64,000 bases of DNA. It comes from Alphaproteobacteria bacterium. Lineage in GTDB: Bacteria > Pseudomonadota > Alphaproteobacteria > Rs-D84. The notes beneath the pieces are model-generated. The model did not search any database. It saw only the letters and a list, made by a program, of their open reading frames with translations, and was not told the DNA's origin. Below are positions 1-64,000 of the stretch, piece by piece. The position numbers were made by a program, and so were the translations under genes. The stretch lies in NCBI GenBank assembly GCA_015062525.1, contig SUUM01000001.1, forward strand, positions 44,796 through 108,795, given 5' to 3'. Numbering within the stretch: position 1 is the stretch's first letter; every line of letters begins with the position of its first letter.

Positions 1-1109
1 TAATCACCCGACCCCGGTTTCCAACCCGCTATAACCTTGGCAGACACAGTATCTTGTTCCGACGCACTGCCAAAAACCGTATCATGTCCCGAAAAATCAA
101 AGCCCTCACGCTCGGCTAAATCTGTTAAATCTGCCAAATTACTTCTGTTAAAAAATTTCCGCGATTGCTTGGTCAAAGACGCCACAGCGTTTATACATTC
201 CACAGAACCCGAACCGTATAAAACGCACTTCGCCTGCGCTGCATTCACCTGACTTTCATCCGCCCAATTCAGCCAACCATCCGCCAGACTACCGGTCGCA
301 TTCACACCACTTGCCGTTATTGCGGCAACCCCAACGGGCCTCCCCCCCTCCAACGGGTCCCCGGGGAACGGCAACCCCGACAAATCATATGGCGCCTTGT
401 CACTGGAAAGACGAATCGTTTCCAACCCCATATAACCACGTGCCATAGAATTGTAAGCATATGCCATCATCAAATAATTAAAGGGCTTCATAAAATCAAA
501 ATCATATTCAAAGGCCCCCGAACTCCACAAATTCACGTCATCACACTCACCGGTTGTGGCATTACAGGCTGGGCCATACGGCAATTTTGCAAATGCCTGA
601 CTGGCACCCCCACCACTTGAATCATCCCCGCCGGGATTATTATTCGGGCGGTCGCCACCACCACCCGCCGAATCGTTATCGTTGCCCGGGTCAAAGACAT
701 CCGTCAACAAAAACAGCCCCCCTACAACAACGGCGGCACCCGCCGCCGCTAAACTTATGCTTTGGGCAGACGACAGTCCGCTGAACAATCCCCCGCCCCC
801 CTTGGGCTTGTTTTTATTATTAAAATTCTTAATCTGACGGTCGCAATTCGATGCGTCCGCCCCATACATTTGCAAAATCTGCGCTGCACGCACATCATTA
901 TTCATCAACGCAGTACAAACGATTGACAACCCCGTTGAATCCACAAAATTCACATTCGCGCCATTATTCACCAACGCCTGAACCTGTTGAATATCCGCAG
1001 ATTTCGCCGCCGCCAACAATTGTGCCGCCAACATAAAATCATTTGATGCCCCAGACGCAACAAACGGTGCCATGAACAACGAAAAAAATAAAACCCTGAT
1101 AAATTTCAT
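1..1109 (-). CDS. Secreted ankyrin-repeat protein, N-terminal part (runs off the left edge of the window)
   Basis: Manual translation from ATG at 1109: MKFIRVLFFSLFMAPFVASGA (signal-like), then LLAAAKSADIQQVQALVNNGANVNFVDSTGLSIVCTALMNNDVRAAQILQMYGAD (ankyrin-like), a hydrophobic Gly/Ala segment and a Gly/Asn linker. Not in the ORF track, presumably because no stop lies in the window. Confidence 0.75.
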   Translation of the reverse strand, partial: MKFIRVLFFSLFMAPFVASGASNDFMLAAQLLAAAKSADIQQVQALVNNGANVNFVDSTGLSIVCTALMNNDVRAAQILQMYGADASNCDRQIKNFNNKNKPKGGGGLFSGLSSAQSISLAAAGAAVVVGGLFLLTDVFDPGNDNDSAGGGGDRPNNNPGGDDSSGGGASQAFAKLPYGPACNATTGECDDVNLWSSGAFEYDFDFMKPFNYLMMAYAYNSMARGYMGLETIRLSSDKAPYDLSGLPFPGDPLEGGRPVGVAAITASGVNATGSLADGWLNWADESQVNAAQAKCVLYGSGSVECINAVASLTKQSRKFFNRSNLADLTDLAEREGFDFSGHDTVFGSASEQDTVSAKVIAGWKPGSGD

Positions 1110-1227
1110 CTATATTCTCTCTTACAAACAAAATCTTATCACAAGACCATTTTATCTGTCCAGACAAAAAAGCATAAAAAAAATCGGTCCGCCACCGCGA
1201 ACCGACCTAATACAACAAAATCAGAAA

Positions 1228-1968
1228 TTATTTAGACCGTGTAATAAACACAGACGTAAATTGAACTTTCTGTACCTGACGTGCACGCGCCAATGAATCC
1301 GCCGCGATTAATGCCGCCGGCGTATTAACAACAACAGTGTTGCCATTACCCACGACAATTGCGCCATTATTCACAGAACCATTGTCCAGTTTAATATCTG
1401 TTTTGCCAGGATTCCCACCGGCGACAATTGCGCCATTATTCTGGGAATTATTCAGGCTGATATTTGTTACACCCGCGCACCCTGGGTTAACAGGAGCCTG
1501 TTGAACAATAACAATTGTATCTGGCTTTACCATCACCACAGGTGCTGGCTTTACAGGCGCAGGTTTTACCGGTGCTGGTTTCGTTGGCTTGCGCTTGGAA
1601 TTACGACAATCCGTTAATTCTTCGTTAACAATCAGCAAAGAATCATTCAATGTTGCAATTGAATCACGTTGCATAGCGATTGTATCAGACTTTGCTGCAT
1701 TATCAGATTGCAAACCATCAATCTGATCATGCATGTCTTGCACTTGAGTACTCAAACTATCTGCATATGCATTCGTCGTAGCCAGTTCAGATTCCTTTTT
1801 TTCTTTTTCTGCACGTTCTGCCATTTTACCACTGCATTGTGTCACGCCAATCGCAATCAGTGCAACCGTTGCGACACCCGCCGCGACATGAATAATCCAC
1901 CATTTTTTTGTTTTACCCGTCCCTGTTGCTGGTGTTGGTGTCGGGGTCGGTGTTGGTGTAGTTGCCAT
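1228..1968 (-). CDS. Membrane-anchored hypothetical protein (TP repeat, TM helix, coiled coil, PAPVK repeats, Asn/Gly-rich C-terminus)
   Basis: 246-aa ORF with AAGGA SD upstream; domain layout read from the translation. Confidence 0.75.
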   Translation of the reverse strand: MATTPTPTPTPTPATGTGKTKKWWIIHVAAGVATVALIAIGVTQCSGKMAERAEKEKKESELATTNAYADSLSTQVQDMHDQIDGLQSDNAAKSDTIAMQRDSIATLNDSLLIVNEELTDCRNSKRKPTKPAPVKPAPVKPAPVVMVKPDTIVIVQQAPVNPGCAGVTNISLNNSQNNGAIVAGGNPGKTDIKLDNGSVNNGAIVVGNGNTVVVNTPAALIAADSLARARQVQKVQFTSVFITRSK

Positions 1969-2102
1969 TTTTTATCCTTTTTGTTATCTTACACACCCTA
2001 ATATAGACAAACGAACACAATTTGTCAATACTAAAATTAAAAATCTTTTTCTCTTTGCACCGAATACCCTTTTTTGATATAATTCAGACCAATAGAGAGA
2101 AT

Positions 2103-2990
2103 ATGAAAAACATTAATATAAATTTTGGTTGCAAAATTGCTCTTTGCTCTTTGTTCTTTGCGCTTTGTTATGGCGCGACGGATGCCGCCACAACCTGTTC
2201 ACGGGCGAATTTAACACGTTGTTTGGATTCGGTCTGTGCGATTGGTCTGTCATCAAACCCATCTGCCCGGTGCCAGTATTGTGGCACATCCGCGGCGGGC
2301 GCGGCACCGAAAAATGTGATGAAATCCGTATCCGCGGGCGCGTCCGCTAAATACAATATTTCTGACAAGGATTTGAAAAAGGCCCCAACCGACCCCGGTC
2401 AACGCTATGCTTGGGCAACAACGCAATGTATAAAAAAGGTTGCGGGCTGTACCGCTGACGATGTAACCGACACATACGACAGTCTTATTGAACAATCATG
2501 TCGCGCCGCGGGTGTGTCGACCCAATTAACTAAAACATTAGAAACGGTTGCAAAAACAAAATCAAAAACTGCATGCCAATCTGAAATTACCAACTGTGTA
2601 ATCGCGGACAAAAATTGCATGGCCGATTTCCGCAATTGCGCAGAAAATTCCGACTTTGATAAATTCTTTGCGGCATGCGGTGTGGAAAACGCCGGATGCG
2701 ACGAACACATCGCGTCAATCCGTGCGGATTTGATTGCCGAACGCGACAATGCGATTAAGAATGCGGAATCAATCCTGAATCAGATTGTTGCATCATACCA
2801 ATCGGCACGCGAAAAAAAGATTTCATCAATAAAATCAGGGTGCTCTGACAATTCCGCGCGTGATAAATGTGTTGCAACGGTCTGCGCGAACAACATGACC
2901 AATGGCTGTGGCGTGGGATACGAATCGGAAAAATCTATGTCAATTCAGTTATGTAAATTCTATGAAATTGCATGCGCAACAATTGACTAA
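2103..2990 (+). CDS. Cys-rich secreted hypothetical protein
   Basis: ORF 2022..2990; likely start ATG at 2103 after AGAGA; hydrophobic signal region and many paired Cys. Confidence 0.75.
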   Translation: MKNININFGCKIALCSLFFALCYGATDAATTCSRANLTRCLDSVCAIGLSSNPSARCQYCGTSAAGAAPKNVMKSVSAGASAKYNISDKDLKKAPTDPGQRYAWATTQCIKKVAGCTADDVTDTYDSLIEQSCRAAGVSTQLTKTLETVAKTKSKTACQSEITNCVIADKNCMADFRNCAENSDFDKFFAACGVENAGCDEHIASIRADLIAERDNAIKNAESILNQIVASYQSAREKKISSIKSGCSDNSARDKCVATVCANNMTNGCGVGYESEKSMSIQLCKFYEIACATID

Positions 2991-3007
2991 GGGACAAGAC
3001 AATATAA

Positions 3008-4300
3008 ATGAAACGACACAACAATATCTTTTCAATAAATAATAAACATTGCTCTTTGCTCTTTGCTCTTTGCGCATTCGTTGCGCTGTGCGCAACCTCA
3101 CATGCGGCGGTTGTATCACGCACCCAGCGTCCATCAAACGCGGCCCGCATGCCAACAATAACTGCACAAATTCAAAACACAGGAACAACCACAACAACAT
3201 CCGTTGGCACACCAACCGCACCGGCATCTGTTGAACCAGAAATTACAGAAACAACCGAACCAGAAATTATTATCGAAGACAAATCATCCCAGTTCAGCGA
3301 ATTTATGGCGGAAACCACCACATCCACAAACGATAAATCAAACACCGCATTAGCCGAACAAATCCGTGCCCAGCGCGCGGCCCTGGACGCAGCGGACGCG
3401 GCATCTGCGGCAAACAACCAAATGGCGGCGGCACGCGCATCGGGCCAAAACGCATGCGACGCGAATTTGCGGGCATGCATGAAACAAAAATGCGGAAATG
3501 ATTATTCTAAATGCGCGGGCGACACGGACACCATGTGGGGCACCAAAATGGACGCATGTCGGCGCGACTTGCCGTGTACGGGTGCGGAATACGCCATTTT
3601 TGCACCTGAAATCAAAGCAGACCGCGACATGAACGCGCGCGTTGCATCATATAACGCAATTATTGACTGTGGCAATCAGTATAATAACTGCATAGTCACC
3701 GAATGCGGACAAAAATTTACCAAGTGCCTGGGGAAACGTGCGGGTGATGCCGCCATTTCTAAATGTTCAAAAATCGCAAACAGTTGCAAGGAACGGGACA
3801 GTGGCCTGGCCACGCGCACAATGGGTGTTTTTGGCGATCTGCGCGTTGACGCAGAAAAGCAAGTTGCCGCCGACGAAAAACGATTGTACGAATTGCGTGA
3901 TTTAATGCGCGACACATGCGGTCGCCTGGGGGCAATGTTTGACGAACGCACACTGGATTGTGTTTATACGGTCAATTTCTATGCGGGCGGCGACAATACC
4001 CTGTATGCATCGAAAAAGGCTTATGCCGGTTCCACATTCAGTTGCGACCCAAACTGGTTCGGTGTTGACATTACCACATTCAAAGAAAATGCGATGCGCC
4101 TGACACGCGAACAAACATCCGCCACATCTGCATTAATGGGGTCTGGCATTGGTATGGGTGTTGGCGCGGTTACATCCGGTGCAACAGACCGCGCAATCGA
4201 CCGACACAAGGCAGAAAAGGCGTTAAAACAGGCAGAACAGGAACACAAAGAACTGTACGGCGACAAATCGGACAGCAACAAAGATTCTAACAAGAAATAA
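3008..4300 (+). CDS. Cys-rich secreted protein with Thr-rich linker and C-terminal glycine-zipper-like segment
   Basis: 430-aa ORF; signal peptide; CxxxC motifs; GSGIGMGVGAVTSG. Confidence 0.75.
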   Translation: MKRHNNIFSINNKHCSLLFALCAFVALCATSHAAVVSRTQRPSNAARMPTITAQIQNTGTTTTTSVGTPTAPASVEPEITETTEPEIIIEDKSSQFSEFMAETTTSTNDKSNTALAEQIRAQRAALDAADAASAANNQMAAARASGQNACDANLRACMKQKCGNDYSKCAGDTDTMWGTKMDACRRDLPCTGAEYAIFAPEIKADRDMNARVASYNAIIDCGNQYNNCIVTECGQKFTKCLGKRAGDAAISKCSKIANSCKERDSGLATRTMGVFGDLRVDAEKQVAADEKRLYELRDLMRDTCGRLGAMFDERTLDCVYTVNFYAGGDNTLYASKKAYAGSTFSCDPNWFGVDITTFKENAMRLTREQTSATSALMGSGIGMGVGAVTSGATDRAIDRHKAEKALKQAEQEHKELYGDKSDSNKDSNKK

Positions 4301-4322
4301 TTATAAAAGCAAACACATCACA

Positions 4323-7300
4323 ATGAAGAAATTATTAAGCATTGTTTTTATCTTTATACCCGTATACATTACATCGGCATCGGGTGCCAATACCAAGAAT
4401 GTGACTGCGAAATTGCTCTTGGGGGTGCCAAAACACGAGGACTCGGGCTATAAATACAAACCCTTGCGTACACTAGACGTATCTATCCAGGACAGCGATT
4501 GTACGTTCGACAATTCCAACCTCCCCTTCCAATATACATACACGGACGCAACACACATATCAATTGGTGCTATTGACCTTAATAAATTGCAGGGCAACAT
4601 TATAAAAAAAGAAATATCGCTAATCTGCAAAGAAGAAGCACCCCAACTGAGATTACAGTTTAGCTTTACCTATCAAGGTGGTAATGTTGATACAGAAGAT
4701 CAAATCACAATTCAACAGTTTAGTCTGAACAGTAGAATTGATAAAAATTCGGCACTTTTTAACGGTACGGTACCAACCTCATATCAGGAAAAACAGGAAA
4801 TAATAACCAATGCAGCTAAAAATCTTTGCTCAGGTGGCAGCTATACACAAACCAAGAATTCATTGTGTTGTATAAATGGCTTTTTCGATACCAACGACCT
4901 AGAAGTCAAAGAAGCATATCATAGCTTAAAATATCATGGAATAATACCATCTATTTGCCCCACCGACACCGGAACAATGAACGTTTCTGGAACTGTTGTG
5001 GATGAAAAAACCAACGAACCTTTACCTTATGCTAATATCGCTATTCTAGACAACCCATCAAAAGGGACATCCACCGACGAGAACGGAAATTTTACATTAT
5101 CAGACGTCCCACTAGATACAAAACTGAAAATTTTATTTGTTGACTATAAAACCAAGGAAATCTTTCCAGGTCAAAATATAACAATCAAAATGACTCCTAC
5201 CTCAACAACACTTTCTGAATTAAAGGTTATCGAATGTAGACCCGACACGAAAAATGGCATTAAAGCAAAGGAACGCATTGACGGCGAATGTTATCCATCC
5301 GAATGTGTGAAACCACGTTGGAAATTATCTGGCACGGACAAAGAAGCCAAATGCGTTAAAAAAGAATGTAAATTTGAACACGGCACGGGCGAATGGGTGC
5401 AAGAAGACAACACATGGGAATGCACGTTAAAGGAATGCGACACCGCCAAGGGATGGAAAAAGAACGACACCGGCAACACATGTATTGAAATGTTGAAAGA
5501 ATGCCGACCAGCAGACAAAAAAAGATTAGAATCAGCGGGCGCAACAAAAACCGGTATAAAAAAGGGAACCGAAACCTGTATTGCCCAGGAATGTAAATGT
5601 GGCTATGACCTTTCAAACGACCAATGTGTGGTATGGGCGGCGGACAAACAATGCACCACGGACACAAAACCAAAATTACCCGGGAATGCAAAATCCGCCA
5701 TTATGAAATGCGATGGCGAAAAAGCATACTGTGAAATCACCAACTGCAACGACGGGTACAAGGTCAGCGAAGATAAAAAATCATGTATCAGCACACGTGG
5801 CGATGACTGCGACGCAACTGCGGTGGACCCAAATGCCACCGCCGGCACAAATAAAAAAGTCAGGGGCAAAATGACATGCGTAATTACCGACTGCGCACAT
5901 GGTTTTGCACCAAACAAAGATGGCACAAAATGCGTCGCCGGTGAATTGTCCGAATCTGATTCCCTGGCAAAAATCGATGAACTGCGCGACAATGCCACGG
6001 CTATGCGGAACAAAGAACAGTCCACCGCCAACAAATTATTGGGTACGGCGGGCATTGGCGCAACCGGTATCGGTGGCATGCAAATGGCATCCGCCATGGC
6101 CGAAGAAAATGCAGACGCAGATGCCGAACGTGCAATGCGTGCATACCTGGCAACGTTCCATTGTAATTATGGTGCGGGCAAAAATATTGCGGGTGGCGAA
6201 ACAAACGTTGAATTACCGGGTGGGAACGAACTGATTAATTTATATTCAGAATATGTCAACCTGGCCAATGATTTAAAGGCACGCAAAACGGCACTTGATA
6301 TGCGTCCCGGGATTGAATCCGAATCAATTCTGGACGCGGCAACATCCGGTTTGTACGATGACGTTGCGATTGGCAAAACAAGTGGCGCATACACATCCCT
6401 GGCGCGCGCGTTGATGGACCCGAACGGGGCGGATGCCGCCGCATGGGCCGCACAAAAGGAAGAAACCGCCGACAAAAAGAAAACAGGTATGATTACCGCG
6501 GGCATTGGTGCGGGGGGATCATTGGTCGGCAACCTGGCCATCAATTCCGGCAAAGACAAACAGAACAAAGTTGATGAAATCTTGAATAAGTATGACAAAA
6601 AGAAACAGTTGCTGGATGAACTGGAATCCAATATTGCGGCATTGCCACCACAAACGGCCCCATGTCCAAACGGCACAACGGGCACCGCACACCCCGATTG
6701 CACATGCAATGACACAAACAAAATCTATAATCCAAACGCTCATGAATGCGAATCATGTGTCGGCGGTCAAATCGTCAAAGATGGCAAATGCGAATGCCCA
6801 ACCGATAAACAATTATGGGACACCCAAACCAGTCAATGTATTGCAAAACCAACCACGTGCACACCAGAATGCACCCCAACCGAAGGCAGTAATCTGATTG
6901 TTCAAAAAAATTGTTCGTGCACATGCATTAACGGTTATACATATAAAGACGGTCAATGCACATGCGAAGGCGACAATAAAGAACCTGGTACGGACGGAAC
7001 ATGCCACACAATTGAAACAAAAACAATTACTAAACATATTTCAACCCAAACAACAACAACGGTTGAAAACGCATCGTTGCCGGCCGGTTCGCTGTTCAAT
7101 GTTGGATCATCCGAACTAGTAGACGATGCAAAAACCGCCCTGAACACATTTATCAACGGCTTATCCGAGGCAGGTTATACAAATTGCGAAATCACCGTTA
7201 ACGGATACACCGATCCGCTGGGGGGGACAAAAATAAACCAAAATCTGTCCCAGAATCGTGCAAATGCCGTTAAAACACATATCGAAGGTCTGCAAAACAA

Positions 7301-7550
7301 GGCAATCAAATACGTCACCGCCACGGGGCTCGGCGAAGAAAAATGTACATGCGGTGCTGGTAAAAGCGAAACCGACACCGACGGTCAAATTAATGGAACT
7401 CAAATTAATTATAATGACCGTGAATACAGCGAATGTTCCGGCAAAGACAACAATCATTCTTTGAGGGGCAACGCACGCTATGCCCCATGTCGTCGTGTTG
7501 AAATTACCGCGGATTGCAAACAAATAACAACGGTAACCCAACAACAATAA
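4323..7550 (+). CDS. Large secreted mosaic protein: carboxypeptidase-regulatory-like domain, Cys-rich repeats, glycine zippers, C-terminal OmpA-like peptidoglycan-binding domain
   Basis: VSGTVVDEKTNEPLPYANI...GTSTDENGNFTL (CarbopepD_reg-like); LFNVGSSEL...VNGYTDPLGGTKINQNLSQNRANAV...RRVEI (OmpA C-terminal domain). Confidence 0.8.
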   Translation: MKKLLSIVFIFIPVYITSASGANTKNVTAKLLLGVPKHEDSGYKYKPLRTLDVSIQDSDCTFDNSNLPFQYTYTDATHISIGAIDLNKLQGNIIKKEISLICKEEAPQLRLQFSFTYQGGNVDTEDQITIQQFSLNSRIDKNSALFNGTVPTSYQEKQEIITNAAKNLCSGGSYTQTKNSLCCINGFFDTNDLEVKEAYHSLKYHGIIPSICPTDTGTMNVSGTVVDEKTNEPLPYANIAILDNPSKGTSTDENGNFTLSDVPLDTKLKILFVDYKTKEIFPGQNITIKMTPTSTTLSELKVIECRPDTKNGIKAKERIDGECYPSECVKPRWKLSGTDKEAKCVKKECKFEHGTGEWVQEDNTWECTLKECDTAKGWKKNDTGNTCIEMLKECRPADKKRLESAGATKTGIKKGTETCIAQECKCGYDLSNDQCVVWAADKQCTTDTKPKLPGNAKSAIMKCDGEKAYCEITNCNDGYKVSEDKKSCISTRGDDCDATAVDPNATAGTNKKVRGKMTCVITDCAHGFAPNKDGTKCVAGELSESDSLAKIDELRDNATAMRNKEQSTANKLLGTAGIGATGIGGMQMASAMAEENADADAERAMRAYLATFHCNYGAGKNIAGGETNVELPGGNELINLYSEYVNLANDLKARKTALDMRPGIESESILDAATSGLYDDVAIGKTSGAYTSLARALMDPNGADAAAWAAQKEETADKKKTGMITAGIGAGGSLVGNLAINSGKDKQNKVDEILNKYDKKKQLLDELESNIAALPPQTAPCPNGTTGTAHPDCTCNDTNKIYNPNAHECESCVGGQIVKDGKCECPTDKQLWDTQTSQCIAKPTTCTPECTPTEGSNLIVQKNCSCTCINGYTYKDGQCTCEGDNKEPGTDGTCHTIETKTITKHISTQTTTTVENASLPAGSLFNVGSSELVDDAKTALNTFINGLSEAGYTNCEITVNGYTDPLGGTKINQNLSQNRANAVKTHIEGLQNKAIKYVTATGLGEEKCTCGAGKSETDTDGQINGTQINYNDREYSECSGKDNNHSLRGNARYAPCRRVEITADCKQITTVTQQQ

Positions 7551-7552
7551 CC

Positions 7553-7578
7553 CACCGCCCCCGTGGCGGTGTTTTTTT
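7553..7578 (+). terminator. Rho-independent terminator
   Basis: CACCGCC-CCCGT-GGCGGTG followed by T7, right after the stop codon. Confidence 0.8.
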
Positions 7579-7579
7579 A

Positions 7580-8255
7580 GATAAATAAAAGTTTAGTTAA
7601 GATATTAATTTTTAGAAATCAAGCACCATTACCTGCCCCCGTCGGGCCCCGAAAAATTCAGATGAATTTTTTGGGTGACTTTGTGGGGCGGGACAGTTTT
7701 ACTTGACCCGCCTTGCGGGGCTTTAGTAAAACTTGGGTGGGGGCTAATATGACAAAACATTCAACACAAATTATTCGCGCAAAACAATTACGCAAAAATA
7801 TGTCAGACGCAGAAAGCAAATTCTGGTATCGAATTAATCGCAATCAACTAGGTGTAAAATTTCGCCGTCAACAACCAATCGGCCCTTATATTGTTGATTT
7901 TGTCTGTCATTCTCTAAGACTTGCAATCGAACTTGATGGTGACCAACACTCGCAAAACATCGCATACGATAACACCAGAACAGAATACATAGAATCCCAG
8001 GGCTATAAACTAATCCGTATTCCTAATACATATTTGACCCGCACAGGAATAGATGAAGTTGTTCATACTTTGCACAGGTGCATACAAGACAATCTGGATG
8101 TGCATAATTATTTTGTGTCTCGATATAACTAACACCCCCCACCCCGGAATTCCAACGCCAATAAATTGTCGGGAATTCCGCCCGCCCCACACACGGGGGC
8201 AGGTAATGGTGCTTAATTTCTAAAAATTAATATCTCTGTTAAACTTTTATTTATC
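7580..8255 (+). mobile_element. Inverted-repeat-bounded cassette carrying a DUF559 endonuclease gene (putative autonomous copy)
   Basis: 63-bp imperfect terminal inverted repeats at 7580-7642 and 8193-8255 (5 mismatches); nested inner inverted repeats; two internally deleted copies elsewhere in the window. Confidence 0.75.
7749..8132 (+). CDS. DUF559 (Vsr-like, PD-(D/E)xK) endonuclease-domain protein
   Basis: RAKQLRKNMSDAESKFW...GVKFRRQQPIGPYIVDFVC...LAIELDGDQH...YDNTRTEYIESQGYKLIRI matches the typical DUF559 signature; ATG at 7749. Confidence 0.9.
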   Translation: MTKHSTQIIRAKQLRKNMSDAESKFWYRINRNQLGVKFRRQQPIGPYIVDFVCHSLRLAIELDGDQHSQNIAYDNTRTEYIESQGYKLIRIPNTYLTRTGIDEVVHTLHRCIQDNLDVHNYFVSRYN

Positions 8256-8305
8256 GCGGTAATCATGGATTCCGCCACTAACCACTTGCACTTACACTAA
8301 CCACT

Positions 8306-8334
8306 AAAAAATCCCCGCAGACGCGGGGATTTTG
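8306..8334 (-). terminator. Bidirectional terminator of the recurrent AAAATCCC(C)GC...GCGGG(G)ATTTT type
   Basis: AAAAAATCCCCGC-AGAC-GCGGGGATTTT. Similar hairpins near 17442, 39099, 49710, 58071, 61852 and 63851. Confidence 0.75.
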
Positions 8335-8342
8335 TTTTAATG

Positions 8343-9044
8343 TTATTCCCGCCAGATGACGGATGGGAACATAGAATTTATTTTATCGCGCAATTGGGCA
8401 TCTGAAAAAAATACATCGCGTTGGGGCGCGGTTGTTTTGTGGTCATCGTCTTCGAAATGTGGAATGTATTTTTGAATGGCAACATTTTTTACCCCGCGCG
8501 ACGACAATATGCCCACAATTTCCAACAAATCATCGGTTGAAATAAAACGCGGGTCGCAGGTTATACGAACCTCGAAATCTTTGCCCGTGGTTTGCCATAC
8601 ATCAAGACTGCGAATCATATTGTCATATGCAATATGTTGACCGGTTAAATCGGGATATTTTTCACGTGTTGCTTTGAAATCCAGCCCAATCCAATCAACC
8701 GTGTCTGCGGCACGCGCCAGGGTATCGGGATAAAAACCATTGGTATGCAGACCAATTTTAAATCCCAACGCGCGAACACGACGCATATATTCGATAACAA
8801 CGTCCCCCTGCATCAAAGCCTCGCCACCGGAAAACACAACAGCCTCCAGCCGACCAACACGTGATTTCAACCATTCAAAAACACGCGCCGGGTCATATTC
8901 GCCTTCGCCCGTGGATAATAAATGGGGATTGGAACAATACACGCACCGCAACGGACATCCGACCAGAAACAGCACACATGCCAATTTGCCCGGATAGTCA
9001 ATGGTGGTGAACGGAACCAATCCCCCAATTTGTATTTCACGCAT
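8343..9044 (-). CDS. nrdG: Anaerobic ribonucleotide reductase activating protein (radical SAM)
   Basis: IGGLVPFTTIDYPGKLACVLFLVGCPLRCVYCSNP (CxxxCxxC), FSGGE; lies downstream of nrdD. Confidence 0.92.
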   Translation of the reverse strand: MREIQIGGLVPFTTIDYPGKLACVLFLVGCPLRCVYCSNPHLLSTGEGEYDPARVFEWLKSRVGRLEAVVFSGGEALMQGDVVIEYMRRVRALGFKIGLHTNGFYPDTLARAADTVDWIGLDFKATREKYPDLTGQHIAYDNMIRSLDVWQTTGKDFEVRITCDPRFISTDDLLEIVGILSSRGVKNVAIQKYIPHFEDDDHKTTAPQRDVFFSDAQLRDKINSMFPSVIWRE

Positions 9045-9050
9045 GGTAAA

Positions 9051-9233
9051 TTATGCCGCACGTTTTAATAAATCACAATGACGGGCCCCAGTGGACAAGC
9101 AATTCGATTCTGTGAATGTTTTGCGTTCGCAAAATTCAGAATATTTACCAATGTTAAAGTTTGACACAGGTCTGATAAATCCCATTGAACGTGAAAAAAC
9201 TTCGCATGGTGTTCTGTTGCAATTTGTTGTCAT
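9051..9233 (-). CDS. Stand-alone NrdD glycyl-radical domain peptide
   Basis: RTPCEVFSRSMGFIRPVSNFNIGKYSEFCER is the NrdD C-terminal RxxG[YF]xRP motif; has its own GGAGGA SD. Confidence 0.85.
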   Translation of the reverse strand: MTTNCNRTPCEVFSRSMGFIRPVSNFNIGKYSEFCERKTFTESNCLSTGARHCDLLKRAA

Positions 9234-9283
9234 ATCTTTCTCCTCCCTTTATATGATTTATTTTTATGATGTTATTTGTTTTG

Positions 9284-11320
9284 TTATTGTGCGTTTTCGT
9301 CCGTATTTGCCGCATTTTCCGCGTCGCATTTTGGACAGAATTCATGTTTGCCCGGCAGATATCCGTGCTTTGGACAGATTGAGAACGTCGGTGTCAGCGT
9401 CATGTATGGCACCTTGTAGTTCTCAAAAATCGTACGCACGATTTTCTGGGCCGCATCACCCGATGACACAGGTTCCCCCATATACAGGTGCAACATTGTG
9501 CCACCGGTATATTTACGTTGTAATTCCTCCTGGTGTTCCAGGGCAACAAATGGATCATCTGTAAAGTTCACAGGCAGTTGCGTCGAATTGGTGTAATATG
9601 GCGCATCTGGTGTTCCCGCCGTGATAATATCTGGGAAGTTTTTAATGTCCGTTTTCGCAAAGCGATATGAACAGCCCTCTGCCGGGGTCGCTTCCAGATT
9701 ATACAGGTTGCCAGTTTGTTCCTGGAATGTGGCCAGGTTTTCACGAATGAAATCCATTACATCCAGAACCAATTTTTTGCCCATAGGTGTTGCGATATTT
9801 TCGCGATCGCCCGTGAAATTGCGCACCATTTCGTTCGCACCATTCACCCCAATGGTCGAGAAATGGTGGTTCCAATTGCCCAGATAACGCTTTGTAAATG
9901 GATACAGACCACGTTCCATATTCTTGGAAATAATCTGACGTTTGATTTCCAGCGCATCGCGCCCCAAATCCAACAGGCGTTTTAATTCTGTGAACAAACC
10001 TTCGCGGTTGCCACGATGGATATAGCCCAAACGTGCCAAGTTAATTGTTATAACGCCGATTGAACCCGTCTTTTCCGCCGAACCAAACAGACCCCCACCG
10101 CGCTTTAACAATTCGCGAACGTCCAAACGCAGACGACAGCACATAGAACGAACGTCCGTTGGATTCAAATCAGAATTCAAGAAATTCTGGAAATTTGGAA
10201 TACCGTATTTCGCCGCCAAATCAAATAACGGTTTCACATTCGGATGTTCCCATGGGAAATCAGGCGTGATGTTATATGTCGGAATTGGGAATGTAAATGG
10301 ACGGCCCAGGGCGTCGCCTTCGGTCATTACTTCCAAGAATGCCCTGTTAACCAAATCCATTTCCGCCTGAAGATCGCCGTATGTAAAGTCAACCTGTTGA
10401 CGGCCAATAAATGGACGCTGATTTTTCAAATCGGTTGGGCATGTCCAGTCAAATGTAAAGTTGATAAATGGTGTCTGGGTGCCCCAACGACATGGAACCG
10501 CGCAGTTAAAGATTAATGTCTGCATCGCATTTTTGACATCCGCATAGGACAGATTATCAATTCGTACATATGGTGCCAGATATGTGTCCACGGACGAAAA
10601 TGCCTGGGCGCCGGCAAATTCATTCTGAAGCGTCCCCAAGAAATTTACCATATGGGAAATCGCCGTCGCCATGTGTTTTGCCGGTTCGCATTGCAAATAG
10701 CCCGGAACACCGTTAAAACCCTCGTACAATAATTCGCGCAGGGACCAGCCCGCACAATACCCTGTTAACCATCCCAAATCATGAACATGAATGGCGGCGG
10801 TTTTGTGTGCCTCAGCAACCGCCCGCGGATACAGGTTTAACCAATATTCCGCGGTGACGCGTTCGCTGGTACGCAAAATCAGGCCACCGATGGAATAGCC
10901 AACATTTGCATTTTCTTTGATACGCCAGTTTGAACCACCAACATAGCCTTCGATAACTTCGACAGCATCAACCATAGATTCGCGGATTTCCGTGCGTTTC
11001 TGGCGATAGATGATATAAGCCTCGGCAGTCTTATAGGCGCGGTTGTCCATTAATGTTTGAATAACAATATCTTGGATATTTTCAACCATTGGCGTTTTGT
11101 CGGCAAATTTATCGTCCAAGCGTTTTAATACATCTTGGGTAATTTTAACAACCTCTACATCTGATATTTCAGTTGTAACCGCAACAGCCTTTTTGATGGC
11201 GTCATAAATCTTTTTCGCATCAAAAGGAACCGTTTCCCCACTGCGTTTTTGAACCGCAACCAGGCGGGTTGTCAATGTTGGTGTAATCTGAATTTTAATT
11301 TCATTTTGTGTTTCTGACAT
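9284..11320 (-). CDS. nrdD: Class III (anaerobic) ribonucleoside-triphosphate reductase with N-terminal ATP cone, lacking the glycyl-radical tail
   Basis: VQKRSGETVPFDAKKI (ATP cone), YCAGW, SMCCRL, EATPAEG, YYTNST, C-terminal CPKH...CPKC; likely start MSETQ at 11320 after GGGAG. Confidence 0.93.
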   Translation of the reverse strand: MSETQNEIKIQITPTLTTRLVAVQKRSGETVPFDAKKIYDAIKKAVAVTTEISDVEVVKITQDVLKRLDDKFADKTPMVENIQDIVIQTLMDNRAYKTAEAYIIYRQKRTEIRESMVDAVEVIEGYVGGSNWRIKENANVGYSIGGLILRTSERVTAEYWLNLYPRAVAEAHKTAAIHVHDLGWLTGYCAGWSLRELLYEGFNGVPGYLQCEPAKHMATAISHMVNFLGTLQNEFAGAQAFSSVDTYLAPYVRIDNLSYADVKNAMQTLIFNCAVPCRWGTQTPFINFTFDWTCPTDLKNQRPFIGRQQVDFTYGDLQAEMDLVNRAFLEVMTEGDALGRPFTFPIPTYNITPDFPWEHPNVKPLFDLAAKYGIPNFQNFLNSDLNPTDVRSMCCRLRLDVRELLKRGGGLFGSAEKTGSIGVITINLARLGYIHRGNREGLFTELKRLLDLGRDALEIKRQIISKNMERGLYPFTKRYLGNWNHHFSTIGVNGANEMVRNFTGDRENIATPMGKKLVLDVMDFIRENLATFQEQTGNLYNLEATPAEGCSYRFAKTDIKNFPDIITAGTPDAPYYTNSTQLPVNFTDDPFVALEHQEELQRKYTGGTMLHLYMGEPVSSGDAAQKIVRTIFENYKVPYMTLTPTFSICPKHGYLPGKHEFCPKCDAENAANTDENAQ

Positions 11321-11346
11321 TTTGATAACTCCCATTCTTGCACAAA

Positions 11347-11395
11347 ACACAACATATAGTGGTTGTTTGTTAGATTTGATTACAATATATAGTTT
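11347..11395. promoter_or_regulatory. Tandem NrdR boxes
   Basis: ACACAACATATAGTGG (11347-11362) and TTACAATATATAGTTT (11380-11395), 33 bp apart, match the acaCwAtATaTwGtg consensus directly upstream of nrdD. Confidence 0.85.
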
Positions 11396-11609
11396 TATAG
11401 AAATACTATCAATATCGAAAAAGCAAAAAAAAAATTATTTTTCGCTTTACTTTCTAGAAAGGGGATTTTCTGCATATTACAGCGGATAAACAGAATCGGT
11501 ATTCTTATACGAATATGTCTTTTGTGCCAACTTTTTATAAGAAAATCTTTTTTTTCGATTCGGAATTTATGCAAAAAACACAAAATATTGATAAAATAGA
11601 ACAAATCTT

Positions 11610-11625
11610 TCACTATATGTTGTAA
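11610..11625. promoter_or_regulatory. Third NrdR-box-like site
   Basis: TCACTATATGTTGTAA; its reverse complement TTACAACATATAGTGA has the same core as box 1. Confidence 0.6.
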
Positions 11626-11754
11626 TTTTTGATAAATACGAATCTGTTCCGATGGCATAATATTAGGTTGTTTTTCCTGTATAAAATGAGTATATTTGTG
11701 TCTGTCGGCGTTATGGTGATTCCGACGCAGTTAATAGAACATAAGGTCATTATT

Positions 11755-13344
11755 ATGATGAAAAACATCTATGAAATGCTGCAAGATGTTTGTTCGCGGA
11801 ACAAGGACGGTATTTTCCTGGTACGTCAGAACGAAACATATGCAGATTTGTTGAAAAAGGTAAAACAGCGTGCTGTTTTGTTGGCAAAACGTTTTGGTAT
11901 CAAAAAAGGCGACACGGTTGCAATTCTGTCTGGAAATACACCAGACTTTCTGCGGTCGTACTTTGCAATTGCGTCCCAGGGGGCGCGTGCACTGATGCTG
12001 GACACGGGGTTGAACACAACCGAACACGTCAATATGATGAAACGCACTGATTGTAAATTGGTGTTGGCACAAAAGTCTATGTTTATAGATAATGCGCCAT
12101 GCGAAATGTTTGATATTGAAAATATTGATGAAACGGATGACAAAGAATTTGTGATGGCAAAAACTGAGCGCAGCGATATTGCCCAGTTGTCATTCACATC
12201 GGGTTCAACCGGCAACCCAAAGGTTGTGGGTTTAACACATGAAAATCTGTTATCGTTGGCGGATGGGGCGCAATTTTACAAGCCCGTAATTCATCCGGGA
12301 TATACATTCTATGGTTTTTTACCGCTGTATCATATATATGGTGTGGTGATTAATATCATTGTACCGGTCGCTTTACAGGGCAAACTGTTATTACAACCCG
12401 TATTAAAGCCCCAGGAATTTATCAAGGACTTTAAGCAGTATAAGCCCGAGGTTATCCCCGCCGTCCCACGTATTTGGGAAGTGTTCTATAAAAAGATTGT
12501 GGACAGCGCGCGCGAAAAACACGTATGGACATTAATGCGGGTGATTGTTTCCCTGCGCCGTGTATTGCGTGCGATTGGTTTGGGCGCGCTGGTGGACAAG
12601 GTTACAAAACCAGTTCACGATGCGTTTGGTGGCAATACCAAGGTTCTGGTGTCGGCGGGCGCGACACTTAAACCATCAATACGCAAGTTCTATGAAAGCA
12701 TGGGTTTTGTTGTGGGCGATTGCTATGGTTTGACCGAAACAACGGGGCCCGCCAACTTTAACTTTGCATTCCGTCGGCCGGACGGTTCAATGTACTATGC
12801 GGGGCCATTGCCGGGTAACGAAATTCAGATTCACAACCCAGACAAACACGGGATTGGTGAAATCTGGGTGCGTGGTAATATGGTTATGCCGGGCTATCTA
12901 GAAAACGATACGGCAAATGCCGATGCGTTTGAACAAGGGTGGTTCAAGACCGGTGATATTGGTTGTCTGGACAAATATGGCCGCCTGACGGTCAAGGGAC
13001 GCCAGAAACAGGTTATCGTTCTGGACAGCGGTAAAAATGTTTATCCGGATGAATTGGAAGATTTGTATATGCAAAACGATGAAATCCTGAACGCGGCGGT
13101 GTTCGAATATGTCATCAAAGACAAAACCGTGCCGTTTGCTGTGTTCCAGGTAAAACCCGGGACTACGGTTGAACGTGTGGCGTTTCTGTTAAAGAAGTCC
13201 AACGTGCAGATTGCCCAATATAAATGGGTTAAACACTTTGCGATAACCGAAGAAGAATTGCCATCGACATCTGCGAAAAAGGTCAAGCATTTCGCAGTTC
13301 GTGATATGCTGGACAATGGGGCATTTACCCGCGCAGAACAATAA
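11755..13344 (+). CDS. AMP-binding long-chain fatty acid-CoA/ACP ligase family protein
   Basis: FTSGSTGNPK, YGLTET, FKTGD, GRQK...SGKNVYP motifs. Confidence 0.88.
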   Translation: MMKNIYEMLQDVCSRNKDGIFLVRQNETYADLLKKVKQRAVLLAKRFGIKKGDTVAILSGNTPDFLRSYFAIASQGARALMLDTGLNTTEHVNMMKRTDCKLVLAQKSMFIDNAPCEMFDIENIDETDDKEFVMAKTERSDIAQLSFTSGSTGNPKVVGLTHENLLSLADGAQFYKPVIHPGYTFYGFLPLYHIYGVVINIIVPVALQGKLLLQPVLKPQEFIKDFKQYKPEVIPAVPRIWEVFYKKIVDSAREKHVWTLMRVIVSLRRVLRAIGLGALVDKVTKPVHDAFGGNTKVLVSAGATLKPSIRKFYESMGFVVGDCYGLTETTGPANFNFAFRRPDGSMYYAGPLPGNEIQIHNPDKHGIGEIWVRGNMVMPGYLENDTANADAFEQGWFKTGDIGCLDKYGRLTVKGRQKQVIVLDSGKNVYPDELEDLYMQNDEILNAAVFEYVIKDKTVPFAVFQVKPGTTVERVAFLLKKSNVQIAQYKWVKHFAITEEELPSTSAKKVKHFAVRDMLDNGAFTRAEQ

Positions 13345-13381
13345 AAAACGGGGGGATGTACAGGTCCCCCATTTTTACGTC

Positions 13382-13411
13382 TTGACAAATTGGTTTTATG
13401 TGCTATATAGT
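13382..13411 (+). promoter_or_regulatory. Sigma70-like promoter
   Basis: TTGACA, 18-nt spacer, TATAGT upstream of the 13435 ORF. Confidence 0.6.
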
Positions 13412-13434
13412 AGTGTGTAATTAAGGGGGCAAAA

Positions 13435-14010
13435 ATGTCAAAGACAAATAAAAAAGTTTCAATGGACGTTATCAATATCTTGAAATCCGTTATGGATTAC
13501 AAGGTAAAACCCTTGCGCGCCGCCGTTGACGCGGGCAAGCAGGCGGCCCTAGAAGAACCCGTGATACACGAACAAATTGCATCGTTGCAACATTTTATAG
13601 ATAACAGCCGTTACGACCGATCCGAAGCGATGGAAGCAGAACGTGAACTGGCCGAATATGAAATGCAGGCATCGTCCATTCGTGATAAAATCAATCGTGG
13701 TAATACTGCGGCCGCCCAAATGGTATATGCAAAAAATTTTTATAAATCATATCAGGACACATGCAGAAAAATTAACAATATTCCAAAAATACGCGATATG
13801 GAATCTGAACGTGCCGAATTGGAAAATCGTTTGGCAACATTGGAACGCAATATAGAAGCCTGTGAAATCAATATGGCATCAAATTTGTACGGGGTTGACT
13901 TTGCAGATCAATCGCGCACAGATTATAAATTCTTCTGCGAGCAATACAATTCTGTATATAACCAATTACAAAAAATCATATCCGATATAAATCAATTACA
14001 ACACAGTTAA
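13435..14010 (+). CDS. Coiled-coil hypothetical protein
   Basis: 191-aa ORF with AAGGGGG SD, own promoter and downstream terminator. Confidence 0.75.
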   Translation: MSKTNKKVSMDVINILKSVMDYKVKPLRAAVDAGKQAALEEPVIHEQIASLQHFIDNSRYDRSEAMEAERELAEYEMQASSIRDKINRGNTAAAQMVYAKNFYKSYQDTCRKINNIPKIRDMESERAELENRLATLERNIEACEINMASNLYGVDFADQSRTDYKFFCEQYNSVYNQLQKIISDINQLQHS

Positions 14011-14168
14011 ACCCGCCAAATGCATTCCGCAATGGCGGTTTTTTTTTACCGCACGCGCGCGGAAATAAGATACAATATTTGAAGTTTGCTTTTTACATAT
14101 CATAAAAAATCCCCCAAATGGGGGATATCAAGATACTGCAAGACCACTCACAGATAAATCATCATAAA

Positions 14169-14468
14169 TTATCTCACAATACGATGACGAAATTCCATAC
14201 CAACTGGTCTATACACTACAACCGGCTGATACACCTGATAATGATCGATAATTTCTGTATGCGTCTTTACACGCACAGGCTGCGCCCTTTTCGCATATGG
14301 TTTTACATCACGACTGGAAACAAAATATTTTTCGCAACCATACCCACATGGCACTTCGACACTAATATTTTCATACGTTGTAATCGTTTCTGTTTCTGTA
14401 TATGTGTACGCCATCGCCACACCAGACACAAACAATGCCCCCAACGCAACCAATAAAGTCTTTTTCAT
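14169..14468 (-). CDS. Small secreted hypothetical protein
   Basis: MKKTLLVALGALFVSGVAMA signal peptide; AAGGTG SD. Confidence 0.75.
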   Translation of the reverse strand: MKKTLLVALGALFVSGVAMAYTYTETETITTYENISVEVPCGYGCEKYFVSSRDVKPYAKRAQPVRVKTHTEIIDHYQVYQPVVVYRPVGMEFRHRIVR

Positions 14469-14665
14469 TACGACACCTTTTTTAGATATGCACATTCCCC
14501 ATACCCCGATTTCACTGAAACTATAGCAAACAAATTATGAATTACCACAAAAATCATATTAATCCATATAACAACGCATATTACAAAAATTCACCAAGAA
14601 TATACACAAGGAACCTTGTGCCAAAAGGACCAGAATAAACCCGCAATAACAAAGCCACTTACTTC

Positions 14666-15142
14666 GATAAATAAAAGTTTAGTTAAGATATTAATTTTTA
14701 GAAATTAAGCACCATTACCTGCCCCCGTCGGGCCCCGAAAAATTCAGATGAATTTTTTGGGTGACTTTGTGGGGCGGGACAGTTTTACTTGACCCGCCAT
14801 GCGGGGCTTTAGTAAAACTTGGGTGGGGGCAAATATGACAAAACATCGCATACGATAACACCAGAACAGAATACATAGAATCCCAGGGCTATAAACTAAT
14901 CCGTATTCCCAATACATATTTGACCCGCACAGGAATAGATGAAGTTGTTCATACTTTGCACAGGTGCATACAAGACAATCTGGATGTGCATAATTATTTT
15001 GTGTCTCGATATAACTAACACCCCCCACCCCGGAATTCCAACGCCAATAAATTGTCGGGAATTCCGCCCGCCCCACACACGGGGGGCAGGTAATGGTGTT
15101 TAATTTCTAAAAATTAATATCTCTGTTAAACTTTTATTTATC
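14666..15142 (+). mobile_element. Non-autonomous (200-bp internally deleted) copy of the DUF559 cassette
   Basis: Near-identical to 7580-8255 but lacks 7761-7960; both inverted-repeat arms intact. Confidence 0.85.
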
Positions 15143-15227
15143 GCAGTAACGATACATCAATTGCTCTTTTTATCTCGGCTGTGCTGTGCACAGACGGATG
15201 CACTTACACTAACCACTAAAAAATCCC
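15127..15227 (+). repeat. 101-bp direct repeat, copy 1 (copy 2 at 15623-15723)
   Basis: TAAACTTTTATTTATCGCAG...CACTAACCACTAAAAAATCCC; one mismatch between the copies. Confidence 0.9.
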
Positions 15228-15286
15228 CCAACCGGGGGATTTTGTTATTCCACTCCATACGAAGGGGGCGGAAAAATTAAAAACTA

Positions 15287-15598
15287 CCGTCATACCGGCG
15301 AAGGCCGGTATCCATTGTGTTCTGCAAACTTTATTATTTGCGCTATGAAACATTAGCCCCCGGCCTGCGCCGGGGTGACGGCTTTTCTTTTAGAAATTAA
15401 AAACCTTTGTCATTACCGCGCAGGCGGTAATAGGGACCACAAACCGCGCACAACGTGCGCCAAACTTAAACAGAATTTTTTTACAAAAAATTCTGTCATC
15501 CCGGTGCTTGACACCGGGACCCAGGTAATAGAATCCTTATTATTTGTGCGCATTTTATGCGCATAACCTAGGTTCCGGGGTCAAGCCCCGGAATGACA
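15287..15598. repeat. Cluster of (C/T)GTCA-tagged REP-like palindromes, partly in inverted pairs
   Basis: CGTCATACCGGCGAAGGCCGGTATCC ... CCCCGGCCTGCGCCGGGGTGACG; TGTCATTACCGCGCAGGCGGTAAT; TGTCATCCCGGTGCTTGACACCGGGACCCAGG ... CCTAGGTTCCGGGGTCAAGCCCCGGAATGACA. Confidence 0.8.
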
Positions 15599-15622
15599 AA
15601 AACGTAAAACGTTTTTGTTAAC

Positions 15623-15723
15623 TAAACTTTTATTTATCGCAGTAACGATACATTAATTGCTCTTTTTATCTCGGCTGTGCTGTGCACAGACGGATGCACT
15701 TACACTAACCACTAAAAAATCCC
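15623..15723 (+). repeat. 101-bp direct repeat, copy 2, including a solo element right end
   Basis: TTAACTAAACTTTTATTTATC (15618-15638) is the exact reverse complement of the first 21 nt of the left arm. Confidence 0.9.
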
Positions 15724-15799
15724 GCCATCCGGGCCCCGCGCAAACGAATGTTTGCGTGGGTGGACATCTGGCGGGATTTTTTGTCCTTCCATCATCTGT

Positions 15800-17245
15800 T
15801 TATTGGATACCGACGCGGAACTGGTCACCCCATCCGGCCACATTCTGACCGCCAATGGTACATTTTATATCTTCAAAGCCGTTTTCCACCTGATTCTTTT
15901 TTACAACATGGCTGGTTACCAATGCCCCCGTTGTTCCCAACACAACACCCGCAACAGTGTCAGATGCCAGGCGCGCCGTATTAAAATTACCTTCTGCATC
16001 TTTCCATACACTAACATTATCACGGAATTTGTTGTGTATTGCGGTCAATTGGCTGTATGCACTGTTAACTCGACCCGTTTGTTCACTGACGTCTATTGTT
16101 ATGTTGACATTACTATCATTGATACAGGTCGTATTAACAATCTGTTGTGTACTGTCATACAGACGCAGAAATACATCTCTGTCTGGCTGTCCCTTGCAGT
16201 ATGTTTCTAAATCTGCAATTTCCTTTAATGCATTTGCATGCTTGGTACATTTAGATTTCCAATCTGCCAATTTTGCCATCAGTTTCTCATCGCATTTATA
16301 CACGTCAACAGATTGGTTGCTTTCAACCTTACAAATCCATTGATTGTTATTTTCTTTAATGAATTTGCCACCATTAACACATTGACATGCCTGAGCTGTA
16401 CGGTCCCAAATTGTTTCGCTGGCGGGCTTTGCACAACAGGCCTTGCATATCTCGGATTGGCAGACCGACGGATGGCATTTACCTATATATCCATTGTTAT
16501 TAGAATTACATTTTCCGCATTTGCAATTCGCGCCATCTTTTTCGACACATTCAAACGTTTCATTATTTTTACAATCGGCTTGGGATATTATTTTTCCACT
16601 ACCCTGGGTACATTCTTTAGTTAGCTCTGGGTTTGGTTGCTGTCTGTCATCCACAATACACCTGCCTTCATCATCCACCCGCATTCTATCTTGGCATTTT
16701 GTTGCTTCGCAAATAAAAGTGGGGCCTTCACGACAAATCCCTTTGAATTCTATTGCGCTATTATCTGTCTTGGTATATCCACTACAATCAGTATAAGTTA
16801 AAATACGACATCCTCCGCTTGTGTTGCCGACGCATTCTCCAACAGATATTTCCCCAAACCCTTCTGTATGACAAATCCCATCGTTTACAACTTCCCAACT
16901 ATCCCCCGAGTCCACGTCGCATTGATATGTAACCTTTCTTCTGATAACCTCTCCCTTAAAAACGTGACCTGGTTGCATAGTGATAACATCATCTTTACTA
17001 CATCCGCCTGAAATGAAGTGGTCGCATTCATAGCCCTGTCCATCTCCGGAATTTTTCTTGCCAGAATTTGTATATCCACTCTTAGTAAGATTGAATTGAT
17101 CTTCTGTTTCATATAAAAACTCGTTATCATCTGGTTCTTGAATTTTACCAAAACTTAATGTTACAGGTGAATTACACGCTGTATATCCAGTATTTATAAC
17201 TAAAAAAGCAGCAATAAAACCGTATAAAAATCCAAATTTTTTCAT
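15800..17245 (-). CDS. Cys-rich secreted protein with C-terminal glycine-zipper-like segment
   Basis: 481 aa; signal peptide; many Cys; FNTARLASDTVAGVVLGTTGALVTS. Confidence 0.8.
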   Translation of the reverse strand: MKKFGFLYGFIAAFLVINTGYTACNSPVTLSFGKIQEPDDNEFLYETEDQFNLTKSGYTNSGKKNSGDGQGYECDHFISGGCSKDDVITMQPGHVFKGEVIRRKVTYQCDVDSGDSWEVVNDGICHTEGFGEISVGECVGNTSGGCRILTYTDCSGYTKTDNSAIEFKGICREGPTFICEATKCQDRMRVDDEGRCIVDDRQQPNPELTKECTQGSGKIISQADCKNNETFECVEKDGANCKCGKCNSNNNGYIGKCHPSVCQSEICKACCAKPASETIWDRTAQACQCVNGGKFIKENNNQWICKVESNQSVDVYKCDEKLMAKLADWKSKCTKHANALKEIADLETYCKGQPDRDVFLRLYDSTQQIVNTTCINDSNVNITIDVSEQTGRVNSAYSQLTAIHNKFRDNVSVWKDAEGNFNTARLASDTVAGVVLGTTGALVTSHVVKKNQVENGFEDIKCTIGGQNVAGWGDQFRVGIQ

Positions 17246-17441
17246 AAAGAATCTCCCTTAAAGCCTACCGAATCTAAACGACCGTTTGGATTCAGCAAAT
17301 TTTCCTATTCTGATTATTTATTATTTTATCATATTTTCAGCGTTATTCCAAGAATATTTTATTTCCCATTTTATATCATTTTTGTGCCGAAACCAAACAA
17401 CCGTTTGGGCTGGGCGATTACAAGAAAGATTGCCCATAAAC

Positions 17442-17465
17442 AAATCCCGCCAAATGGCGGGATTC
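17442..17465 (-). terminator. Terminator ending the rpsM-rpsK unit
   Basis: AATCCCGCC-AAAT-GGCGGGATT immediately after the rpsK stop. Confidence 0.75.
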
Positions 17466-17469
17466 TTTA

Positions 17470-17853
17470 TTACACGCGACGTACCTTCTTTGGACGACAC
17501 CCATTGTGTGGGATACGTGTAGTATCGGTAATGGACTGCACAACTAGACCGGCATTCGCCAATCCACGTACAGCAGATTCACGACCCTGACCAATACCAC
17601 GCATCAAAACATCAACTGTTTTCATACCCATTTCGGCGACTTTCTTACCAACTGCGTCTGCAACAATTGTTGCCGCATATGGTGTGGACTTTTTTGCGCC
17701 CTTAAAATTATTTGCCCCAGCGGTTGCCCATGTCAAAACGGCGCCAGACTGGTCTGTGATTGTAATACGTGTATTGTTGTTAGTCGCAACGACATGTGCA
17801 ATACCATGCGATACTTTCTTAACAACTTTTTTCTTAGCTTTTGTAACTGCCAT
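17470..17853 (-). CDS. rpsK: 30S ribosomal protein S11
   Basis: KKSTPYAA, GRESAVR, PHNGCRP. Confidence 0.97.
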   Translation of the reverse strand: MAVTKAKKKVVKKVSHGIAHVVATNNNTRITITDQSGAVLTWATAGANNFKGAKKSTPYAATIVADAVGKKVAEMGMKTVDVLMRGIGQGRESAVRGLANAGLVVQSITDTTRIPHNGCRPKKVRRV

Positions 17854-17913
17854 TTTATTTTAACCTTTTTTCGATGTCTTCAATTAACTATGGTGTTAAT
17901 CTCTACCTTATTA

Positions 17914-18018
17914 AAAAATTAAGATAATGTTATAAATGCGCCGTTGTTGGCGAACGAAGTGTACAAAAGCTACACGAGCGAGCCACCAACAAGCAGATAT
18001 GACATTAGATTAATTTTT
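17914..18018. repeat. Long palindromic element (RPE-like), copy 1
   Basis: About 105-nt hairpin with core GTGTACAAAAGCTACACGAG; homologous element at 34755-34862. Confidence 0.7.
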
Positions 18019-18394
18019 ATTTCCCTTTTGTTGCGGAACCGGCAACCACTACACGCTTACCCTTGCGCGTGCGTGCATTTGTCTGGGTACGCTGACCACG
18101 AACCGGCAAACGGTTACGATGGCGAATACCACGGTATGCCTTCAAATCCTGCAAACGTTTGATGTTCATTGTCACTTCGCGACGAACATCACCTTCTACT
18201 TTAAAGTTTTCTTCGATGTATTTCGAAATTTTAATAACATCCTCGTCTGTCAAATCTTTTGCGCGCAGACCGTCTTTTAATTTCAACGCCTTGACGATTT
18301 GTGCCGATTTTGCCGGCCCAATACCGTGAATATACTGCAACGCAATTTCAATACGTTTTTCAGTCGGAATGTTAACACCTGCTATACGTGCCAT
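18017..18394 (-). CDS. rpsM: 30S ribosomal protein S13
   Basis: [10 protein letters not shown]...YRGIRH...[16 protein letters not shown]. Confidence 0.98.
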
Positions 18395-18495
18395 TTTTCT
18401 TTTTCCTTTTTATTTAACTGCGGTTCCCCCAGTCCACCAGGTTCCCCGATACCCAAACCCACAGTTTCCCATGGGCTATTTTATTTTGCCGGATA

Positions 18496-18523
18496 ATTTT
18501 ATACAAAAACCGGCAAAAGTCAA
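18496..18523 (-). promoter_or_regulatory. Sigma70-like promoter for rpsM
   Basis: Minus strand TTGACT, 16-nt spacer, TAAAAT. Confidence 0.55.
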
Positions 18524-18542
18524 ATCTTGTTTTATTTCCACA

Positions 18543-19862
18543 TTAACCGCGGAAACGCCCCTTCTTTTGTGTTTTATTAATAACACCGCTGTATTGTTTC
18601 GCAACCAAGTACGATTGAACCTGATTAGTTGTATCCAAAACAACACCCGCCACAATCAACACGCTGGTACCACCAATTGCCAAAGGCATACCCAAATGCG
18701 TATTCAGAATAATTGGCAACACACAAACCACAATCAGATACGCAACACCAATTGCCGTCGTACGCGACACAACATTATCCAGATATTTGATTGTCTGTTC
18801 ACCTGGACGCACACCTGGCACATAGCCACCCGCGTTTTTCAGATTATTGCTGGTTTCTTCGGAATTGAATATAACCGCGGTCTGGAAATACGCAAAGAAT
18901 GCAATCAAAACCGTGAACAAGAATATATACGACCAGGTTCCATATGTAAAGAAACCTAAAATTGTCTGAACGGTCAAATTCTCACTTTGAACAAAACGCT
19001 GAACGAATGCAGGCAACATCATAATAGAAGATGCAAACACAGGCCCCATAACCCCCGACATATTAACCTTAATCGGCAGATATGACGCATTAGTATTCAC
19101 AACACCATTTGCCATAACCTGACGTGGGTACAGAATCTGAATACGACGCTGCGCCTGTTCAAAGAATGCAATCAATGCAACGATACCTACAACAAACGCC
19201 AGCACCAACGCAATCATCGCAGGTGAAATCTGACCGACTGAACCCAATGATATCAACTGGGCAATACCACCCGGCACCTCGGCAATAATACCAGCAAAGA
19301 TTAACAATGATGCGCCCTGCCCGATACCACGCGCTGTAATCTGTTCAGCCAACCACATGACGAACACAGTACCACCAACCAATGCGATAATTGCGGACAT
19401 TTCAAACGCAAAGCCTGGATTAACCACCGCGGCAACACCATTAACAGGCGCCATCGCTTCCAGTCCACGAATAACCGCCCACCCCTGAACAACCGCCAAC
19501 AAAACGGCCAAATAACGGGTATATTGGTTAATTTTTACGCGTCCTGATTCACCCTCTTTACGCAATTCCCCCAAAGACTTACTTGTTGCACTTAACAATT
19601 GCAACACGATAGATGCCGAAATGTACGGAAAGATGTTCAATGCCAACACAGACATACGCGACAATGAACCACCACTGAACATATCAAACATACCCATCAT
19701 TCCACTATTATCACCCTGAAAAAGGTGCAAAACCGCGGATGCATTAACACCCGGCAATGGAATGAACGACCCAATACGATAAACAACCAGCGCCCCCAAC
19801 GTAAACAGAATACGCTTCTGCAAATCGCTAAGATTACCGAAAAAGCCTTTTAAGAATTTCAT
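18543..19862 (-). CDS. secY: Preprotein translocase SecY
   Basis: YRIGSFIPLPG, PYISASI, GIGQGASLLIFAGI, PGVRPG, GGTSVLI. Confidence 0.98.
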   Translation of the reverse strand: MKFLKGFFGNLSDLQKRILFTLGALVVYRIGSFIPLPGVNASAVLHLFQGDNSGMMGMFDMFSGGSLSRMSVLALNIFPYISASIVLQLLSATSKSLGELRKEGESGRVKINQYTRYLAVLLAVVQGWAVIRGLEAMAPVNGVAAVVNPGFAFEMSAIIALVGGTVFVMWLAEQITARGIGQGASLLIFAGIIAEVPGGIAQLISLGSVGQISPAMIALVLAFVVGIVALIAFFEQAQRRIQILYPRQVMANGVVNTNASYLPIKVNMSGVMGPVFASSIMMLPAFVQRFVQSENLTVQTILGFFTYGTWSYIFLFTVLIAFFAYFQTAVIFNSEETSNNLKNAGGYVPGVRPGEQTIKYLDNVVSRTTAIGVAYLIVVCVLPIILNTHLGMPLAIGGTSVLIVAGVVLDTTNQVQSYLVAKQYSGVINKTQKKGRFRG

Positions 19863-19928
19863 GTGTATGAACTTTTAACCATTGATTGGCATCTGGACAC
19901 GCCAGATGCCAAATACAGATTCAGATTT

Positions 19929-20387
19929 TTAGTTATTTTTGATTGTGCCACCGGCCTTGACAATCGCTTCTTCTGCCGCTTTGGACCATTTATCCGCAAC
20001 AACATTAACAGCTGTCTTGATTTCACCCTTGGCCAAAACTTTCAAGCCATCCAATCTGCGATTGATAACCTTTGCCGCCATCAAAGAATCAATTGTGATT
20101 TCCTTGCCTGCATCAATTTTACCTGCCGCGATAAACTTTTCGATATCGCCCAGGTTAATTGTCGCATATTCCTTGGCAAAAGGATTGTTAAAGCCAAATT
20201 TTGGGAAACGACGCAAAATTGGCATCTGACCACCCTGGAAAGTCGCCTGCTTGCGTGAACCACTACGAGCTTTCTGCCCCTTATGACCACGACCAGCTGT
20301 CTTACCAGATCCAGACCCCATACCACGACCAACGCGGGTTGCGTTCTGACGTGCACCAAAATTATCCATCAATGCATTTAATTTCAT
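19929..20387 (-). CDS. rplO: 50S ribosomal protein L15
   Basis: RVGRGMGSGSGKTAGRGHKGQKAR. Confidence 0.97.
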   Translation of the reverse strand: MKLNALMDNFGARQNATRVGRGMGSGSGKTAGRGHKGQKARSGSRKQATFQGGQMPILRRFPKFGFNNPFAKEYATINLGDIEKFIAAGKIDAGKEITIDSLMAAKVINRRLDGLKVLAKGEIKTAVNVVADKWSKAAEEAIVKAGGTIKNN

Positions 20388-20464
20388 TTCTTTTACTCCT
20401 ATAACTACTATGTAGTTCTTTGTCGCACGTAAACAAGTCCTGTTTTCGTACTCGGTTTATCATT

Positions 20465-20641
20465 TTATTCAACTACTTCTACCAAGTGCGAAACCTTGGC
20501 AATCATGCCACGTACAGATTCAGAATCTGTGATTTCCTTGGTCTTGCCGATACGTCCCAGGCCCAACGCTTTCACGATTTTGACCTGTGCTTCTGGACGA
20601 CCGATTGTACTTTTAACTTGTTTTACAACTATCTTAGCCAT
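20465..20641 (-). CDS. rpmD: 50S ribosomal protein L30
   Basis: Manual translation MAKIVVKQVKSTIGRPEAQVKIVKALGLGRIG...VRGMIAKVSHLVEVVE (58 aa, below the ORF-track cutoff), between rpsE and rplO. Confidence 0.95.
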   Translation of the reverse strand: MAKIVVKQVKSTIGRPEAQVKIVKALGLGRIGKTKEITDSESVRGMIAKVSHLVEVVE

Positions 20642-20668
20642 AATTCAAACTCCTATCAATTGTCCAGA

Positions 20669-21223
20669 TTATTTTGCGTCATCCGCAGTTTCTAATTTTT
20701 TACCATCACGACCGGCAATGATTTCCGCAACTGTCTTGCCACGACGTGCAGCAACAGTTTTTGGCGAATTCATCTTGTTAAACGCCAAGAACGCAGCACG
20801 GATCATGTTGTTTGGATTATTAGAACCCTGAGATTTAACAACAACGTCCTGTACACCCAAGCATTCAAATACCGCACGCAACGCACCACCAGCGATGATA
20901 CCAGTACCTGGAACCGCACTACGTACAACCAGTTTGCTGGCGCCATATTTTGCTGTGCTATCATGATGCAATGTACGACCTTCCTTCAGCGGTACACGAA
21001 TCATTTTTGCTTTTGCCGCCTTGGTCGCCTTTTGCACCGCAGCCTGCACTTCCAACGCTTTACCTTTACCGAAACCTACGCGACCAGCTTTGTCCCCGAC
21101 AACAACCAACGCCGAGAAAGACATATTGCGACCGCCCTTTACAGTCTTAGATACGCGGTTGATAGAAACTAATTTATCAACCAAGTTATCTGTCTGCAAT
21201 TTTTTATCATCAAAACGTGCCAT
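20669..21223 (-). CDS. rpsE: 30S ribosomal protein S5
   Basis: [20 protein letters not shown]. Confidence 0.97.
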
Positions 21224-21246
21224 TATTATACTCCGTCTTATTCAAA

Positions 21247-21603
21247 TTAAATTCTTACGCCACCTGCGCGGATTGCTTCGCACAGTGCCTTAACACGACC
21301 ATGATAGCGATAACCGCCACGATCAAAATAACAATTGTCAGCAATTTTTGCCGCAACTACGCGTTCAGCAAATGCTTTGCCAACCAATTCGGCACCGGCA
21401 ACATTCCACCCTTTGCCTGCGAACGCCTTTTCTTTGGACGAAGCAGCACAGATTGTATGCCCTTTGGTGTCATCAATCGCCTGGATTTCAATATGACGAC
21501 CAGAACGGAAAACTGACAAACGAATCTTGCCAGGATTTTTTCTTTTCAACGCACCACGATTTGCCAGTGTACGTCTTTCTTCTGAATTCAAATGTTTCAA
21601 CAT
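21247..21603 (-). CDS. rplR: 50S ribosomal protein L18
   Basis: RLSVFRS, FDRGGYRYHGRVKAL; likely start MLKH. Confidence 0.95.
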   Translation of the reverse strand: MLKHLNSEERRTLANRGALKRKNPGKIRLSVFRSGRHIEIQAIDDTKGHTICAASSKEKAFAGKGWNVAGAELVGKAFAERVVAAKIADNCYFDRGGYRYHGRVKALCEAIRAGGVRI

Positions 21604-21655
21604 TTTCTTTTTCCTTTTTTCCGACATCCGTAACAGCGGACATCAAAGTTAACTA

Positions 21656-22207
21656 TTATTTCTTCTTACCTTCTTTGCGACGGATTCTTTCGCCCTTATA
21701 GAAGATACCTTTACCCTTGTATGGGTCCACCTTGCGAACTTTGTGAATCTTGTCCGCAAACTGCCCAACCAAACATTTATCCATACCCTTAACGGTAAAT
21801 TCTGTTGGTGCATCACCCATTACAACGGTCAAGCCCGCTGGAATGTCCATAACAACATCATGCGAATAACCCGCAACCAACACCAACTGATTACCCTTAA
21901 CAGATGCTTTATAACCAACACCCTTCATGTACATTGGCTTTTCAAAACCTTTGGAAACACCTTCGACCGCATTACGAATATTGCGTGCCATTGTGCCCCA
22001 CATTGTACGAGAAGACTTTTCATCTGCATCTTTTGGGTTAATAACAACCTGACCTTCTTCGATAACGATATCGACCAAGCCAGCATTTTTTGTATCCAAT
22101 GGCAATTTCAATTCGCCTTTTGGACCCTTAACTACCAAAGCGTTGTCCACAATCGCGACAGATACGCCTTCACTCAGTTTAACTGGATATTTTCCTGCAC
22201 GTGACAT
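21656..22207 (-). CDS. rplF: 50S ribosomal protein L6
   Basis: MSRAGKYPV, PYKGKGI, RRKEGKKK. Confidence 0.97.
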   Translation of the reverse strand: MSRAGKYPVKLSEGVSVAIVDNALVVKGPKGELKLPLDTKNAGLVDIVIEEGQVVINPKDADEKSSRTMWGTMARNIRNAVEGVSKGFEKPMYMKGVGYKASVKGNQLVLVAGYSHDVVMDIPAGLTVVMGDAPTEFTVKGMDKCLVGQFADKIHKVRKVDPYKGKGIFYKGERIRRKEGKKK

Positions 22208-22229
22208 AACTTAATCCTCGCTTTACTAA

Positions 22230-22628
22230 TTAGATAACCTTGCACAACACTTCACCACCGACATTCATCAAACGTGCCTTGTGGTCCGTCATAACACCAT
22301 TCGGTGTAGAAACGATTGCAATACCCAAACCATTTAACACCTTTGGCATTTTCGCACTGCCGGAATAAACACGGCGACCTGGCTTAGATACAACTGAAAT
22401 TTCTTGGATTGCACCATTTCCGCCAACATATTTCAATTCAACAACCAAATTTGAACGATGTTCATCGATTGCTTCAACGCGGAAATCAGTAATAAAACCT
22501 TCTTCTTTTAATACAGACAAAACAGCCTGACGCAGTTTGCTGTTTGGAACGACGATTGTTTCTTTACCTGCGTTCTGACCATTACGGATGCGGGTAACCA
22601 TATCGCCGATTGGGTGTGATAATGACAT
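22230..22628 (-). CDS. rpsH: 30S ribosomal protein S8
   Basis: DMVTRIRN, SKPGRRVY, GGEVLC. Confidence 0.97.
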   Translation of the reverse strand: MSLSHPIGDMVTRIRNGQNAGKETIVVPNSKLRQAVLSVLKEEGFITDFRVEAIDEHRSNLVVELKYVGGNGAIQEISVVSKPGRRVYSGSAKMPKVLNGLGIAIVSTPNGVMTDHKARLMNVGGEVLCKVI

Positions 22629-22715
22629 CTTTTACTCCTTACATGTGTGGGGAACCAGTCCCCCAACACCGTTTTCTTCTACCAACTGCATTGTCCACAG
22701 TTGTGCTTACTTATT

Positions 22716-23018
22716 TTACCAGCTGGACTTACGTACGCCCGGCAGCTTACCTTCACTAGCCATTGTACGAACCTGCTGACGACACAGACCGAACAAGCGC
22801 GAATAACCGCGGGAACGACCTGTTACACTGCAACGATTACGCAAACGTGTTGGGTTTGCATTACGTGGCAATTTTGCCAACTTTTTCATTGCATCAATTC
22901 TTTCTTCTGGTGTCGCATTAACAGACATTTTTGCCTTGATTGTTTCACGCTTTTTTGCATACTGCGCAACCAGCTTTTCACGTTTATGTTGTTTGTTAAT
23001 TAACGCTAATTTCGCCAT
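22716..23018 (-). CDS. rpsN: 30S ribosomal protein S14 (long form)
   Basis: [22 protein letters not shown]...PGVRKSSW. Confidence 0.97.
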
Positions 23019-23037
23019 CTTTTTTAACCTTTTTTAA

Positions 23038-23583
23038 TTATTTCAAAACCAATGGCAAGCCGATTTTAGTCAGCAATGCACGTGCTTCATCATCTGTTTT
23101 CGCCGTTGTTGCGATAACAATATCCATACCACGAATGGCATCGATTTTATCAACAGAAATTTCTGGGAAAATCAAATGTTCCTTGATACCGAACGCATAG
23201 TTCCCACGACCATCAAACTTAGATTTTGACAAACCGCGAAAGTCTTTTACACGTGGCAACGCAACGGTAATCAGTTTATCCAAGAAGTCATACATTCTTT
23301 TACCACGCAATGTAACCTTGGTACCAATTTCCTGGCCTTCACGCAGACGATATGTTGCGATAGACTTTTTCGCACGTGTCTTAATTGCCTTTTGTGCGGC
23401 AATCGCTGTCAAATCAGCAACCGCTGAATCCAGTTTCTTTTTATCAGATACTGCTTCACCAACGCCCATGTTCAAAACAATCTTTGTCAGTTTTGGAACC
23501 GCGAACGCATTCTTATACCCAAATTCTTTAATCAATTCAGGCACAATTTCTTTTTCATAAATTTCACGCAATCTGCTTTGCAT
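23038..23583 (-). CDS. rplE: 50S ribosomal protein L5
   Basis: [27 protein letters not shown]. Confidence 0.98.
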
Positions 23584-23638
23584 TTCTTTTTTCCTTTTGT
23601 TGTGTCCCCGTAACAGCGGGCAACAATTTTACCTGTTA

Positions 23639-23941
23639 TTATATCTGGGCACCAGATTTCTTTGCAACGCGAACTTTCTTGCCGTTTTCTACTTTGTATC
23701 CAACACGTGTTGCTTTTTTGGTTTTTGGATCAACCAATGCAACGTTGGAAACATGAACCGGCGCTTCGCGGTCAATAATATGACCTGGCTGTTCCTGCGT
23801 TGGCTTGATGTGCCATTTACGACGATTTACACCTTCGACAACAACACGTTCTTCTGCTGGGCGTGCTTCCAGTACTTTACCTTTGACGCCTTTGAATTTT
23901 CCCGAAATAACTACGACTTCGTCGCCTTTTTTAATTTTCAT
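23639..23941 (-). CDS. rplX: 50S ribosomal protein L24
   Basis: [27 protein letters not shown]. Confidence 0.97.
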
Positions 23942-23963
23942 TTTATGACCTTCCATCTGTTAT

Positions 23964-24338
23964 TTAGATTACTTCTGGTGCCAAAGACACGATTTTCTGA
24001 ACATCGTATTTACGACGAACTTCACGGGCAATTGGCCCAAAGATACGTGTGCCAATTGGTTCAAAGTTGTTTTTGTTAATCAAAACAACCGCATTGTCGT
24101 CAAAACGAATAATAGAACCGTCTGGACGTTTCACAGGAAACTTTGTACGAACGATAATCGCACGCTGTACTGTACCCTTTTGAACTTTACCACGTGGAAT
24201 GGCTTCTTTAATAGCAACAACAATTTTGTCGCCAACTGTTGCATAACGACGATGAGAACCGCCCAAAACCTTGATGCACATTGCTTTACGTGCACCACTG
24301 TTGTCTGCAACTGTCATAACTGTTTCATTTTGAATCAT
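23964..24338 (-). CDS. rplN: 50S ribosomal protein L14
   Basis: [29 protein letters not shown]. Confidence 0.97.
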
Positions 24339-24444
24339 AACTTTAATCCTTTTCCTGCAGGCGGGGCAATCCCCCACCGCTTTGTTATAGGTTCCGACTG
24401 TCGCCACAAAATTCCCGAACCGACCTCAAAGAACCTGTTGATTA

Positions 24445-24714
24445 TTAGTCAACTACTTCTACTGCATCGTCTTTGGAAACACCAACGCGCCCCTTAACAA
24501 CCCAAGACTTAGTCTTAGAAATTGGACGATGTTCTTCGATTGCAACGATTTCACCAATTTTATATTCATTGTTTTCATCGTGCGCTTTGTACTTTTTGTT
24601 CTGCTTAACGAACTTACCATACAGCGGATGACGGAAACGACGTTCCACCTCTACGACAACTGTTTTGTCGTTTGCTGTACTGATAACTGTCCCTTGCAGT
24701 ATACGTCTTGGCAT
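24445..24714 (-). CDS. rpsQ: 30S ribosomal protein S17
   Basis: [23 protein letters not shown]. Confidence 0.97.
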
Positions 24715-24861
24715 AACTTCTATCCCTTATACTGTTTGTTTAACCCACGGATTTTACAATATTTTTCGCGCAAAATCCCCGGATTAAATCCTGGTTTCCT
24801 TGTTTCTGACCCCGTCCATATTATCTAAAAATTTAGAAATATCAACAAAAATCAGCAATTT

Positions 24862-25053
24862 TTATTTTTTTGCAGCGTTCAATTTTGTTTTAACGCGTGC
24901 AATTTCACGACGGGTCTGACGCATAACGTGTGTTTTTGGCATCTGACCTGCTGCATGCTGGAAACGCTGATTCATCTGTTCTTTTTTCAGATCAGTCAAC
25001 TTGCTTTCCAATGCTTCCATCGTCAATTCTGTTTCAACTTTCTTTTCTGCCAT
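24862..25053 (-). CDS. rpmC: 50S ribosomal protein L29
   Basis: LKKEQMNQRFQ...RREIARVKT, between rplP and rpsQ. Confidence 0.93.
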   Translation of the reverse strand: MAEKKVETELTMEALESKLTDLKKEQMNQRFQHAAGQMPKTHVMRQTRREIARVKTKLNAAKK

Positions 25054-25108
25054 TTCTTGCTACCTTTTTTTGCCCTGCCCCGGGATTAGGTCCCGGGACT
25101 GCAATTAA

Positions 25109-25522
25109 TTAGTTAACTTTACGTTCAACAATTTTTGTTTTCACTGGCAGTTTCGCCGCCGCCAATGCGAACGCTTCATATGCAACTTCTGGTTTTACAC
25201 CATCTAATTCGAACATGATGCGACCTGGTTTTACACGGCAAATCCAGTATTCCACCGCACCTTTACCTTTACCCATACGAACTTCGGCAGGTTTCTTGGT
25301 AACAGGTACATCTGGGAAAATACGAATCCACAATTTACCCATACGACGCATATGACGTGTAATTGCACGACGCGCTGCTTCGATTTGACGCGCAGTGATA
25401 CGTTCTGGTGACATAGCCTTCAACCCAAAAGAACCGAATGCTAATTCACTGCCACCTTTCGCAACGCCGTGAATACGGCCTTTGTGCTGTTTGCGAAATT
25501 TTGTTTTTTTTGGCATTAACAT
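25109..25522 (-). CDS. rplP: 50S ribosomal protein L16
   Basis: [24 protein letters not shown]. Confidence 0.98.
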
Positions 25523-25560
25523 AATACAAATCCTTCAATTTCTAATAATTGTTTTAATTA

Positions 25561-26262
25561 TTATTTGTGCTTTCTTTCGCTTGTGCCCGCATATTCTGTT
25601 GGGCGCGCCATTTCAGAAGCCAATTTGTCTTTGTTAACAACATCACCAGTATAAATCCAAACTTTTACACCGATAACACCATATGTTGTTTTGGCCTGGA
25701 TTGACGCATAGTCAATATCCGCACGCAATGTATGCAATGGAATACGACCTTCGCGGATTTGTTCGCTACGTGCGATTTCAGCACCATTCAAGCGACCAGA
25801 ACACATAACTTTGATACCCTGGGCACCTGCTTTTTGTGCATTCTGCACAGCCTTTTTCATAGCGCGTTTAAAAGAAACACGACCTTCGATCTGCTGTGCG
25901 ATGTTCTGCGCAACCAACTGCGCATTCAGGTCCGGACGGCGAACTTCGTAAATATTTACGACAACCTGGTCATTCTTAACCAGTTTTTTGATATCATTAC
26001 GCAATGTTTCGATATCAGCACCGTTCTTACCAATAATCATACCAGGACGAGAGGTATGAATAGTCACGACAACCTTTTTGGCAAAGCGTTCAATAACAAC
26101 CTTGGCCAAACCGGCTTTCTTTAATTTCTTTTCGATAAACTTGCGAATTTTGACGTCTTCTGCCAACAATGCCGCATAGTCTTTCTTGCCTGCAATCCAA
26201 CGTGAATCTGTAATCTTGTTGATAAATTCACGCAATGAAATTGGTGATACTTTCTGTCCCAT
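25561..26262 (-). CDS. rpsC: 30S ribosomal protein S3
   Basis: [29 protein letters not shown]. Confidence 0.98.
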
Positions 26263-26353
26263 TTCTTTTTTCCTTAGACTTAGTGGGGGTGTTCTTGAAG
26301 TGTTTCCACTTTATTCAGGAATTTTCATTCCATACCACCCCACACGACTTACC

Positions 26354-26758
26354 TTATTTTGTTGTTTCTTTTTTTGCTGCTTTCTTTTTCGAAGGCGCAA
26401 CCCCAGATTCCAAAACGATTGTCAAATTTGAAAATGGTTTCAGAATTGGACGTGCACTGCCACGTGGTCCCGGCATAATGCGCTTCATAGTCAAAGCCTT
26501 GCCGCACCAAATTTCTTTGACGAACAAAGATTCAACTGGCAACTTTTTGTTGTGTTCTGCATTTGCAACCGCAGACAACAAAGTTTTCAGCACTTCACCT
26601 GCTACACGCTTTTTCGAAAATTTCAAGACATCAACAGCGCGTCCTACTGGCAAACCACGAACCATGTCGCATACCAGATTCAGCTTCTGATGGCTAACGC
26701 GGATCATTTTATTGAATGCGCGTACCTGATTTTCTTTAATTCCATATCTTGCTGTCAT
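26354..26758 (-). CDS. rplV: 50S ribosomal protein L22
   Basis: LLSAVANAEHN; position between rpsS and rpsC. Confidence 0.95.
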   Translation of the reverse strand: MTARYGIKENQVRAFNKMIRVSHQKLNLVCDMVRGLPVGRAVDVLKFSKKRVAGEVLKTLLSAVANAEHNKKLPVESLFVKEIWCGKALTMKRIMPGPRGSARPILKPFSNLTIVLESGVAPSKKKAAKKETTK

Positions 26759-26774
26759 AACTTACCACCCTATA

Positions 26775-27059
26775 TTATTTCTTACCTGCTGCGGCTTTCT
26801 TATTAGCGGCATGACCCTTAAATGTACGTGTTGGTGCAAATTCACCCAACTTATGACCAATCATATCTTCTACGATTGACACAGGGATAAATTTATTACC
26901 ATTGTGTACTTCAAATGTCAAACCGACCATTGGTGGCACAATCGTGCTGCCACGGGACCAGGTTTTAATTGGTTTACGGTCATCTTTTTCAATTGCCGCT
27001 GCTGTTTTCTTTAACACAGACGGATGAACATAAGGACCTTTCCATACTGAACGAGACAT
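26775..27059 (-). CDS. rpsS: 30S ribosomal protein S19
   Basis: [20 protein letters not shown]. Confidence 0.97.
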
Positions 27060-27081
27060 CATTTACTCCGTTTTTTACTTA

Positions 27082-27915
27082 TTATTTCTTTTTCGCCAAA
27101 TGTCTGCTGCGAATAATCATCTTAGCAGTACGTTTATTGCTACGGGTACGATATCCCTTGGCTGGAATACCTGTACGTGATACCGGTTCGTGGCCCTTAG
27201 AATGACCATTACCACCACCCATTGGGTGATCTACTGGGTTCATTGCCATACCGCGAACAGATGGACGGATACCCAACCAACGTGCGCGACCAGCCTTACC
27301 CAAGTTGACATTGCGCTGATCTGGATTAGATACGCTGCCAACTGTTGCCAAACAATCGGAATGAACCTTGCGCAACTCACCGCTGTTCAATTTAATCTGT
27401 GCATAAACACCGTCTTTACCCATTAACTGTGCATAGCAACCCGCACTACGTGCCAACTGACCACCTGCACCTGGTTTCAATTCGATGTTATGTACGATTG
27501 TACCGATTGGCATATTCTTCAATGGCATTGTGTTACCTGGCTTAATATCAGCATACTGTGCCGAGATAACAACATCACCCGCTTTCAAATCGCGTGGTGC
27601 CAAGATATAAGAACGCATACCGTCTGTATATTCAATCAAAGCGATGAATGCGGTACGGTTTGGATCGTATTCCAAACGAACAACTGTCGCTGGAACATCT
27701 AATTTTTTACGTTTAAAGTCAATCAAACGATATTTACGTTTATGACCACCACCTTGGTGCATAACTGTTACATGACCAAAGTTATTACGTCCACCTTTGG
27801 ACTTCAAACCAACTGTCAATGCCTTTTCTGGCGCACCACGATGCAATTCACTGCGATCAACCAAAGTCAAACCGCGTGTACCTGGTGTTGTTGGCTTATA
27901 ATGTTTCAATGCCAT
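27082..27915 (-). CDS. rplB: 50S ribosomal protein L2
   Basis: [32 protein letters not shown]. Confidence 0.98.
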
Positions 27916-27991
27916 TTTTTCTTACCTTTGTTTTCTCACCCTGACACTAGCATCCTTTTATTTGGGTTCTCTGCCAGGGCGGATTATTATA

Positions 27992-28324
27992 CTATATATT
28001 TGCTGACAAATCCAGTTTTGCATCTGCCGGCAAAGATACATATGCTTTTTTAACAGTGCGCTGTGTACCTGTGCTGCGACCACGGAAGGTTTTAACCTTA
28101 CCCTTGATAACTACAACATTAACCTTGGTTGGTTTAACGCCATAGATAGCCTCTACTGCACGTGCCACATCTTCTTTGGTCGCATCAATCGCGACTTCGA
28201 ACGCTACACCGTTGCTTTCAGACAGTTTTGCTGCCTTTTCCGAGATAATCGGACGACGCAGTATATCATAAATACCAGCGGTCGCAACGATTTTTTTCTC
28301 TGCACTTACTTTCTTTTCTGCCAT
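27992..28324 (-). CDS. rplW: 50S ribosomal protein L23
   Basis: RPIISEK, KKAYVSL. Confidence 0.95.
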   Translation of the reverse strand: MAEKKVSAEKKIVATAGIYDILRRPIISEKAAKLSESNGVAFEVAIDATKEDVARAVEAIYGVKPTKVNVVVIKGKVKTFRGRSTGTQRTVKKAYVSLPADAKLDLSANI

Positions 28325-28350
28325 TTTGCTTACCTCAATTCTTTAATTGA

Positions 28351-28971
28351 TTACGCCAATCTTGCTTCAACCGCTTTGACTGCGTCCGCTGTCAAAACCA
28401 ATTTTTCATGTTTCAAGATATCCAAAACGTTCAAGCCCATTGTTGGCAACACATCGATATTTGCGATATTTGCCGCAGATTTCTTGAAGTTTTCATCCAA
28501 TTCTGTGGCCCCTACGAACAAAGCAGACGCAATTTCCAGTTTCTTCAACTGTTTTGCAAACGCGTTTGTTTTAGCCGCTGCCAATTTTTCAGAATCAATG
28601 ATAACCAGGCTGCCGTCTTTTGCCTTGGATGACAAAGCCATCTTCAAGCCCAAGGCACGGATTTTCTTTGGCAGGTCAGTTGAATGGTCGCGAACAACTG
28701 GACCATGAACAACACCACCGCCACGCATGTGAACGTTGTATCTTTCACCCTGACGTGCATTACCTGTCTTTTTCTGCTTGAATGCTTTTTTACCACTGCC
28801 CTGTACATCTGATACAGTTTTAACCGCATGTGTACCGGCGCGTGATTTAGCACGTTGCCATGTAACAACACGGTGCAGAATATCTGCGCGTGGTTCTAAC
28901 CCAAAGATGCTGTCTGTCAGTTCAACTGAACCAACTTTCTTTCCATCGAAATTGATAATATCTAATTGCAT
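28351..28971 (-). CDS. rplD: 50S ribosomal protein L4
   Basis: QKKTGNARQG, RGGGVVHGP. Confidence 0.97.
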   Translation of the reverse strand: MQLDIINFDGKKVGSVELTDSIFGLEPRADILHRVVTWQRAKSRAGTHAVKTVSDVQGSGKKAFKQKKTGNARQGERYNVHMRGGGVVHGPVVRDHSTDLPKKIRALGLKMALSSKAKDGSLVIIDSEKLAAAKTNAFAKQLKKLEIASALFVGATELDENFKKSAANIANIDVLPTMGLNVLDILKHEKLVLTADAVKAVEARLA

Positions 28972-29001
28972 TTTATTTACCTCACTCTTGCTGTTAACTT
29001 A

Positions 29002-29727
29002 TTATTCCGCAACAGCTTCTGTTTCGGTTGCTGTTTCAGCTACAACTTCTGCTGCTTTCGCTGCGACTGTTGGAACTGGCAAATCTTTGTGTTCTTTCTT
29101 AATTGCGTCTGTAACCAGAACAAATGTACCATTTGCACCTGGAACTGCACCTTCAACGAAAATCAGATTTTCTGCTTCGTCTGTACCGAACACTTTCAAG
29201 TTCTGAACTGTGACAGTTTCATTACCCATCTGCCCAGCCATCTTCTTACCTTTCAATACGCGGCCTGGCCATTCACGCATACCAGTACCACCGATGGAAC
29301 GATGTGCTTTCAAAACACCGTGGGTTGCTTCCTTACCGCCAAAGTTATGACGTTTCATAGCACCCTGATAGCCTTTACCTTTGCTTGTTGCTTGGACGTC
29401 AACGAATTGACCGGCAACAAAATGAGATGCCATCAACTGTGTCCCTGCTGGGATAACACAGTCATCCGATACACGGAATTCTACAACCTTGCGATATGGC
29501 TTAACGCCTGCTTTTTCGGCTGCAACCAACTGTGGTTTTGCTACATGTTTCGCCTTGGCTTCACGCAAACCCAAAATGTTTGCTACATAACCGTTCTTTT
29601 CCTGCGTGCGATTTCCAATGACGGCGCAATCCCCAACAGACAAAACTGTCACAGGATGTGCAACACCGGCATCATCATACAGACGCGTCATTCCAATTTT
29701 TGTTGTAATTAATCCGCTACGTTTCAT
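29002..29727 (-). CDS. rplC: 50S ribosomal protein L3
   Basis: KIGMT, SKGKGYQGAMKRHNF, KGKKMAGQMG. Confidence 0.97.
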   Translation of the reverse strand: MKRSGLITTKIGMTRLYDDAGVAHPVTVLSVGDCAVIGNRTQEKNGYVANILGLREAKAKHVAKPQLVAAEKAGVKPYRKVVEFRVSDDCVIPAGTQLMASHFVAGQFVDVQATSKGKGYQGAMKRHNFGGKEATHGVLKAHRSIGGTGMREWPGRVLKGKKMAGQMGNETVTVQNLKVFGTDEAENLIFVEGAVPGANGTFVLVTDAIKKEHKDLPVPTVAAKAAEVVAETATETEAVAE

Positions 29728-29807
29728 TTTTTTATGCCTTTTTTTATGTCAGTAGGTTGGCCTGGGTCAGAATAATCCCGCACCAACACTAACAGATTAT
29801 TTTTATT

Positions 29808-30119
29808 TTACAATTTAATTTTTACATCAACACCCGACGCCAAATCCAACTTCATCAAGGCATCAACTGTCTGAGGGGTTGGATTAACAATATCGACAAC
29901 CGCTTTATGATTGCGGATTTCGAACTGTTCACGTGATTTTTTATCAACGTGTGGTGAACGGTTGACCGTAAATTTCTGCACCAATGTTGGCAGACGAACT
30001 GGTCCAACTACATCTGCGCCTGTGCGCTTGGCAGTTTTAACAATTTCTTCGACAGATTCCATCAAGATACGATGGTCGAACGCTGTCAACTTGATACGAA
30101 TTTTTGATGTTGGTACCAT
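29808..30119 (-). CDS. rpsJ: 30S ribosomal protein S10
   Basis: [24 protein letters not shown]; start MVPTS. Confidence 0.97.
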
Positions 30120-30195
30120 TACCGTTTTCCTTATATTTATCTGGGCGGTAATCACTGACACTTTTAATTCAGTTACGCCGCCCAAGACTGTTTAA

Positions 30196-31383
30196 TTATT
30201 TAATGATTTTGGATACAACACCTGCGCCAACTGTGCGACCGCCTTCACGGATAGCAAAGCGACGACCTTCGTCCATAGCAATTGGTGCAATCAACTGCAC
30301 ATTGATACGAACATTGTCACCTGGCAGAACCATTTCTTTGTCTGCTGGCAAAGTGATTGTACCTGTTACGTCTGTTGTGCTGAAATAGAACTGTGGACGA
30401 TAGTTGCTAAAGAACGCTGTATGACGACCACCTTCTTCTTTTGTCAAGATATAAACTTCAGCTTCGAAATCTGTATGAGGTGTGATGGAACCTGGTTTGC
30501 AGATAATCTGACCACGTTCTACTTCTTCCTTCTTGGTACCACGCAACAACAGACCTACGTTATCACCGGCTTCACCCTGATCCAACAATTTGCGGAACAT
30601 TTCAACGCCTGTAACTGTTGTTTTCTGTGTTGGACGCAGACCAACGATTTCACATTCATCACCAACTTTGATAACACCAGATTCAACACGACCTGTAACA
30701 ACCGTACCACGACCTGTGATGCTGAACACGTCTTCGATTGGCATCAAGAATGGTTTATCAACTGGACGTTCTGGCAATGGGATATATTCGTCGCATGCTT
30801 TCAACAAAGCATCGATTGCTTCTTTACCCAAACCATCGTTCTTTTCTTCTACTGCAGAAACAGCTGAACCACGGATGATTGGTGCATTGTCGCCATCGAA
30901 ACCATTTGCAGACAATAATTCACGGATTTCCATTTCAACCAATTCCAACAATTCTGGATCGTTTGCCAAGTCGCACTTGTTCAAGAAAACGATAATCTTG
31001 CCCATACCAACCTGACGAGCCAACAATACGTGTTCACGTGTCTGTGGCATTGGACCGTCTGTCGCCGCTACTACCAAGATAGCACCGTCCATCTGTGCCG
31101 CACCGGTAATCATGTTTTTAACATAGTCCGCGTGCCCTGGGCAGTCAACGTGCGCATAGTGGCGTTCTGCTGTTTCATATTCAACGTGTGCAGTGTTAAT
31201 TGTAATACCGCGCTGTTTTTCTTCTGGCGCATTGTCAATCTGGTCAACACCCTTCTGTGCATCGGCACCAACACCATAGTAGTGTACGATAGCAGCAGTC
31301 AATGTTGTTTTACCATGGTCAACGTGGCCAATTGTACCAATATTGACGTGTGGTTTGCTTCTTACATACTTTTCTTTTGCCAT
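30196..31383 (-). CDS. tuf: Elongation factor Tu
   Basis: [28 protein letters not shown]. Confidence 0.99.
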
Positions 31384-31433
31384 TAGTTTTCTCCTTAGGC
31401 TTGCTTGTTAGTTTTGTTAGAACTTCTTGTTAA

Positions 31434-33515
31434 TTATTTCGTCAGCTTCTTGATTACTTCGTCAGCGACGTTTGTTGGGACTTCGTCATAGTGCGACAAT
31501 TCCATATATGGATTTGCACGACCCTGCGACAAAGAGCGCAATGTTTTTACGTACCCAAACAAATTCGCCAATGGAACATATGCTGAAATCAACTGATTAC
31601 CAAATTGTGTTTCGATACCATTGATTTGTCCACGACGACTGTTCAAGTCCCCAATGATGTCACCGACGTATTCTTCCGGTGTATTAACCGAAAGCTTCAT
31701 AATCGGTTCCAGCAATTTTGGCGACGCTTTTTTCATTGCTTCGCGGAAGCATGCGCGTGCCGCAATTTCAAAGCACAATACATTAGAGTCAACTTCATGA
31801 TACTTACCATCTACCAATGTAGCCTTGAAATCTACTGTTGGATAGCCAATCAGAACACCTGTCTGTTGCGCTATCTTCAAACCTTTTTCCACACCTGGGA
31901 TATATTCTTTTGGAATCGCACCACCAACAATCTTGTTGTCGAATTCGTATCCCTGTCCTGGTTCTAATGGTTCAAATTCAATTTTCACCTGGGCATACTG
32001 ACCCGAACCACCGGACTGTTTTTTGTGTGTATATTCTTCGGTAACCGGTTTGCGGAATGTTTCACGGTATGCAATACGTGGTTCACCAACGTTAACATCA
32101 ACCTTGAATTCACGCAACAAACGATCCACCAAAATTTCCAAGTGCAATTCACCAACACCAGACAAAATGGTCTGACCAGATTCTTCGTCAACAGATACGC
32201 GGAACGAAGGATCTTCTTTGGCCAATGCCTGCAGACCCAACGACATCTTTTCAATATCTGCCTTGGTCTTTGGTTCAACTGCGATACTCATAACCGGCTC
32301 TGGCACATGAATTGATTCCAACAGAATTGGATTCGATTCATCACACAATGTGTCCCCTGTAATTGTTTCTTTCATACCAACCAATGTGATAATATCACCA
32401 GCCGATGCTTCTTTGATTTCTTCACGGTTATTAGAATGCATCAACAACATACGACCAACGCGTTCACGTTTATCACGGTTAGAATTATAGATATAAGAAC
32501 CAGACTGCAATTTACCCGAATAAATACGGATAAACATCAGGTTTCCTACGAATGGGTCATTAGCAACCTTAAATGCCAATGCGCTGAAAGGTTCTTTTGC
32601 ATCTGGTTTGCGCGTATCGGCTGTTTCACCATCCATTTTTGTACCTGAAATCGCAGGAATATCCAATGGGCTTGGCAAATAGTCAACAATTGCATCCAAC
32701 AATGGCTGAACACCCTTGTTCTTAAATGCAGTACCACACAATACCGGATTAAAATTCTGGTTAATTGTACCCTTGCGGATTAATTTTTTAATGGTCGCTG
32801 TATCAGGAACATTACCTTCCATGTACGCTTCCATAATTTCATCATCCAGTGTTACAACTTCTTCAATCAGTTTGTCGTGTAATTCCTGGGCTTTTTCTTT
32901 TAATTCTTCTGGAATTTCAACGATGTGTGGATCTTTGCCCATATCATCTTCCCAGACAATTCCGCGCATTTCCACAACGTCAACAACGCCACGGAAATCA
33001 GATTCTGCGCCAATTGGGAAATTCACAACCAGTGGATTTGCCCCCAAACGTTCACGAATCATATCAACACAACGGAAGAAATTACCACCGATACGATCCA
33101 TTTTATTAATAAAGCAAATACGTGGAACCGCATAACGGTCTGCCTGGCGCCATACTGTTTCTGTCTGAGGCTGTACGCCCGACACAGATTCAAATACAGC
33201 AACCGCACCGTCCAAGACACGTAATGAACGTTCTACTTCCATAGTAAAGTCCACGTGCCCCGGTGTATCAATCAGATTGATACGATGGTCGCGCCAAAAG
33301 CATGTTGTTGCGGCCGATGTAATTGTAATACCACGTTCTTGTTCCTGTTCCATCCAGTCCATGGTTGCGCCACCATCGTGCACTTCACCAATCTTGTATG
33401 TTTTACCAGTATAGAACAAGATACGTTCAGATGTTGTTGTTTTACCCGCGTCAATATGGGCCATAATGCCGATATTGCGGTACATATGTAAAGGTGCGGT
33501 TTTCCCGACTGACAT
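31434..33515 (-). CDS. fusA: Elongation factor G
   Basis: [28 protein letters not shown]. Confidence 0.99.
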
Positions 33516-33542
33516 TGTATCTTTCCTTTGCCTTTGTATTGA

Positions 33543-34019
33543 TTACCAGCGGAAGTGAGCAAACGCCTTGTTCGCTTCTGCCATTTTATGTGTATCAATT
33601 TTCTTTTTAAATGCGCCACCCTGACCATTCAAGGCATCACGCAATTCGCCAAACAGTCTGTCTTCCATGCTGCGTTCACCACGTTTACGCGCGAATCCGA
33701 CCAACCAACGCAACGCCATTGTTTGCTGACGTGCCGGTCTTACTTCGACTGGAACCTGGTATGTTGCACCACCTACGCGACGACCTTTTACTTCTACAGA
33801 AGGCTTCAATGCATCAACCGCTTCCAAGAACAAGACCAATTCATCCTTACCATCCTTGGCCAATGTTTTCAGCTTTTCCAATGCACCATAAACGATGTTT
33901 TCAGCAACTTCTTTTTTGCCGTCCCACATAACAACATTAATACACTTTGCAACAACCAAATTACCATATTTGGAATCTGGCAAGATTTCACGTTTTGTTG
34001 CAGCTTTACGTCTTGACAT
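33543..34019 (-). CDS. rpsG: 30S ribosomal protein S7
   Basis: [23 protein letters not shown]. Confidence 0.98.
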
Positions 34020-34097
34020 ATTACTTTTCCTTTTATCACTTCATCTGGGATTTTCCCAGATTACTCACGCACATTACATGCGTGTGGTTAAACTTTA

Positions 34098-34469
34098 TTA
34101 TTTCTTTGTTTTGGCACCATACAAAGAACGGCCCTGTTTACGTGCATCAACACCCTTGGTATCCAATACACCGCGGATAATATGATACTTTACACCAGGC
34201 AAGTCCTTTACACGACCACCACGAATCATAACAACACTGTGTTCCTGCAGGTTATGACCTTCGCCAGGGATATAAGCTGTTACTTCGCGGCCGTTCGCCA
34301 GTTTTACACGGGCAACCTTACGCTGCGCCGAGTTAGGTTTTTTCGGTGTTGTCGTATAAACACGTGTGCAAACACCACGTTTCTGTGGGTTTTCCATCAT
34401 GTCAGGCGCGGTACTTTTCGCCGCGACTTTTTTACGAGGCTTCCGAATCAGTTGGTTTACTGTTGGCAT
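34098..34469 (-). CDS. rpsL: 30S ribosomal protein S12
   Basis: [20 protein letters not shown]. Confidence 0.99.
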
Positions 34470-34618
34470 TCAAAATCTCTTTGTTTTTCTACCTATTTTA
34501 CTCTGCACAAAACCCGCTTATCAGACTTATTTCAACGACTTAGCCGGATTATAAATCTGTTTTCACAAGCGGTTTTTATGTATTCCTTGCTTTCCTTGTT
34601 TACACAGAAAGCGCACTT

Positions 34619-34647
34619 ACTATAATCGCGCCCCCCTAAATTGTCAA
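34619..34647 (-). promoter_or_regulatory. Sigma70 promoter of the str operon
   Basis: Minus strand TTGACA, 17-nt spacer, TATAGT, about 150 nt upstream of rpsL. Confidence 0.75.
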
Positions 34648-34754
34648 GGAAAATCTGGGAAAAAATCTTAAATTTCCGGCTTGAAAACCCCACAAAATCA
34701 GGATTTTAGAGCAAATACCAAAAATGACAAAAATCCAATCAGTCTACTTTTATA

Positions 34755-34862
34755 AAAATAAAAGATAATGGTATAGATATGAGATGGGGGTGACATCGTA
34801 GTGTACAAACGCTACATGAGATGTCGCCCCCGCCCATAGATATGCCATTAGATTTTATTTTA
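34755..34862. repeat. Long palindromic element (RPE-like), copy 2
   Basis: Hairpin with core GTGTACAAACGCTACATGAG; arms AAGATAATGGTATA / TATGCCATTAGATT are homologous to 17914-18018. Confidence 0.7.
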
Positions 34863-35612
34863 TTAAAAATCAATTCCAAACACAACCCCCATCGTCGCTG
34901 GACTATGCTTGAAACTGTGCACAACATCTTTTTCCAAATAAAAGCCCAAATACTTGGTCGCATCAATATTATAATTAATTCCGCATTGCAATCTCAGCCG
35001 TTCCCCATCATAGTAATCATCAAACAAATCAAAATCAAACATCAATCCGCCAACCCAGTTCCAGCGATTATTAACAATATACTGTCCCTGAATACCGACG
35101 GTCATCGCCCACGCATCAAATGTATCTTGTGGCAAATCATCGTTCAGATAATCCACCTGCACCACCCCTGCAACGGTCCAATTGTCTGTTATGCGTCCCA
35201 TTCGCGCACCCGCCGTCCAATTATATGCAACCGTCTGTAAATTTTCACGCGTATCATAGATTTGTTTTACATCACCATAAACCTCGGCATGCAATTGATT
35301 TTCATGCCACAAATCCCAATCAAACCCAAATTCCAAATCATTCCATGACCATTTTCCAAATTCTGGATTATCTGATGAATCATAAGACCCCGATGTCGCC
35401 ACATGAATTGCAAAGGCATCCGAAATACCATACCCAAATTCATCGGCAATAACAAATCTGTCAAATTCAGAATTCGCCTGCACCGGCGTTAAAATATTAT
35501 AAAAACGCCCCTGTGCCGGATTATAAAACGGATTACCATTTATTACATTGGCGGCCCCTGCCCCACCCGACACAAACACCAGCGCACACGACAGCACAAA
35601 AATCTTTTTCAT
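34863..35612 (-). CDS. Putative outer-membrane beta-barrel protein
   Basis: Signal peptide, alternating aromatic strands, C-terminal Phe (FGIDF). Confidence 0.7.
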   Translation of the reverse strand: MKKIFVLSCALVFVSGGAGAANVINGNPFYNPAQGRFYNILTPVQANSEFDRFVIADEFGYGISDAFAIHVATSGSYDSSDNPEFGKWSWNDLEFGFDWDLWHENQLHAEVYGDVKQIYDTRENLQTVAYNWTAGARMGRITDNWTVAGVVQVDYLNDDLPQDTFDAWAMTVGIQGQYIVNNRWNWVGGLMFDFDLFDDYYDGERLRLQCGINYNIDATKYLGFYLEKDVVHSFKHSPATMGVVFGIDF

Positions 35613-35734
35613 ATTTTCTCCCTTCTCTTTCGCAATCCGATTTTAAGAAATATGAAAAAATATATAAACAGGAACGAATTCAAAAAAAACACCCCCGAAA
35701 ACCGGGGGTGTGAACTTTTTGTTTCATAAAATCA

Positions 35735-36340
35735 TTAGAAGTTATACAAGAATCCAATCTGGAAATCGCTTGTATTTGCGACATTGGCGGAATCTGCAAT
35801 CGCACCAATACTCCAACTATCTTCTATACCCAAATCCTTGTTTTCAAAGTTATATCCCGCATACACACCCAAGAAGTTCAGGTTTGCATACAATGTAAAT
35901 GATTCAGAAATGTCATATGTAATCATTGGAACAACAGACGCATTCAAAGTTGTAAAGGTTTCAGCATCAATCGCATCATCATCTGGCGACATAGTCGCAA
36001 AATCTACACCAACAGATCCCTTTAACAACAGTTTTGCACCACCAAATTCTGCAACCTTATAACGCGCGAACGCACCAATACCATACGTATAAGTATCACC
36101 TTCCATCGAATACATATCTTCCATATATTTGTGATCAATACCAAAATTTGCCATCACACCCAAATCCCAATCAGAATTATATTTCCAACCAAATTCTGGC
36201 GCCACATTGAATACCGTAGAATGTTCATTATCCGTTTTAAAGGCCGCACTGCCACCAACAAAATAATTTGTTTCCGCATATGCACCTGAAACTGTCAAAA
36301 ATGCCAACAAAGAAGTTAATGCTAATTTTTTCATGTTCAT
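35735..36340 (-). CDS. Outer-membrane beta-barrel (porin-family-like) protein
   Basis: Signal peptide, YFVGGS, VAPEFG, C-terminal GFLYNF. Confidence 0.8.
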   Translation of the reverse strand: MNMKKLALTSLLAFLTVSGAYAETNYFVGGSAAFKTDNEHSTVFNVAPEFGWKYNSDWDLGVMANFGIDHKYMEDMYSMEGDTYTYGIGAFARYKVAEFGGAKLLLKGSVGVDFATMSPDDDAIDAETFTTLNASVVPMITYDISESFTLYANLNFLGVYAGYNFENKDLGIEDSWSIGAIADSANVANTSDFQIGFLYNF

Positions 36341-36592
36341 TCCTTTCGTTTTTGTTAACCAAGACCATATTTTTCAGTCCCGTTAATACAATTTTATCAG
36401 GTATAAAATCCCACCTGCAAGCCCAAAGTTTTTTGCAAAGCAATCAAAAATATGATATTATTCAGCGCGTACGCGAATCGGATTTTAATCACATCAACAA
36501 ATTCAAACGCCCATATTACGGGCGTTTTATTCATTTTGTTATAATTCGTTATAAATTTTAATAATTATCGAAAATAACAGACTGACGGTTTT

Positions 36593-37612
36593 CTAATTTT
36601 TATTTTTTAATTTTTTTATCGCGCGCCAGTCATTATGATTTTTCATATGCGTTTCATAGTCTTTTGAAAACTTATGTCCACCCTGCCCGTCTGCAACAAA
36701 GAACAGATAATTCGTATCGGCGGGTTTTAACACCGCACGAATCGCCCCTTGGCCCACATTCGCAATTGGTGCCGGCGGCAGTCCCTTGTTTCTATATGTA
36801 TTGTACGGACTGTCTATTTTCAAATGCCCACGCAACAACGGCGCCCCTTGCATATCGCCCAAACCATCGGTCAAAGCATAAACCACCGTGGGGTCCGCCT
36901 GCAAACGCATACCGCGGTTAAGACGGTTCAAATACACACTGGCGACAATTGGCATTTCACGCACCTGGGGTGTTTCCTTTTGAACAATAGACGCTAATGT
37001 AATAACATCATTCCAATCACGCAACGGTTTTGGCAATCGCCGATTCGTTTTTTTCCAGGTTTCCTCTATCTGCACCATTTTTTTACGTGCCAGGTCCAAC
37101 AACGCCAACCGATTCGTTCCACGCGCCACGGTATACGTATCGGGAAAAATATCACCATCATGCAAATCGCACACCGGTGCATTATTTCCCGCCCTGCATT
37201 CCACCGCGCCGGTTAAAGCCGAAGACTGCAATAATAAATCTTTAATTTGTTTTACGGTTAATCCCTCGGGTATAACGATTGTAGTGGATGCGACGCGACC
37301 ATTTGCGAACATGTCTGCAATTTTCCATGCACTTGCACCAACGGGAATATCATATTGTCCGGTTTGAATTTTCCCGCCATTCAAACGCACAGACATTTTG
37401 AACACTTGTTCTGCATCTATTAAATTTTGTTTCATCAACCGCGTTGCGACCCCCGACACAGTGTCGCCCGCCACAATATCAAACACCACCGGTTTTGACA
37501 CCGTTGAATGAATACCAAACATAAACAACACCACACACACCAGAATTATCACCGGTGCGACAATCATTTGAATAATAACATGTTTTGGAAAAAATTTTCT
37601 GCGCCTTGCCAT
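36593..37612 (-). CDS. mltG: Endolytic transglycosylase MltG
   Basis: IPEG, FPDTY, LASIVQKE, NRL...MRLQADPT, SPYNTY, GLPPAPI, YLFFVADG. Confidence 0.93.
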   Translation of the reverse strand: MARRRKFFPKHVIIQMIVAPVIILVCVVLFMFGIHSTVSKPVVFDIVAGDTVSGVATRLMKQNLIDAEQVFKMSVRLNGGKIQTGQYDIPVGASAWKIADMFANGRVASTTIVIPEGLTVKQIKDLLLQSSALTGAVECRAGNNAPVCDLHDGDIFPDTYTVARGTNRLALLDLARKKMVQIEETWKKTNRRLPKPLRDWNDVITLASIVQKETPQVREMPIVASVYLNRLNRGMRLQADPTVVYALTDGLGDMQGAPLLRGHLKIDSPYNTYRNKGLPPAPIANVGQGAIRAVLKPADTNYLFFVADGQGGHKFSKDYETHMKNHNDWRAIKKLKNKN

Positions 37613-37831
37613 GGTCTATTTATTATTACAGACAAAGCCCCCATTTGCAAACGCAAAACCGTACGGGCGAACAACATTCATTGTTGCACAAAGCAAAACA
37701 ATATCAATATATTTATTTAGCCAAAACAAAGAAATATTTAATGACAACTAACACAAACATCATAAAAATTATTCAGCAATACAAGGGTTGTCAATCACAC
37801 CGATTGACAACCAAAACAAGGAAACAATACA

Positions 37832-39097
37832 ATGCCCCAAAAAACAAATGTTCATTTTTTATCAAATGGAATTCCTGTAATCCTGCGCAACGCGCCATTT
37901 CACACATGTAAAATATTATTCAGCCTGCATTTCGGTGCGGGCGACGAAACCGCCCCAGAATACGGAATAACACACTTTATTGAACATTTATTGGGACAAA
38001 GCACAACAGGCGATAAAACTTTTGGTACCCTAACAAAAAAAATTGAAATACTGGGTGGCGCTATCAGCCTGTACACAACATACAATAAAATAGGTTGCTA
38101 TATCAATATATTGCCAGAACACCTGATTGATACGATACAAATTATCGCCCCACAAATAACATCCCCCGTGTTCGACACTGAAAAAATAGAACAAGAAAAA
38201 CACATCATATTAACAGAACACAAAAGATACATCGCACAAAACTCTTGGTTCCTGTTTGCTCAGGAAAACCTGTTCAAAAACACAGGTCTGGGACACAGCA
38301 TTACGGGCACCCCAGAAACAATCAAATCTTTTACATCGGAAAGCCTATCAAAATATTATCATTCGCACCTGTCCAGCGACAAATTTAACATTGTTGTTAT
38401 CAGTCAAATAAATAACACAGAAAAATTGTTATCAGAACTTGAATCCACATTTGGCAATATGCCACACACACCATACAAAAGCAAATCGTGGACAACAACA
38501 CCAGTAATCGCCCACGATTTCAAGCATGACATCAACAATACTAAGTTAGTCTTGGCATTTGCAGCTAAAATACCAGACACGCGCAAAGCCCAAATTGCCA
38601 CAGGCCTGTTCAAAAAAATTCTGCGAGACCGTTTAATAAACGCGTTGCGTTATCAAAACGGACTGGTTTATTCCGTAAAATGCCTGACCATGGGTGTCGG
38701 CAACACAAAGCTATACACAATTGAAACCGAGGCACAACCACACCAAATTGAAACAATCACCAAAGTGATTGCATCAGAATGCACAAACATACTAACAATA
38801 CAGCCAATCACGTCCAAAGAATTACAAATCGCTAAAAATGTTATAAAATACCAAAATGCCCGCGTAATGGATTCAATAGATAAAAGTTGCGAAACATATG
38901 CGCAATATATGAATCACTATGGTAAAGTTTATGATTTTGATATGGAAAATTTAGAATTAGAAAAAACAACCTTGTCTGACATCATAACAACAGGCCACAC
39001 GATTTTGAATGCCCCCATTTCCATCATAACCCAAGGTCCCGAACAAAACGACAATATCATCAACATCTGGACCAAAAACTTTATAACACCTAAATAA
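37832..39097 (+). CDS. M16 family zinc peptidase
   Basis: GITHFIEHL (HxxEH), E-x7-E, ITGTPETI, GLVYSV. Confidence 0.88.
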   Translation: MPQKTNVHFLSNGIPVILRNAPFHTCKILFSLHFGAGDETAPEYGITHFIEHLLGQSTTGDKTFGTLTKKIEILGGAISLYTTYNKIGCYINILPEHLIDTIQIIAPQITSPVFDTEKIEQEKHIILTEHKRYIAQNSWFLFAQENLFKNTGLGHSITGTPETIKSFTSESLSKYYHSHLSSDKFNIVVISQINNTEKLLSELESTFGNMPHTPYKSKSWTTTPVIAHDFKHDINNTKLVLAFAAKIPDTRKAQIATGLFKKILRDRLINALRYQNGLVYSVKCLTMGVGNTKLYTIETEAQPHQIETITKVIASECTNILTIQPITSKELQIAKNVIKYQNARVMDSIDKSCETYAQYMNHYGKVYDFDMENLELEKTTLSDIITTGHTILNAPISIITQGPEQNDNIINIWTKNFITPK

Positions 39098-39121
39098 TAA
39101 ATCCCGCATGTGCGGGATTTA

Positions 39122-40804
39122 TTATTTTTCATCGCCCAAACCAATTGTACTTTTAATTGGATCAACAATTGATTCTTTGGCACTGTCCAGCGTACGAATT
39201 AATGCACGACGAATTTTACCACTGATTGTCATAGGCAGGGTATCAACAAACTCAATCACGCGTGGTGCCTTATAATGTGCTGCGCGCGATTTTGCATAGT
39301 CTTGCAACTGCCGCACCAGCGCATCTGTCTGTTGAAAATATTTATTCAGAACAATAGTTGCCTTGACCGCCTGACCACGTGCCGGATCTGGGATACCGGT
39401 CACCGCCACTTCACGCACGGCGGGATGTTCCATCAGAACCGATTCGACCTCGAACGGGCTGACACGATAACCACTGGTTTTAATCAAATCGTCATTACGT
39501 CCCACGAACCAAAAATAACCATCTGCATCAAAATATGCCATATCGCCCGTATGATATATACCATCACGGTACACCGCATTGGTCTGTTTTTCATTTTTAT
39601 GATACCCCTGGAACAACCCCAGCGGTTTTGCATCTTTGACATTAACGCAAATTTCACCAACAACATTAGGTTCTGTTATCACACGCCCACGTTCATCTAA
39701 CAATTTCACATCCCAACCTGCGGCGGGCATACCCATGGCACCAGGCTTTGGTTCAATCCATTCATTGGTAAAAATCATAACACAAGTTTCAGTCTGACCA
39801 AACCCTTCGCGCAGTTTAACGCCTGTATTATCATAAAAACGTTCATAAACCTCTGGATTTAATGCCTCGCCTGCGACATCGGCCTTTTTAAGTGATGACA
39901 AATCATATTTGCTCATATCCGCATGAATCATCATTTTATATGCGGTCGGTGGCGCACAGAAAGATGTAATCTTATGTTCTGAAATAGCATTCAGCAAATC
40001 ATGCGCGGTAAATATACGACTAAAATCGAACACGAACACAGTCGCGCCCGCCAACCATTGTCCGTACATTTTACCCCACGAACATTTTGCCCAACCCGAT
40101 TCGGACAAAGTAAAGTGAATATCACCATCACGCAACCGTTGCCAAAACACAGCGGTATTAATATGCCCCAACGGATACGTAAAATTATGCGCCACCATTT
40201 TCGGCATATCGGTTGTACCACTTGTAAAATACACAACCATAGTATCTGTATTTTCGTTTGGCACACGTTCCAATGTCTTGGAATATTTTTCACATGCCAT
40301 TTCCACATCTGCACAATCAATCAATTGTATAGCTTCATTTCCACCAATGGCACTTTTTATTTCATTAATTATAACCCCATCATCATACGCGATAACCGCC
40401 GCCACATTAGCCGCATCCAAACGATATTTAATATCCTTGGTTTTCAATTGATTAGTTGACGGAATCGGAATCACCCCTAATTTATGCATTGCCATCATCA
40501 AAACCCAGTATTCCCATCTGCGACGCATAAACAATAAAACCGTATCACCTTTTTTTAAACCATGCGCCGTCAAGAAATTCGCCACCGCATTTGACCACTG
40601 TGCCAGCATTTTGAACGTAATTGATTTTTTTTCACCCGCATCATCGGTCCATAAAATTGCGACTTTGTCTGGTGTCTCGTCTGCAATCACATCCACGACA
40701 TCATACGCAAAATTAAAATTCTCAGGAATATTCGGCACCGCATTTTTGAAATAATCATCATAACTATTAAATTCACCCTGTTTCAAGAACCGCTTAAAAA
40801 ACAT
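39122..40804 (-). CDS. Short/medium-chain acyl-CoA synthetase (AMP-forming)
   Basis: NFNFAYDVVD, FTSGTT..PK, GFGQTE, YHTGD, GRNDDLIKTSGYRV, LPMTISGK. Confidence 0.9.
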   Translation of the reverse strand: MFFKRFLKQGEFNSYDDYFKNAVPNIPENFNFAYDVVDVIADETPDKVAILWTDDAGEKKSITFKMLAQWSNAVANFLTAHGLKKGDTVLLFMRRRWEYWVLMMAMHKLGVIPIPSTNQLKTKDIKYRLDAANVAAVIAYDDGVIINEIKSAIGGNEAIQLIDCADVEMACEKYSKTLERVPNENTDTMVVYFTSGTTDMPKMVAHNFTYPLGHINTAVFWQRLRDGDIHFTLSESGWAKCSWGKMYGQWLAGATVFVFDFSRIFTAHDLLNAISEHKITSFCAPPTAYKMMIHADMSKYDLSSLKKADVAGEALNPEVYERFYDNTGVKLREGFGQTETCVMIFTNEWIEPKPGAMGMPAAGWDVKLLDERGRVITEPNVVGEICVNVKDAKPLGLFQGYHKNEKQTNAVYRDGIYHTGDMAYFDADGYFWFVGRNDDLIKTSGYRVSPFEVESVLMEHPAVREVAVTGIPDPARGQAVKATIVLNKYFQQTDALVRQLQDYAKSRAAHYKAPRVIEFVDTLPMTISGKIRRALIRTLDSAKESIVDPIKSTIGLGDEK

Positions 40805-40924
40805 ATTTTTTTCCTTTTTTATGCAAAATAAATATAATGTGCGTATATGCAAAATACAAATAAAAATATAAAAAAATTACATTGATTTTTATATTAAATG
40901 GTCGCATAATCTGCGCACGTATAT

Positions 40925-40990
<66 letters not shown>

Positions 40991-41001
<11 letters not shown>

Positions 41002-41400
41002 TAAAATTAAAACCACCTAAATGGTGGTTTTTGTTTTATGCCCAGGGTACAAGTTTGATACATCACATTGTTATACAATGTCTGGTTCGACAAGGAGTAG
41101 ATTTGATACGCCACGCGTAATCAAATCGTCACGACTGCCCCGCAGGTCTTGTCAAGACCAAGGGAATCTTGTTACTCCGACCATAAAATTAAAATCGGCC
41201 TTGCGCCGGTTTTTATTTTATGAACGGGGTACGGGGTCGATACCCCACATTGTAAAACAATGTAAGTTCGACAATGAGTAAACGAGAACAAGCCCTGCGC
41301 CGTTCGAGTGCTAACGAATGCCCCACAGCCGGTGTAAAACACCGTGCGAGGGAACCCCAAGACGAAGACCACAAATAAACAAACCGCCCATTCGGGCGGT
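40991..41400 (+). repeat. tRNA-linked tandem repeats (two degenerate units of about 180 bp)
   Basis: Exact 22-bp repeat TACTCCGACCATAAAATTAAAA at 40991-41012 and 41173-41194; both units share TTTTATG..GGGTAC..GATAC..CACATTGT..ACAATGT..GTTCGACAA.GAGTA. Confidence 0.75.
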
Positions 41401-41424
41401 ATTATTTTTAACGACAATATATCA

Positions 41425-42340
41425 TCAACGTTCTTTTGCCGCAGCCATCTCCATAATTTCTGACGGTATAGAACGTTCATCAAACACATCTAAAACCATC
41501 TGTAAATCTTCAGGATGAGCTTTTAAGTGACCTTCCATAATTTTTACAGCTGTTTCAAACGAAACACCTTTTTCACCGTTTATTATTTGCTGAAAATACC
41601 TTGCATTTTGACCTGACATATGTGAAATAATTTTACCAATCATATCTTTATTGACAAATTCTTGCATCTTTATATCAACAAGATTATTCTGTTGCCACAA
41701 AATCAATAATTTTTTTATATCATTTATTTTATTTTTTTTATCTTTTGACGCAGCAGAAATCGAAGTCACTGCTGCACAAATAACCATCACTAATCCAAAA
41801 TAAGCCCTTATACCCCTCAAATCCGAATTACTCAACGCAATATAAGATTCTTTCCGGAATAGATTAGCAAAATTATATGTTTCCAAAGTTGGATTCATAA
41901 TATATCTTGCAGTACCCAATGCCTTAGAACCTGTATTTTTTTCTGTTTTTTTTGCACCTTCAGAATCACTTACAGACAAAGCTACTTCAAAAAAATTAAT
42001 CCCCTTGTCGTCACCATACGCATTTTTTTCAGGTCCCACATGTCCCAACAACCATATTCCATACATCACACCCAAAAATAGAAGTTGTGTATTAACAAAA
42101 TTCTTTAACTCCATTTTCAAATTTTGAACCTTATCACCAAATTTTTGATAAAATTCTTCAACAACACGATTAAATTCTTGCTCCTGACGTTCCTGTTCTT
42201 TTTCAGCTTTAAGTCGTTTTTCTGCTTCAAGGAAAGCCTCACGTTCTTTTTTTGCTTTTTCCTCTGCCTTCACGCTTTGCTTGTTCTTGTTTTCGTGTAT
42301 CCCGCTCTGTAACCCCAGGAAACAATTTTTTATTTGCCAT
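41425..42340 (-). pseudogene. Membrane hypothetical protein with an apparent +1 frameshift near its 5' end (or a sequencing error)
   Basis: TAAGGAG SD plus ATG at 42340 gives MANKKLFPGVTERDTRKQEQAKRE and stops at 42239. The 282-aa ORF 41425..42273 continues AEEKAKKERE in another frame. Confidence 0.55.
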
Positions 42341-42359
42341 AATATAACTCCTTACATAA

Positions 42360-42582
42360 AATAACCGCTCCAAGAAAAAAGCGGTCGGGAAGTTCAAAAA
42401 TCATTTGTTCATTGATTCCGTGGCCTTTCAGGAATCCCTGTGTTTTATAACCAACAACCCCCCGACATAGCGTCAGGGACGATAACGGTGCAAAAAGACA
42501 CCGAAACATCATGCTTTAACGATGCTTTCGCACCGGAACAAATGGGCTTTTGACAACCCCGAACCCAATCTCTTGGACTCAG
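42360..42582 (-). ncRNA. Unclassified structured RNA or leader
   Basis: Extended -10 TGATATAAT at 42588-42596; multiple stems with GNRA loops and mostly minus-strand-specific G-U pairs; ends in a terminator-like hairpin. Confidence 0.55.
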
Positions 42583-42651
42583 TACAAATTATATCATATA
42601 AAAGACACAAAAAACAATAAAAAACCGCCATACGGCGGTTTTTTCTCTCTT

Positions 42652-43899
42652 TTATATTTTTTTCAGCACCAACGATGCATTTGTTCCACCAAAACCAAAA
42701 GAATTGCTGATTACAACATCAACCTTGCGTTTTTTTGCAACATGTGGCACCAGGTCAAAATCCCCCACCGCATCTTCTGGGTCATCCAAGTTAATTGTTG
42801 GTGGCACAATACCGTCGCGAATCGCCAACACACAGAATATCGCCTCGACCGCACCGGCCGCCCCCAACAAATGCCCCGTCATAGATTTTGTTGATGACAT
42901 ACAAACATCTGTCCCAGCAAACAAATCCTGCACCGCCGCCAATTCACCAACATCACCCAACCCAGTTGATGTACCGTGCGCATTAACATAGTCCACATCC
43001 GATGGTTTTAATCCCGCATCCGCCAGCGCAGACATCATTGCACGTTTACCACCCTCGCCATTTGGGGCGGGCGCCGTTATATGATACGCATCAGCCGACA
43101 TACCGTAACCTGCAACCTCGGCATAAATTTTTGCACCACGCGCAACGGCATGCTCGTATTCTTCCAGAACCAAGACACCGGCGCCTTCGGCCATAATAAA
43201 CCCATCACGATTTTTATCCCATGGACGCGATGCTGCCGCTGGATTATCATTACGCGTACTTAACGCTTTCATTGCCGAAAAACCAGCTAACGCAATACGA
43301 CTGACCGCACCTTCGGCACCACCACAAACCATAATATCTGCATCACCATATTGAATCATACGCGCCGCCTCGCCAATAGAATGCGCGCCGGTTGCACACG
43401 CCGTCACCACAGAAATATTTGGCCCCTTGAATCCATATTTAATGGAAATATTTCCCGCGGCCATATTAATAATCCCCTTGGGGATAAAGAACGGACTAAC
43501 GCGACGTGGTCCACCAGTATGCAATTCAATACAGTTATCATAGATTGTATTAAAACCACCAATACCACTGCCCACAGAAACACCTATGCGGGTTTTATCA
43601 CCTTCGTATGTATCCAACCCAGCATCTTTGATGGCTTCATCCGCCGCCACAATGCCATATATTTCACATTTATCCAGCTTGCGCTGTTCACGCGCGTCAA
43701 CGACACTGTCTGGATTATATTGCCCTGGTTCTGTTCCAACCTCTGGGACGCCTGCGATTTGCGATGCCAAATCTTCTACTTCAAAAGAATCGACTTTACG
43801 CACACCTGATTTACCCGCCAATATATTTTTCCATGCATGTTCAACCCCTGTTCCAACTGGGGACACAATACCCATACCTGTAATAACAACTCTTCTCAT
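42652..43899 (-). CDS. fabF: Beta-ketoacyl-ACP synthase II
   Basis: MRRVVITGMG, TACATG, NAHGTST, KSMTGHLLGAAG, NSFGFGGTN. Confidence 0.97.
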   Translation of the reverse strand: MRRVVITGMGIVSPVGTGVEHAWKNILAGKSGVRKVDSFEVEDLASQIAGVPEVGTEPGQYNPDSVVDAREQRKLDKCEIYGIVAADEAIKDAGLDTYEGDKTRIGVSVGSGIGGFNTIYDNCIELHTGGPRRVSPFFIPKGIINMAAGNISIKYGFKGPNISVVTACATGAHSIGEAARMIQYGDADIMVCGGAEGAVSRIALAGFSAMKALSTRNDNPAAASRPWDKNRDGFIMAEGAGVLVLEEYEHAVARGAKIYAEVAGYGMSADAYHITAPAPNGEGGKRAMMSALADAGLKPSDVDYVNAHGTSTGLGDVGELAAVQDLFAGTDVCMSSTKSMTGHLLGAAGAVEAIFCVLAIRDGIVPPTINLDDPEDAVGDFDLVPHVAKKRKVDVVISNSFGFGGTNASLVLKKI

Positions 43900-44024
43900 A
43901 ACATATATTCCTTTGGTATAACTAACATACGCCCATAATGATATACTGTTTAAGTAAAAAAAAACAATAAAAAAATCCGCCGACACAACTGCGCCGACGG
44001 AAAAAAACTTAACAAGAACAAATC

Positions 44025-44261
44025 TTAGTTTTTCTTATGTTCATCGATGTATTTAACAGCATCGCCAACTTTTTCCAATTTTGTTGCTGCATCATCTGGA
44101 ATTGTGATGTCAAATTCTTTTTCAACTTCCATAACAAATTCTACAACGTCCAGGGAATCAGCACCCAAGTCATTAACAAATGTCGCAGTTTCTGTAACTT
44201 TGTCTTCTGACACGCCCAGTTTTTCAACTACGATTTTCTTTACTTTTTCAAAAGTTGTCAT
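44025..44261 (-). CDS. acpP: Acyl carrier protein
   Basis: [11 protein letters not shown]. Confidence 0.97.
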
Positions 44262-44391
44262 TTCTTTTCCTTTGTTTTAGTTAAATTGTTTGGTCCATAC
44301 CACGACCGTCATTATATACTAAACTATCATTTTATAGAATACGTGTCAAGAAATTATAACAAACGATAACAAATACTTGACAAACACAAAA

Positions 44392-45399
44392 TTATATGCT
44401 TGGGGCGCATACATCATCCAACAACGAATTAATATTTGCACGCAAGTCCTCTTTATCAGATGCCCAAACCAAGCGACGCATCAAAAACTTATGCACATCA
44501 TCCATTGTTAAATTCGGAATACCGGCGGCCGCCACCACACGCCGCCATGCGGTACGCGGATCAATCAGGTGCATTCCACCACGCCCTGGAAACACCCAAT
44601 GCCCATCCTGGGGGAAATCCTGCAACAATACAATTGCCCTATCTGACAACGGACGCGAATTCCACATATCATGATTAAAATCTAAATCTTCCCATGCCAT
44701 AGCAAAGATTTTTGACCGTGGTGCAAAGCCATAAATCTGCATCAAAAACGCACCACGCAAAATAGTATCATCAACCTGATTAATCGCGCTTATCAAGCGT
44801 TGCAACCCCGCCTTATTCAGCGGGCGCACGCGCCGATTTTGTTTTATTTTTTCCAACCCCGCAACCGGATTAGATTTCACATACCCCATTTCCAGCGCAT
44901 AATTAAAAACACTTTGCAACAGTTCCTGCATACGTGCCGCGATCGCCACCCCACGAATATTTTGCACGCACGCGCACACATCATCAGATTTTATTTCTGA
45001 TATTTTTTTATCAAACAAACAACCCAGGTGCCGATTAATTGCACGCACTAATTTCATATGCGAATCTTCACCACGACGCACCTTGTTGGCCAGATATAAA
45101 TCCAAAAATTGTTTGAATGAAATTTTTTTTCTGCGCACAGGCGGTTTTTTTGATGCATTTTCCAGAATATGTGGCACCGCGCTGCGTGCATCTTCTATAT
45201 CAACATCGGGATATTTACCAATTAAAATCCGCTTGTCCTTGCCACGCACACGTTTGCGCACAAAAAACGTTTTCACCCCACGACTTGTGATATACATACG
45301 CAGTCTTGGTTCTGAAATATCCTGGACAACATCAAAACCCGTGCTTGGTGCCGGCAAGTTATCCAAAATATACGTATTAAAATAAAACTGGTGTGCCAT
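44392..45399 (-). CDS. Integrase-derived protein (Arm DNA-binding domain plus degenerate tyrosine recombinase domain)
   Basis: LRMYITSRGVKTFF...IGKYPDVDIEDAR (Arm-binding), SNPV, RVRPL, WEDLDF, WVFPG, AAGIPNL; HxxR and LGH...Y motifs are missing. Confidence 0.8.
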   Translation of the reverse strand: MAHQFYFNTYILDNLPAPSTGFDVVQDISEPRLRMYITSRGVKTFFVRKRVRGKDKRILIGKYPDVDIEDARSAVPHILENASKKPPVRRKKISFKQFLDLYLANKVRRGEDSHMKLVRAINRHLGCLFDKKISEIKSDDVCACVQNIRGVAIAARMQELLQSVFNYALEMGYVKSNPVAGLEKIKQNRRVRPLNKAGLQRLISAINQVDDTILRGAFLMQIYGFAPRSKIFAMAWEDLDFNHDMWNSRPLSDRAIVLLQDFPQDGHWVFPGRGGMHLIDPRTAWRRVVAAAGIPNLTMDDVHKFLMRRLVWASDKEDLRANINSLLDDVCAPSI

Positions 45400-45417
45400 C
45401 CTGGCCCTTTTTTGTTT

Positions 45418-45828
45418 TTATCTTACATTTGCAAACTTATTTGACCAATACTGCGAACAAAGCCTTTCATACTCATTGAATTTTTGCCTATTATCACAAT
45501 ATATATTATTTTCTTTACGCATCATACACCAATCATTTTGACATTTTTGCTCATTACCTTTTGGTCCAAAATACAAACAACGCCTAGCAGAAAAATGACA
45601 AATATCTTCAACAAACATTTCCATATTATCAGTCAACTGCTTACATTTAACACACGCACTACCACCCCTGATATCTTCACCTTTGTCATAATACTTTATT
45701 AAGCCAACGCCCGATTGAACCATATCTTTTTCTGCCTGATATAATGCTTTTTTCAATTTTATATACTCGCGCCAATCAACAACCAACTGAGCTATCGGTG
45801 TTTTTTTTACGTAATTAAACCATTCCAT
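45418..45828 (-). CDS. Hypothetical Cys-containing protein
   Basis: AT-rich ORF with AAGGA SD, directly after lepA. Confidence 0.65.
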   Translation of the reverse strand: MEWFNYVKKTPIAQLVVDWREYIKLKKALYQAEKDMVQSGVGLIKYYDKGEDIRGGSACVKCKQLTDNMEMFVEDICHFSARRCLYFGPKGNEQKCQNDWCMMRKENNIYCDNRQKFNEYERLCSQYWSNKFANVR

Positions 45829-45844
45829 AACCAATCCTTTTATT

Positions 45845-47638
45845 TCACGATACCTTTAACGCATTAATAAACGCACTTTGCGGAATTTCTACATTGCCGA
45901 ACGAACGCATACGCTTTTTACCCTCTTTCTGCTTTTCCAGCAACTTGCGCTTACGTGTAATATCCCCCCCATAGCATTTTGCAGTCACATCTTTGCGGTA
46001 TGCTGCGATTGTCTCTCTTGCTATAATCTTGCCACCAATTGCGGCCTGTAATGGAATTTTGAATTGATGACGTGGGATTAAATCCTTTAATTTTTCCACA
46101 ATCTGGCGTCCTCGTTTTTCTGCAAACGACCTATGACACATAAATGACAGCGGTTCAACATTTTCTTCGTTGACCAAGATATTAACTTTCACCAAATCAG
46201 ACGCTTGATACCCATACACAACATAGTCAAACGACGCATACCCAGATGAAATAGACTTTACCCGATCATAGAAATCAAACACAATTTCCGCCAATGGCAA
46301 TTGATACACCAACACCGCGCGATTACCAACATAAGATATGTTTTCTTGAACCCCACGACGTTCCGAACACAGGGCCATAATCCCCCCCATATATTTATCA
46401 GGCATCATAATCGTCGCACGCACCCAAGGTTCTTCGATTGCGGCGATTCGTGTTGGCTCTGGCATATCGGCTGGATTTTCTAAATCAATCACCGACCCAT
46501 CACGCATATGAATTTTATACAGCACGCTTGGCACCGTATTAATCAGATTCAGATTAAATTCACGCGCCAAACGTTCACTAATAATTTCCATATGCAGCAA
46601 CCCCAAAAACCCGCACCGCAGACCAAACCCCAACGCAGATGATTTTTCTACCGTGAACACAAAGGACGCATCATTCAACGCCAACTTTTCTGCACTTTCA
46701 CGGAATGTTGGATAATCGTCGGCCTCGACTGGAAAGAACGATGAAAACACCACCGGCACAGACGGTTTAAATCCAGGCAACATCTGCGCATTATCATACT
46801 TCGAATCGATAATAGTGTCCCCAACCTTGCAATCATGAATTGTCTTCATACCGGTAATAATAAATCCAATTTCCCCGGTATGCAGTTTATCAACATTAAC
46901 CATTTTTGGCGTAAAGTACCCAATCTTATCGACAACATATTCTGCGCCCGTTGCCATAAATTTAATTTTTTGACCGCGGGACAACGTGCCATCAACCACA
47001 CGTACTAAAACCACCACGCCCAAATAAGAATCGTACCAAGAATCAACCAACAGCGCACGCGTCGGTGCATTTTCATCCCCATGTGGTGCGGGCAATTTAT
47101 TAACAATTTCTTCCAGCAATTCCGGCACACCATCGCCGGTTTTACCCGACACAGCCAATGCATCCCCTGCATCCAACCCAATCACATCTGCAATTTGTTC
47201 ACGCGTACCCTCTACATCACTGGACGGCAAATCAATCTTGTTCAATACGGGCAACATTTCCAAATCATTATCCAATGCCAAATATGCATTTGCCAATGTC
47301 TGGGCCTGAACCCCCTGGGTTGCATCCACCAAAACCAACGCCCCTTCACACGCCGCCAACGACCGCGACACCTCGTATGAAAAGTCCACATGCCCCGGCG
47401 TATCCATCAGGTTTAATTGATACACCTCGCCATTTTTCGCCGTATAATTCAAACGCACGGTCTGGGCCTTGATTGTAATTCCGCGTTCACGTTCAATATC
47501 CATAGAATCCAGCACTTGTGCCTTCATCTCGCGCGATTGCAGACCACCTGTAAATTCAATCAATCGATCTGACAAAGTCGATTTACCATGATCAATATGT
47601 GCAACGATTGAAAAATTCCGGATATTAGATTGCTTCAT
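45845..47638 (-). CDS. lepA: Elongation factor 4 (LepA)
   Basis: [41 protein letters not shown]. Confidence 0.99.
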
Positions 47639-47647
47639 GTTATTACC

Positions 47648-48061
47648 AGTGGTTAGTGATTAGTGCAAGTGTTCAGTGAATGAATCAATCCAGATAACAT
47701 CCGCGACACTTCCGCTATATCTTTAAGTATTTTTTCTGCCTTGTTTTTTTCTACAAACCCCAAAGCAAACGCTAAATCTATCTGCGTTTCCAGCTCTGCG
47801 GCAGACCCTTTTGCCACATATACAAAACGCACATATTCCTTGGTTGTTCCCCGCGCGGCCCCTTCTGCCAAATTGGAACAAATTGACACAGCAGCCCTGC
47901 GCATTTGTGAAACCAACCCAAACTGCTCATTCTGTGGAAAGCAAGCCGTCGCCTTATATACATCAACGGCCAGATTAAACCCGCATTTATATACTGTTAA
48001 ATCCTTAACCGATTTCATGTATTCCATCACTAGCCACTAACAACTTACACTAACCACTAAA
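47648..48061. repeat. Inverted heptamer arrays (CACTAAC-type) flanking the four-helix-bundle gene
   Basis: AGTGGTTAGTGATTAGTGCAAGTGTTCAGTG (47648-47678) versus CACTAGCCACTAACAACTTACACTAACCACTA (48028-48059). Confidence 0.75.
47653..48027 (-). CDS. Four-helix-bundle protein (23S rRNA IVP / Avd-like family)
   Basis: KDLTVY...[27 protein letters not shown]...[13 protein letters not shown]. Confidence 0.92.
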
Positions 48062-48128
48062 TTGCCCTATGCGGCAATGATATACCAGTATTCCCGCATT
48101 CGCAAGGTGAATTTTTGCACAAAAACAA

Positions 48129-48479
48129 TTATTTCAAATTATTCAGCAATTCATCGATACGCGCGGCACGTTCCATTGTATCATCATATTGAAATTTAAT
48201 ATCAGGCACATATTTCTGATTCATGCGCGCGGCTAATTCAAACCGCACCATGCGCGTAATCGCGTCCAACCGCGCCTGCACCGCCGCCACATCCGGATTG
48301 CGTGTATAGAAATACAACCGCACGAATTGCAATCCCCCATGGGAATCTGCCCCCACCAACGACACCCCGGAAATCAGCGCATCATCACCATAATTATCGC
48401 GCAGAATTTCCGCCACCAGTGTTTGCACCTTACTTGCGACCCGTTCACCCCGATTTGAATTAAATTGTTTTTTTGGCAT
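48129..48479 (-). CDS. rbfA: Ribosome-binding factor A
   Basis: NRGERVA, KYVPDIKFQYDDTMERAARIDELL. Confidence 0.88.
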   Translation of the reverse strand: MPKKQFNSNRGERVASKVQTLVAEILRDNYGDDALISGVSLVGADSHGGLQFVRLYFYTRNPDVAAVQARLDAITRMVRFELAARMNQKYVPDIKFQYDDTMERAARIDELLNNLK

Positions 48480-48560
48480 GTATATTGTCTTTTTTTGTGT
48501 TATCATTGCTAAGATATAAGATATAAAAACACAATCAAGTAAATTTTTGTGGGGGCATAC

Positions 48561-49136
48561 ATGAAATTTTCAGAATACATATTGGCAAAATCAGAATCAC
48601 GCGCCTATTCATGGGTTGTATTTTTACTGACCATATGTGAATCCATATTTCTTTTCATCCCGCCCGAGGTTTTTATGACCCCACCCATCATCGCGAACAA
48701 GAAGCGCGCCCTTCCAATCACGGTTGCGGCGGCGCTGGGTTCAATTGTTGGTGGCATATTGGCATACATGATTGGCATGTGGCTGTACGATTCGGTTGGC
48801 ATTTGGCTGATTGAAACATTTTCGAATCCAGAATTAATCGAATCCACGGTCAAACCAATGTTTAGCAAATATGGCATTTGGATAATTGTACTTACCGCGG
48901 TCACCCCGATACCGTATAAATTGCTTGCGATATGGCTGGGGTTTATCGGCTATCCATTATGGATATTTATTGCAGTATCCGCAATATTCCGCACGGGCCG
49001 CTTTGCAATTGTGGGTTCCCTGCTCTATTTATTCCAGGAACGCGCAAACGCGATTGTCAAGAAATACTTCTGGCCATTAACAATCGGGGCAATCATCGCT
49101 GCCGGCCTGGGCATATGCCTGGTAAGTCTATTTTAA
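48561..49136 (+). CDS. YqaA/DedA (VTT domain) membrane protein
   Basis: ESIFLFIPPEV, GSIVGGILAY, TPIPYK, RTGRF. Confidence 0.88.
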   Translation: MKFSEYILAKSESRAYSWVVFLLTICESIFLFIPPEVFMTPPIIANKKRALPITVAAALGSIVGGILAYMIGMWLYDSVGIWLIETFSNPELIESTVKPMFSKYGIWIIVLTAVTPIPYKLLAIWLGFIGYPLWIFIAVSAIFRTGRFAIVGSLLYLFQERANAIVKKYFWPLTIGAIIAAGLGICLVSLF

Positions 49137-49180
49137 TCCCCTTCGCCCCGCGGGATTTTTTTCAAAGCACATATTACTCA

Positions 49181-49657
49181 GATAAATAAAAGTTTAGCAA
49201 AAATATTAATTTTTAGAAATTAAACACCATTACCTGCCCCCGTCGGGCCCCGAAAAATTCAGATGAATTTTTTGGGTGACTTTGTGGGGCGGGACAGTTT
49301 TACTTGACCCGCCATGCGGGGCTTTAGTAAAACTTGGGTGGGGGCAAATATGACAAAACATCGCATACGATAACATCAGAACAGAATACATAGAATCCCA
49401 GGGCTATAAACTAATCCGTATTCCCAATACATATTTGACCCGCACAGGAATAGATGAAGTTGTTCATACTTTGCACAGGTGCATACAAGACAATCTGGAT
49501 GTGCATAATTATTTTGTGTCTCGATATAACTAACACCCCCCACCCCGGAATTCCAACGCCAATAAATTGTCGGGAATTCCGCCCGCCCCACACACGGGGG
49601 GCAGGTAATGGTGCTTAATTTCTAAAAATTAATATCTCTGTTAAACTTTTATTTAGC
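49181..49657 (+). mobile_element. Second non-autonomous (200-bp deleted) copy of the DUF559 cassette
   Basis: Same deletion junction and diagnostic SNPs as 14666-15142. Confidence 0.85.
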
Positions 49658-49738
49658 GCAGTATTATTTATTCATTAACTGCACTCTGCACTCTGAACTC
49701 TGAACACTAAAAATCCCCGCCATTCGGCGGGGATTTTA

Positions 49739-50329
49739 TTATTCAACCCAAATAGTTGCATACGTTGTTGACGTCGCCGAGCCAGATGGAATCACACCTA
49801 TCTTACCCAAGCCCGCAATAGTTGGTGTTGCCACAGGAATTGTCGCTGTTGTCGGGCTTGTTGCATTTGCACCGAACGTTGCTATTGCTGTATTCGTAGC
49901 ACCATTTTGAATGGTCAAAATGGCTGTTCCAACCGTGGGCAATGTTGCCCCCCGATCAACAGTCAACCTACCTTCCTTGGCGGAAATATCTGTAACCAGT
50001 GTCCCCGTACCAGATTCCGTAACCGCCACAGGCACAACATTACCAGCCGCATCTGTAATCAAAAACATATTAGCCTTACCAGACCCCAGCTCAACACTAA
50101 CTTTCTGCGCTGCGGCACTTGCTGCACTATTCGCACTGGCCTGCGCATTTGCCGCCGCAGTCGCCGCCGCATTTGCCGCCTGCCCCGCAGAATTCGCCAA
50201 CTGCGCAACATAAGACGCCCCTGCAAGTCCCGTCACCGATGTATCTGCATTTGAATAAGCGGCCCACGCAGCATCGACCGCAAACAAAGCACACACAGAC
50301 ACAGCAAAACTAAACCTTTTATAGAACAT
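49739..50329 (-). CDS. Secreted Ala/Thr-rich fibre-like protein
   Basis: Signal-like N-terminus, Ala-rich coiled segment, PTVGTAILTIQNG..ATFGAN. Confidence 0.7.
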   Translation of the reverse strand: MFYKRFSFAVSVCALFAVDAAWAAYSNADTSVTGLAGASYVAQLANSAGQAANAAATAAANAQASANSAASAAAQKVSVELGSGKANMFLITDAAGNVVPVAVTESGTGTLVTDISAKEGRLTVDRGATLPTVGTAILTIQNGATNTAIATFGANATSPTTATIPVATPTIAGLGKIGVIPSGSATSTTYATIWVE

Positions 50330-50470
50330 GACCCCCACCATTTTTTTAAACTCTCTCACTCTTACATCACATTATATCACAACATTACCCCATAAACAAA
50401 TTTAATTACAAAAAAAAGTCTGATACAAATTCTTGTATCAGACCCAACATAGTATATATATTTATGCTTA

Positions 50471-51577
50471 TTATTCTCTCACAACTTCCCAAGCATATTT
50501 TCCAGCCTTATAGGTCAATGCACATTTTTCTTCTGCACACTCTGGATCCTTTGGCATTGCAGTAAACATATCTACCCAAGCACCATCGTTATTTGTAACA
50601 TAAAAGTTATCCCCAGATTCACCCATTGGCGCCGCTACCTGTTTGTCAGCCAAAGCAGTCTTAATCGCATATTGTGTCACCGTACCATCGACATCATCAC
50701 CCGTAACGTTGTTGTGCAATTTGAGCACTCCCGGAGCAGTTGAACTTGCCCCAGTCCCCTTAATAGTCAGCTTACCATCCTGACCCTGCTCAATTGCAAC
50801 ACCATTGGACGCAGTGATATTTTCATTAACCACCAATTTATCTTGCTTCCCAGCCAACTCAGTTTTTGTCGCATAGGTTGTCGTAATTACATTACCACTT
50901 CCGTCCTTAGTCGCTTGCGCCGCAAGACCACCATAACTGGTTATCGGGGTTACAACCCCACCTGCACTCACATAAACAGGAGTCTTCACATCACCAACAG
51001 CTTCCCCAGTCGTTGTCAACCTTACCGCCGTGGACGCATTTTGCTTCTCATTCAACGCAGTCTGCAATCCACTAACCTTATTTATCGACAATGTCGGGAT
51101 ATCAGATGCAGTCAAAGAAGAACTTCCCGTCACCAACCCCTTCGCATCATACGTAATTTTGGTCCCAGTTCCAGCTTGAATTGCATTATTTGCAACAACC
51201 GCCGCATTTGCCTTAGTCAAAGCACTATCCGCAGTTGTCTGCGCTGTCGCCGCATTTGTTTTTGCTGTATTCGCAGTAGTCTGCGCTGTCGCCGCATTCG
51301 CTTTTGCTGTATCCGCAGTAGACTGCGCTGTCGCCGCATTTGTTTTTGCTGTATTCGCAGCAGTCTGCGCCGCCGCAGCTTCGGTTGCAACCTCTTTAAT
51401 AGCGGCAACAACTGTTGTCGCGTCCGTCCCCATATTGTCCGAATTTACCGTACCAATGGTTGATGCATCTTGTTTACCCGCAAGTCCATTAGTTACATAG
51501 TCAACCGACGCGATATCCGCATTTGCGGCGGTTGCGATTAACAAAGCACCCAAAGAAACAGTTAGTATTTTTTTTAT
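50471..51577 (-). CDS. Secreted tail-fibre/adhesin-like protein with a 14-aa tandem repeat; apparent ATA start
   Basis: AATAQTTANTAKTN repeats (42-bp unit), KITYDAKGLVT, LAGKQD. SD GGAAGGGA precedes in-frame ATA AAA AAA ATA CTA. Confidence 0.7.
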   Translation of the reverse strand: MKKILTVSLGALLIATAANADIASVDYVTNGLAGKQDASTIGTVNSDNMGTDATTVVAAIKEVATEAAAAQTAANTAKTNAATAQSTADTAKANAATAQTTANTAKTNAATAQTTADSALTKANAAVVANNAIQAGTGTKITYDAKGLVTGSSSLTASDIPTLSINKVSGLQTALNEKQNASTAVRLTTTGEAVGDVKTPVYVSAGGVVTPITSYGGLAAQATKDGSGNVITTTYATKTELAGKQDKLVVNENITASNGVAIEQGQDGKLTIKGTGASSTAPGVLKLHNNVTGDDVDGTVTQYAIKTALADKQVAAPMGESGDNFYVTNNDGAWVDMFTAMPKDPECAEEKCALTYKAGKYAWEVVRE

Positions 51578-51720
51578 AATTTCCCTTCCTTTATCTTAAG
51601 ATAATTTAATTATACCCAAAAAAACGAATCGACGCAAGGGCTTTTTTCCAATTTCAACAATTTTTTTACTGTTAACACACACGTATAAAAAAAACGCAGA
51701 CTTCTCTGCGTTTTTTTTAA

Positions 51721-52650
51721 TCATCTTGCGATAACTTCCCATTCATACCCCACTGTACCATCAGCACGTACCCCAAATGTCAGAACACATTTACTACTTT
51801 CATCACTGCACGCCTCCAAAGGTGCTGCGATAATCTTACCAGTTTCATCGGTAACCATGACCTTGTGTCCATTTTCCTCACCCTGGTCCACATTAAGCTT
51901 AGCATTAACCACCGTATGCACAGCCTTGGCACTGGGGTATTGGGTGGCTGTTGAACTTGCATTAACTGTTTGTGTCATATTAGATGTTGTTTCAACACCA
52001 TCCAGGCTGGGAATTTCACTACGCAACACCATCAAAGCCCTAACTATATCCTCGGCTGATGCGGGAATTCGCCCCTCGATACCGGTGAACGAATCCAGAT
52101 CCCTGATTGTATCGCCATCCGTATTTGCATAAATAATATCCGTCCAACGTTGTTGTGTGGCCTGAATTTTACCATTCACCTGATCCAATCTTGAAATATA
52201 CGCATGTCCGATTTCCAACCCCTCGGTCGGTCCAGTTCCGGCCGTGGTATAATCCAAAGCATCAAATTTACCCCACACTGCCTCGGCGCTGGGGTACTGA
52301 ACTTCTGTTGAATTTTCATCAATCGTCTGGGTTTTATTTGACTTATCTTCTTTATTGTTCAACGGAACAATCGCGGTATCATAAACCGCCTTGGCACTGG
52401 GGTACTTGACGGCTGTTGAATTTTCATCAATCGTCTGGGTTTTATTAGAAAGTAATTCAAACGCATCAAAACCAGAAAACAATTCATTAATCGCGGCAAC
52501 CAAACTGGTTTTATCCGACGTATCTAACCGCGACAACGAACCAGCAATCGAATCAACATAGCCCTTTGATGCAACGGCACGAACCTCTGCTGCATTGGCC
52601 GCACATACCGCCATACCGCCCATAAATAATCCAAGTGCGATTCGTTTCAT
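51721..52650 (-). CDS. Secreted tail-fibre/adhesin-like protein
   Basis: Signal peptide, VASKGYVD, KTSLVAAINE, three TQT..NST..YPSA.AV repeats. Confidence 0.75.
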   Translation of the reverse strand: MKRIALGLFMGGMAVCAANAAEVRAVASKGYVDSIAGSLSRLDTSDKTSLVAAINELFSGFDAFELLSNKTQTIDENSTAVKYPSAKAVYDTAIVPLNNKEDKSNKTQTIDENSTEVQYPSAEAVWGKFDALDYTTAGTGPTEGLEIGHAYISRLDQVNGKIQATQQRWTDIIYANTDGDTIRDLDSFTGIEGRIPASAEDIVRALMVLRSEIPSLDGVETTSNMTQTVNASSTATQYPSAKAVHTVVNAKLNVDQGEENGHKVMVTDETGKIIAAPLEACSDESSKCVLTFGVRADGTVGYEWEVIAR

Positions 52651-53066
52651 ATGTTCCCTTCCTTTTTCAACTTACTACAGTTATAGAAAAAAAAAGAAAA
52701 TATGTCCAGCACAAAAACAAAAAATCAAGTACAAAAATTAAAATATTTTTATTTGCAATCCTGTTTTCGAATCGCTATTGAATACACCAATCACAAAAAA
52801 CGACCAAAAACAATAAACGAAAGCAACCAAGAACCACAAAAAAAAGCAACAAAACCCCAAGGTCCCAAAACAAAATTACACATACATTCAATTATACATC
52901 CGAATCGATATTAAGTACACCGACCACAATAACAAAAATAAAAACCCAAGAATCAAAAACAAAAGAATCAAAAACAAAAGAACTAAAAAATAAAAAAGAC
53001 CGTGATAATTCCACGAACATATGTTCACACCGGAATCATCAACAGTCTTTTTTTATCTAACCGGTT

Positions 53067-54236
53067 TTACTGTGGCTGAACAAAAACTTGGTCTGGCAAT
53101 GACTGAGTCTGAGCTGCCGTACCATCAATAATTGTACCATCAACAGGTTTTGTTAAAATGGTCCATGCCAATTCACCATATTGACTGGTCAACACGCAAA
53201 CAACCCCTTCTCCCGAACAAAGTGTTGGCATAGCTGGAAACGTCGTATTGATTTTACCATCTGCATCAATTGTGATATTATTACCATTTTTATACGTCGT
53301 AGTGATTTCACCAGAATCAGGATCAATGTTAATAAAATCACCTGCCGTAAGTTTATTCTGCTTTCCACCCAACGCGGTGAACACAGCCTTGGTTGTTGGC
53401 GCTGTATCATTATGCGTACCCGTATCCGCATTAACTTCCTGATCGAAGTCCTTTCCCTCTGCGACAACCTTACCATCTGTTTGCGTTACCTTGTTAAAGA
53501 AACCTGTAGATTGTGTATACGTACCATCTTCAATATCCCCCTGTACATTAGTTGGAATAGCACTACGCACACCTTCAATCGCTTCATGCACAGCCTTGGT
53601 TGTTGGCGCTGTATTATTATGCGTACCCGTGGTCGCATTAACTTCCTGATCGAAATCCGTTGTCCCTGCGGTAACCGCACCACCAGTTTGTGTTACACTG
53701 CTGATAAAACCAATATTAGTTGAGACATCCTGCCCATCAGTAAATGCATTCTGCTTTGAAGTTGCATATCCTTCAAAGGTATCAACCAAAGCTTCTGTAA
53801 TACCAGAATTAACAGCCGCCATTTGATCATCATCTAACTTATCCTGCTTTTTATCCCACGCTTCATACACAGCCTTGGTTGTTGGCGCAGTATTTGTATG
53901 CGTACTCGTATCCAGACTAACCTCCGTATCAAACAATCTTTCCTCTGCAGAGACCTTACCATCTGTTTGCTTTACTTCGTAAAAGAAACCTTCATTTGTT
54001 GTATACGTACCATCTGCAATTTCCCCCTGTACACTAGTTGGAATAGCCCTCTTCACTTCATTAATAGCGCCAACCAAATCACTTTTAACTGTCGTGCCCA
54101 ATTCACTCAATTTACCAGCAATAGAGTCAACATACCCCTTGGACGCAACGGCAACCGGCGCAGCATTAGCCTCGGCAACCGCACCCATCAAGATTGCAGC
54201 CGCAAATCCCGAAAACATAATATTTTTTACTTTCAT
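53067..54236 (-). CDS. Secreted tail-fibre/adhesin-like repeat protein
   Basis: Start MKVKNIMF; VASKGYVD, KSDLVGAINE, three FDxEV...TAPTTKAV repeats. Confidence 0.75.
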   Translation of the reverse strand: MKVKNIMFSGFAAAILMGAVAEANAAPVAVASKGYVDSIAGKLSELGTTVKSDLVGAINEVKRAIPTSVQGEIADGTYTTNEGFFYEVKQTDGKVSAEERLFDTEVSLDTSTHTNTAPTTKAVYEAWDKKQDKLDDDQMAAVNSGITEALVDTFEGYATSKQNAFTDGQDVSTNIGFISSVTQTGGAVTAGTTDFDQEVNATTGTHNNTAPTTKAVHEAIEGVRSAIPTNVQGDIEDGTYTQSTGFFNKVTQTDGKVVAEGKDFDQEVNADTGTHNDTAPTTKAVFTALGGKQNKLTAGDFINIDPDSGEITTTYKNGNNITIDADGKINTTFPAMPTLCSGEGVVCVLTSQYGELAWTILTKPVDGTIIDGTAAQTQSLPDQVFVQPQ

Positions 54237-54411
54237 TTTTTTCCTTCCTTTCTTTCGTTTTGTTTTGTTTTGTTTTTCTGTATTACACAGGGTTATTCTA
54301 GATCTCTCCAACTTATTCTAAACTTTTCAATCTTCTCCTATTAATCCAACTTGTACAAATAATATCATATTTTCAAAATTCGCACAAGCACATTTTTTCA
54401 TTTTATTCAAA

Positions 54412-56532
54412 TTAATTTAACGACATTGTTGTACTGGGCACCACCGCATCCAGCGTTAAATCCAACGGTTTAAAATCCCCACCAATAATTTCAATTGGCG
54501 CATAACTGACGTTTCCGGCATTATCAAAATTAACCACATAACTGCCCTGAGTCGCCGCCGAACGCAACACACCATCCAAATCAAAATTTTCCAATGTTTC
54601 ACTAATGGCATTTAACTCATCGGTAACCGCCTTTTGCGTCATGGCACCGTCTTCGCTTTCCCCCGTTGTACCATATAATTTAGTCACACCTGCGGTTTGT
54701 GCATTACCCAAATCATATGTTGTACCCGTCGCGCTGATTACGCCACCTTCAATGGTGATGTTTTCACCCGCTTCATACGTTGTACCCGTCGCGCTGATTA
54801 CATTATTTTCAATTTTAATATTTTCACCCGCCGTATATGTCGTATCTGTATCCGTCGCACTGATTACGCCATTTTCAATCGTAACATTGTCACCGGCTGA
54901 ATACGTGGCACTGATTTCACCATTTTCAATTGCGATATTGTCACCAGCTGTATACGTTGTATCCGTCGCACTGATTACATTATTTTCAATTTTAATATTT
55001 TCACCCGCCGTATATGTCGTATCTGTATCCGTCGCGCTGATTACACCATTTTCAATTGTAACATTGTCACCGGCTGAATACGTCGTATCCGTCGCACTGA
55101 TTACACCATTTTCAATTGCGATATTGTCACCCGCCGTATATGTCGTATCTGTATCCGTCGCACTAATTACGCCATTTTCAATTGTAACATTGTCACCGGC
55201 TGTATACGTCGTATCCGTCGCACTGATTACGCCGCCTTCGGAAATACTAACATTTTCACCCGCCGTGTAATCTTTTATCATATCCTTGGTCGCAAACTTG
55301 GCGTCTGCCTCGGCCTTGGTATAATAATTTGTTAATTCAGCCTGACCTGCGTTAATCCTATCAATCGCATCCTGCAATTCAGATTTTGCATCCGCCAATT
55401 CCTGTTTTGTCGCCAGACCTTCAATCGCCACATCAATCTGGTTTTCAACATCACTTGATGTAACAAAGCCCTCGATTGCATTCTCTACAGCTTCCAATCT
55501 TGCCTGCAAATCCGTAATTGCTTGGCCCATTGCTGAATCCGCACCCTGCAAAGCCACAATTGCTTCGTTCAAGCCCGCAATCGCCGCATCAACATAGGCC
55601 TTATTAACATCCGGCTGTTCAATTGCCGCAATCGCATTCTGCAACGCCACATCCGCAGCTTCCAGATTTGACTTAATGGCATCCACATATTCCTTGTTAA
55701 CCAGCCCTTCGGTCGATGGGGTTGAATTTTTCAACTCATTAATCGCCGCCTGCAAGCCCGCATCCACCGCTTTTAATTCTTCAACCTTGGCATTCAAATC
55801 ATCGGCAGTAATCATACCACCCTGCAAAGCCTCAATCGCCGCATTCATGGACACATCAGCCGATTCCAACGCATCCACCGCGCTTTGCAATTCTGACAAA
55901 TCAGCAGATGTCAACAAACCATCTAAATCAGATTTTTTTGCATACTCGGACAAATCCGGAATAACAATCTCGTTAATTCTATCCTCTAAATCGCTCAGGC
56001 TTTCTTCGGACGCAAAATAATCATTCAAATCAATTTCTTCGGGCACACCATCCTGTACAATGGTCAAAATCCCATTTTCAAATTCAACTGTCGGATACTC
56101 GCCAGTCAATGAAGCAATTTCTTCCTTTAACCCTTCTACATCAACAACCAAATCATCCACAGTTTTTTTCAGGTCACTTATACTCGACTGTCCAGGATTA
56201 ATAGTACCAGACGAAGACCCCGCACCACCCGGCAGCGCAACACCACCCAGATACTTACCAATTGACAAACGTGGCGCCGCAGCAGTACGCGTAGATGACA
56301 CTTTCGACGACGCTGTCGATTTAGCAGCGGTCGTACGCAACGAGCCCGCACGCACAGACCCAACCGTTCCGGTCGTTGGCTTTGCCCCGGCCGTCGCCGC
56401 ACTAGAAGCACTAGAATAGGTCCCTGCCCCACCCAGCGAACGCACCGCAGACGCACCGAATGATGGCAACGCAATCACCGTGCCCAACACACAAATTATT
56501 GATAATGTTGAAATTTTTAATTCTGTTTTCAT
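54412..56532 (-). CDS. Large secreted coiled-coil protein with tandem YTAGDN.TIENGVISAT repeats
   Basis: 706 aa; about nine 17-21-aa repeats at 54720-55270; GVTKLY...MTQKAVT fibre-like motif. Confidence 0.8.
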   Translation of the reverse strand: MKTELKISTLSIICVLGTVIALPSFGASAVRSLGGAGTYSSASSAATAGAKPTTGTVGSVRAGSLRTTAAKSTASSKVSSTRTAAAPRLSIGKYLGGVALPGGAGSSSGTINPGQSSISDLKKTVDDLVVDVEGLKEEIASLTGEYPTVEFENGILTIVQDGVPEEIDLNDYFASEESLSDLEDRINEIVIPDLSEYAKKSDLDGLLTSADLSELQSAVDALESADVSMNAAIEALQGGMITADDLNAKVEELKAVDAGLQAAINELKNSTPSTEGLVNKEYVDAIKSNLEAADVALQNAIAAIEQPDVNKAYVDAAIAGLNEAIVALQGADSAMGQAITDLQARLEAVENAIEGFVTSSDVENQIDVAIEGLATKQELADAKSELQDAIDRINAGQAELTNYYTKAEADAKFATKDMIKDYTAGENVSISEGGVISATDTTYTAGDNVTIENGVISATDTDTTYTAGDNIAIENGVISATDTTYSAGDNVTIENGVISATDTDTTYTAGENIKIENNVISATDTTYTAGDNIAIENGEISATYSAGDNVTIENGVISATDTDTTYTAGENIKIENNVISATGTTYEAGENITIEGGVISATGTTYDLGNAQTAGVTKLYGTTGESEDGAMTQKAVTDELNAISETLENFDLDGVLRSAATQGSYVVNFDNAGNVSYAPIEIIGGDFKPLDLTLDAVVPSTTMSLN

Positions 56533-56612
56533 AAACCCTCAACTCCACTATTCTAAAGTTTATCACATTTTGCGAATCGGAACAACAACCTTTTTCCTAA
56601 AAAATCATTTTT

Positions 56613-57539
56613 TTAGAATTCATACCGCAATCCAACCGATACAGAATTATCTAAAATCAAACCAATCTCATTCTTAAAGTGGGTTCCCGAAACATCTACA
56701 CCACCAATATAGGTACCTTGTGCAAACACACGCTCTTGTTCTGTCCCATCAAACATCGCCAGGCGATAACGAAAATCCAGCACCAAATTATGCTCCAATT
56801 TATATGTCCACCCCGCCATTAACGCACCCATCAACGAAAGACTATATTTGCTACGTTCACCACCTACAAACATCATAGTATCCAGCACGGTTTTTGGCAA
56901 CGCCGCCCCCACACCTGCACCAATATACAAGCCATTTGCAAAATCACGATAAACATTGGCAATTAAATACGGTACCGTCAGCTCAAAATTATAACCTTGG
57001 TCGTTATCCTCAAAGCTCCCAATCAGCCCAGCCTCAAATTCTCCGCGCCAAAAATCACCAATTGTACGTCCAAGAAAAACACCGCCACCAAAAACAGCCT
57101 CTGCAAAACTTTCCTTATCATCATCAACACCAATATCTGGCTTTGTGCTGTATTCATTATCCCAACTCAACAAACTCAGACCTAAACGTCCCCCTACATA
57201 CCAACTCATTTCAGCCTGGCTTTTATCAGCCTTTGGCTCTGCACATGAACCACAACGACCTGAATTACACCCTGTTTTAACCTTATCGGCACAATTCTTT
57301 ATCGTCACACATGAACCACAACAACCTGAATTACACCCTGTTTTAACCTTATCGGCACAATTCTTTATCGTCACACATGAACCACAACAACCTGAATTAC
57401 ACCCTGTTTTAGCCTTGTCCGTATAATCATAGACAACCTTATAAGCACCATTTGAAGTACGATACAAATAACCAGGGGTCGCATTCGCCGCAGCTGTCAC
57501 CATCACACCCAAACACACTACAGACATTATTTTATTCAT
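56613..57539 (-). CDS. Outer-membrane beta-barrel protein (opacity/OmpA-like) with a Cys-rich tandem repeat
   Basis: WYVGG, RGEFE, YIGAGVG, LDFRYR, C-terminal GLRYEF. Confidence 0.8.
   Translation of the reverse strand: MNKIMSVVCLGVMVTAAANATPGYLYRTSNGAYKVVYDYTDKAKTGCNSGCCGSCVTIKNCADKVKTGCNSGCCGSCVTIKNCADKVKTGCNSGRCGSCAEPKADKSQAEMSWYVGGRLGLSLLSWDNEYSTKPDIGVDDDKESFAEAVFGGGVFLGRTIGDFWRGEFEAGLIGSFEDNDQGYNFELTVPYLIANVYRDFANGLYIGAGVGAALPKTVLDTMMFVGGERSKYSLSLMGALMAGWTYKLEHNLVLDFRYRLAMFDGTEQERVFAQGTYIGGVDVSGTHFKNEIGLILDNSVSVGLRYEF
57242..57417. repeat. In-frame 66-bp tandem repeat (about 2.7 units)
   Basis: Encodes KTGCNSGCCGSCVTIKNCADKV. Confidence 0.9.
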
Positions 57540-57672
57540 GATATTTATCCTCCACTTTTTCCCATAGTGTATCACAAAAGCTAACTTTTCCCAAACAAAA
57601 AAACAGTTATTGACATCATTCTGGGAAATCTGCTAATTTGCCTGGGCAGACAATACAAGAAAGGATTAAGAA

Positions 57673-58068
57673 ATGAAAAAATATTTCTTTATTTTTATGG
57701 CCGCATCCATTTCAGCATGTACACACGTTCCATCAACAATCGATGGGAACCAGGTTTTTTTCTCGTTTGATTCCGCTAAAATTTCCGACGAAGCGCGCGA
57801 CACACTGGAATCCCAGGCACTATATATGAAGAAACACCCAGATACCAACATCGTCATAGAAGGCCACTGTGACGAACGCGGTTCGACCGAATACAACCTG
57901 GCACTGGGCGCACAACGCGCAAACAATGCAGCACATGTCATTATACAAGACGGCATCGAACCAGAACGCATCAAAACGATATCCTATGGCAAGGAAAAAC
58001 CAATCTATACTGGCACCGGCGAAAAAGTTTGGTCTAAAAACCGAAATGCCACAACCCGTATAAAATAA
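57673..58068 (+). CDS. pal: Peptidoglycan-associated lipoprotein
   Basis: Lipobox ISAC; IEGHCDERGSTEYNLALGAQRA; ISYGKEKP. Confidence 0.92.
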   Translation: MKKYFFIFMAASISACTHVPSTIDGNQVFFSFDSAKISDEARDTLESQALYMKKHPDTNIVIEGHCDERGSTEYNLALGAQRANNAAHVIIQDGIEPERIKTISYGKEKPIYTGTGEKVWSKNRNATTRIK

Positions 58069-58131
58069 TAAAAATCCCGCCCAGCGGGATTTTTATTTGA
58101 CGATATATTTTTTTTCTATTATATTTTAAGC

Positions 58132-58929
58132 ATGGAAGAAAAGACAGCAATCTCGTTTGCAAATGTGGCGGCACGCTATGATGGGACGCCCGAAATATTA
58201 ACTGATGTTTCTTTTAATATCAGTAACGGTGCATTTTATTTTCTATCGGGCGCATCCGGCGCGGGCAAAACAACCTTGTTGCGCCTTATATATCAATTAC
58301 ACAAACCTTCACGCGGTCAAATCAAACTGTTCGGCCACATAACAAATGATATGACACGCGACGAAATCACACACATTCGCCAGAAAATGGCAATTGTATT
58401 TCAATCTTATTCGCTGTTATCTCACCTGTCGGTGTTTGATAATGTTGCCCTGCCCCTGCGCGTACGTGGCGTGGCCGAGGGCAAGATAAAAAAACTGGTG
58501 TCCAAGGTTTTGGATTGGGTTGGCCTGGGCAAGTATGCAGATGCGGCCCCTATGTCATTGTCCGGCGGGCAACAGCAACGTGTATCTGTCGCCCGCGCAA
58601 TTATTGTCCAGCCATCTATCCTGCTGGCGGACGAACCGACGGGAAACCTGGACGATGAAAACGCATCACGTCTAATGGAACTGTTTATCCAGATGAACAA
58701 AATGTTTGGCACAACCATCATCCTTGCAACACACAATAAAAAGTTAATGGAAACATACAAATTCCCGGTTATACACGTTGAAAACCAACGCGTCAGTTTT
58801 ACCGGCAAATCGGCACCTGTCACGCCACGCAAAACCGAAACAGAAACAAAACGCATATGGCGGGGGCCAAAACCACAAACTTATTTCACAGAACTGTCCA
58901 AACAATTTGACGATATCGGGAACGCATAA
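58132..58929 (+). CDS. ftsE: Cell division ATP-binding protein FtsE
   Basis: GASGAGKT, LSGGQQQR, LLADEPTGNLD; followed by an FtsX-like gene. Confidence 0.88.
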   Translation: MEEKTAISFANVAARYDGTPEILTDVSFNISNGAFYFLSGASGAGKTTLLRLIYQLHKPSRGQIKLFGHITNDMTRDEITHIRQKMAIVFQSYSLLSHLSVFDNVALPLRVRGVAEGKIKKLVSKVLDWVGLGKYADAAPMSLSGGQQQRVSVARAIIVQPSILLADEPTGNLDDENASRLMELFIQMNKMFGTTIILATHNKKLMETYKFPVIHVENQRVSFTGKSAPVTPRKTETETKRIWRGPKPQTYFTELSKQFDDIGNA

Positions 58930-58932
58930 AAG

Positions 58933-59769
58933 ATGAAGAAACCAACTGTATTTTCACTAGTCCGCGAACAATCTGTGTTTATGACTGCAATCATGTCGTT
59001 GTTGACATTTCTAGCTGTACTTGCCCTGGGAATCGCGCTGTCTATTGGGACGGGTGTTATGCGTTGGAATTCCCAATGGGAATTATTCGCCACGGTCCAG
59101 GTTGTAAATCCTGATTACATTGACAAGACAAAAAAAATCATTACCGATAACACAGATAAAATCAAAACACTAAATGAAATCAGCACCGAACAAATGACTG
59201 ATTTGATGTCACCTTGGATTTCTGGGGGCGGTGTGTTGAAAAACTATCTGCCAAAGATGTGGGAAATCGAATTCAAAAACGCAGACGACATGAAAATCAT
59301 TGGCGAACAAATTTCCAAAAACGCCCGTTTTTTAACACATGCATCCGCCCTTAAATCATCAACCGGCGCGGGATGGAAAATGATTCTGATGTCGTCCTTC
59401 ATATTGATTTTAACCCTGGGGGCAATTGGTATATGCATTTCATACATCGCGCGCAACACAGCAATGTTGCACCGTCGTGAATTAGAAATCTTGAACCAGA
59501 TTGGCGCATCAGACAACTTTGTCGCCCGCCAAATGCAAACGATTGTTGCAAAAATCAGCGCAACCGCCACCACAATTGGCTTCATTGTCGCTACGCCTGT
59601 ATTATTACTGATTATATCTACCGCACACAGCACGCGCGTTGGATTAATGGCGATGTTAGGACTGTCGGGCGCGGGCTGGTTCATATTATTCCTGTTACCG
59701 GTGGCGATTGTTATATTTTCAATTTGGACAACACGCCGCACCACAATTAAAATATTACAAAACACCTAA
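58933..59769 (+). CDS. ftsX: Cell division permease FtsX
   Basis: Four TM helices, HRRELEILNQIGASDNFV. Confidence 0.85.
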   Translation: MKKPTVFSLVREQSVFMTAIMSLLTFLAVLALGIALSIGTGVMRWNSQWELFATVQVVNPDYIDKTKKIITDNTDKIKTLNEISTEQMTDLMSPWISGGGVLKNYLPKMWEIEFKNADDMKIIGEQISKNARFLTHASALKSSTGAGWKMILMSSFILILTLGAIGICISYIARNTAMLHRRELEILNQIGASDNFVARQMQTIVAKISATATTIGFIVATPVLLLIISTAHSTRVGLMAMLGLSGAGWFILFLLPVAIVIFSIWTTRRTTIKILQNT

Positions 59770-59772
59770 CAC

Positions 59773-60285
59773 ATGCGAAAAATACTAACACCATCTTTTG
59801 TAATATTCGCCTGTTTTATTCTGGGTGGCATGATTTTCAAATCAGTTGCCCCAATCCAATGCGGAACAATCTATCCAAACGACAGCATTTTTGTCTTAAC
59901 CGGCGACGAACGCAGAATTCCATTTGCGATGCGCAAAATGCGTGAATTTCCAACGGCAGACCTTTACATTATCGGTGCCGGCGCCCAGGGCAAAATTGAT
60001 ATTGCGCGCCCCGTCATGATTGAATCCAGATCAAAATCCACATATCAAAATGCCCTTGCCATACGTGAAATCGCAATGGCACGCAACCTGAAACGCGTTG
60101 TCATAATTACAACCGAAGACCATATAAACCGCGCCACATACCTGATAAAAAATGAATTACCAATGGTAAACGTTGTCGCATGCCCCGCCACTTTAACCGG
60201 AATGCCCCCCACAAAAAGACTTGAAAGATGGGCAACAGAATATATAAAATACATCGCAACTATGTTCGGCATCAAAGAAAGTTAA
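59773..60285 (+). CDS. YdcF/DUF218 family protein
   Basis: FVLTGDERRI, SKSTYQNA, IITTEDHINRA, EYIKY. Confidence 0.85.
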   Translation: MRKILTPSFVIFACFILGGMIFKSVAPIQCGTIYPNDSIFVLTGDERRIPFAMRKMREFPTADLYIIGAGAQGKIDIARPVMIESRSKSTYQNALAIREIAMARNLKRVVIITTEDHINRATYLIKNELPMVNVVACPATLTGMPPTKRLERWATEYIKYIATMFGIKES

Positions 60286-60305
60286 TATAATCAAAAGGGA
60301 AAGCC

Positions 60306-61013
60306 ATGTTCAGAACAATATTATTCAAAATCATACTGGGGATTTATTTTACATTATGGGCGCCATTTTTGTTGTTGGGTTTAACATCCAGTAAATTGTC
60401 CCGCAAACTGGTAAATATAGACGCAGCGGGTGTTCTGGTGGTGGCACGCCTAATTGCAGGTATCAAGTACAAGGTACACTATCCATCTGAATCCGAAAAC
60501 GGTATTCCAAACCTGCCGAACGGCAACAAACGCCTGGACGGCAAATCAATTATCGCCGCCAAACACATGTCTATTTTAGAAATTGCCGTTATTTCCCAGG
60601 TCGTCCCCAACACATTTTTTATCCTAAAACGCGAATTGCTATGGATACCGATTTATGGCTGGGCTTTTTGGCGTGCGGGCATGATTGGCGTCAATCGCGC
60701 ACGCGGCAAAACAAATATGAAACAATTGGCAACCGCGGTTGAAAAACGTGTTTTAAACGGTTCCACCCTGGTTATATTCCCCGAAGGTACACGTGCAAAA
60801 CCCGGCGAACACATCCCATTAAAACGCGGTCTGTTGTTATTGGCACATACATTAAAACTGCCTATTTTACCAGTTGGCACGGACGCGGGACTATATTGGC
60901 CAAAGCACGGCCGTATGCACCCGGGCACAGCAAACGTATGGTTTGAACCATTATTACCATGCAACGCATCGCTGGAGGAAATATCTGATGCCATCAACCG
61001 CCACAGCGCATAA
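60306..61013 (+). CDS. plsC: 1-acyl-sn-glycerol-3-phosphate acyltransferase
   Basis: AKHMSILE, LKRELLWIP, IFPEGTR. Confidence 0.88.
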   Translation: MFRTILFKIILGIYFTLWAPFLLLGLTSSKLSRKLVNIDAAGVLVVARLIAGIKYKVHYPSESENGIPNLPNGNKRLDGKSIIAAKHMSILEIAVISQVVPNTFFILKRELLWIPIYGWAFWRAGMIGVNRARGKTNMKQLATAVEKRVLNGSTLVIFPEGTRAKPGEHIPLKRGLLLLAHTLKLPILPVGTDAGLYWPKHGRMHPGTANVWFEPLLPCNASLEEISDAINRHSA

Positions 61014-61043
61014 AAGATAAAAAAACGCCATTTCGGCGTTTTT

Positions 61044-61313
61044 TTATCTTTTTCTTTTATAATTTTCACACAAACATTTCATTCTAGTATCAAGTAACCG
61101 CTTTGCTGCTTCAGGACTATCACAATGCACTTCCTGTTTTTTTCCATTCTCGTCTATATAATTTCTTATAACCTTATCGTTAATAACTGGAAAAAAAGCA
61201 TACTCGGAATCATACACGAAATATTCAGTATATTTAATACCCAGTCTACACCCATTTTCACACCCTTTACATTTCCGAATAAAAACTGTTTTATAAAAAT
61301 CTTCAATTGGCAT
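61044..61313 (-). CDS. Small hypothetical protein with CxxCxxxC
   Basis: GGGGGTG SD then MPIEDF; AT-rich. Confidence 0.55.
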   Translation of the reverse strand: MPIEDFYKTVFIRKCKGCENGCRLGIKYTEYFVYDSEYAFFPVINDKVIRNYIDENGKKQEVHCDSPEAAKRLLDTRMKCLCENYKRKR

Positions 61314-61404
61314 TTCACCCCCCTTTTTAATTACTTCACGACGAAGAATAGCAAAAAAACAAACCAATCCAACAAAAAATCGACAAAGAAATTAATAGCA
61401 CAAC

Positions 61405-61815
61405 TTATTTGCACCACGGCGCACGTTTTCCGCCACTATACGGGCGCGCCAACCCAGAATCAATCATAACCCGCCCAACATCACGCCCATCGGGCAAAAT
61501 CACATTGGCATTTATTCGCCCCAAATATTTATCATCCTTGATGTTTTCCAGTTCTACAACCGTGCCACGCGGTATCAACACCCCAAGCAAATCACGTGCA
61601 TTTTGTGCCATAACCTTTTCCGCCATGCATTTACCATTCATTTCGGGTGTATCAACGTTAATCAAACGAACACGCACAGTAATTTCAACATCCGCATCCA
61701 ATTTAACACCCGCTGAAAAAGTATCCCCGTCAAAAATATAATCAACCACCGCCGGCACCGCATTTGCCACCCCAGACACAAACATACATATAATAAAAAT
61801 TAATAATTTCCTCAT
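61405..61815 (-). CDS. Secreted thermonuclease (SNase-like)
   Basis: DGDTF, VRLINVDTPE, DKYLGRI, GLARPY. Confidence 0.9.
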   Translation of the reverse strand: MRKLLIFIICMFVSGVANAVPAVVDYIFDGDTFSAGVKLDADVEITVRVRLINVDTPEMNGKCMAEKVMAQNARDLLGVLIPRGTVVELENIKDDKYLGRINANVILPDGRDVGRVMIDSGLARPYSGGKRAPWCK

Positions 61816-61878
61816 TATATACTCTTTGCTCATTGTTATTTGCTCTTTAATAAAATCCCGCCTGGCGGGATTTTATTT

Positions 61879-63195
61879 TTACGGCAACCGTGGCGACCAC
61901 GTTGGCTCCAGTCCATTTACCCCATCTGGCAATTCAATATCATAGATATTTTGTCCCGTTATATCCACGCTGCGAATATGACTAATACGTTCAATGCCGT
62001 CAATTGCCTTTTCCGTTTCATAGTACACTATGCGACGGGACCCCGGCGCCCAAGATGGTGCCTCCATAAACCAGCCACCCGCCAAAATCTTTTCATTACG
62101 ACCACGTGAATCCATAACCCCAACATAGAACGTATCATCAGCAATCTTGGTGAACGCAATAAACTGACCATCTGGCGACCACGCAGGCGTCGCATACCGC
62201 CCCGCCCCATACGTCAAACGTTCAACCGCCCCTGTTTCCAGGTCCAGCACATGAATTTGTTGACGTCCCGAACGATCGGAATTAAACGCTATTTTCTTGC
62301 CATCTGGCGAATAAGACGGACTGGTGTTAATTGAATTACCAAACGTCAACTGACGTAATTCTTTGGTTTCAATATTATATTCATATATATGTGTAATACC
62401 CTTTTTAACCAACGATATTGCCACCCGCGTGCCATCAGGCGAAAAACGTGGTGCAAAATTCATTCCGCCAAACTGTCCCAAACGACGCTGTTCCCCTGTA
62501 TCCAAATCCAAAGTCCAAACCATTGGGTCATCATTATAATAAGACAAGAACACAATCGACTGCATATTCGGCGAAAAATGTGGTGACATAACAAAACTGT
62601 CTGCATCCGACAAATACCGCATACCATATCCATCTTGATCCACAATCGCCATACGCTTTGTACGATCGTGCACAGGTCCAGTTTCGGCAATAAATACAAT
62701 CTGGGTATCAAAATATCCAATTTCACCGGTCAGGCGTTCATAAATCGCATCCGCCATAATATGTGCCAAACGTCGTACAGACCCGCGCGATGCAACCAAG
62801 GACTGCGCTTCTATCTGTTCACGCCCACTAACATCCCAGACAAAAAATTCCAATCTATATTGATTATCAGATTCCGCCGATAATTTTGCCTGAACCAAAA
62901 CCTGGGTTTTTATTGCCGCCCAGGACTGAAAATTCGGCATTTCATGCATTTTTACATACTCAGGAAATGCATCATGATTTACAATTCGAAACAACCCGGT
63001 ACGTTTCAGGTCCGCTTCCACAACCTCACGTATCATGGCTGCATCCTTGGAACGCACATCACCCAAGACATCAAATTTTTGCACAGCAATCGAAATAGGA
63101 TTTGCCGCCCCCGCAACAATATCAACCTTTAACTCGGCACGTGCAGGCAAAGCCAAAAACACACCCAAAGCAAACACAAGTAATTTTTTTAACAT
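61879..63195 (-). CDS. tolB: Tol-Pal beta-propeller protein TolB
   Basis: AHIMADAIYERLTGEIGYFDTQI; repeated P.(F/W/Y)SPDG. Confidence 0.95.
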   Translation of the reverse strand: MLKKLLVFALGVFLALPARAELKVDIVAGAANPISIAVQKFDVLGDVRSKDAAMIREVVEADLKRTGLFRIVNHDAFPEYVKMHEMPNFQSWAAIKTQVLVQAKLSAESDNQYRLEFFVWDVSGREQIEAQSLVASRGSVRRLAHIMADAIYERLTGEIGYFDTQIVFIAETGPVHDRTKRMAIVDQDGYGMRYLSDADSFVMSPHFSPNMQSIVFLSYYNDDPMVWTLDLDTGEQRRLGQFGGMNFAPRFSPDGTRVAISLVKKGITHIYEYNIETKELRQLTFGNSINTSPSYSPDGKKIAFNSDRSGRQQIHVLDLETGAVERLTYGAGRYATPAWSPDGQFIAFTKIADDTFYVGVMDSRGRNEKILAGGWFMEAPSWAPGSRRIVYYETEKAIDGIERISHIRSVDITGQNIYDIELPDGVNGLEPTWSPRLP

Positions 63196-63354
63196 ACAAA
63201 GACCTTCCTTAAAAAACATATACGTCAATTTTATATGCAGAATATTCAAAAATCAAACCCTATTTGCTAATTGCTCTGTGCGCATTGCGCGTTGATTTAC
63301 ACCCGCCCACACACCCCACAATACACCAGTAATCACAAGTGTAAATATATTTGT

Positions 63355-63383
63355 ATTGACAATTGTATTTACATTGGTATAGT
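63355..63383 (+). promoter_or_regulatory. Sigma70 promoter with a possible operator
   Basis: TTGACA...TATAGT; inverted repeat TGTAAATA...TATTTACA straddles the -35 box. Confidence 0.6.
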
Positions 63384-63428
63384 GCATTGTAATGACCGTG
63401 GTATTGCGGTCTGTATAGAGGATTGTCC

Positions 63429-63653
63429 ATGCCAAACGTTATGCAACAATTGTTCATTATGAACATTGAAACACTGTTAAAAGAATACGCCGCATACAAG
63501 GCGTTTAACAAATCAGACTGCGTTATTAATATGCGCATTCCGCGCCCTATTTTGGACAAGATTAAAGAACTGGCTGACGCACAACACGTCCCCTATCAAT
63601 CATTGATATCATCGGTTCTGTTTTCCCTGGCAAACATCGAAGATGGAAAATAA
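63429..63653 (+). CDS. CopG/BrnA-like ribbon-helix-helix antitoxin-family protein
   Basis: INMRIPRPILDKIKELADAQHVPYQSLISSVL. Confidence 0.75.
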   Translation: MPNVMQQLFIMNIETLLKEYAAYKAFNKSDCVINMRIPRPILDKIKELADAQHVPYQSLISSVLFSLANIEDGK

Positions 63654-63877
63654 CACTAAACACACGAACAAATGCCCTGCGGCAGACAGTCACACAATTC
63701 ACACCAACAAATAAAATATCACAACATACGCCCCGAACAAGACATATTTCAAACACCCATATCCCGGGCGCAATCCGAACCATCCCGCACCGAACGCGAT
63801 TTCATATTAAAATACAGCAACGAAAAAATCAGATAAATTACACAATAATAAAAACCCCGCATTACGCGGGATTTTTA

Positions 63878-64000
63878 TTAATTACCAAAAAATTCTGGCA
63901 CACAGCCCATAGACCCACCTTCACCTGTCATGGTCATAAAGATACTTAACACCGTACCGATACCAAACAACAGGATGAATCCAATCAACATTGGAATACC
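63878..64000 (-). CDS. C-terminal end of a hydrophobic small protein (possibly pilin-like), partial
   Basis: GIPMLIGFILLFGIGTVLSIFMTMTGEGGSMGCVPEFFGN* followed by a terminator at 63851-63876. Confidence 0.5.
   Translation of the reverse strand, partial: GIPMLIGFILLFGIGTVLSIFMTMTGEGGSMGCVPEFFGN

What the first reader, a model, noticed from the sequence alone, without database searches (positions are those of the whole stretch)
7580..8255. Transposase-free element: DUF559 endonuclease gene inside long nested inverted repeats
Seen in sequence: a 127-aa DUF559/Vsr-like nuclease is the only credible gene in a 676-bp unit bounded by 63-bp inverted repeats (5 mismatches, two of them G-U compatible on the + strand). 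Inside the arms are further pairings (GTGGGGCGGG with CCCGCCCCAC; GGGTGGGGG with CCCCCACCC) and three side hairpins, so the unit could fold into one branched stem with the ORF in the loop. No target-site duplication and no DDE, HUH or recombinase gene is visible. Established: DUF559 proteins are usually annotated only as endonuclease-domain proteins of unknown function. Inference: this is a selfish element mobilised by a PD-(D/E)xK nuclease, perhaps by nicking or homing at structured ends, analogous to RAYT/REPIN pairs.
Basis: partly seen in the sequence, partly recalled or inferred. Interest (0 to 1): 0.85.

Follow-up and report, generated by a model that had tools for sequence, protein, structure and literature searches.

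The report
Endonuclease gene nested in triplex-type repeats
A small nuclease gene of unknown function sits inside folded, G-rich inverted repeats and has been copied many times in this tiny gut-bacterial genome, and the same gene-plus-repeat pairing turns up across distant bacteria, which may explain how a long-known family of bacterial repeats spreads.

Summary
Arms 7580-7642 and 8193-8255 are 63 nt and 92% complementary, and they enclose a 127-aa DUF559 ORF (7749-8132). The unit is repeated: 4 full copies, 6 internally deleted copies and 4 partial copies lie in a 0.99-Mb genome.

It has two layers. The outer layer is an AT-rich terminal repeat. Its last 16 nt also bound 23 gene-less MITE-like units here, and it occurs in relatives that lack DUF559.

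The inner layer is specific to DUF559. It consists of a C-block/G-block hairpin followed by a mirror G-block, on both sides of the gene. Inverted arms flank 27 of 30 DUF559 occurrences evaluated in the genus. They also flank 58 of 74 DUF559 loci from distant phyla, against 2 of 135 shifted control windows.

The canonical arm is the published "intrastrand triplex motif" (BoxC/PIT/TM). That paper reports no mobility gene near these repeats. Genomes with 5 or more such motifs carry DUF559 in 21 of 25 cases, against 24 of 175 otherwise.

The protein resembles a homing endonuclease and Vsr in sequence and predicted fold. It is under purifying selection.

No DDE_Tnp_1, rve, DDE_3 or Y1 transposase domain was found in this genome.

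Best reading: a nuclease-repeat partnership like RAYT/REPIN. Mobilisation by the nuclease is inferred, not shown.

The parts
7580..8255 (+). Whole composite unit (676 bp): outer AT-rich terminal inverted repeat, G-rich structured arms and the DUF559 gene
   Evidence: 4 full-length copies at 95-100% identity in the genome
7580..7595 (+). Left outer 16-nt terminus GATAAATAAAAGTTTA, shared with other MITE-like families
   Evidence: 57 exact G[AC]TAAATAAAAGTTTA sites in the genome, 0 for the reversed control
7596..7631 (+). Left AT-rich shell of the terminal repeat, holding the variable block at element positions 17-22
7632..7640 (+). Arm block 1 (CCTGCCCCC), the C-rich side of the first hairpin
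7644..7677 (+). Hairpin module inserted in loop 1. It is absent from the right arm of this copy and present on the right in 3 other copies
   Evidence: (I5)
7683..7692 (+). Arm block 2 (GTGGGGCGGG). It pairs with block 1 and with 8181-8190
7693..7734 (+). Hairpin in loop 2 (alpha type). Its sequence varies between species and between arms, but it always forms a hairpin
7735..7743 (+). Arm block 3 (GGGTGGGGG), a mirror repeat of block 2 that lies next to the gene
   Evidence: mirror match 7 of 8 in the A-type arms of relatives and in the right arm of this genome's C9 copy
7749..8132 (+). DUF559 / Vsr-like PD-(D/E)xK endonuclease gene, 127 aa
8135..8145 (+). Complement of block 3 (right arm)
8146..8179 (+). 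Right-arm hairpin (beta type, GGAATTCC stems). The C7 copy carries this type on both sides
8181..8190 (+). Complement of block 2 (right arm)
8195..8203 (+). Complement of block 1 (right arm)
8204..8239 (+). Right AT-rich shell
8240..8255 (+). Right outer 16-nt terminus (TAAACTTTTATTTATC)
14666..15142 (+). Short copy (477 bp). Both arms are intact; the gene lacks element positions 182-373, with the junction at an 8-nt direct repeat
49181..49657 (+). Second short copy in the window with the same deletion junction

Best explanation
The unit is a two-layer selfish element.

Core. The core is a DUF559 nuclease gene (Vsr / EDxHD homing-endonuclease-like) placed exactly between two inverted G-rich arms. 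Read towards the gene, each arm is a C-block/G-block hairpin followed by a second G-block that mirrors the first. This is the architecture published as the 'intrastrand triplex motif' (BoxC/PIT/TM), here with an extra hairpin in the loops. This gene-in-arms arrangement is the normal state of small DUF559 genes across bacteria, and the same arms are scattered without the gene. The pair therefore behaves like a RAYT gene with its REPINs.

Shell. In this genome the core lies inside an AT-rich terminal inverted repeat. Its last 16-22 nt are shared with other gene-less MITE-like families.

Proposed working (inferred). The nuclease recognises its own arms, either folded on single-stranded or supercoiled DNA or as duplex. 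It nicks or cuts at or between them. Host break repair or template switching then copies the element (homing-like gene conversion into gene-less arm pairs, or insertion at new sites). The chemistry is hydrolytic, without a covalent transposase intermediate. Defective copies such as the short form are copied in trans.

Shown: the anatomy, the copy number, the gene-arm linkage across taxa, genome-level co-occurrence, the nuclease fold, selection on the protein, and spread between species.

Inferred: that the nuclease acts on the arms, and how copying happens.
For: (1) Copies. There are 4 full-length, 6 short and 4 partial copies, at different loci with different flanks. Six of the 7 copies that show the deletion junction (5 short copies and the partial copy at the start of contig C7) have the identical junction. 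The same joint is seen in contigs of two public runs.

(2) Genus. In 27 of 30 evaluated DUF559 occurrences the gene or domain is flanked by inverted arms (z 5-39 against shuffles; L041 and L052 were dropped). The arm sequence differs by protein clade but keeps one architecture.

(3) Phyla. The inverted-repeat score is 30 or more in 58 of 74 DUF559 loci from many phyla, against 2 of 135 windows shifted by 650 nt.

(4) Mirror rule. Among 170 arms whose block 2 is not its own mirror, block 3 matches the mirror better than a direct copy in 81, worse in 22, and ties in 67.

(5) Dispersal. The canonical arm motif has 4, 33, 60, 108 and 240 copies in five genomes that hold 2-6 DUF559 hits each. Gene-less inverted doublets have the same ends. 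Relative G004 has 29 A-type arm motifs for one gene and only 1 copy of the 16-mer.

(6) Co-occurrence. Among 200 genomes of the phylum, 21 of 25 with 5 or more motifs have a strong DUF559 hit, against 24 of 175 otherwise (odds ratio 33). Kin are not independent. In the genus, 10 of 11 genomes with A-type arms have DUF559, against a baseline of 45 of 120.

(7) Protein. The PDB profile search gives 3hrl at E 1e-30 and the I-Bth0305I homing-endonuclease catalytic domain 3r3p at E 2.7e-4. The model has pLDDT 88, and its best folds are 3hrl, 3r3p and Vsr. D50, E61, D63 and H67 are invariant in 13 sequences. dN/dS is 0.05-0.20 in the 7 of 10 A-type ortholog pairs for which dS could be computed.

(8) Mobility. 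The gene is patchy (45 of 120 genus genomes, 1-4 copies). It sits in frame inside queA at two sites and inside queH in relatives, while this genome's queA is empty at both sites. Element pieces in another species are 96-98% identical where the neighbouring nrdG is 80%.

(9) No DDE_Tnp_1, rve, DDE_3 or Y1_Tnp domain in the genome. No other ORF lies within any element sharing the termini.
Against: - No biochemical or genetic result. A hydrolytic nuclease cannot transfer strands by itself.
- The outer 16-mer termini that bound all 14 copies here are also multi-copy in 8 genus genomes with no DUF559 hit (G015, G068, G073, G092, G107, G117, G123, G133). The burst in this genome may therefore be driven by whatever moves that shell.
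- 4 of 25 motif-rich genomes lack DUF559. 15 of 158 motif-free genomes have it, although the pattern used covers only the canonical arm.
- 16 of 74 distant loci score below 30.
- In E. coli K-12 the single ycjD has a full motif only on one side, about 170 nt away.
- A Caulobacter DUF559 protein has been read as a very-short-patch-repair-like enzyme tied to a cytosine methyltransferase (PMC12907096, passage seen).
- No promoter-like site lies inside the unit.
- No target-site duplication was found, so the insertion chemistry is undefined.
Confidence: 0.55

Rival explanations
1. Passenger model. The DUF559 core is only a resident (cargo, or a homing-type parasite) of a MITE. The 14 copies in this genome were made by an unidentified enzyme that acts on the shared outer termini. 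That enzyme may be encoded elsewhere, in an unassembled part of the genome, or by a visiting element.
For: The same 16-22 nt termini bound 23 other inverted pairs of at least four unrelated inner families. The 16-mer is multi-copy in 14 of 121 genus genomes, and 8 of these have no DUF559 hit. All A-type copies here include the shell. TA lies 4 nt outside the 16-mer on both sides in 11 of 27 pairs, as a TA-targeting transposon would leave.
Against: No DDE_Tnp_1, rve, DDE_3 or Y1_Tnp domain in this genome at 97.6% completeness. No DDE_3 or DDE_Tnp_1 in five 16-mer-rich relatives. No termini pair is longer than 677 bp. A-type arms multiplied to 29 motifs in G004, which has 1 copy of the 16-mer. 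This model does not explain the gene-arm linkage across phyla.
Confidence: 0.25
2. Host-function model. DUF559 is a cellular repair or restriction-type nuclease, such as a Vsr-like enzyme paired with cytosine methylation. The arms are terminators, insulators or regulatory structures. Copies arise by ordinary recombination.
For: The fold and motifs are of the Vsr type. There is a weak PADLOC hit to a methyl-directed restriction enzyme, E 1e-4. A Caulobacter DUF559 protein is proposed to work in very-short-patch repair. The unit lies between two terminators.
Against: Four near-identical intact copies and at least 6 defective ones in a 1-Mb genome. Patchy presence within the genus and within E. 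coli, 3378 of 5426 genomes. In-frame insertions inside queA and queH. 96-98% identity across species where nrdG is 80%. Arms are dispersed in up to 240 gene-less copies.
Confidence: 0.08
3. RNA-level model. The arms act in the transcript, for example to stabilise or regulate the mRNA as REP elements do, or as a structured RNA that the protein binds. Dispersal of the arms would then be secondary.
For: The arms fold strongly. The hairpins vary in sequence but are kept as hairpins. A contig from an RNA library covers 7691-8254 (DNA carry-over is not excluded).
Against: No Rfam family matches the arms. The conserved feature is a mirror repeat rather than Watson-Crick pairing, which points to a DNA structure. 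The published motif was shown to form its triplex as DNA in vitro (PMC4666352, abstract and discussion read). Both arms are symmetric about the gene, so only one would have the G-rich sense in any one transcript.
Confidence: 0.05

Closest known systems
RAYT / REPIN systems (REP-associated tyrosine transposases with REP doublets). This comparison is recalled knowledge; no paper on them was read here.
   Same: A small nuclease-type gene is flanked by short structured repeats. The same repeats are scattered through the genome as gene-less inverted doublets. There are few genes and many repeats, and gene and repeat co-occur at genome level.
   Different: The enzyme is a Vsr-like PD-(D/E)xK hydrolase, not an HUH Y1 transposase (PF01797 not found). 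The repeat is a hairpin plus a mirror G-block rather than a simple REP hairpin. In this genome the gene is itself multi-copy and moves between species.
Intrastrand triplex motifs, also called BoxC, PIT or TM_ECO repeats (Holder et al. 2015, PMC4666352; abstract, sections 15 and 18, the first part of section 20, and term searches read)
   Same: The canonical arm found beside DUF559 genes in many phyla is this motif: a C-block, a G-block, a 2-4 nt loop and a mirror G-block. It also occurs as inverted pairs.
   Different: The paper reports no transposase, integrase or other mobility function near the motifs. It does not contain the words endonuclease, DUF or Vsr. In the window's arms the loops hold hairpins of 34-42 nt, which is outside the 1-6 nt loops of that paper's search rule.
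EDxHD homing endonucleases (I-Bth0305I, PDB 3r3p; passages of PMC3384342 seen)
   Same: Sequence and predicted-fold similarity of the catalytic domain. A selfish, patchy distribution. PHROG homing-endonuclease hits.
   Different: The gene is not in an intron or intein. It has no extra DNA-binding domain (127 aa). It sits between palindromic repeats and is multi-copy within one genome. No target site is known.
MITEs with terminal inverted repeats
   Same: The units are 120-677 bp with terminal inverted repeats, many copies, several families sharing termini, and internal-deletion derivatives.
   Different: No target-site duplication of 3 nt or more. No cognate transposase was found. The longest member encodes a nuclease rather than a transposase.
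Rickettsia palindromic elements (recalled knowledge; not read here)
   Same: In relatives, palindromic units with or without the DUF559 domain lie in frame inside housekeeping genes, queA and queH.
   Different: The window's own copies are intergenic. No sequence comparison with those elements was made. They have no known associated protein.
Vsr and the Caulobacter DUF559 protein VsrA (PMC12907096, passage seen)
   Same: Same fold family and same catalytic residues.
   Different: No methyltransferase partner was seen next to the window's gene. The multi-copy, repeat-flanked, mobile context differs from a housekeeping repair gene.

Membership tests
Pfam DUF559 (PF04480) | Profile match above the curated cut-off | tested here: met
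   E 4.5e-32, 110.6 bits against a cut-off of 20.6, profile positions 5-106 of 109
Vsr / EDxHD-type PD-(D/E)xK nuclease fold | Restriction-endonuclease-like core with conserved acidic residues and a histidine | tested here: met
   Model pLDDT 88.1. Best Foldseek hits are 3hrl, 3r3p and 1vsr. D50, E61, D63 and H67 are invariant in 13 sequences. Activity itself was not tested.
Homing endonuclease gene | The enzyme cuts the element-free allele at the insertion point, and repair copies the gene in | not testable with these tools
   Only indirect evidence: the gene occupies the spacer of arm doublets, and two DUF559 clades occupy the same queA sites.
RAYT/REPIN | The associated gene is an HUH Y1 transposase | tested here: not met
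   PF01797 not found in the genome. The gene is DUF559.
RAYT/REPIN | The gene is flanked by the repeat, which is also dispersed as gene-less inverted doublets | tested here: met
MITE | Terminal inverted repeats, small size, many copies | tested here: met
   33 inverted pairs of 120-677 bp share the termini
MITE | Target-site duplication | tested here: not met
   No direct repeat of 3 nt or more in more than 3 of 27 pairs. TA on both sides in 11 of 27 is ambiguous.
MITE | A cognate transposase with the same termini | tested here: not met
   No PF01609, PF00665, PF13358 or PF01797 domain in the genome, and none of two families in five relatives. Other transposase families were not searched.
Intrastrand triplex motif (BoxC/PIT/TM) | A C-block/G-block hairpin followed by a third block that mirrors the G-block | tested here: met
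   A-type arms: GGGGCGGG followed by GGGTGGGG, mirror match 7 of 8. The rule holds across arm types.
Intrastrand triplex motif (BoxC/PIT/TM) | Short loops (1-6 nt in the published search rule) | tested here: not met
   In the window, loop 2 is 42 nt on the left and 35 nt on the right, and left loop 1 is 42 nt. Each holds a hairpin. It is therefore a derived form, not a textbook member.
Intrastrand triplex motif (BoxC/PIT/TM) | Actual triplex formation | not testable with these tools
   Shown in vitro only for the E. coli motif, by the paper's authors (PMC4666352, abstract and discussion)
Rickettsia palindromic elements | Sequence relationship to the described element families | not tested
   Only the in-frame habit in relatives is shared

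The most novel reading that the evidence does not exclude
DUF559 proteins (including E. coli YcjD and the solved structure 3hrl) may be the missing partner nucleases of the pan-bacterial BoxC/PIT/triplex-motif repeats. On this reading they recognise the folded hairpin-plus-mirror-block DNA and, by nicking it, drive the copying, decay and instability of these repeats. That would be a nuclease-repeat partnership parallel to RAYT-REPIN, but with hydrolytic chemistry and a non-B DNA target. It would also be able to invade housekeeping genes in frame.
Probability: 0.45. Interest if true: 0.9.

Novelty: new variant of a known kind. Interest (0 to 1): 0.85.

Why it matters
Two long-standing orphans would explain each other.

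DUF559 is a large protein family with a solved structure and no assigned role for most of its members. [quoted passage not shown] Their authors found no mobility function near them.

If the nuclease acts on these repeats, several things follow:
- The origin and spread of the repeats, and the instability around them, get a concrete and testable cause.
- Bacteria gain a second nuclease-repeat partnership beside RAYT/REPIN.
- A natural enzyme that reads a folded, triplex-prone DNA shape becomes available for study.

The idea can be tested directly in E. coli K-12. It has one ycjD gene and, by the paper's count, 23 motifs. The gene is present in only 3378 of 5426 complete E. coli genomes.

Tried and rejected
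Empty site in reads. Contigs of four public runs were laid on 6900-8900. Contigs break at the element ends, as expected for a repeat, and no contig joins the two flanks across the element. The joints 7601>8289 and 7595>8259 run through the shared 16-mer and do not look like empty sites. Depth ratios were not used as copy numbers.

Synteny. In the closest relative by nrdG (G123) the two flanking genes lie on different contigs, so only the upstream side could be compared.

Target-site duplication. No consistent duplication was found.

Rfam. Nothing at the arms. The sub-threshold miRNA and leader hits are treated as chance.

Promoter scan. No site inside the unit.

Fifth DUF559 gene. The flanks of the divergent copy at contig C9:6580-6930 are not dispersed in this genome, although they form a 45-nt structured inverted repeat.

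Pattern too strict. The pattern counted only 2 of this genome's own arms, because most copies have one more G. The count for G000 there is therefore an undercount.

Mismatched-pair control. The control was inflated because unrelated loci share the same arm motif. It was replaced by shifted-window controls.

Within-genome dN/dS. With 2-4 differences between copies it is uninformative.

Wasted call. (repeat finder on 100 nt of L003) was mis-aimed and gave nothing.

Literature. Searches for a published link between DUF559/YcjD and these repeats found none by listing or passages. The searches were:
- DUF559, 25 papers
- COG2852, 7 papers
- ycjD, 21 papers
- boxC, 22 papers
- intrastrand triplex

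The library holds open-access papers only. Supplementary tables of PMC4666352, which list genes flanking the E. coli motifs, could not be opened and may bear on this. The memory that box C was first noted beside envM/fabI, the neighbour of ycjD, is recalled and comes from no call.

Full report
**Observation**

- The repeat finder gives arms 7580-7642 and 8193-8255, 63 nt, 92% complementary.
- The only ORF with family support is 7749-8132(+), 127 aa, Pfam DUF559 at E 4.5e-32.
- The nested G/C pairings and three side hairpins are present at the coordinates listed under parts.
- A 20-nt piece of the arm occurs 6 times in the window, where shuffles give none.
- The unit lies between the terminator of a 1075-aa OmpA-family gene (7553-7571) and a bidirectional terminator before the convergent radical-SAM gene (8308-8333).

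**A repeat family in a very small genome**

The window lies in a 991,873-bp assembly of 15 contigs, 97.6% complete. BLAST of the unit against the genome finds 14 copies:
- 4 full-length copies (95-100% identity).
- 6 short copies.
- 3 copies cut by contig ends.
- 1 truncated copy.

All lie at different loci with different flanks.

The short copies keep both arms and lack element positions 182-373. The junction falls at an 8-nt direct repeat. Six of the 7 copies that show the junction (5 short copies and the partial copy at the start of contig C7) have it identically; the sixth short copy has lost about 10 more bases. The simplest reading is one deletion followed by copying of a defective element in trans. 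Recurrent slippage at the 8-nt repeat is not excluded.

Other details from the alignment and ORF comparison:
- Four of the 5 mismatches in the window's arms lie in one 4-nt block, which exists as alternative alleles among copies.
- One full copy carries the right-arm hairpin type on both sides.
- Three copies carry the left-arm hairpin module also on the right. The arms therefore exchange sequence.
- One copy has lost its stop codon and reads 25 codons into the arm.

**Two layers**

The outermost 16 nt (G[AC]TAAATAAAAGTTTA) occur 57 times exactly in the genome; the reversed control gives 0. A profile of the termini finds 88 sites. These form 33 inverted pairs of 120-677 bp, and 22 sites stay unpaired.
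- Ten pairs are the DUF559 units, which are the longest.
- The other 23 pairs enclose at least four unrelated gene-less inner sequences.
- No pair encloses another ORF.
- About six more bases outside the 16-mer (consensus TTACTKM) are also conserved.
- There is no target-site duplication of 3 nt or more.

The 16-mer is multi-copy (5 or more sites) in 14 of 121 genomes of the genus. Eight of these have no DUF559 hit. Conversely, relatives G004, G005, G071 and G124 have the DUF559 core with its G-rich arms but 0-1 copies of the 16-mer. The shell and the core are therefore separable.

I found no DDE_Tnp_1, rve, DDE_3 or Y1_Tnp domain in this genome. I found no DDE_3 or DDE_Tnp_1 in five 16-mer-rich relatives. 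The only other long repeat is a 2.2-kb family encoding paired glycine-rich proteins; the one checked has no Pfam match.

**The core is a conserved gene-in-arms unit**

In the genus, PF04480 hits 45 of 120 other genomes, with 1-4 copies each. For 30 occurrences in the 30 loci fetched (L041 and L052 could not be evaluated), 27 have inverted arms directly beside the gene or domain, with z 5-39 against shuffles.

Read towards the gene, the arms share one plan:
1. A C-block/G-block hairpin.
2. A second hairpin of variable sequence, which differs even between the two arms of one element.
3. A G-block.

The block sequences differ by protein clade.

A fifth, divergent DUF559 gene in this genome (contig C9:6580-6930) has its own 45-nt arms of this plan.

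In several relatives the unit lies in frame inside housekeeping genes:
- It sits in queA at two sites. Two different DUF559 clades use the same sites, and one case shows a remnant of the other type's arm.
- It sits in queH.
- This genome's queA is uninterrupted at both sites.

**The same holds far outside the genus**

A profile of 13 proteins brought in 80 DUF559 loci from Proteobacteria, Chloroflexota, Planctomycetota, Nitrospirota, Melainabacteria and others. The inverted-repeat score between the gene's two flanks is 30 or more in 58 of 74 loci with enough flank. It reaches 30 in 2 of 135 control windows shifted by 650 nt within the same loci.

Most arms are variants of one motif: a C-rich block, a short loop, its G-rich complement, 2-4 nt, and a second G-rich block. 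The second G-block mirrors the first. Among 170 arms where mirror and direct copy can be told apart, the mirror fits better in 81, worse in 22, and ties in 67.

The motif is dispersed:
- Five of these genomes hold 4, 33, 60, 108 and 240 copies; the reversed control gives 0.
- The same genomes have only 2-6 DUF559 hits each.
- Where motif positions were listed, two motifs flank the gene within about 35 nt.

In Phenylobacterium terrae, gene-less inverted doublets have the same ends as the gene-bearing unit, with a 45-85-nt spacer where the gene would sit.

Across 200 genomes of the window's phylum, a strong DUF559 hit is present in 21 of 25 genomes with 5 or more motifs and in 24 of 175 others. 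The odds ratio is 33. Kin are not independent, so the Fisher p-value overstates the case.

**What is known**

The canonical arm is the "intrastrand triplex motif" of Holder et al. 2015, also called BoxC or PIT (PMC4666352; I read the abstract, sections 15 and 18, the first part of section 20, and term searches). According to that paper:
- It is present in more than 260 genomes.
- It has 23 copies in E. coli K-12, five times as inverted pairs.
- It forms a triplex in vitro.
- It is associated with local genome instability.
- The authors state that they never found transposase or integrase remnants near it.

The words endonuclease, DUF and Vsr do not occur in the text.

In E. coli K-12, ycjD encodes a DUF559 protein (E 1.4e-49). 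The gene ends in a degenerate copy of the motif. About 170 nt downstream there is a full copy, with a duplicated fragment of the gene's 3' end in between. ycjD is present in 3378 of 5426 complete E. coli genomes.

None of my literature searches turned up a paper linking DUF559 or YcjD with these repeats. This covers open-access full text only, and supplements were closed.

DUF559 is grouped with Vsr and with the I-Bth0305I homing endonuclease in a PD-(D/E)xK survey (PMC3424549, passage).

**The protein**

- Profile search of solved structures: 3hrl at E 1e-30, and the I-Bth0305I catalytic domain 3r3p at E 2.7e-4.
- The AlphaFold model has pLDDT 88.1. Its best structural matches are 3hrl, 3r3p, Vsr-like domains of PvuRts1I, and Vsr.
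- D50, E61, D63 and H67 are invariant across three clades.
- PHROGs gives homing-endonuclease families. NCBIfam gives the YcjD family, below its cut-off.
- Between species, A-type orthologs give dN/dS of 0.05-0.20 in the 7 of 10 pairs for which dS could be computed; dS is near saturation. The protein is therefore kept by selection.

**Movement between genomes**

- Pieces of this very element are 96-98% identical in species G043, and a full copy is 87% identical in G106. The neighbouring nrdG region is 80% identical in both.
- Public animal-gut and manure metagenome contigs hold the element. In one run it shows 9 differences in 674 nt, beside a flank with 26 differences in 545 nt.
- In the closest relative by nrdG (G123, 86%), the region downstream of the orthologous OmpA-family gene has no element. 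It has only a 10-nt end-like stretch joined to the same kind of outer sequence.

**How it most likely works**

Shown: the anatomy, the linkage, the co-occurrence, the fold, the selection and the spread.

Inferred: the nuclease recognises its own arms and breaks DNA there, and host repair does the copying. Three points lead me to this.
- The enzyme family includes a proven homing endonuclease.
- The gene sits exactly in the spacer of an arm doublet. This is where a homing gene would split its own target and have homologous arms on both sides for repair.
- A hydrolase cannot join strands.

The arms' conserved mirror symmetry suggests that a folded DNA form is what is read. It would form on single-stranded or supercoiled DNA.

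The burst of 14 copies in this genome may owe as much to the outer shell as to the core. I cannot say what moves the shell.

**Verdict**

The details about G-U pairing and about the specificity of the outer arms do not hold.

The element is best filed as a new variant of the nuclease-plus-dispersed-repeat kind (working like RAYT/REPIN or a free-standing homing gene). It is not a member of either family.

Noticed in passing
whole genome; in the window the solo terminus at 15623-15638: A superfamily of gene-less MITE-like units of 120-282 bp shares the 16-nt termini. There are at least four unrelated inner families, including a 131-nt palindrome with a central hairpin and a 197-nt GC-rich structured unit. 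The ends of the 197-nt unit's core match those of a DUF559 element type seen in relatives.
   Followed up: partly
flanks of element copies, e.g. L003 (G000:C9 around 108186) and G000:C14:29057: Sequences just outside the termini are themselves repeated modules. They include runs of 6-10-nt tandem repeats, terminator hairpins, and an outward-facing TTGAAT-17 nt-TATAAT promoter-like module followed by a conserved structured leader. None of them has an Rfam match.
   Followed up: partly
G000:C1:24356-26523 and about 7 other places (L011): A 2.2-kb repeat family (82-92% identity) encodes two paralogous glycine-rich proteins of about 330 aa. The first of the two was checked against Pfam and has no match. 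The copy examined (contig C1) lies between MITE-like units, and several copies lie at contig ends.
   Followed up: partly
relatives: L038-L040, L058, L061 (queA); L033-L035, L037, L041 (queH): DUF559 units, and in one case a short gene-less palindromic unit, lie in frame inside two queuosine-pathway genes. The resulting ORFs are 350-713 aa. Both host genes belong to the same pathway, which may or may not be chance.
   Followed up: partly
G000:C9:108186-108862 (L003, L044): One full copy has lost its stop codon and reads through the right arm, giving 152 aa. This shows that the arms are open in that frame.
   Followed up: no
L149 (E. coli K-12, 1351040-1351406): A duplicated fragment of the 3' end of ycjD lies between the gene and the downstream triplex motif. 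It looks like a remnant of a second copy.
   Followed up: no
control line: The PF04480 genome search did not report a hit in the E. coli control genome, although K-12 ycjD scores 167 bits with the same Pfam model. The first-look filter of that search can therefore miss true members, so the 'no hit' genomes may include false negatives.
   Followed up: partly
window 4323-7550: A 1075-aa cysteine-rich protein with a CarboxypepD_reg-like domain and a C-terminal OmpA domain lies directly upstream. Parts of it recur elsewhere in relatives.
   Followed up: no
L024 (G017) and window 7644-7677: The 34-nt hairpin module in the left arm's first loop also occurs inside the loop of an unrelated hairpin in another species. 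It looks like an independently inserting mini-module.
   Followed up: no

Follow-up and report, generated by a model that had tools for sequence, protein, structure and literature searches.

How can a repeat whose gene has been destroyed come to lie, with both ends intact, at unrelated places in one genome? The question is raised by a window of 64,000 nt (the whole stretch of DNA analyzed here), in which a full-length inverted-repeat element with a small nuclease gene is accompanied by two 477-bp copies that both lack the same 200 bp. These two copies probably belong to a seven-copy, nuclease-dead subfamily that was founded by one slippage deletion between 8-bp repeats and spread with the help of a trans-acting function for which the arms suffice. 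It is plausible, though unproven, that the intact copies provide this function through their DUF559 (Vsr-fold) nuclease, a reading to which we give slightly less than even odds. The spread of a dead subfamily with DUF559 as the enzyme is nonetheless the best overall explanation, and we place it at about an even chance.

Architecture of the full-length element

The element is 676 bp long (7580-8255, + strand) and runs from one copy of a short end motif, J, to another. Its terminal inverted repeats of 63 nt (7580-7642 and 8193-8255, pair I7) are 92% complementary. It is built in two layers, with inner GC-rich structured arms that resemble BoxC/TMECO repeats and an outer J of 16-23 nt. The left J motif GATAAATAAAAGTTTA occupies 7580-7595 on the + strand, is an end common to other repeat families, and is bordered immediately outside by a semi-conserved TTACTNN. 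The right J motif lies at 8240-8255 on the - strand (TAAACTTTTATTTATC as read on the + strand).

The TMECO consensus consists of a C-block, N3-6, a complementary G-block, N3 and a second G-block (Holder et al. 2015, PMC4666352, in the part of the article available). The left inner arm (7632-7744, + strand) is likened to this type on its sequence, the consensus and its fold. It begins with the C-block CCTGCCCCC (7632-7640), continues through a hairpin insert of ~40 nt (about 7642-7681), the G-block GGGGCGGG (7685-7692) and a hairpin loop, and closes with the second G-block GGGTGGGGGC (7735-7744); the fold of 7629-7748 has a z of -4.2. The right inner arm (8135-8203), likened to it by its fold, reads on the - strand as CCTGCCCCC, a loop of 6-7 nt, GGGGCGGG, the GGAATTCC hairpin and GGGGTGGGGGG, and folds into an 8-bp stem and a second hairpin with an unpaired G-run (z -3.45).

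Between the arms lies the gene for protein P0001 (7749-8132, + strand; 127 codons plus stop), a DUF559 nuclease of the Vsr fold, PD-(D/E)XK. The direct repeat CAAAACAT is present at 7753-7760 and, exactly 200 nt further on, at 7953-7960 (both + strand), at the left and right edges of the deletion. A promoter scan of the element found no sigma-70-like site, nothing scored above the Rfam gathering score in the element and five flank loci, and phage records, plasmid records and viral contigs held no match to the element.

The shared deletion and its copies across the genome

Copy A (14666-15142) and copy B (49181-49657), both on the + strand and both 477 bp from J to J, match the full copy over its entire length apart from a single 200-nt gap, as the sequence-only reading had described. 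The junction is a single CAAAACAT, at 14839-14846 in copy A and 49354-49361 in copy B. The missing stretch, reported as 7761-7960, does fall between the two microhomologies, and can equally be written as 7753-7952 because CAAAACAT stands at both 7753-7760 and 7953-7960. The loss of 200 nt, a number not divisible by 3, shifts the frame: the deleted frame comprises ATG and six codons and then stops, and translation places the loss at residues about 5-71, the catalytic core with FRRQ, VDF and ELDG..H among them. Sequence variants offered as further marks of the deleted pair fared less well. They are absent from the full copy of the window and present in other full copies, CCATGCGG in C9, GGGCAAAT in C14 and C9, and TCCCAAT in C14 and C7, and therefore do not mark the deletion lineage.

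Three copies in the window had suggested more elsewhere, and a census of the 0.99-Mb draft genome (15 contigs, 97.6% complete) found them. Four copies are full, seven carry the same deletion junction, one is truncated and two are cut by contig ends; the total is given as 12-14 loci because pieces at contig ends may represent two halves of a single copy. All 14 are intergenic. The host genome is tiny and that of a gut bacterium. One of the seven junction copies has lost about 10 further nt at the junction. A133 and A165 are found in all six complete deleted copies, as in the full copy C9. The arms are intact throughout, and four later deletions (17, 11, 13 and about 10 nt) are confined to the gene remnant and its edge. 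The 127-aa frame is kept in all four full copies, C9 lacking the stop and reading on. Four copies show conversion of one arm by the other: the right arm has been rewritten from the left in three deleted copies (giving 112-nt arms), and the converse is seen in the full copy C7. In six of the seven copies from strongly skewed regions the gene lies on the C-rich strand, a bias that is not significant because four of those copies share one contig.

The flanks of the two window copies show no similarity to each other, and a reading by segmental duplication, the outcome that would have undone the earlier proposal, is unsupported. Among the ten complete copies the flanks share one 220-nt match at 79% and otherwise stretches of at most 134 nt, in short dispersed modules. 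As these matches reach only about 220 bp and are all other dispersed repeats, the copies did not arise by segmental duplication. The 95-nt flank of copy A (15127-15237, with the J end) recurs 496 nt downstream on the - strand beside a solo J (15623-15638) as D11 (15623-15733, 95% identical).

Contigs from public sequencing runs break at repeats and none spans a whole copy. Those of run X1 bridge both flank junctions of copy B, and the word depth is 277-373 in the element against 36 in its flanks, about 8-10 times as high; X1 is not independent support, because it may be the source sample. In run X9, from a strain about 2% diverged, a left-flank contig stops matching the window 20 nt short of copy B and runs on for 14 nt, which hints that the copy B site may differ in that strain. 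A contig of run X8 leaves 12 nt unaligned beyond the J motif, for which ordinary arm variants could account, and three apparent joints among run contigs derive from other J-ended repeats. Assembly artefact or segmental duplication is the least probable reading and can be almost wholly discounted: a 15-contig draft with three or four copies at contig ends invites it, while the unlike flanks of the window copies, the bridged junctions of copy B and the raised depth of the element speak against it.

The DUF559 nuclease and its arms in other genomes

P0001 matches Pfam PF04480 with an E of 4.5e-32 (110.6 bits, cut-off 20.6) and PF18741 below that family's cut-off, and has no other Pfam match. Its residues 17-111 match PDB 3hrl (E 1.3e-20). 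The FRRQ, VDF and ELDGxxH motifs are conserved in six genus relatives, and dN/dS is 0.05-0.20 across the genus wherever dS is computable. To our knowledge, no role has been assigned to the very common DUF559 domain, which is no known transposase and has no demonstrated transposase or homing activity.

In the available parts of the literature, characterized DUF559 relatives are repair-type or damage-causing nucleases (PMC3424549, PMC12907096). They include Caulobacter VsrA, a DUF559-domain endonuclease that provokes an SOS response in vivo (PMC12907096), and the Vsr-like group contains a group I intron homing endonuclease (PMC3424549). The intron or intein setting in a conserved host gene that marks such an enzyme is not seen here, with 14 of 14 loci intergenic. 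The 97.6%-complete genome has no match to the transposase families Y1_Tnp (PF01797), DDE_Tnp_1, rve, IS110 or DDE_3; it has eight tyrosine-recombinase and three serine-recombinase matches.

Across lineages, the conserved partners of the DUF559 gene are the inner BoxC/TMECO-like arms. At 45 of 58 distant loci the gene sits between inverted GC-rich repeats of this type, an arrangement seen in 0 of 116 control window pairs, and at many of the distant loci the arms closely fit the published TMECO consensus. Within the genus, DUF559 is present in six of seven genomes with the arm core motif versus 18 of 54 without it. The arms also occur on their own: in relative G004 a single DUF559 gene is accompanied by 29 arm cores, and G043 has gene-less inner-arm units as well as a DUF559 unit that begins at the inner arm without J.

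Element DNA in G043 and G077, which represent two other species, is 96-99% identical to that studied here, against 81-85% in housekeeping flanks. The 200-bp deletion junction was not found in either genome; both carry another shared truncation, at a GAATCCCA microhomology. Neither the deletion junction nor a conserved 28-mer of the arm was matched exactly in JGI metagenome contigs. The G043 spacer orthologous to the copy A site measures 276 nt versus 1235 nt here; it was considered as a clean empty site and rejected, being filled with other repeats and flanked by genes of about 82% identity. Neither this ortholog nor the public-run contigs yielded a clean empty site, an excision product or a presence/absence polymorphism.

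The J ends and other J-ended families

The outermost 16-23 nt of the element recur as the ends of four or more unrelated repeat families that lack both a gene and BoxC/TMECO-like inner arms. At up to one mismatch the J motif has 74 sites in the genome, versus 0 for a reversed-pattern control. These sites have 19 classes of inner side and 41 of outer side, 28 of the latter being singletons, and one outer module may meet up to six different inner modules via J. Similarity among the ten complete copies extends past the inner arms and stops at the outer J. Of the 23 J(+)...J(-) units (118-675 bp), the DUF559 unit alone is coding.

In these 23 units, no 2-8-nt direct repeat indicative of target-site duplication occurs at offsets 0-13 above shuffled partners; the comparison is blind to a fixed dinucleotide such as TA, which abuts only ~30 of the 74 ends. 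J was also weighed as a site of the Xer/dif type, which has two inverted 11-bp arms, a 6-bp spacer and kinship to the chromosome's dif, or of the invertase type, and was rejected as either. Only TAAA/TTTA is strictly symmetric, and the outer arm positions are symmetric at 2.9 of 7, the same as in shuffled partners. A separate dif-like site is present on contig C15.

DUF559 is found in four of ten genomes with at least four J sites and in 20 of the 51 remaining genomes, so there is no association of J with DUF559, and in six of those ten genomes J is abundant where DUF559 has no match. The median nearest-copy identity of J-ended repeats is 97.5% in the genome under study (G000; 97.1% for 51 non-DUF559 ends) and 95.7% in G043, and 88.0% in G073 and 84.6% in G068, where no DUF559 was found and no repeat reaches 97%. 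J-ended repeats accordingly appear young in the two genomes with the J-bounded DUF559 element and old in the two where no DUF559 was found, a two-against-two comparison that may amount to one phylogenetic contrast.

A proposed route and its alternatives

In the favored explanation, replication slippage between the 8-bp direct repeats of the 676-bp element would have produced one founding deletion. The dead subfamily would then have reached unrelated intergenic sites by a function in trans requiring only the arms, with the full copy as candidate autonomous parent. The DUF559 nuclease may cleave the structured ends or the DNA next to them, and copying without target-site duplication could follow from the cut, whether break-induced, homing-like or by a single-strand hairpin. 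The deleted copies, and perhaps other gene-less J-ended families, would be miniature dependants, as REPINs are of RAYTs. At least seven gene-dead copies lie around the genome, so it would be the ends, and not the gene, that get the element copied. The common junction in seven copies, the unlike flanks and the intact arms favor what the earlier reading proposed, a single deletion followed by movement of the dead unit itself, with spread by gene conversion as the competing account; action of the DUF559 protein on the ends would be a further step.

The conversion account involves no movement of the dead unit: it was full copies that dispersed, and among them the deletion later spread by gene conversion or recurred by slippage, perhaps favored because an active nuclease is costly. 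Exact 8-bp direct repeats bound the deletion, so the same deletion can recur, which counts against a single origin. Conversion has clearly rewritten the right arms of three deleted copies and, conversely, C7, and the markers at 133 and 165 adjoin the deletion and would be co-converted. Yet seven identical junctions stand beside four full copies free of any other inactivating lesion, one flanking haplotype is common to all six complete deleted copies, and their differing secondary deletions fit an older single lineage. We regard a stationary unit as improbable. A different doubt concerns the enzyme. The J-ended module could be mobile through a factor encoded elsewhere, a site-specific recombinase or a lost transposase, with DUF559 and its arms as nested selfish cargo and the "full" copy no more autonomous than a deleted one. 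Such a module would account for the halt of similarity at J in all ten complete copies, the use of J by at least four unrelated gene-less families, the 19 inner against 41 outer classes, the distribution of J irrespective of DUF559 (4/10 versus 20/51), and the J-less DUF559 unit and gene-less inner-arm units of G043. The ratio of deleted to full copies, 7:4, is as expected were the gene irrelevant to spread, and the eight tyrosine- and three serine-recombinase matches offer possible factors. However, the J-bounded units, of which the DUF559 element is the longest, neither contain nor adjoin a recombinase gene, the dyad symmetry of J is weak past TAAA/TTTA, and young J-ended families occur only in the two examined genomes with a J-bounded DUF559 element. 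This possibility is a real one, though we consider it rather unlikely.

A dedicated enzyme may also be dispensed with altogether, if J and the modular repeats supply short stretches of homology at which general recombination rearranges and copies the intervening DNA. DNA uptake from relatives could feed the process, as proposed for neisserial dRS3/NIME mosaics. The joining of one outer module to as many as six inner ones, the lack of target-site duplication and the near-identical element DNA of different species all suit this idea, and dRS3 repeats may act as recombination homology according to the discussion of PMC11893778, in its available part. It leaves unexplained why inner sides are far more repetitive than outer sides, and because 28 of the 74 outer flanks are unique, many sites have no outside homology beyond about 23 nt. 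We judge it quite improbable, more so than a stationary unit.

Comparison with known repeat systems

The likening of the 477-bp copies to MITEs holds in part. Like MITEs and other deleted derivatives of elements with terminal inverted repeats, they are small, keep those repeats intact (63-112-nt arms), have lost coding capacity by internal deletion (a stop after seven codons), outnumber the full copies with seven members, lie in intergenic sites and share one end sequence with several families. Classical MITEs are flanked by target-site duplications, whereas none is seen here, and the full member encodes a Vsr-fold nuclease and no known transposase.

REP/REPIN repeats pair with a RAYT gene encoding a Y1/HUH enzyme. 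Here, too, one small gene lies between inverted structured repeats that also multiply gene-less (29 versus one in G004). That enzyme differs from the present one, Y1_Tnp (PF01797) being without a match, and simple REP hairpins contrast with three-block BoxC/TMECO-like repeats. Another parallel in layout is Ssn with its NTS/SRM repeats, a single-domain nuclease gene of roughly 100 aa between inverted hairpin repeats that are also scattered, with a GIY-YIG fold in place of PD-(D/E)XK (DUF559). In the available part of that report, Ssn cuts its own repeat and modulates transformation, and mobilization is not its shown role (Chenal et al. 2025, PMC11893778). The genome under study has four GIY-YIG genes elsewhere with NTS-like hairpins, unlike those of the DUF559 element.

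We know of no protein associated with BoxC/PIT/TMECO repeats, familiar since the 1990s. Neisserial dRS3/NIME mosaics are known for a short conserved motif that joins many modules combinatorially, as J does. J has no palindrome of the dRS3 type and is not known to serve as a phage integrase target. The inner arms share with BoxC/PIT/TMECO repeats the block order, with an 8-bp C/G stem in both arms, the intergenic location, the frequent occurrence as inverted pairs and the tie to local instability. They differ in loop 2, a 33-44-nt hairpin here versus 3 nt, and in the 40-nt insert in loop 1 of the left arm, loop 1 of the right arm being 6-7 nt. BoxC/PIT/TMECO repeats are described as intrastrand-triplex repeats with no mobility gene reported nearby, and the words endonuclease, nuclease, DUF and Vsr are absent from the main text as available (PMC4666352). 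Vsr, VsrA and 3hrl belong to the same Pfam family as P0001; they are described as repair or homing proteins, and none, in the sources as available, in a repeat-bounded multi-copy unit.

Significance

The seven copies constitute a natural experiment, in which the gene is destroyed and the arms are intact at unrelated sites, so that a need in cis (the ends) is split from a possible action in trans. They also offer a simple testable system, consisting of a 127-aa protein and a 477-bp substrate whose ends are defined. More tentatively, and on balance doubtfully, DUF559 might be the missing partner enzyme of BoxC/PIT/TMECO repeats and the mark of a widespread, nuclease-driven selfish class without transposase or target-site duplication; the 477-bp copies and possibly all J-ended repeats would be its dependants, and it would have crossed between species recently. 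Near-identity of element DNA between species whose genes differ by 15-19% shows that these units pass from one genome to another, even among bacteria that have genomes of about 1 Mb and no recognizable transposases.

The DUF559 element and its deleted copies

The element is an inverted-repeat unit that carries a DUF559 nuclease gene, and its three copies lie in the window where the sequence-only reading had placed them. The sole long frame of the long copy (7580-8255; arms of 63 nt, 92% complementary) is found at 7749-8132, and its 127-residue product matches Pfam DUF559 (E 4.5e-32) and the solved structure 3hrl, an 'endonuclease-like protein' (E 1.3e-20). Two shorter copies of 477 bp each, copy A at 14666-15142 and copy B at 49181-49657, align with the long copy from end to end save for one 200-nt gap, confirming the deletion described for both. 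The gap can be written as 7761-7960, as originally read, or as 7753-7952, because the direct repeat CAAAACAT stands in the long copy at both 7753-7760 and 7953-7960; the repeat is retained in copy A at 14839-14846 and in copy B at 49354-49361. The deletion takes out approximately residues 5-71 of the protein, FRRQ, VDF and ELDG..H among them, and the resulting frameshift reduces the reading frame to seven codons.

Further copies had been predicted genome-wide. BLAST with the long copy, combined with alignment that included 120-nt flanks, located them in the 991,873-base, 15-contig draft genome: 14 loci in the census, or 12-14 since pieces at contig ends may be halves of one copy. Two such pieces are not assignable as full or deleted. 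The others are four full copies, seven with the identical deletion junction (six complete, one beginning at a contig end) and one cut by another repeat at position 298. All 14 loci are intergenic. Variants noted as shared by the deleted pair and absent from the long copy occur in further full copies and are therefore no markers of a deletion lineage; A133/A165 is common to all six complete deleted copies and the full copy on contig C9. Deleted copies are 96.2-98.7% identical to each other. Since then they have acquired four different small deletions (17, 11, 13 and ~10 nt), each of which affects the gene remnant or its edge and leaves the arms untouched. At the junction, the deleted copy on contig C8 at 100456 lacks another ~10 nt. 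One arm can also overwrite the other: in three deleted copies the left arm served as template for the right, giving arms of 112 nt, and the full copy on contig C7 shows the reverse.

Segmental duplication was considered and rejected: what similarity there is between the flanks of the ten complete copies is confined to short modules that also occur as dispersed repeats. The longest flank match is 220 nt at 79%, the remainder being at most 134 nt, and no flank similarity was found between the two short window copies. Word depth in the public sequencing run X1 is 277-373 on the element vs ~36 on its flanks, and contigs from that run span copy B's two junctions with its flanks; this counts against mis-assembly, though not independently, since the genome may derive from the X1 sample itself.

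Several observations concern the surroundings of the copies. Four adjoin paralogous sequence (C8:5960-6180, C8:100240-100455, C9:107950-108186 and C14:28840-29055; loci L135-L137 and L139) resembling a promoter with a structured leader (TATAAT...GGGGTGTAAGAACCCGTTA); a 220-nt stretch is 79% identical between two of these flanks, and none of the four matched an Rfam family. Within strongly GC-skewed regions, the DUF559 sense strand lies on the C-rich strand in six of seven copies, only a hint of orientation bias because four of these share one contig. A 111-nt direct duplication, 95% identical, occupies 15127-15237 and 15623-15733 of the window and comprises the last nucleotides of an element end plus flank; the ~385 nt between its copies are dense with NTS/SRM-type hairpins (GTCAT.CCGG...CCGG.AT).

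Architecture of the element

The element is built in two layers. As single strands, the GC-rich inner arms form structures (z -4.2 and -3.45), and each consists of a C-block CCTGCCCCC, a loop, a G-block GGGGCGGG, a hairpin loop and a second G-block. This is the block order of the published TMECO/BoxC consensus (PMC4666352), although the second loop is larger here. The main text of that paper names no nuclease and reports no mobility gene near the motifs. Among the 12 matches listed, of 60 papers with two or more of the terms, no paper combined BoxC, intrastrand triplex and endonuclease, and none of the 25 found by a full-text search for DUF559 had the term in its title or abstract. In PMC9881135, a table reports a 14-fold enrichment of 'DUF559 domain-containing protein' close to predicted programmed inversions, which fits genes between inverted repeats.

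The AT-rich outer part is unstructured (z 0.17) and ends in GATAAATAAAAGTTTA, the motif J. The genome holds 74 J sites at ≤1 mismatch, vs 0 for the reversed control. Inward-facing J pairs number 23 (118-675 bp), the DUF559 unit being the longest and the sole coding one; J also terminates four or more families of gene-less repeats whose interiors are unrelated. Sequences on the inner side of J form 19 classes and those on the outer side 41, 28 of them singletons, indicating that J acts as an element end. At locus L028 of the relative G043 (C5:20200-21106), gene-less left-arm units stand in tandem and a DUF559 unit starts at the inner arm, without J or the AT-rich outer arm; the two layers are thus separable. 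The first loop of the left arm (window ~7642-7681) contains a ~40-nt hairpin, GGGCCCCGAAAAATTCAGATGAATTTTTTGGGTGAC, which recurs within the loop of an unrelated hairpin in another genome (G073, L030) and looks like a tiny insertion module in its own right.

Distribution in other genomes

Gene and arms tend to occur together. The arm core is found in 7 of 61 genus genomes, and DUF559 in 6 of these 7 vs 18 of the remaining 54; one genome (G004) has 29 arm cores and one gene. The core flanks the gene on either side, in opposite orientations, at 4/7 small DUF559 loci examined from genus relatives. Of 80 DUF559 loci, 58 from distant lineages had full flanks; an inverted repeat brackets the gene in 45 of the 58 vs 0 of 116 control window pairs, and the best-scoring arms listed resemble the TMECO consensus. 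The gene is under purifying selection wherever dS was computable (dN/dS 0.05-0.20). In G043, the only gene assembled in full is interrupted by a premature stop.

J sites and the gene occur independently of each other: the gene is present in 4 of 10 genomes with at least four J sites vs 20 of 51 others. Median nearest-copy identity of J-ended copies is 97.5% in the genome studied here and 95.7% in G043, vs 88.0% in G073 and 84.6% in G068. They are young only where a J-bounded DUF559 element is present (two genomes vs two), which may amount to a single evolutionary contrast.

Element DNA in G043 and a further relative, G077, is 96-99% identical to that studied here, whereas housekeeping flanks reach 81-85%, a disparity that points to recent transfer between species. 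The 200-bp deletion was found in neither. Both species have a different truncated derivative in common (L063 and L061), in which a flank module is joined to mid-gene at a GAATCCCA microhomology.

Other repeats and genes

A second, different DUF559 gene (C9:6600-6908; locus L138, 536-984) is flanked by inverted repeats of 23 nt, ATTCCCCTCC...GGAGGGGTGG. Their motif also occurs inside one gene-less J-ended family, so each DUF559 paralogue may have a repeat of its own. Four small GIY-YIG genes lie outside the window (C9:121454-121675, C9:73367-73588, C9:44788-44991 and C15:105778-105993). Inverted hairpins bracket C9:121454 and C9:73367, the two read closely. The hairpins at C9:121454 are similar to the NTS motif published for Neisseria, and the genome thus contains another system that pairs a nuclease with repeats, as Ssn does. 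In the window, 51205-57439 holds several tandem and dispersed direct-repeat families (periods 21, 66 and ~180-490 nt) within long reverse-strand frames that probably encode repeat-rich surface proteins. In the ribosomal-protein region, 18362-18467 gives an Rfam Alpha_RBS match just over threshold; 40925-41001 is a tRNA-Pro(CGG) gene.

Proposed mechanism of spread

The initial proposal was that the deletion happened once and the dead unit was then mobilised in trans, as MITEs are. The likeness to MITEs is weakened, as no target-site duplication was detected; the rest remains the best fit to the same junction within unrelated flanks. Rival readings are conversion or repeated slippage, in which the dead unit would not have moved, and plain homologous shuffling.

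The DUF559 nuclease would be a candidate for the trans-acting factor. Counted in its favour are the pairing of gene and arms, its place in the sole coding unit among those ended by J, the age contrast and the lack of transposases, no profile matches to Y1_Tnp, DDE_Tnp_1, rve, IS110 or DDE_3 being found in the genome. Against it, copies end at J rather than at the inner arms, inner arms are absent from other J families, and J is present in genomes where the gene was not found. No such mobilising activity is known for this fold. Alternatively, a J-specific recombinase would move the units, with the nuclease cassette as its cargo; the genome has eight tyrosine and three serine recombinase matches. 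Whichever the factor, the copies are best fitted by a single deletion, after which the dead unit spread through a trans-acting, arm-requiring process that leaves no target-site duplication.
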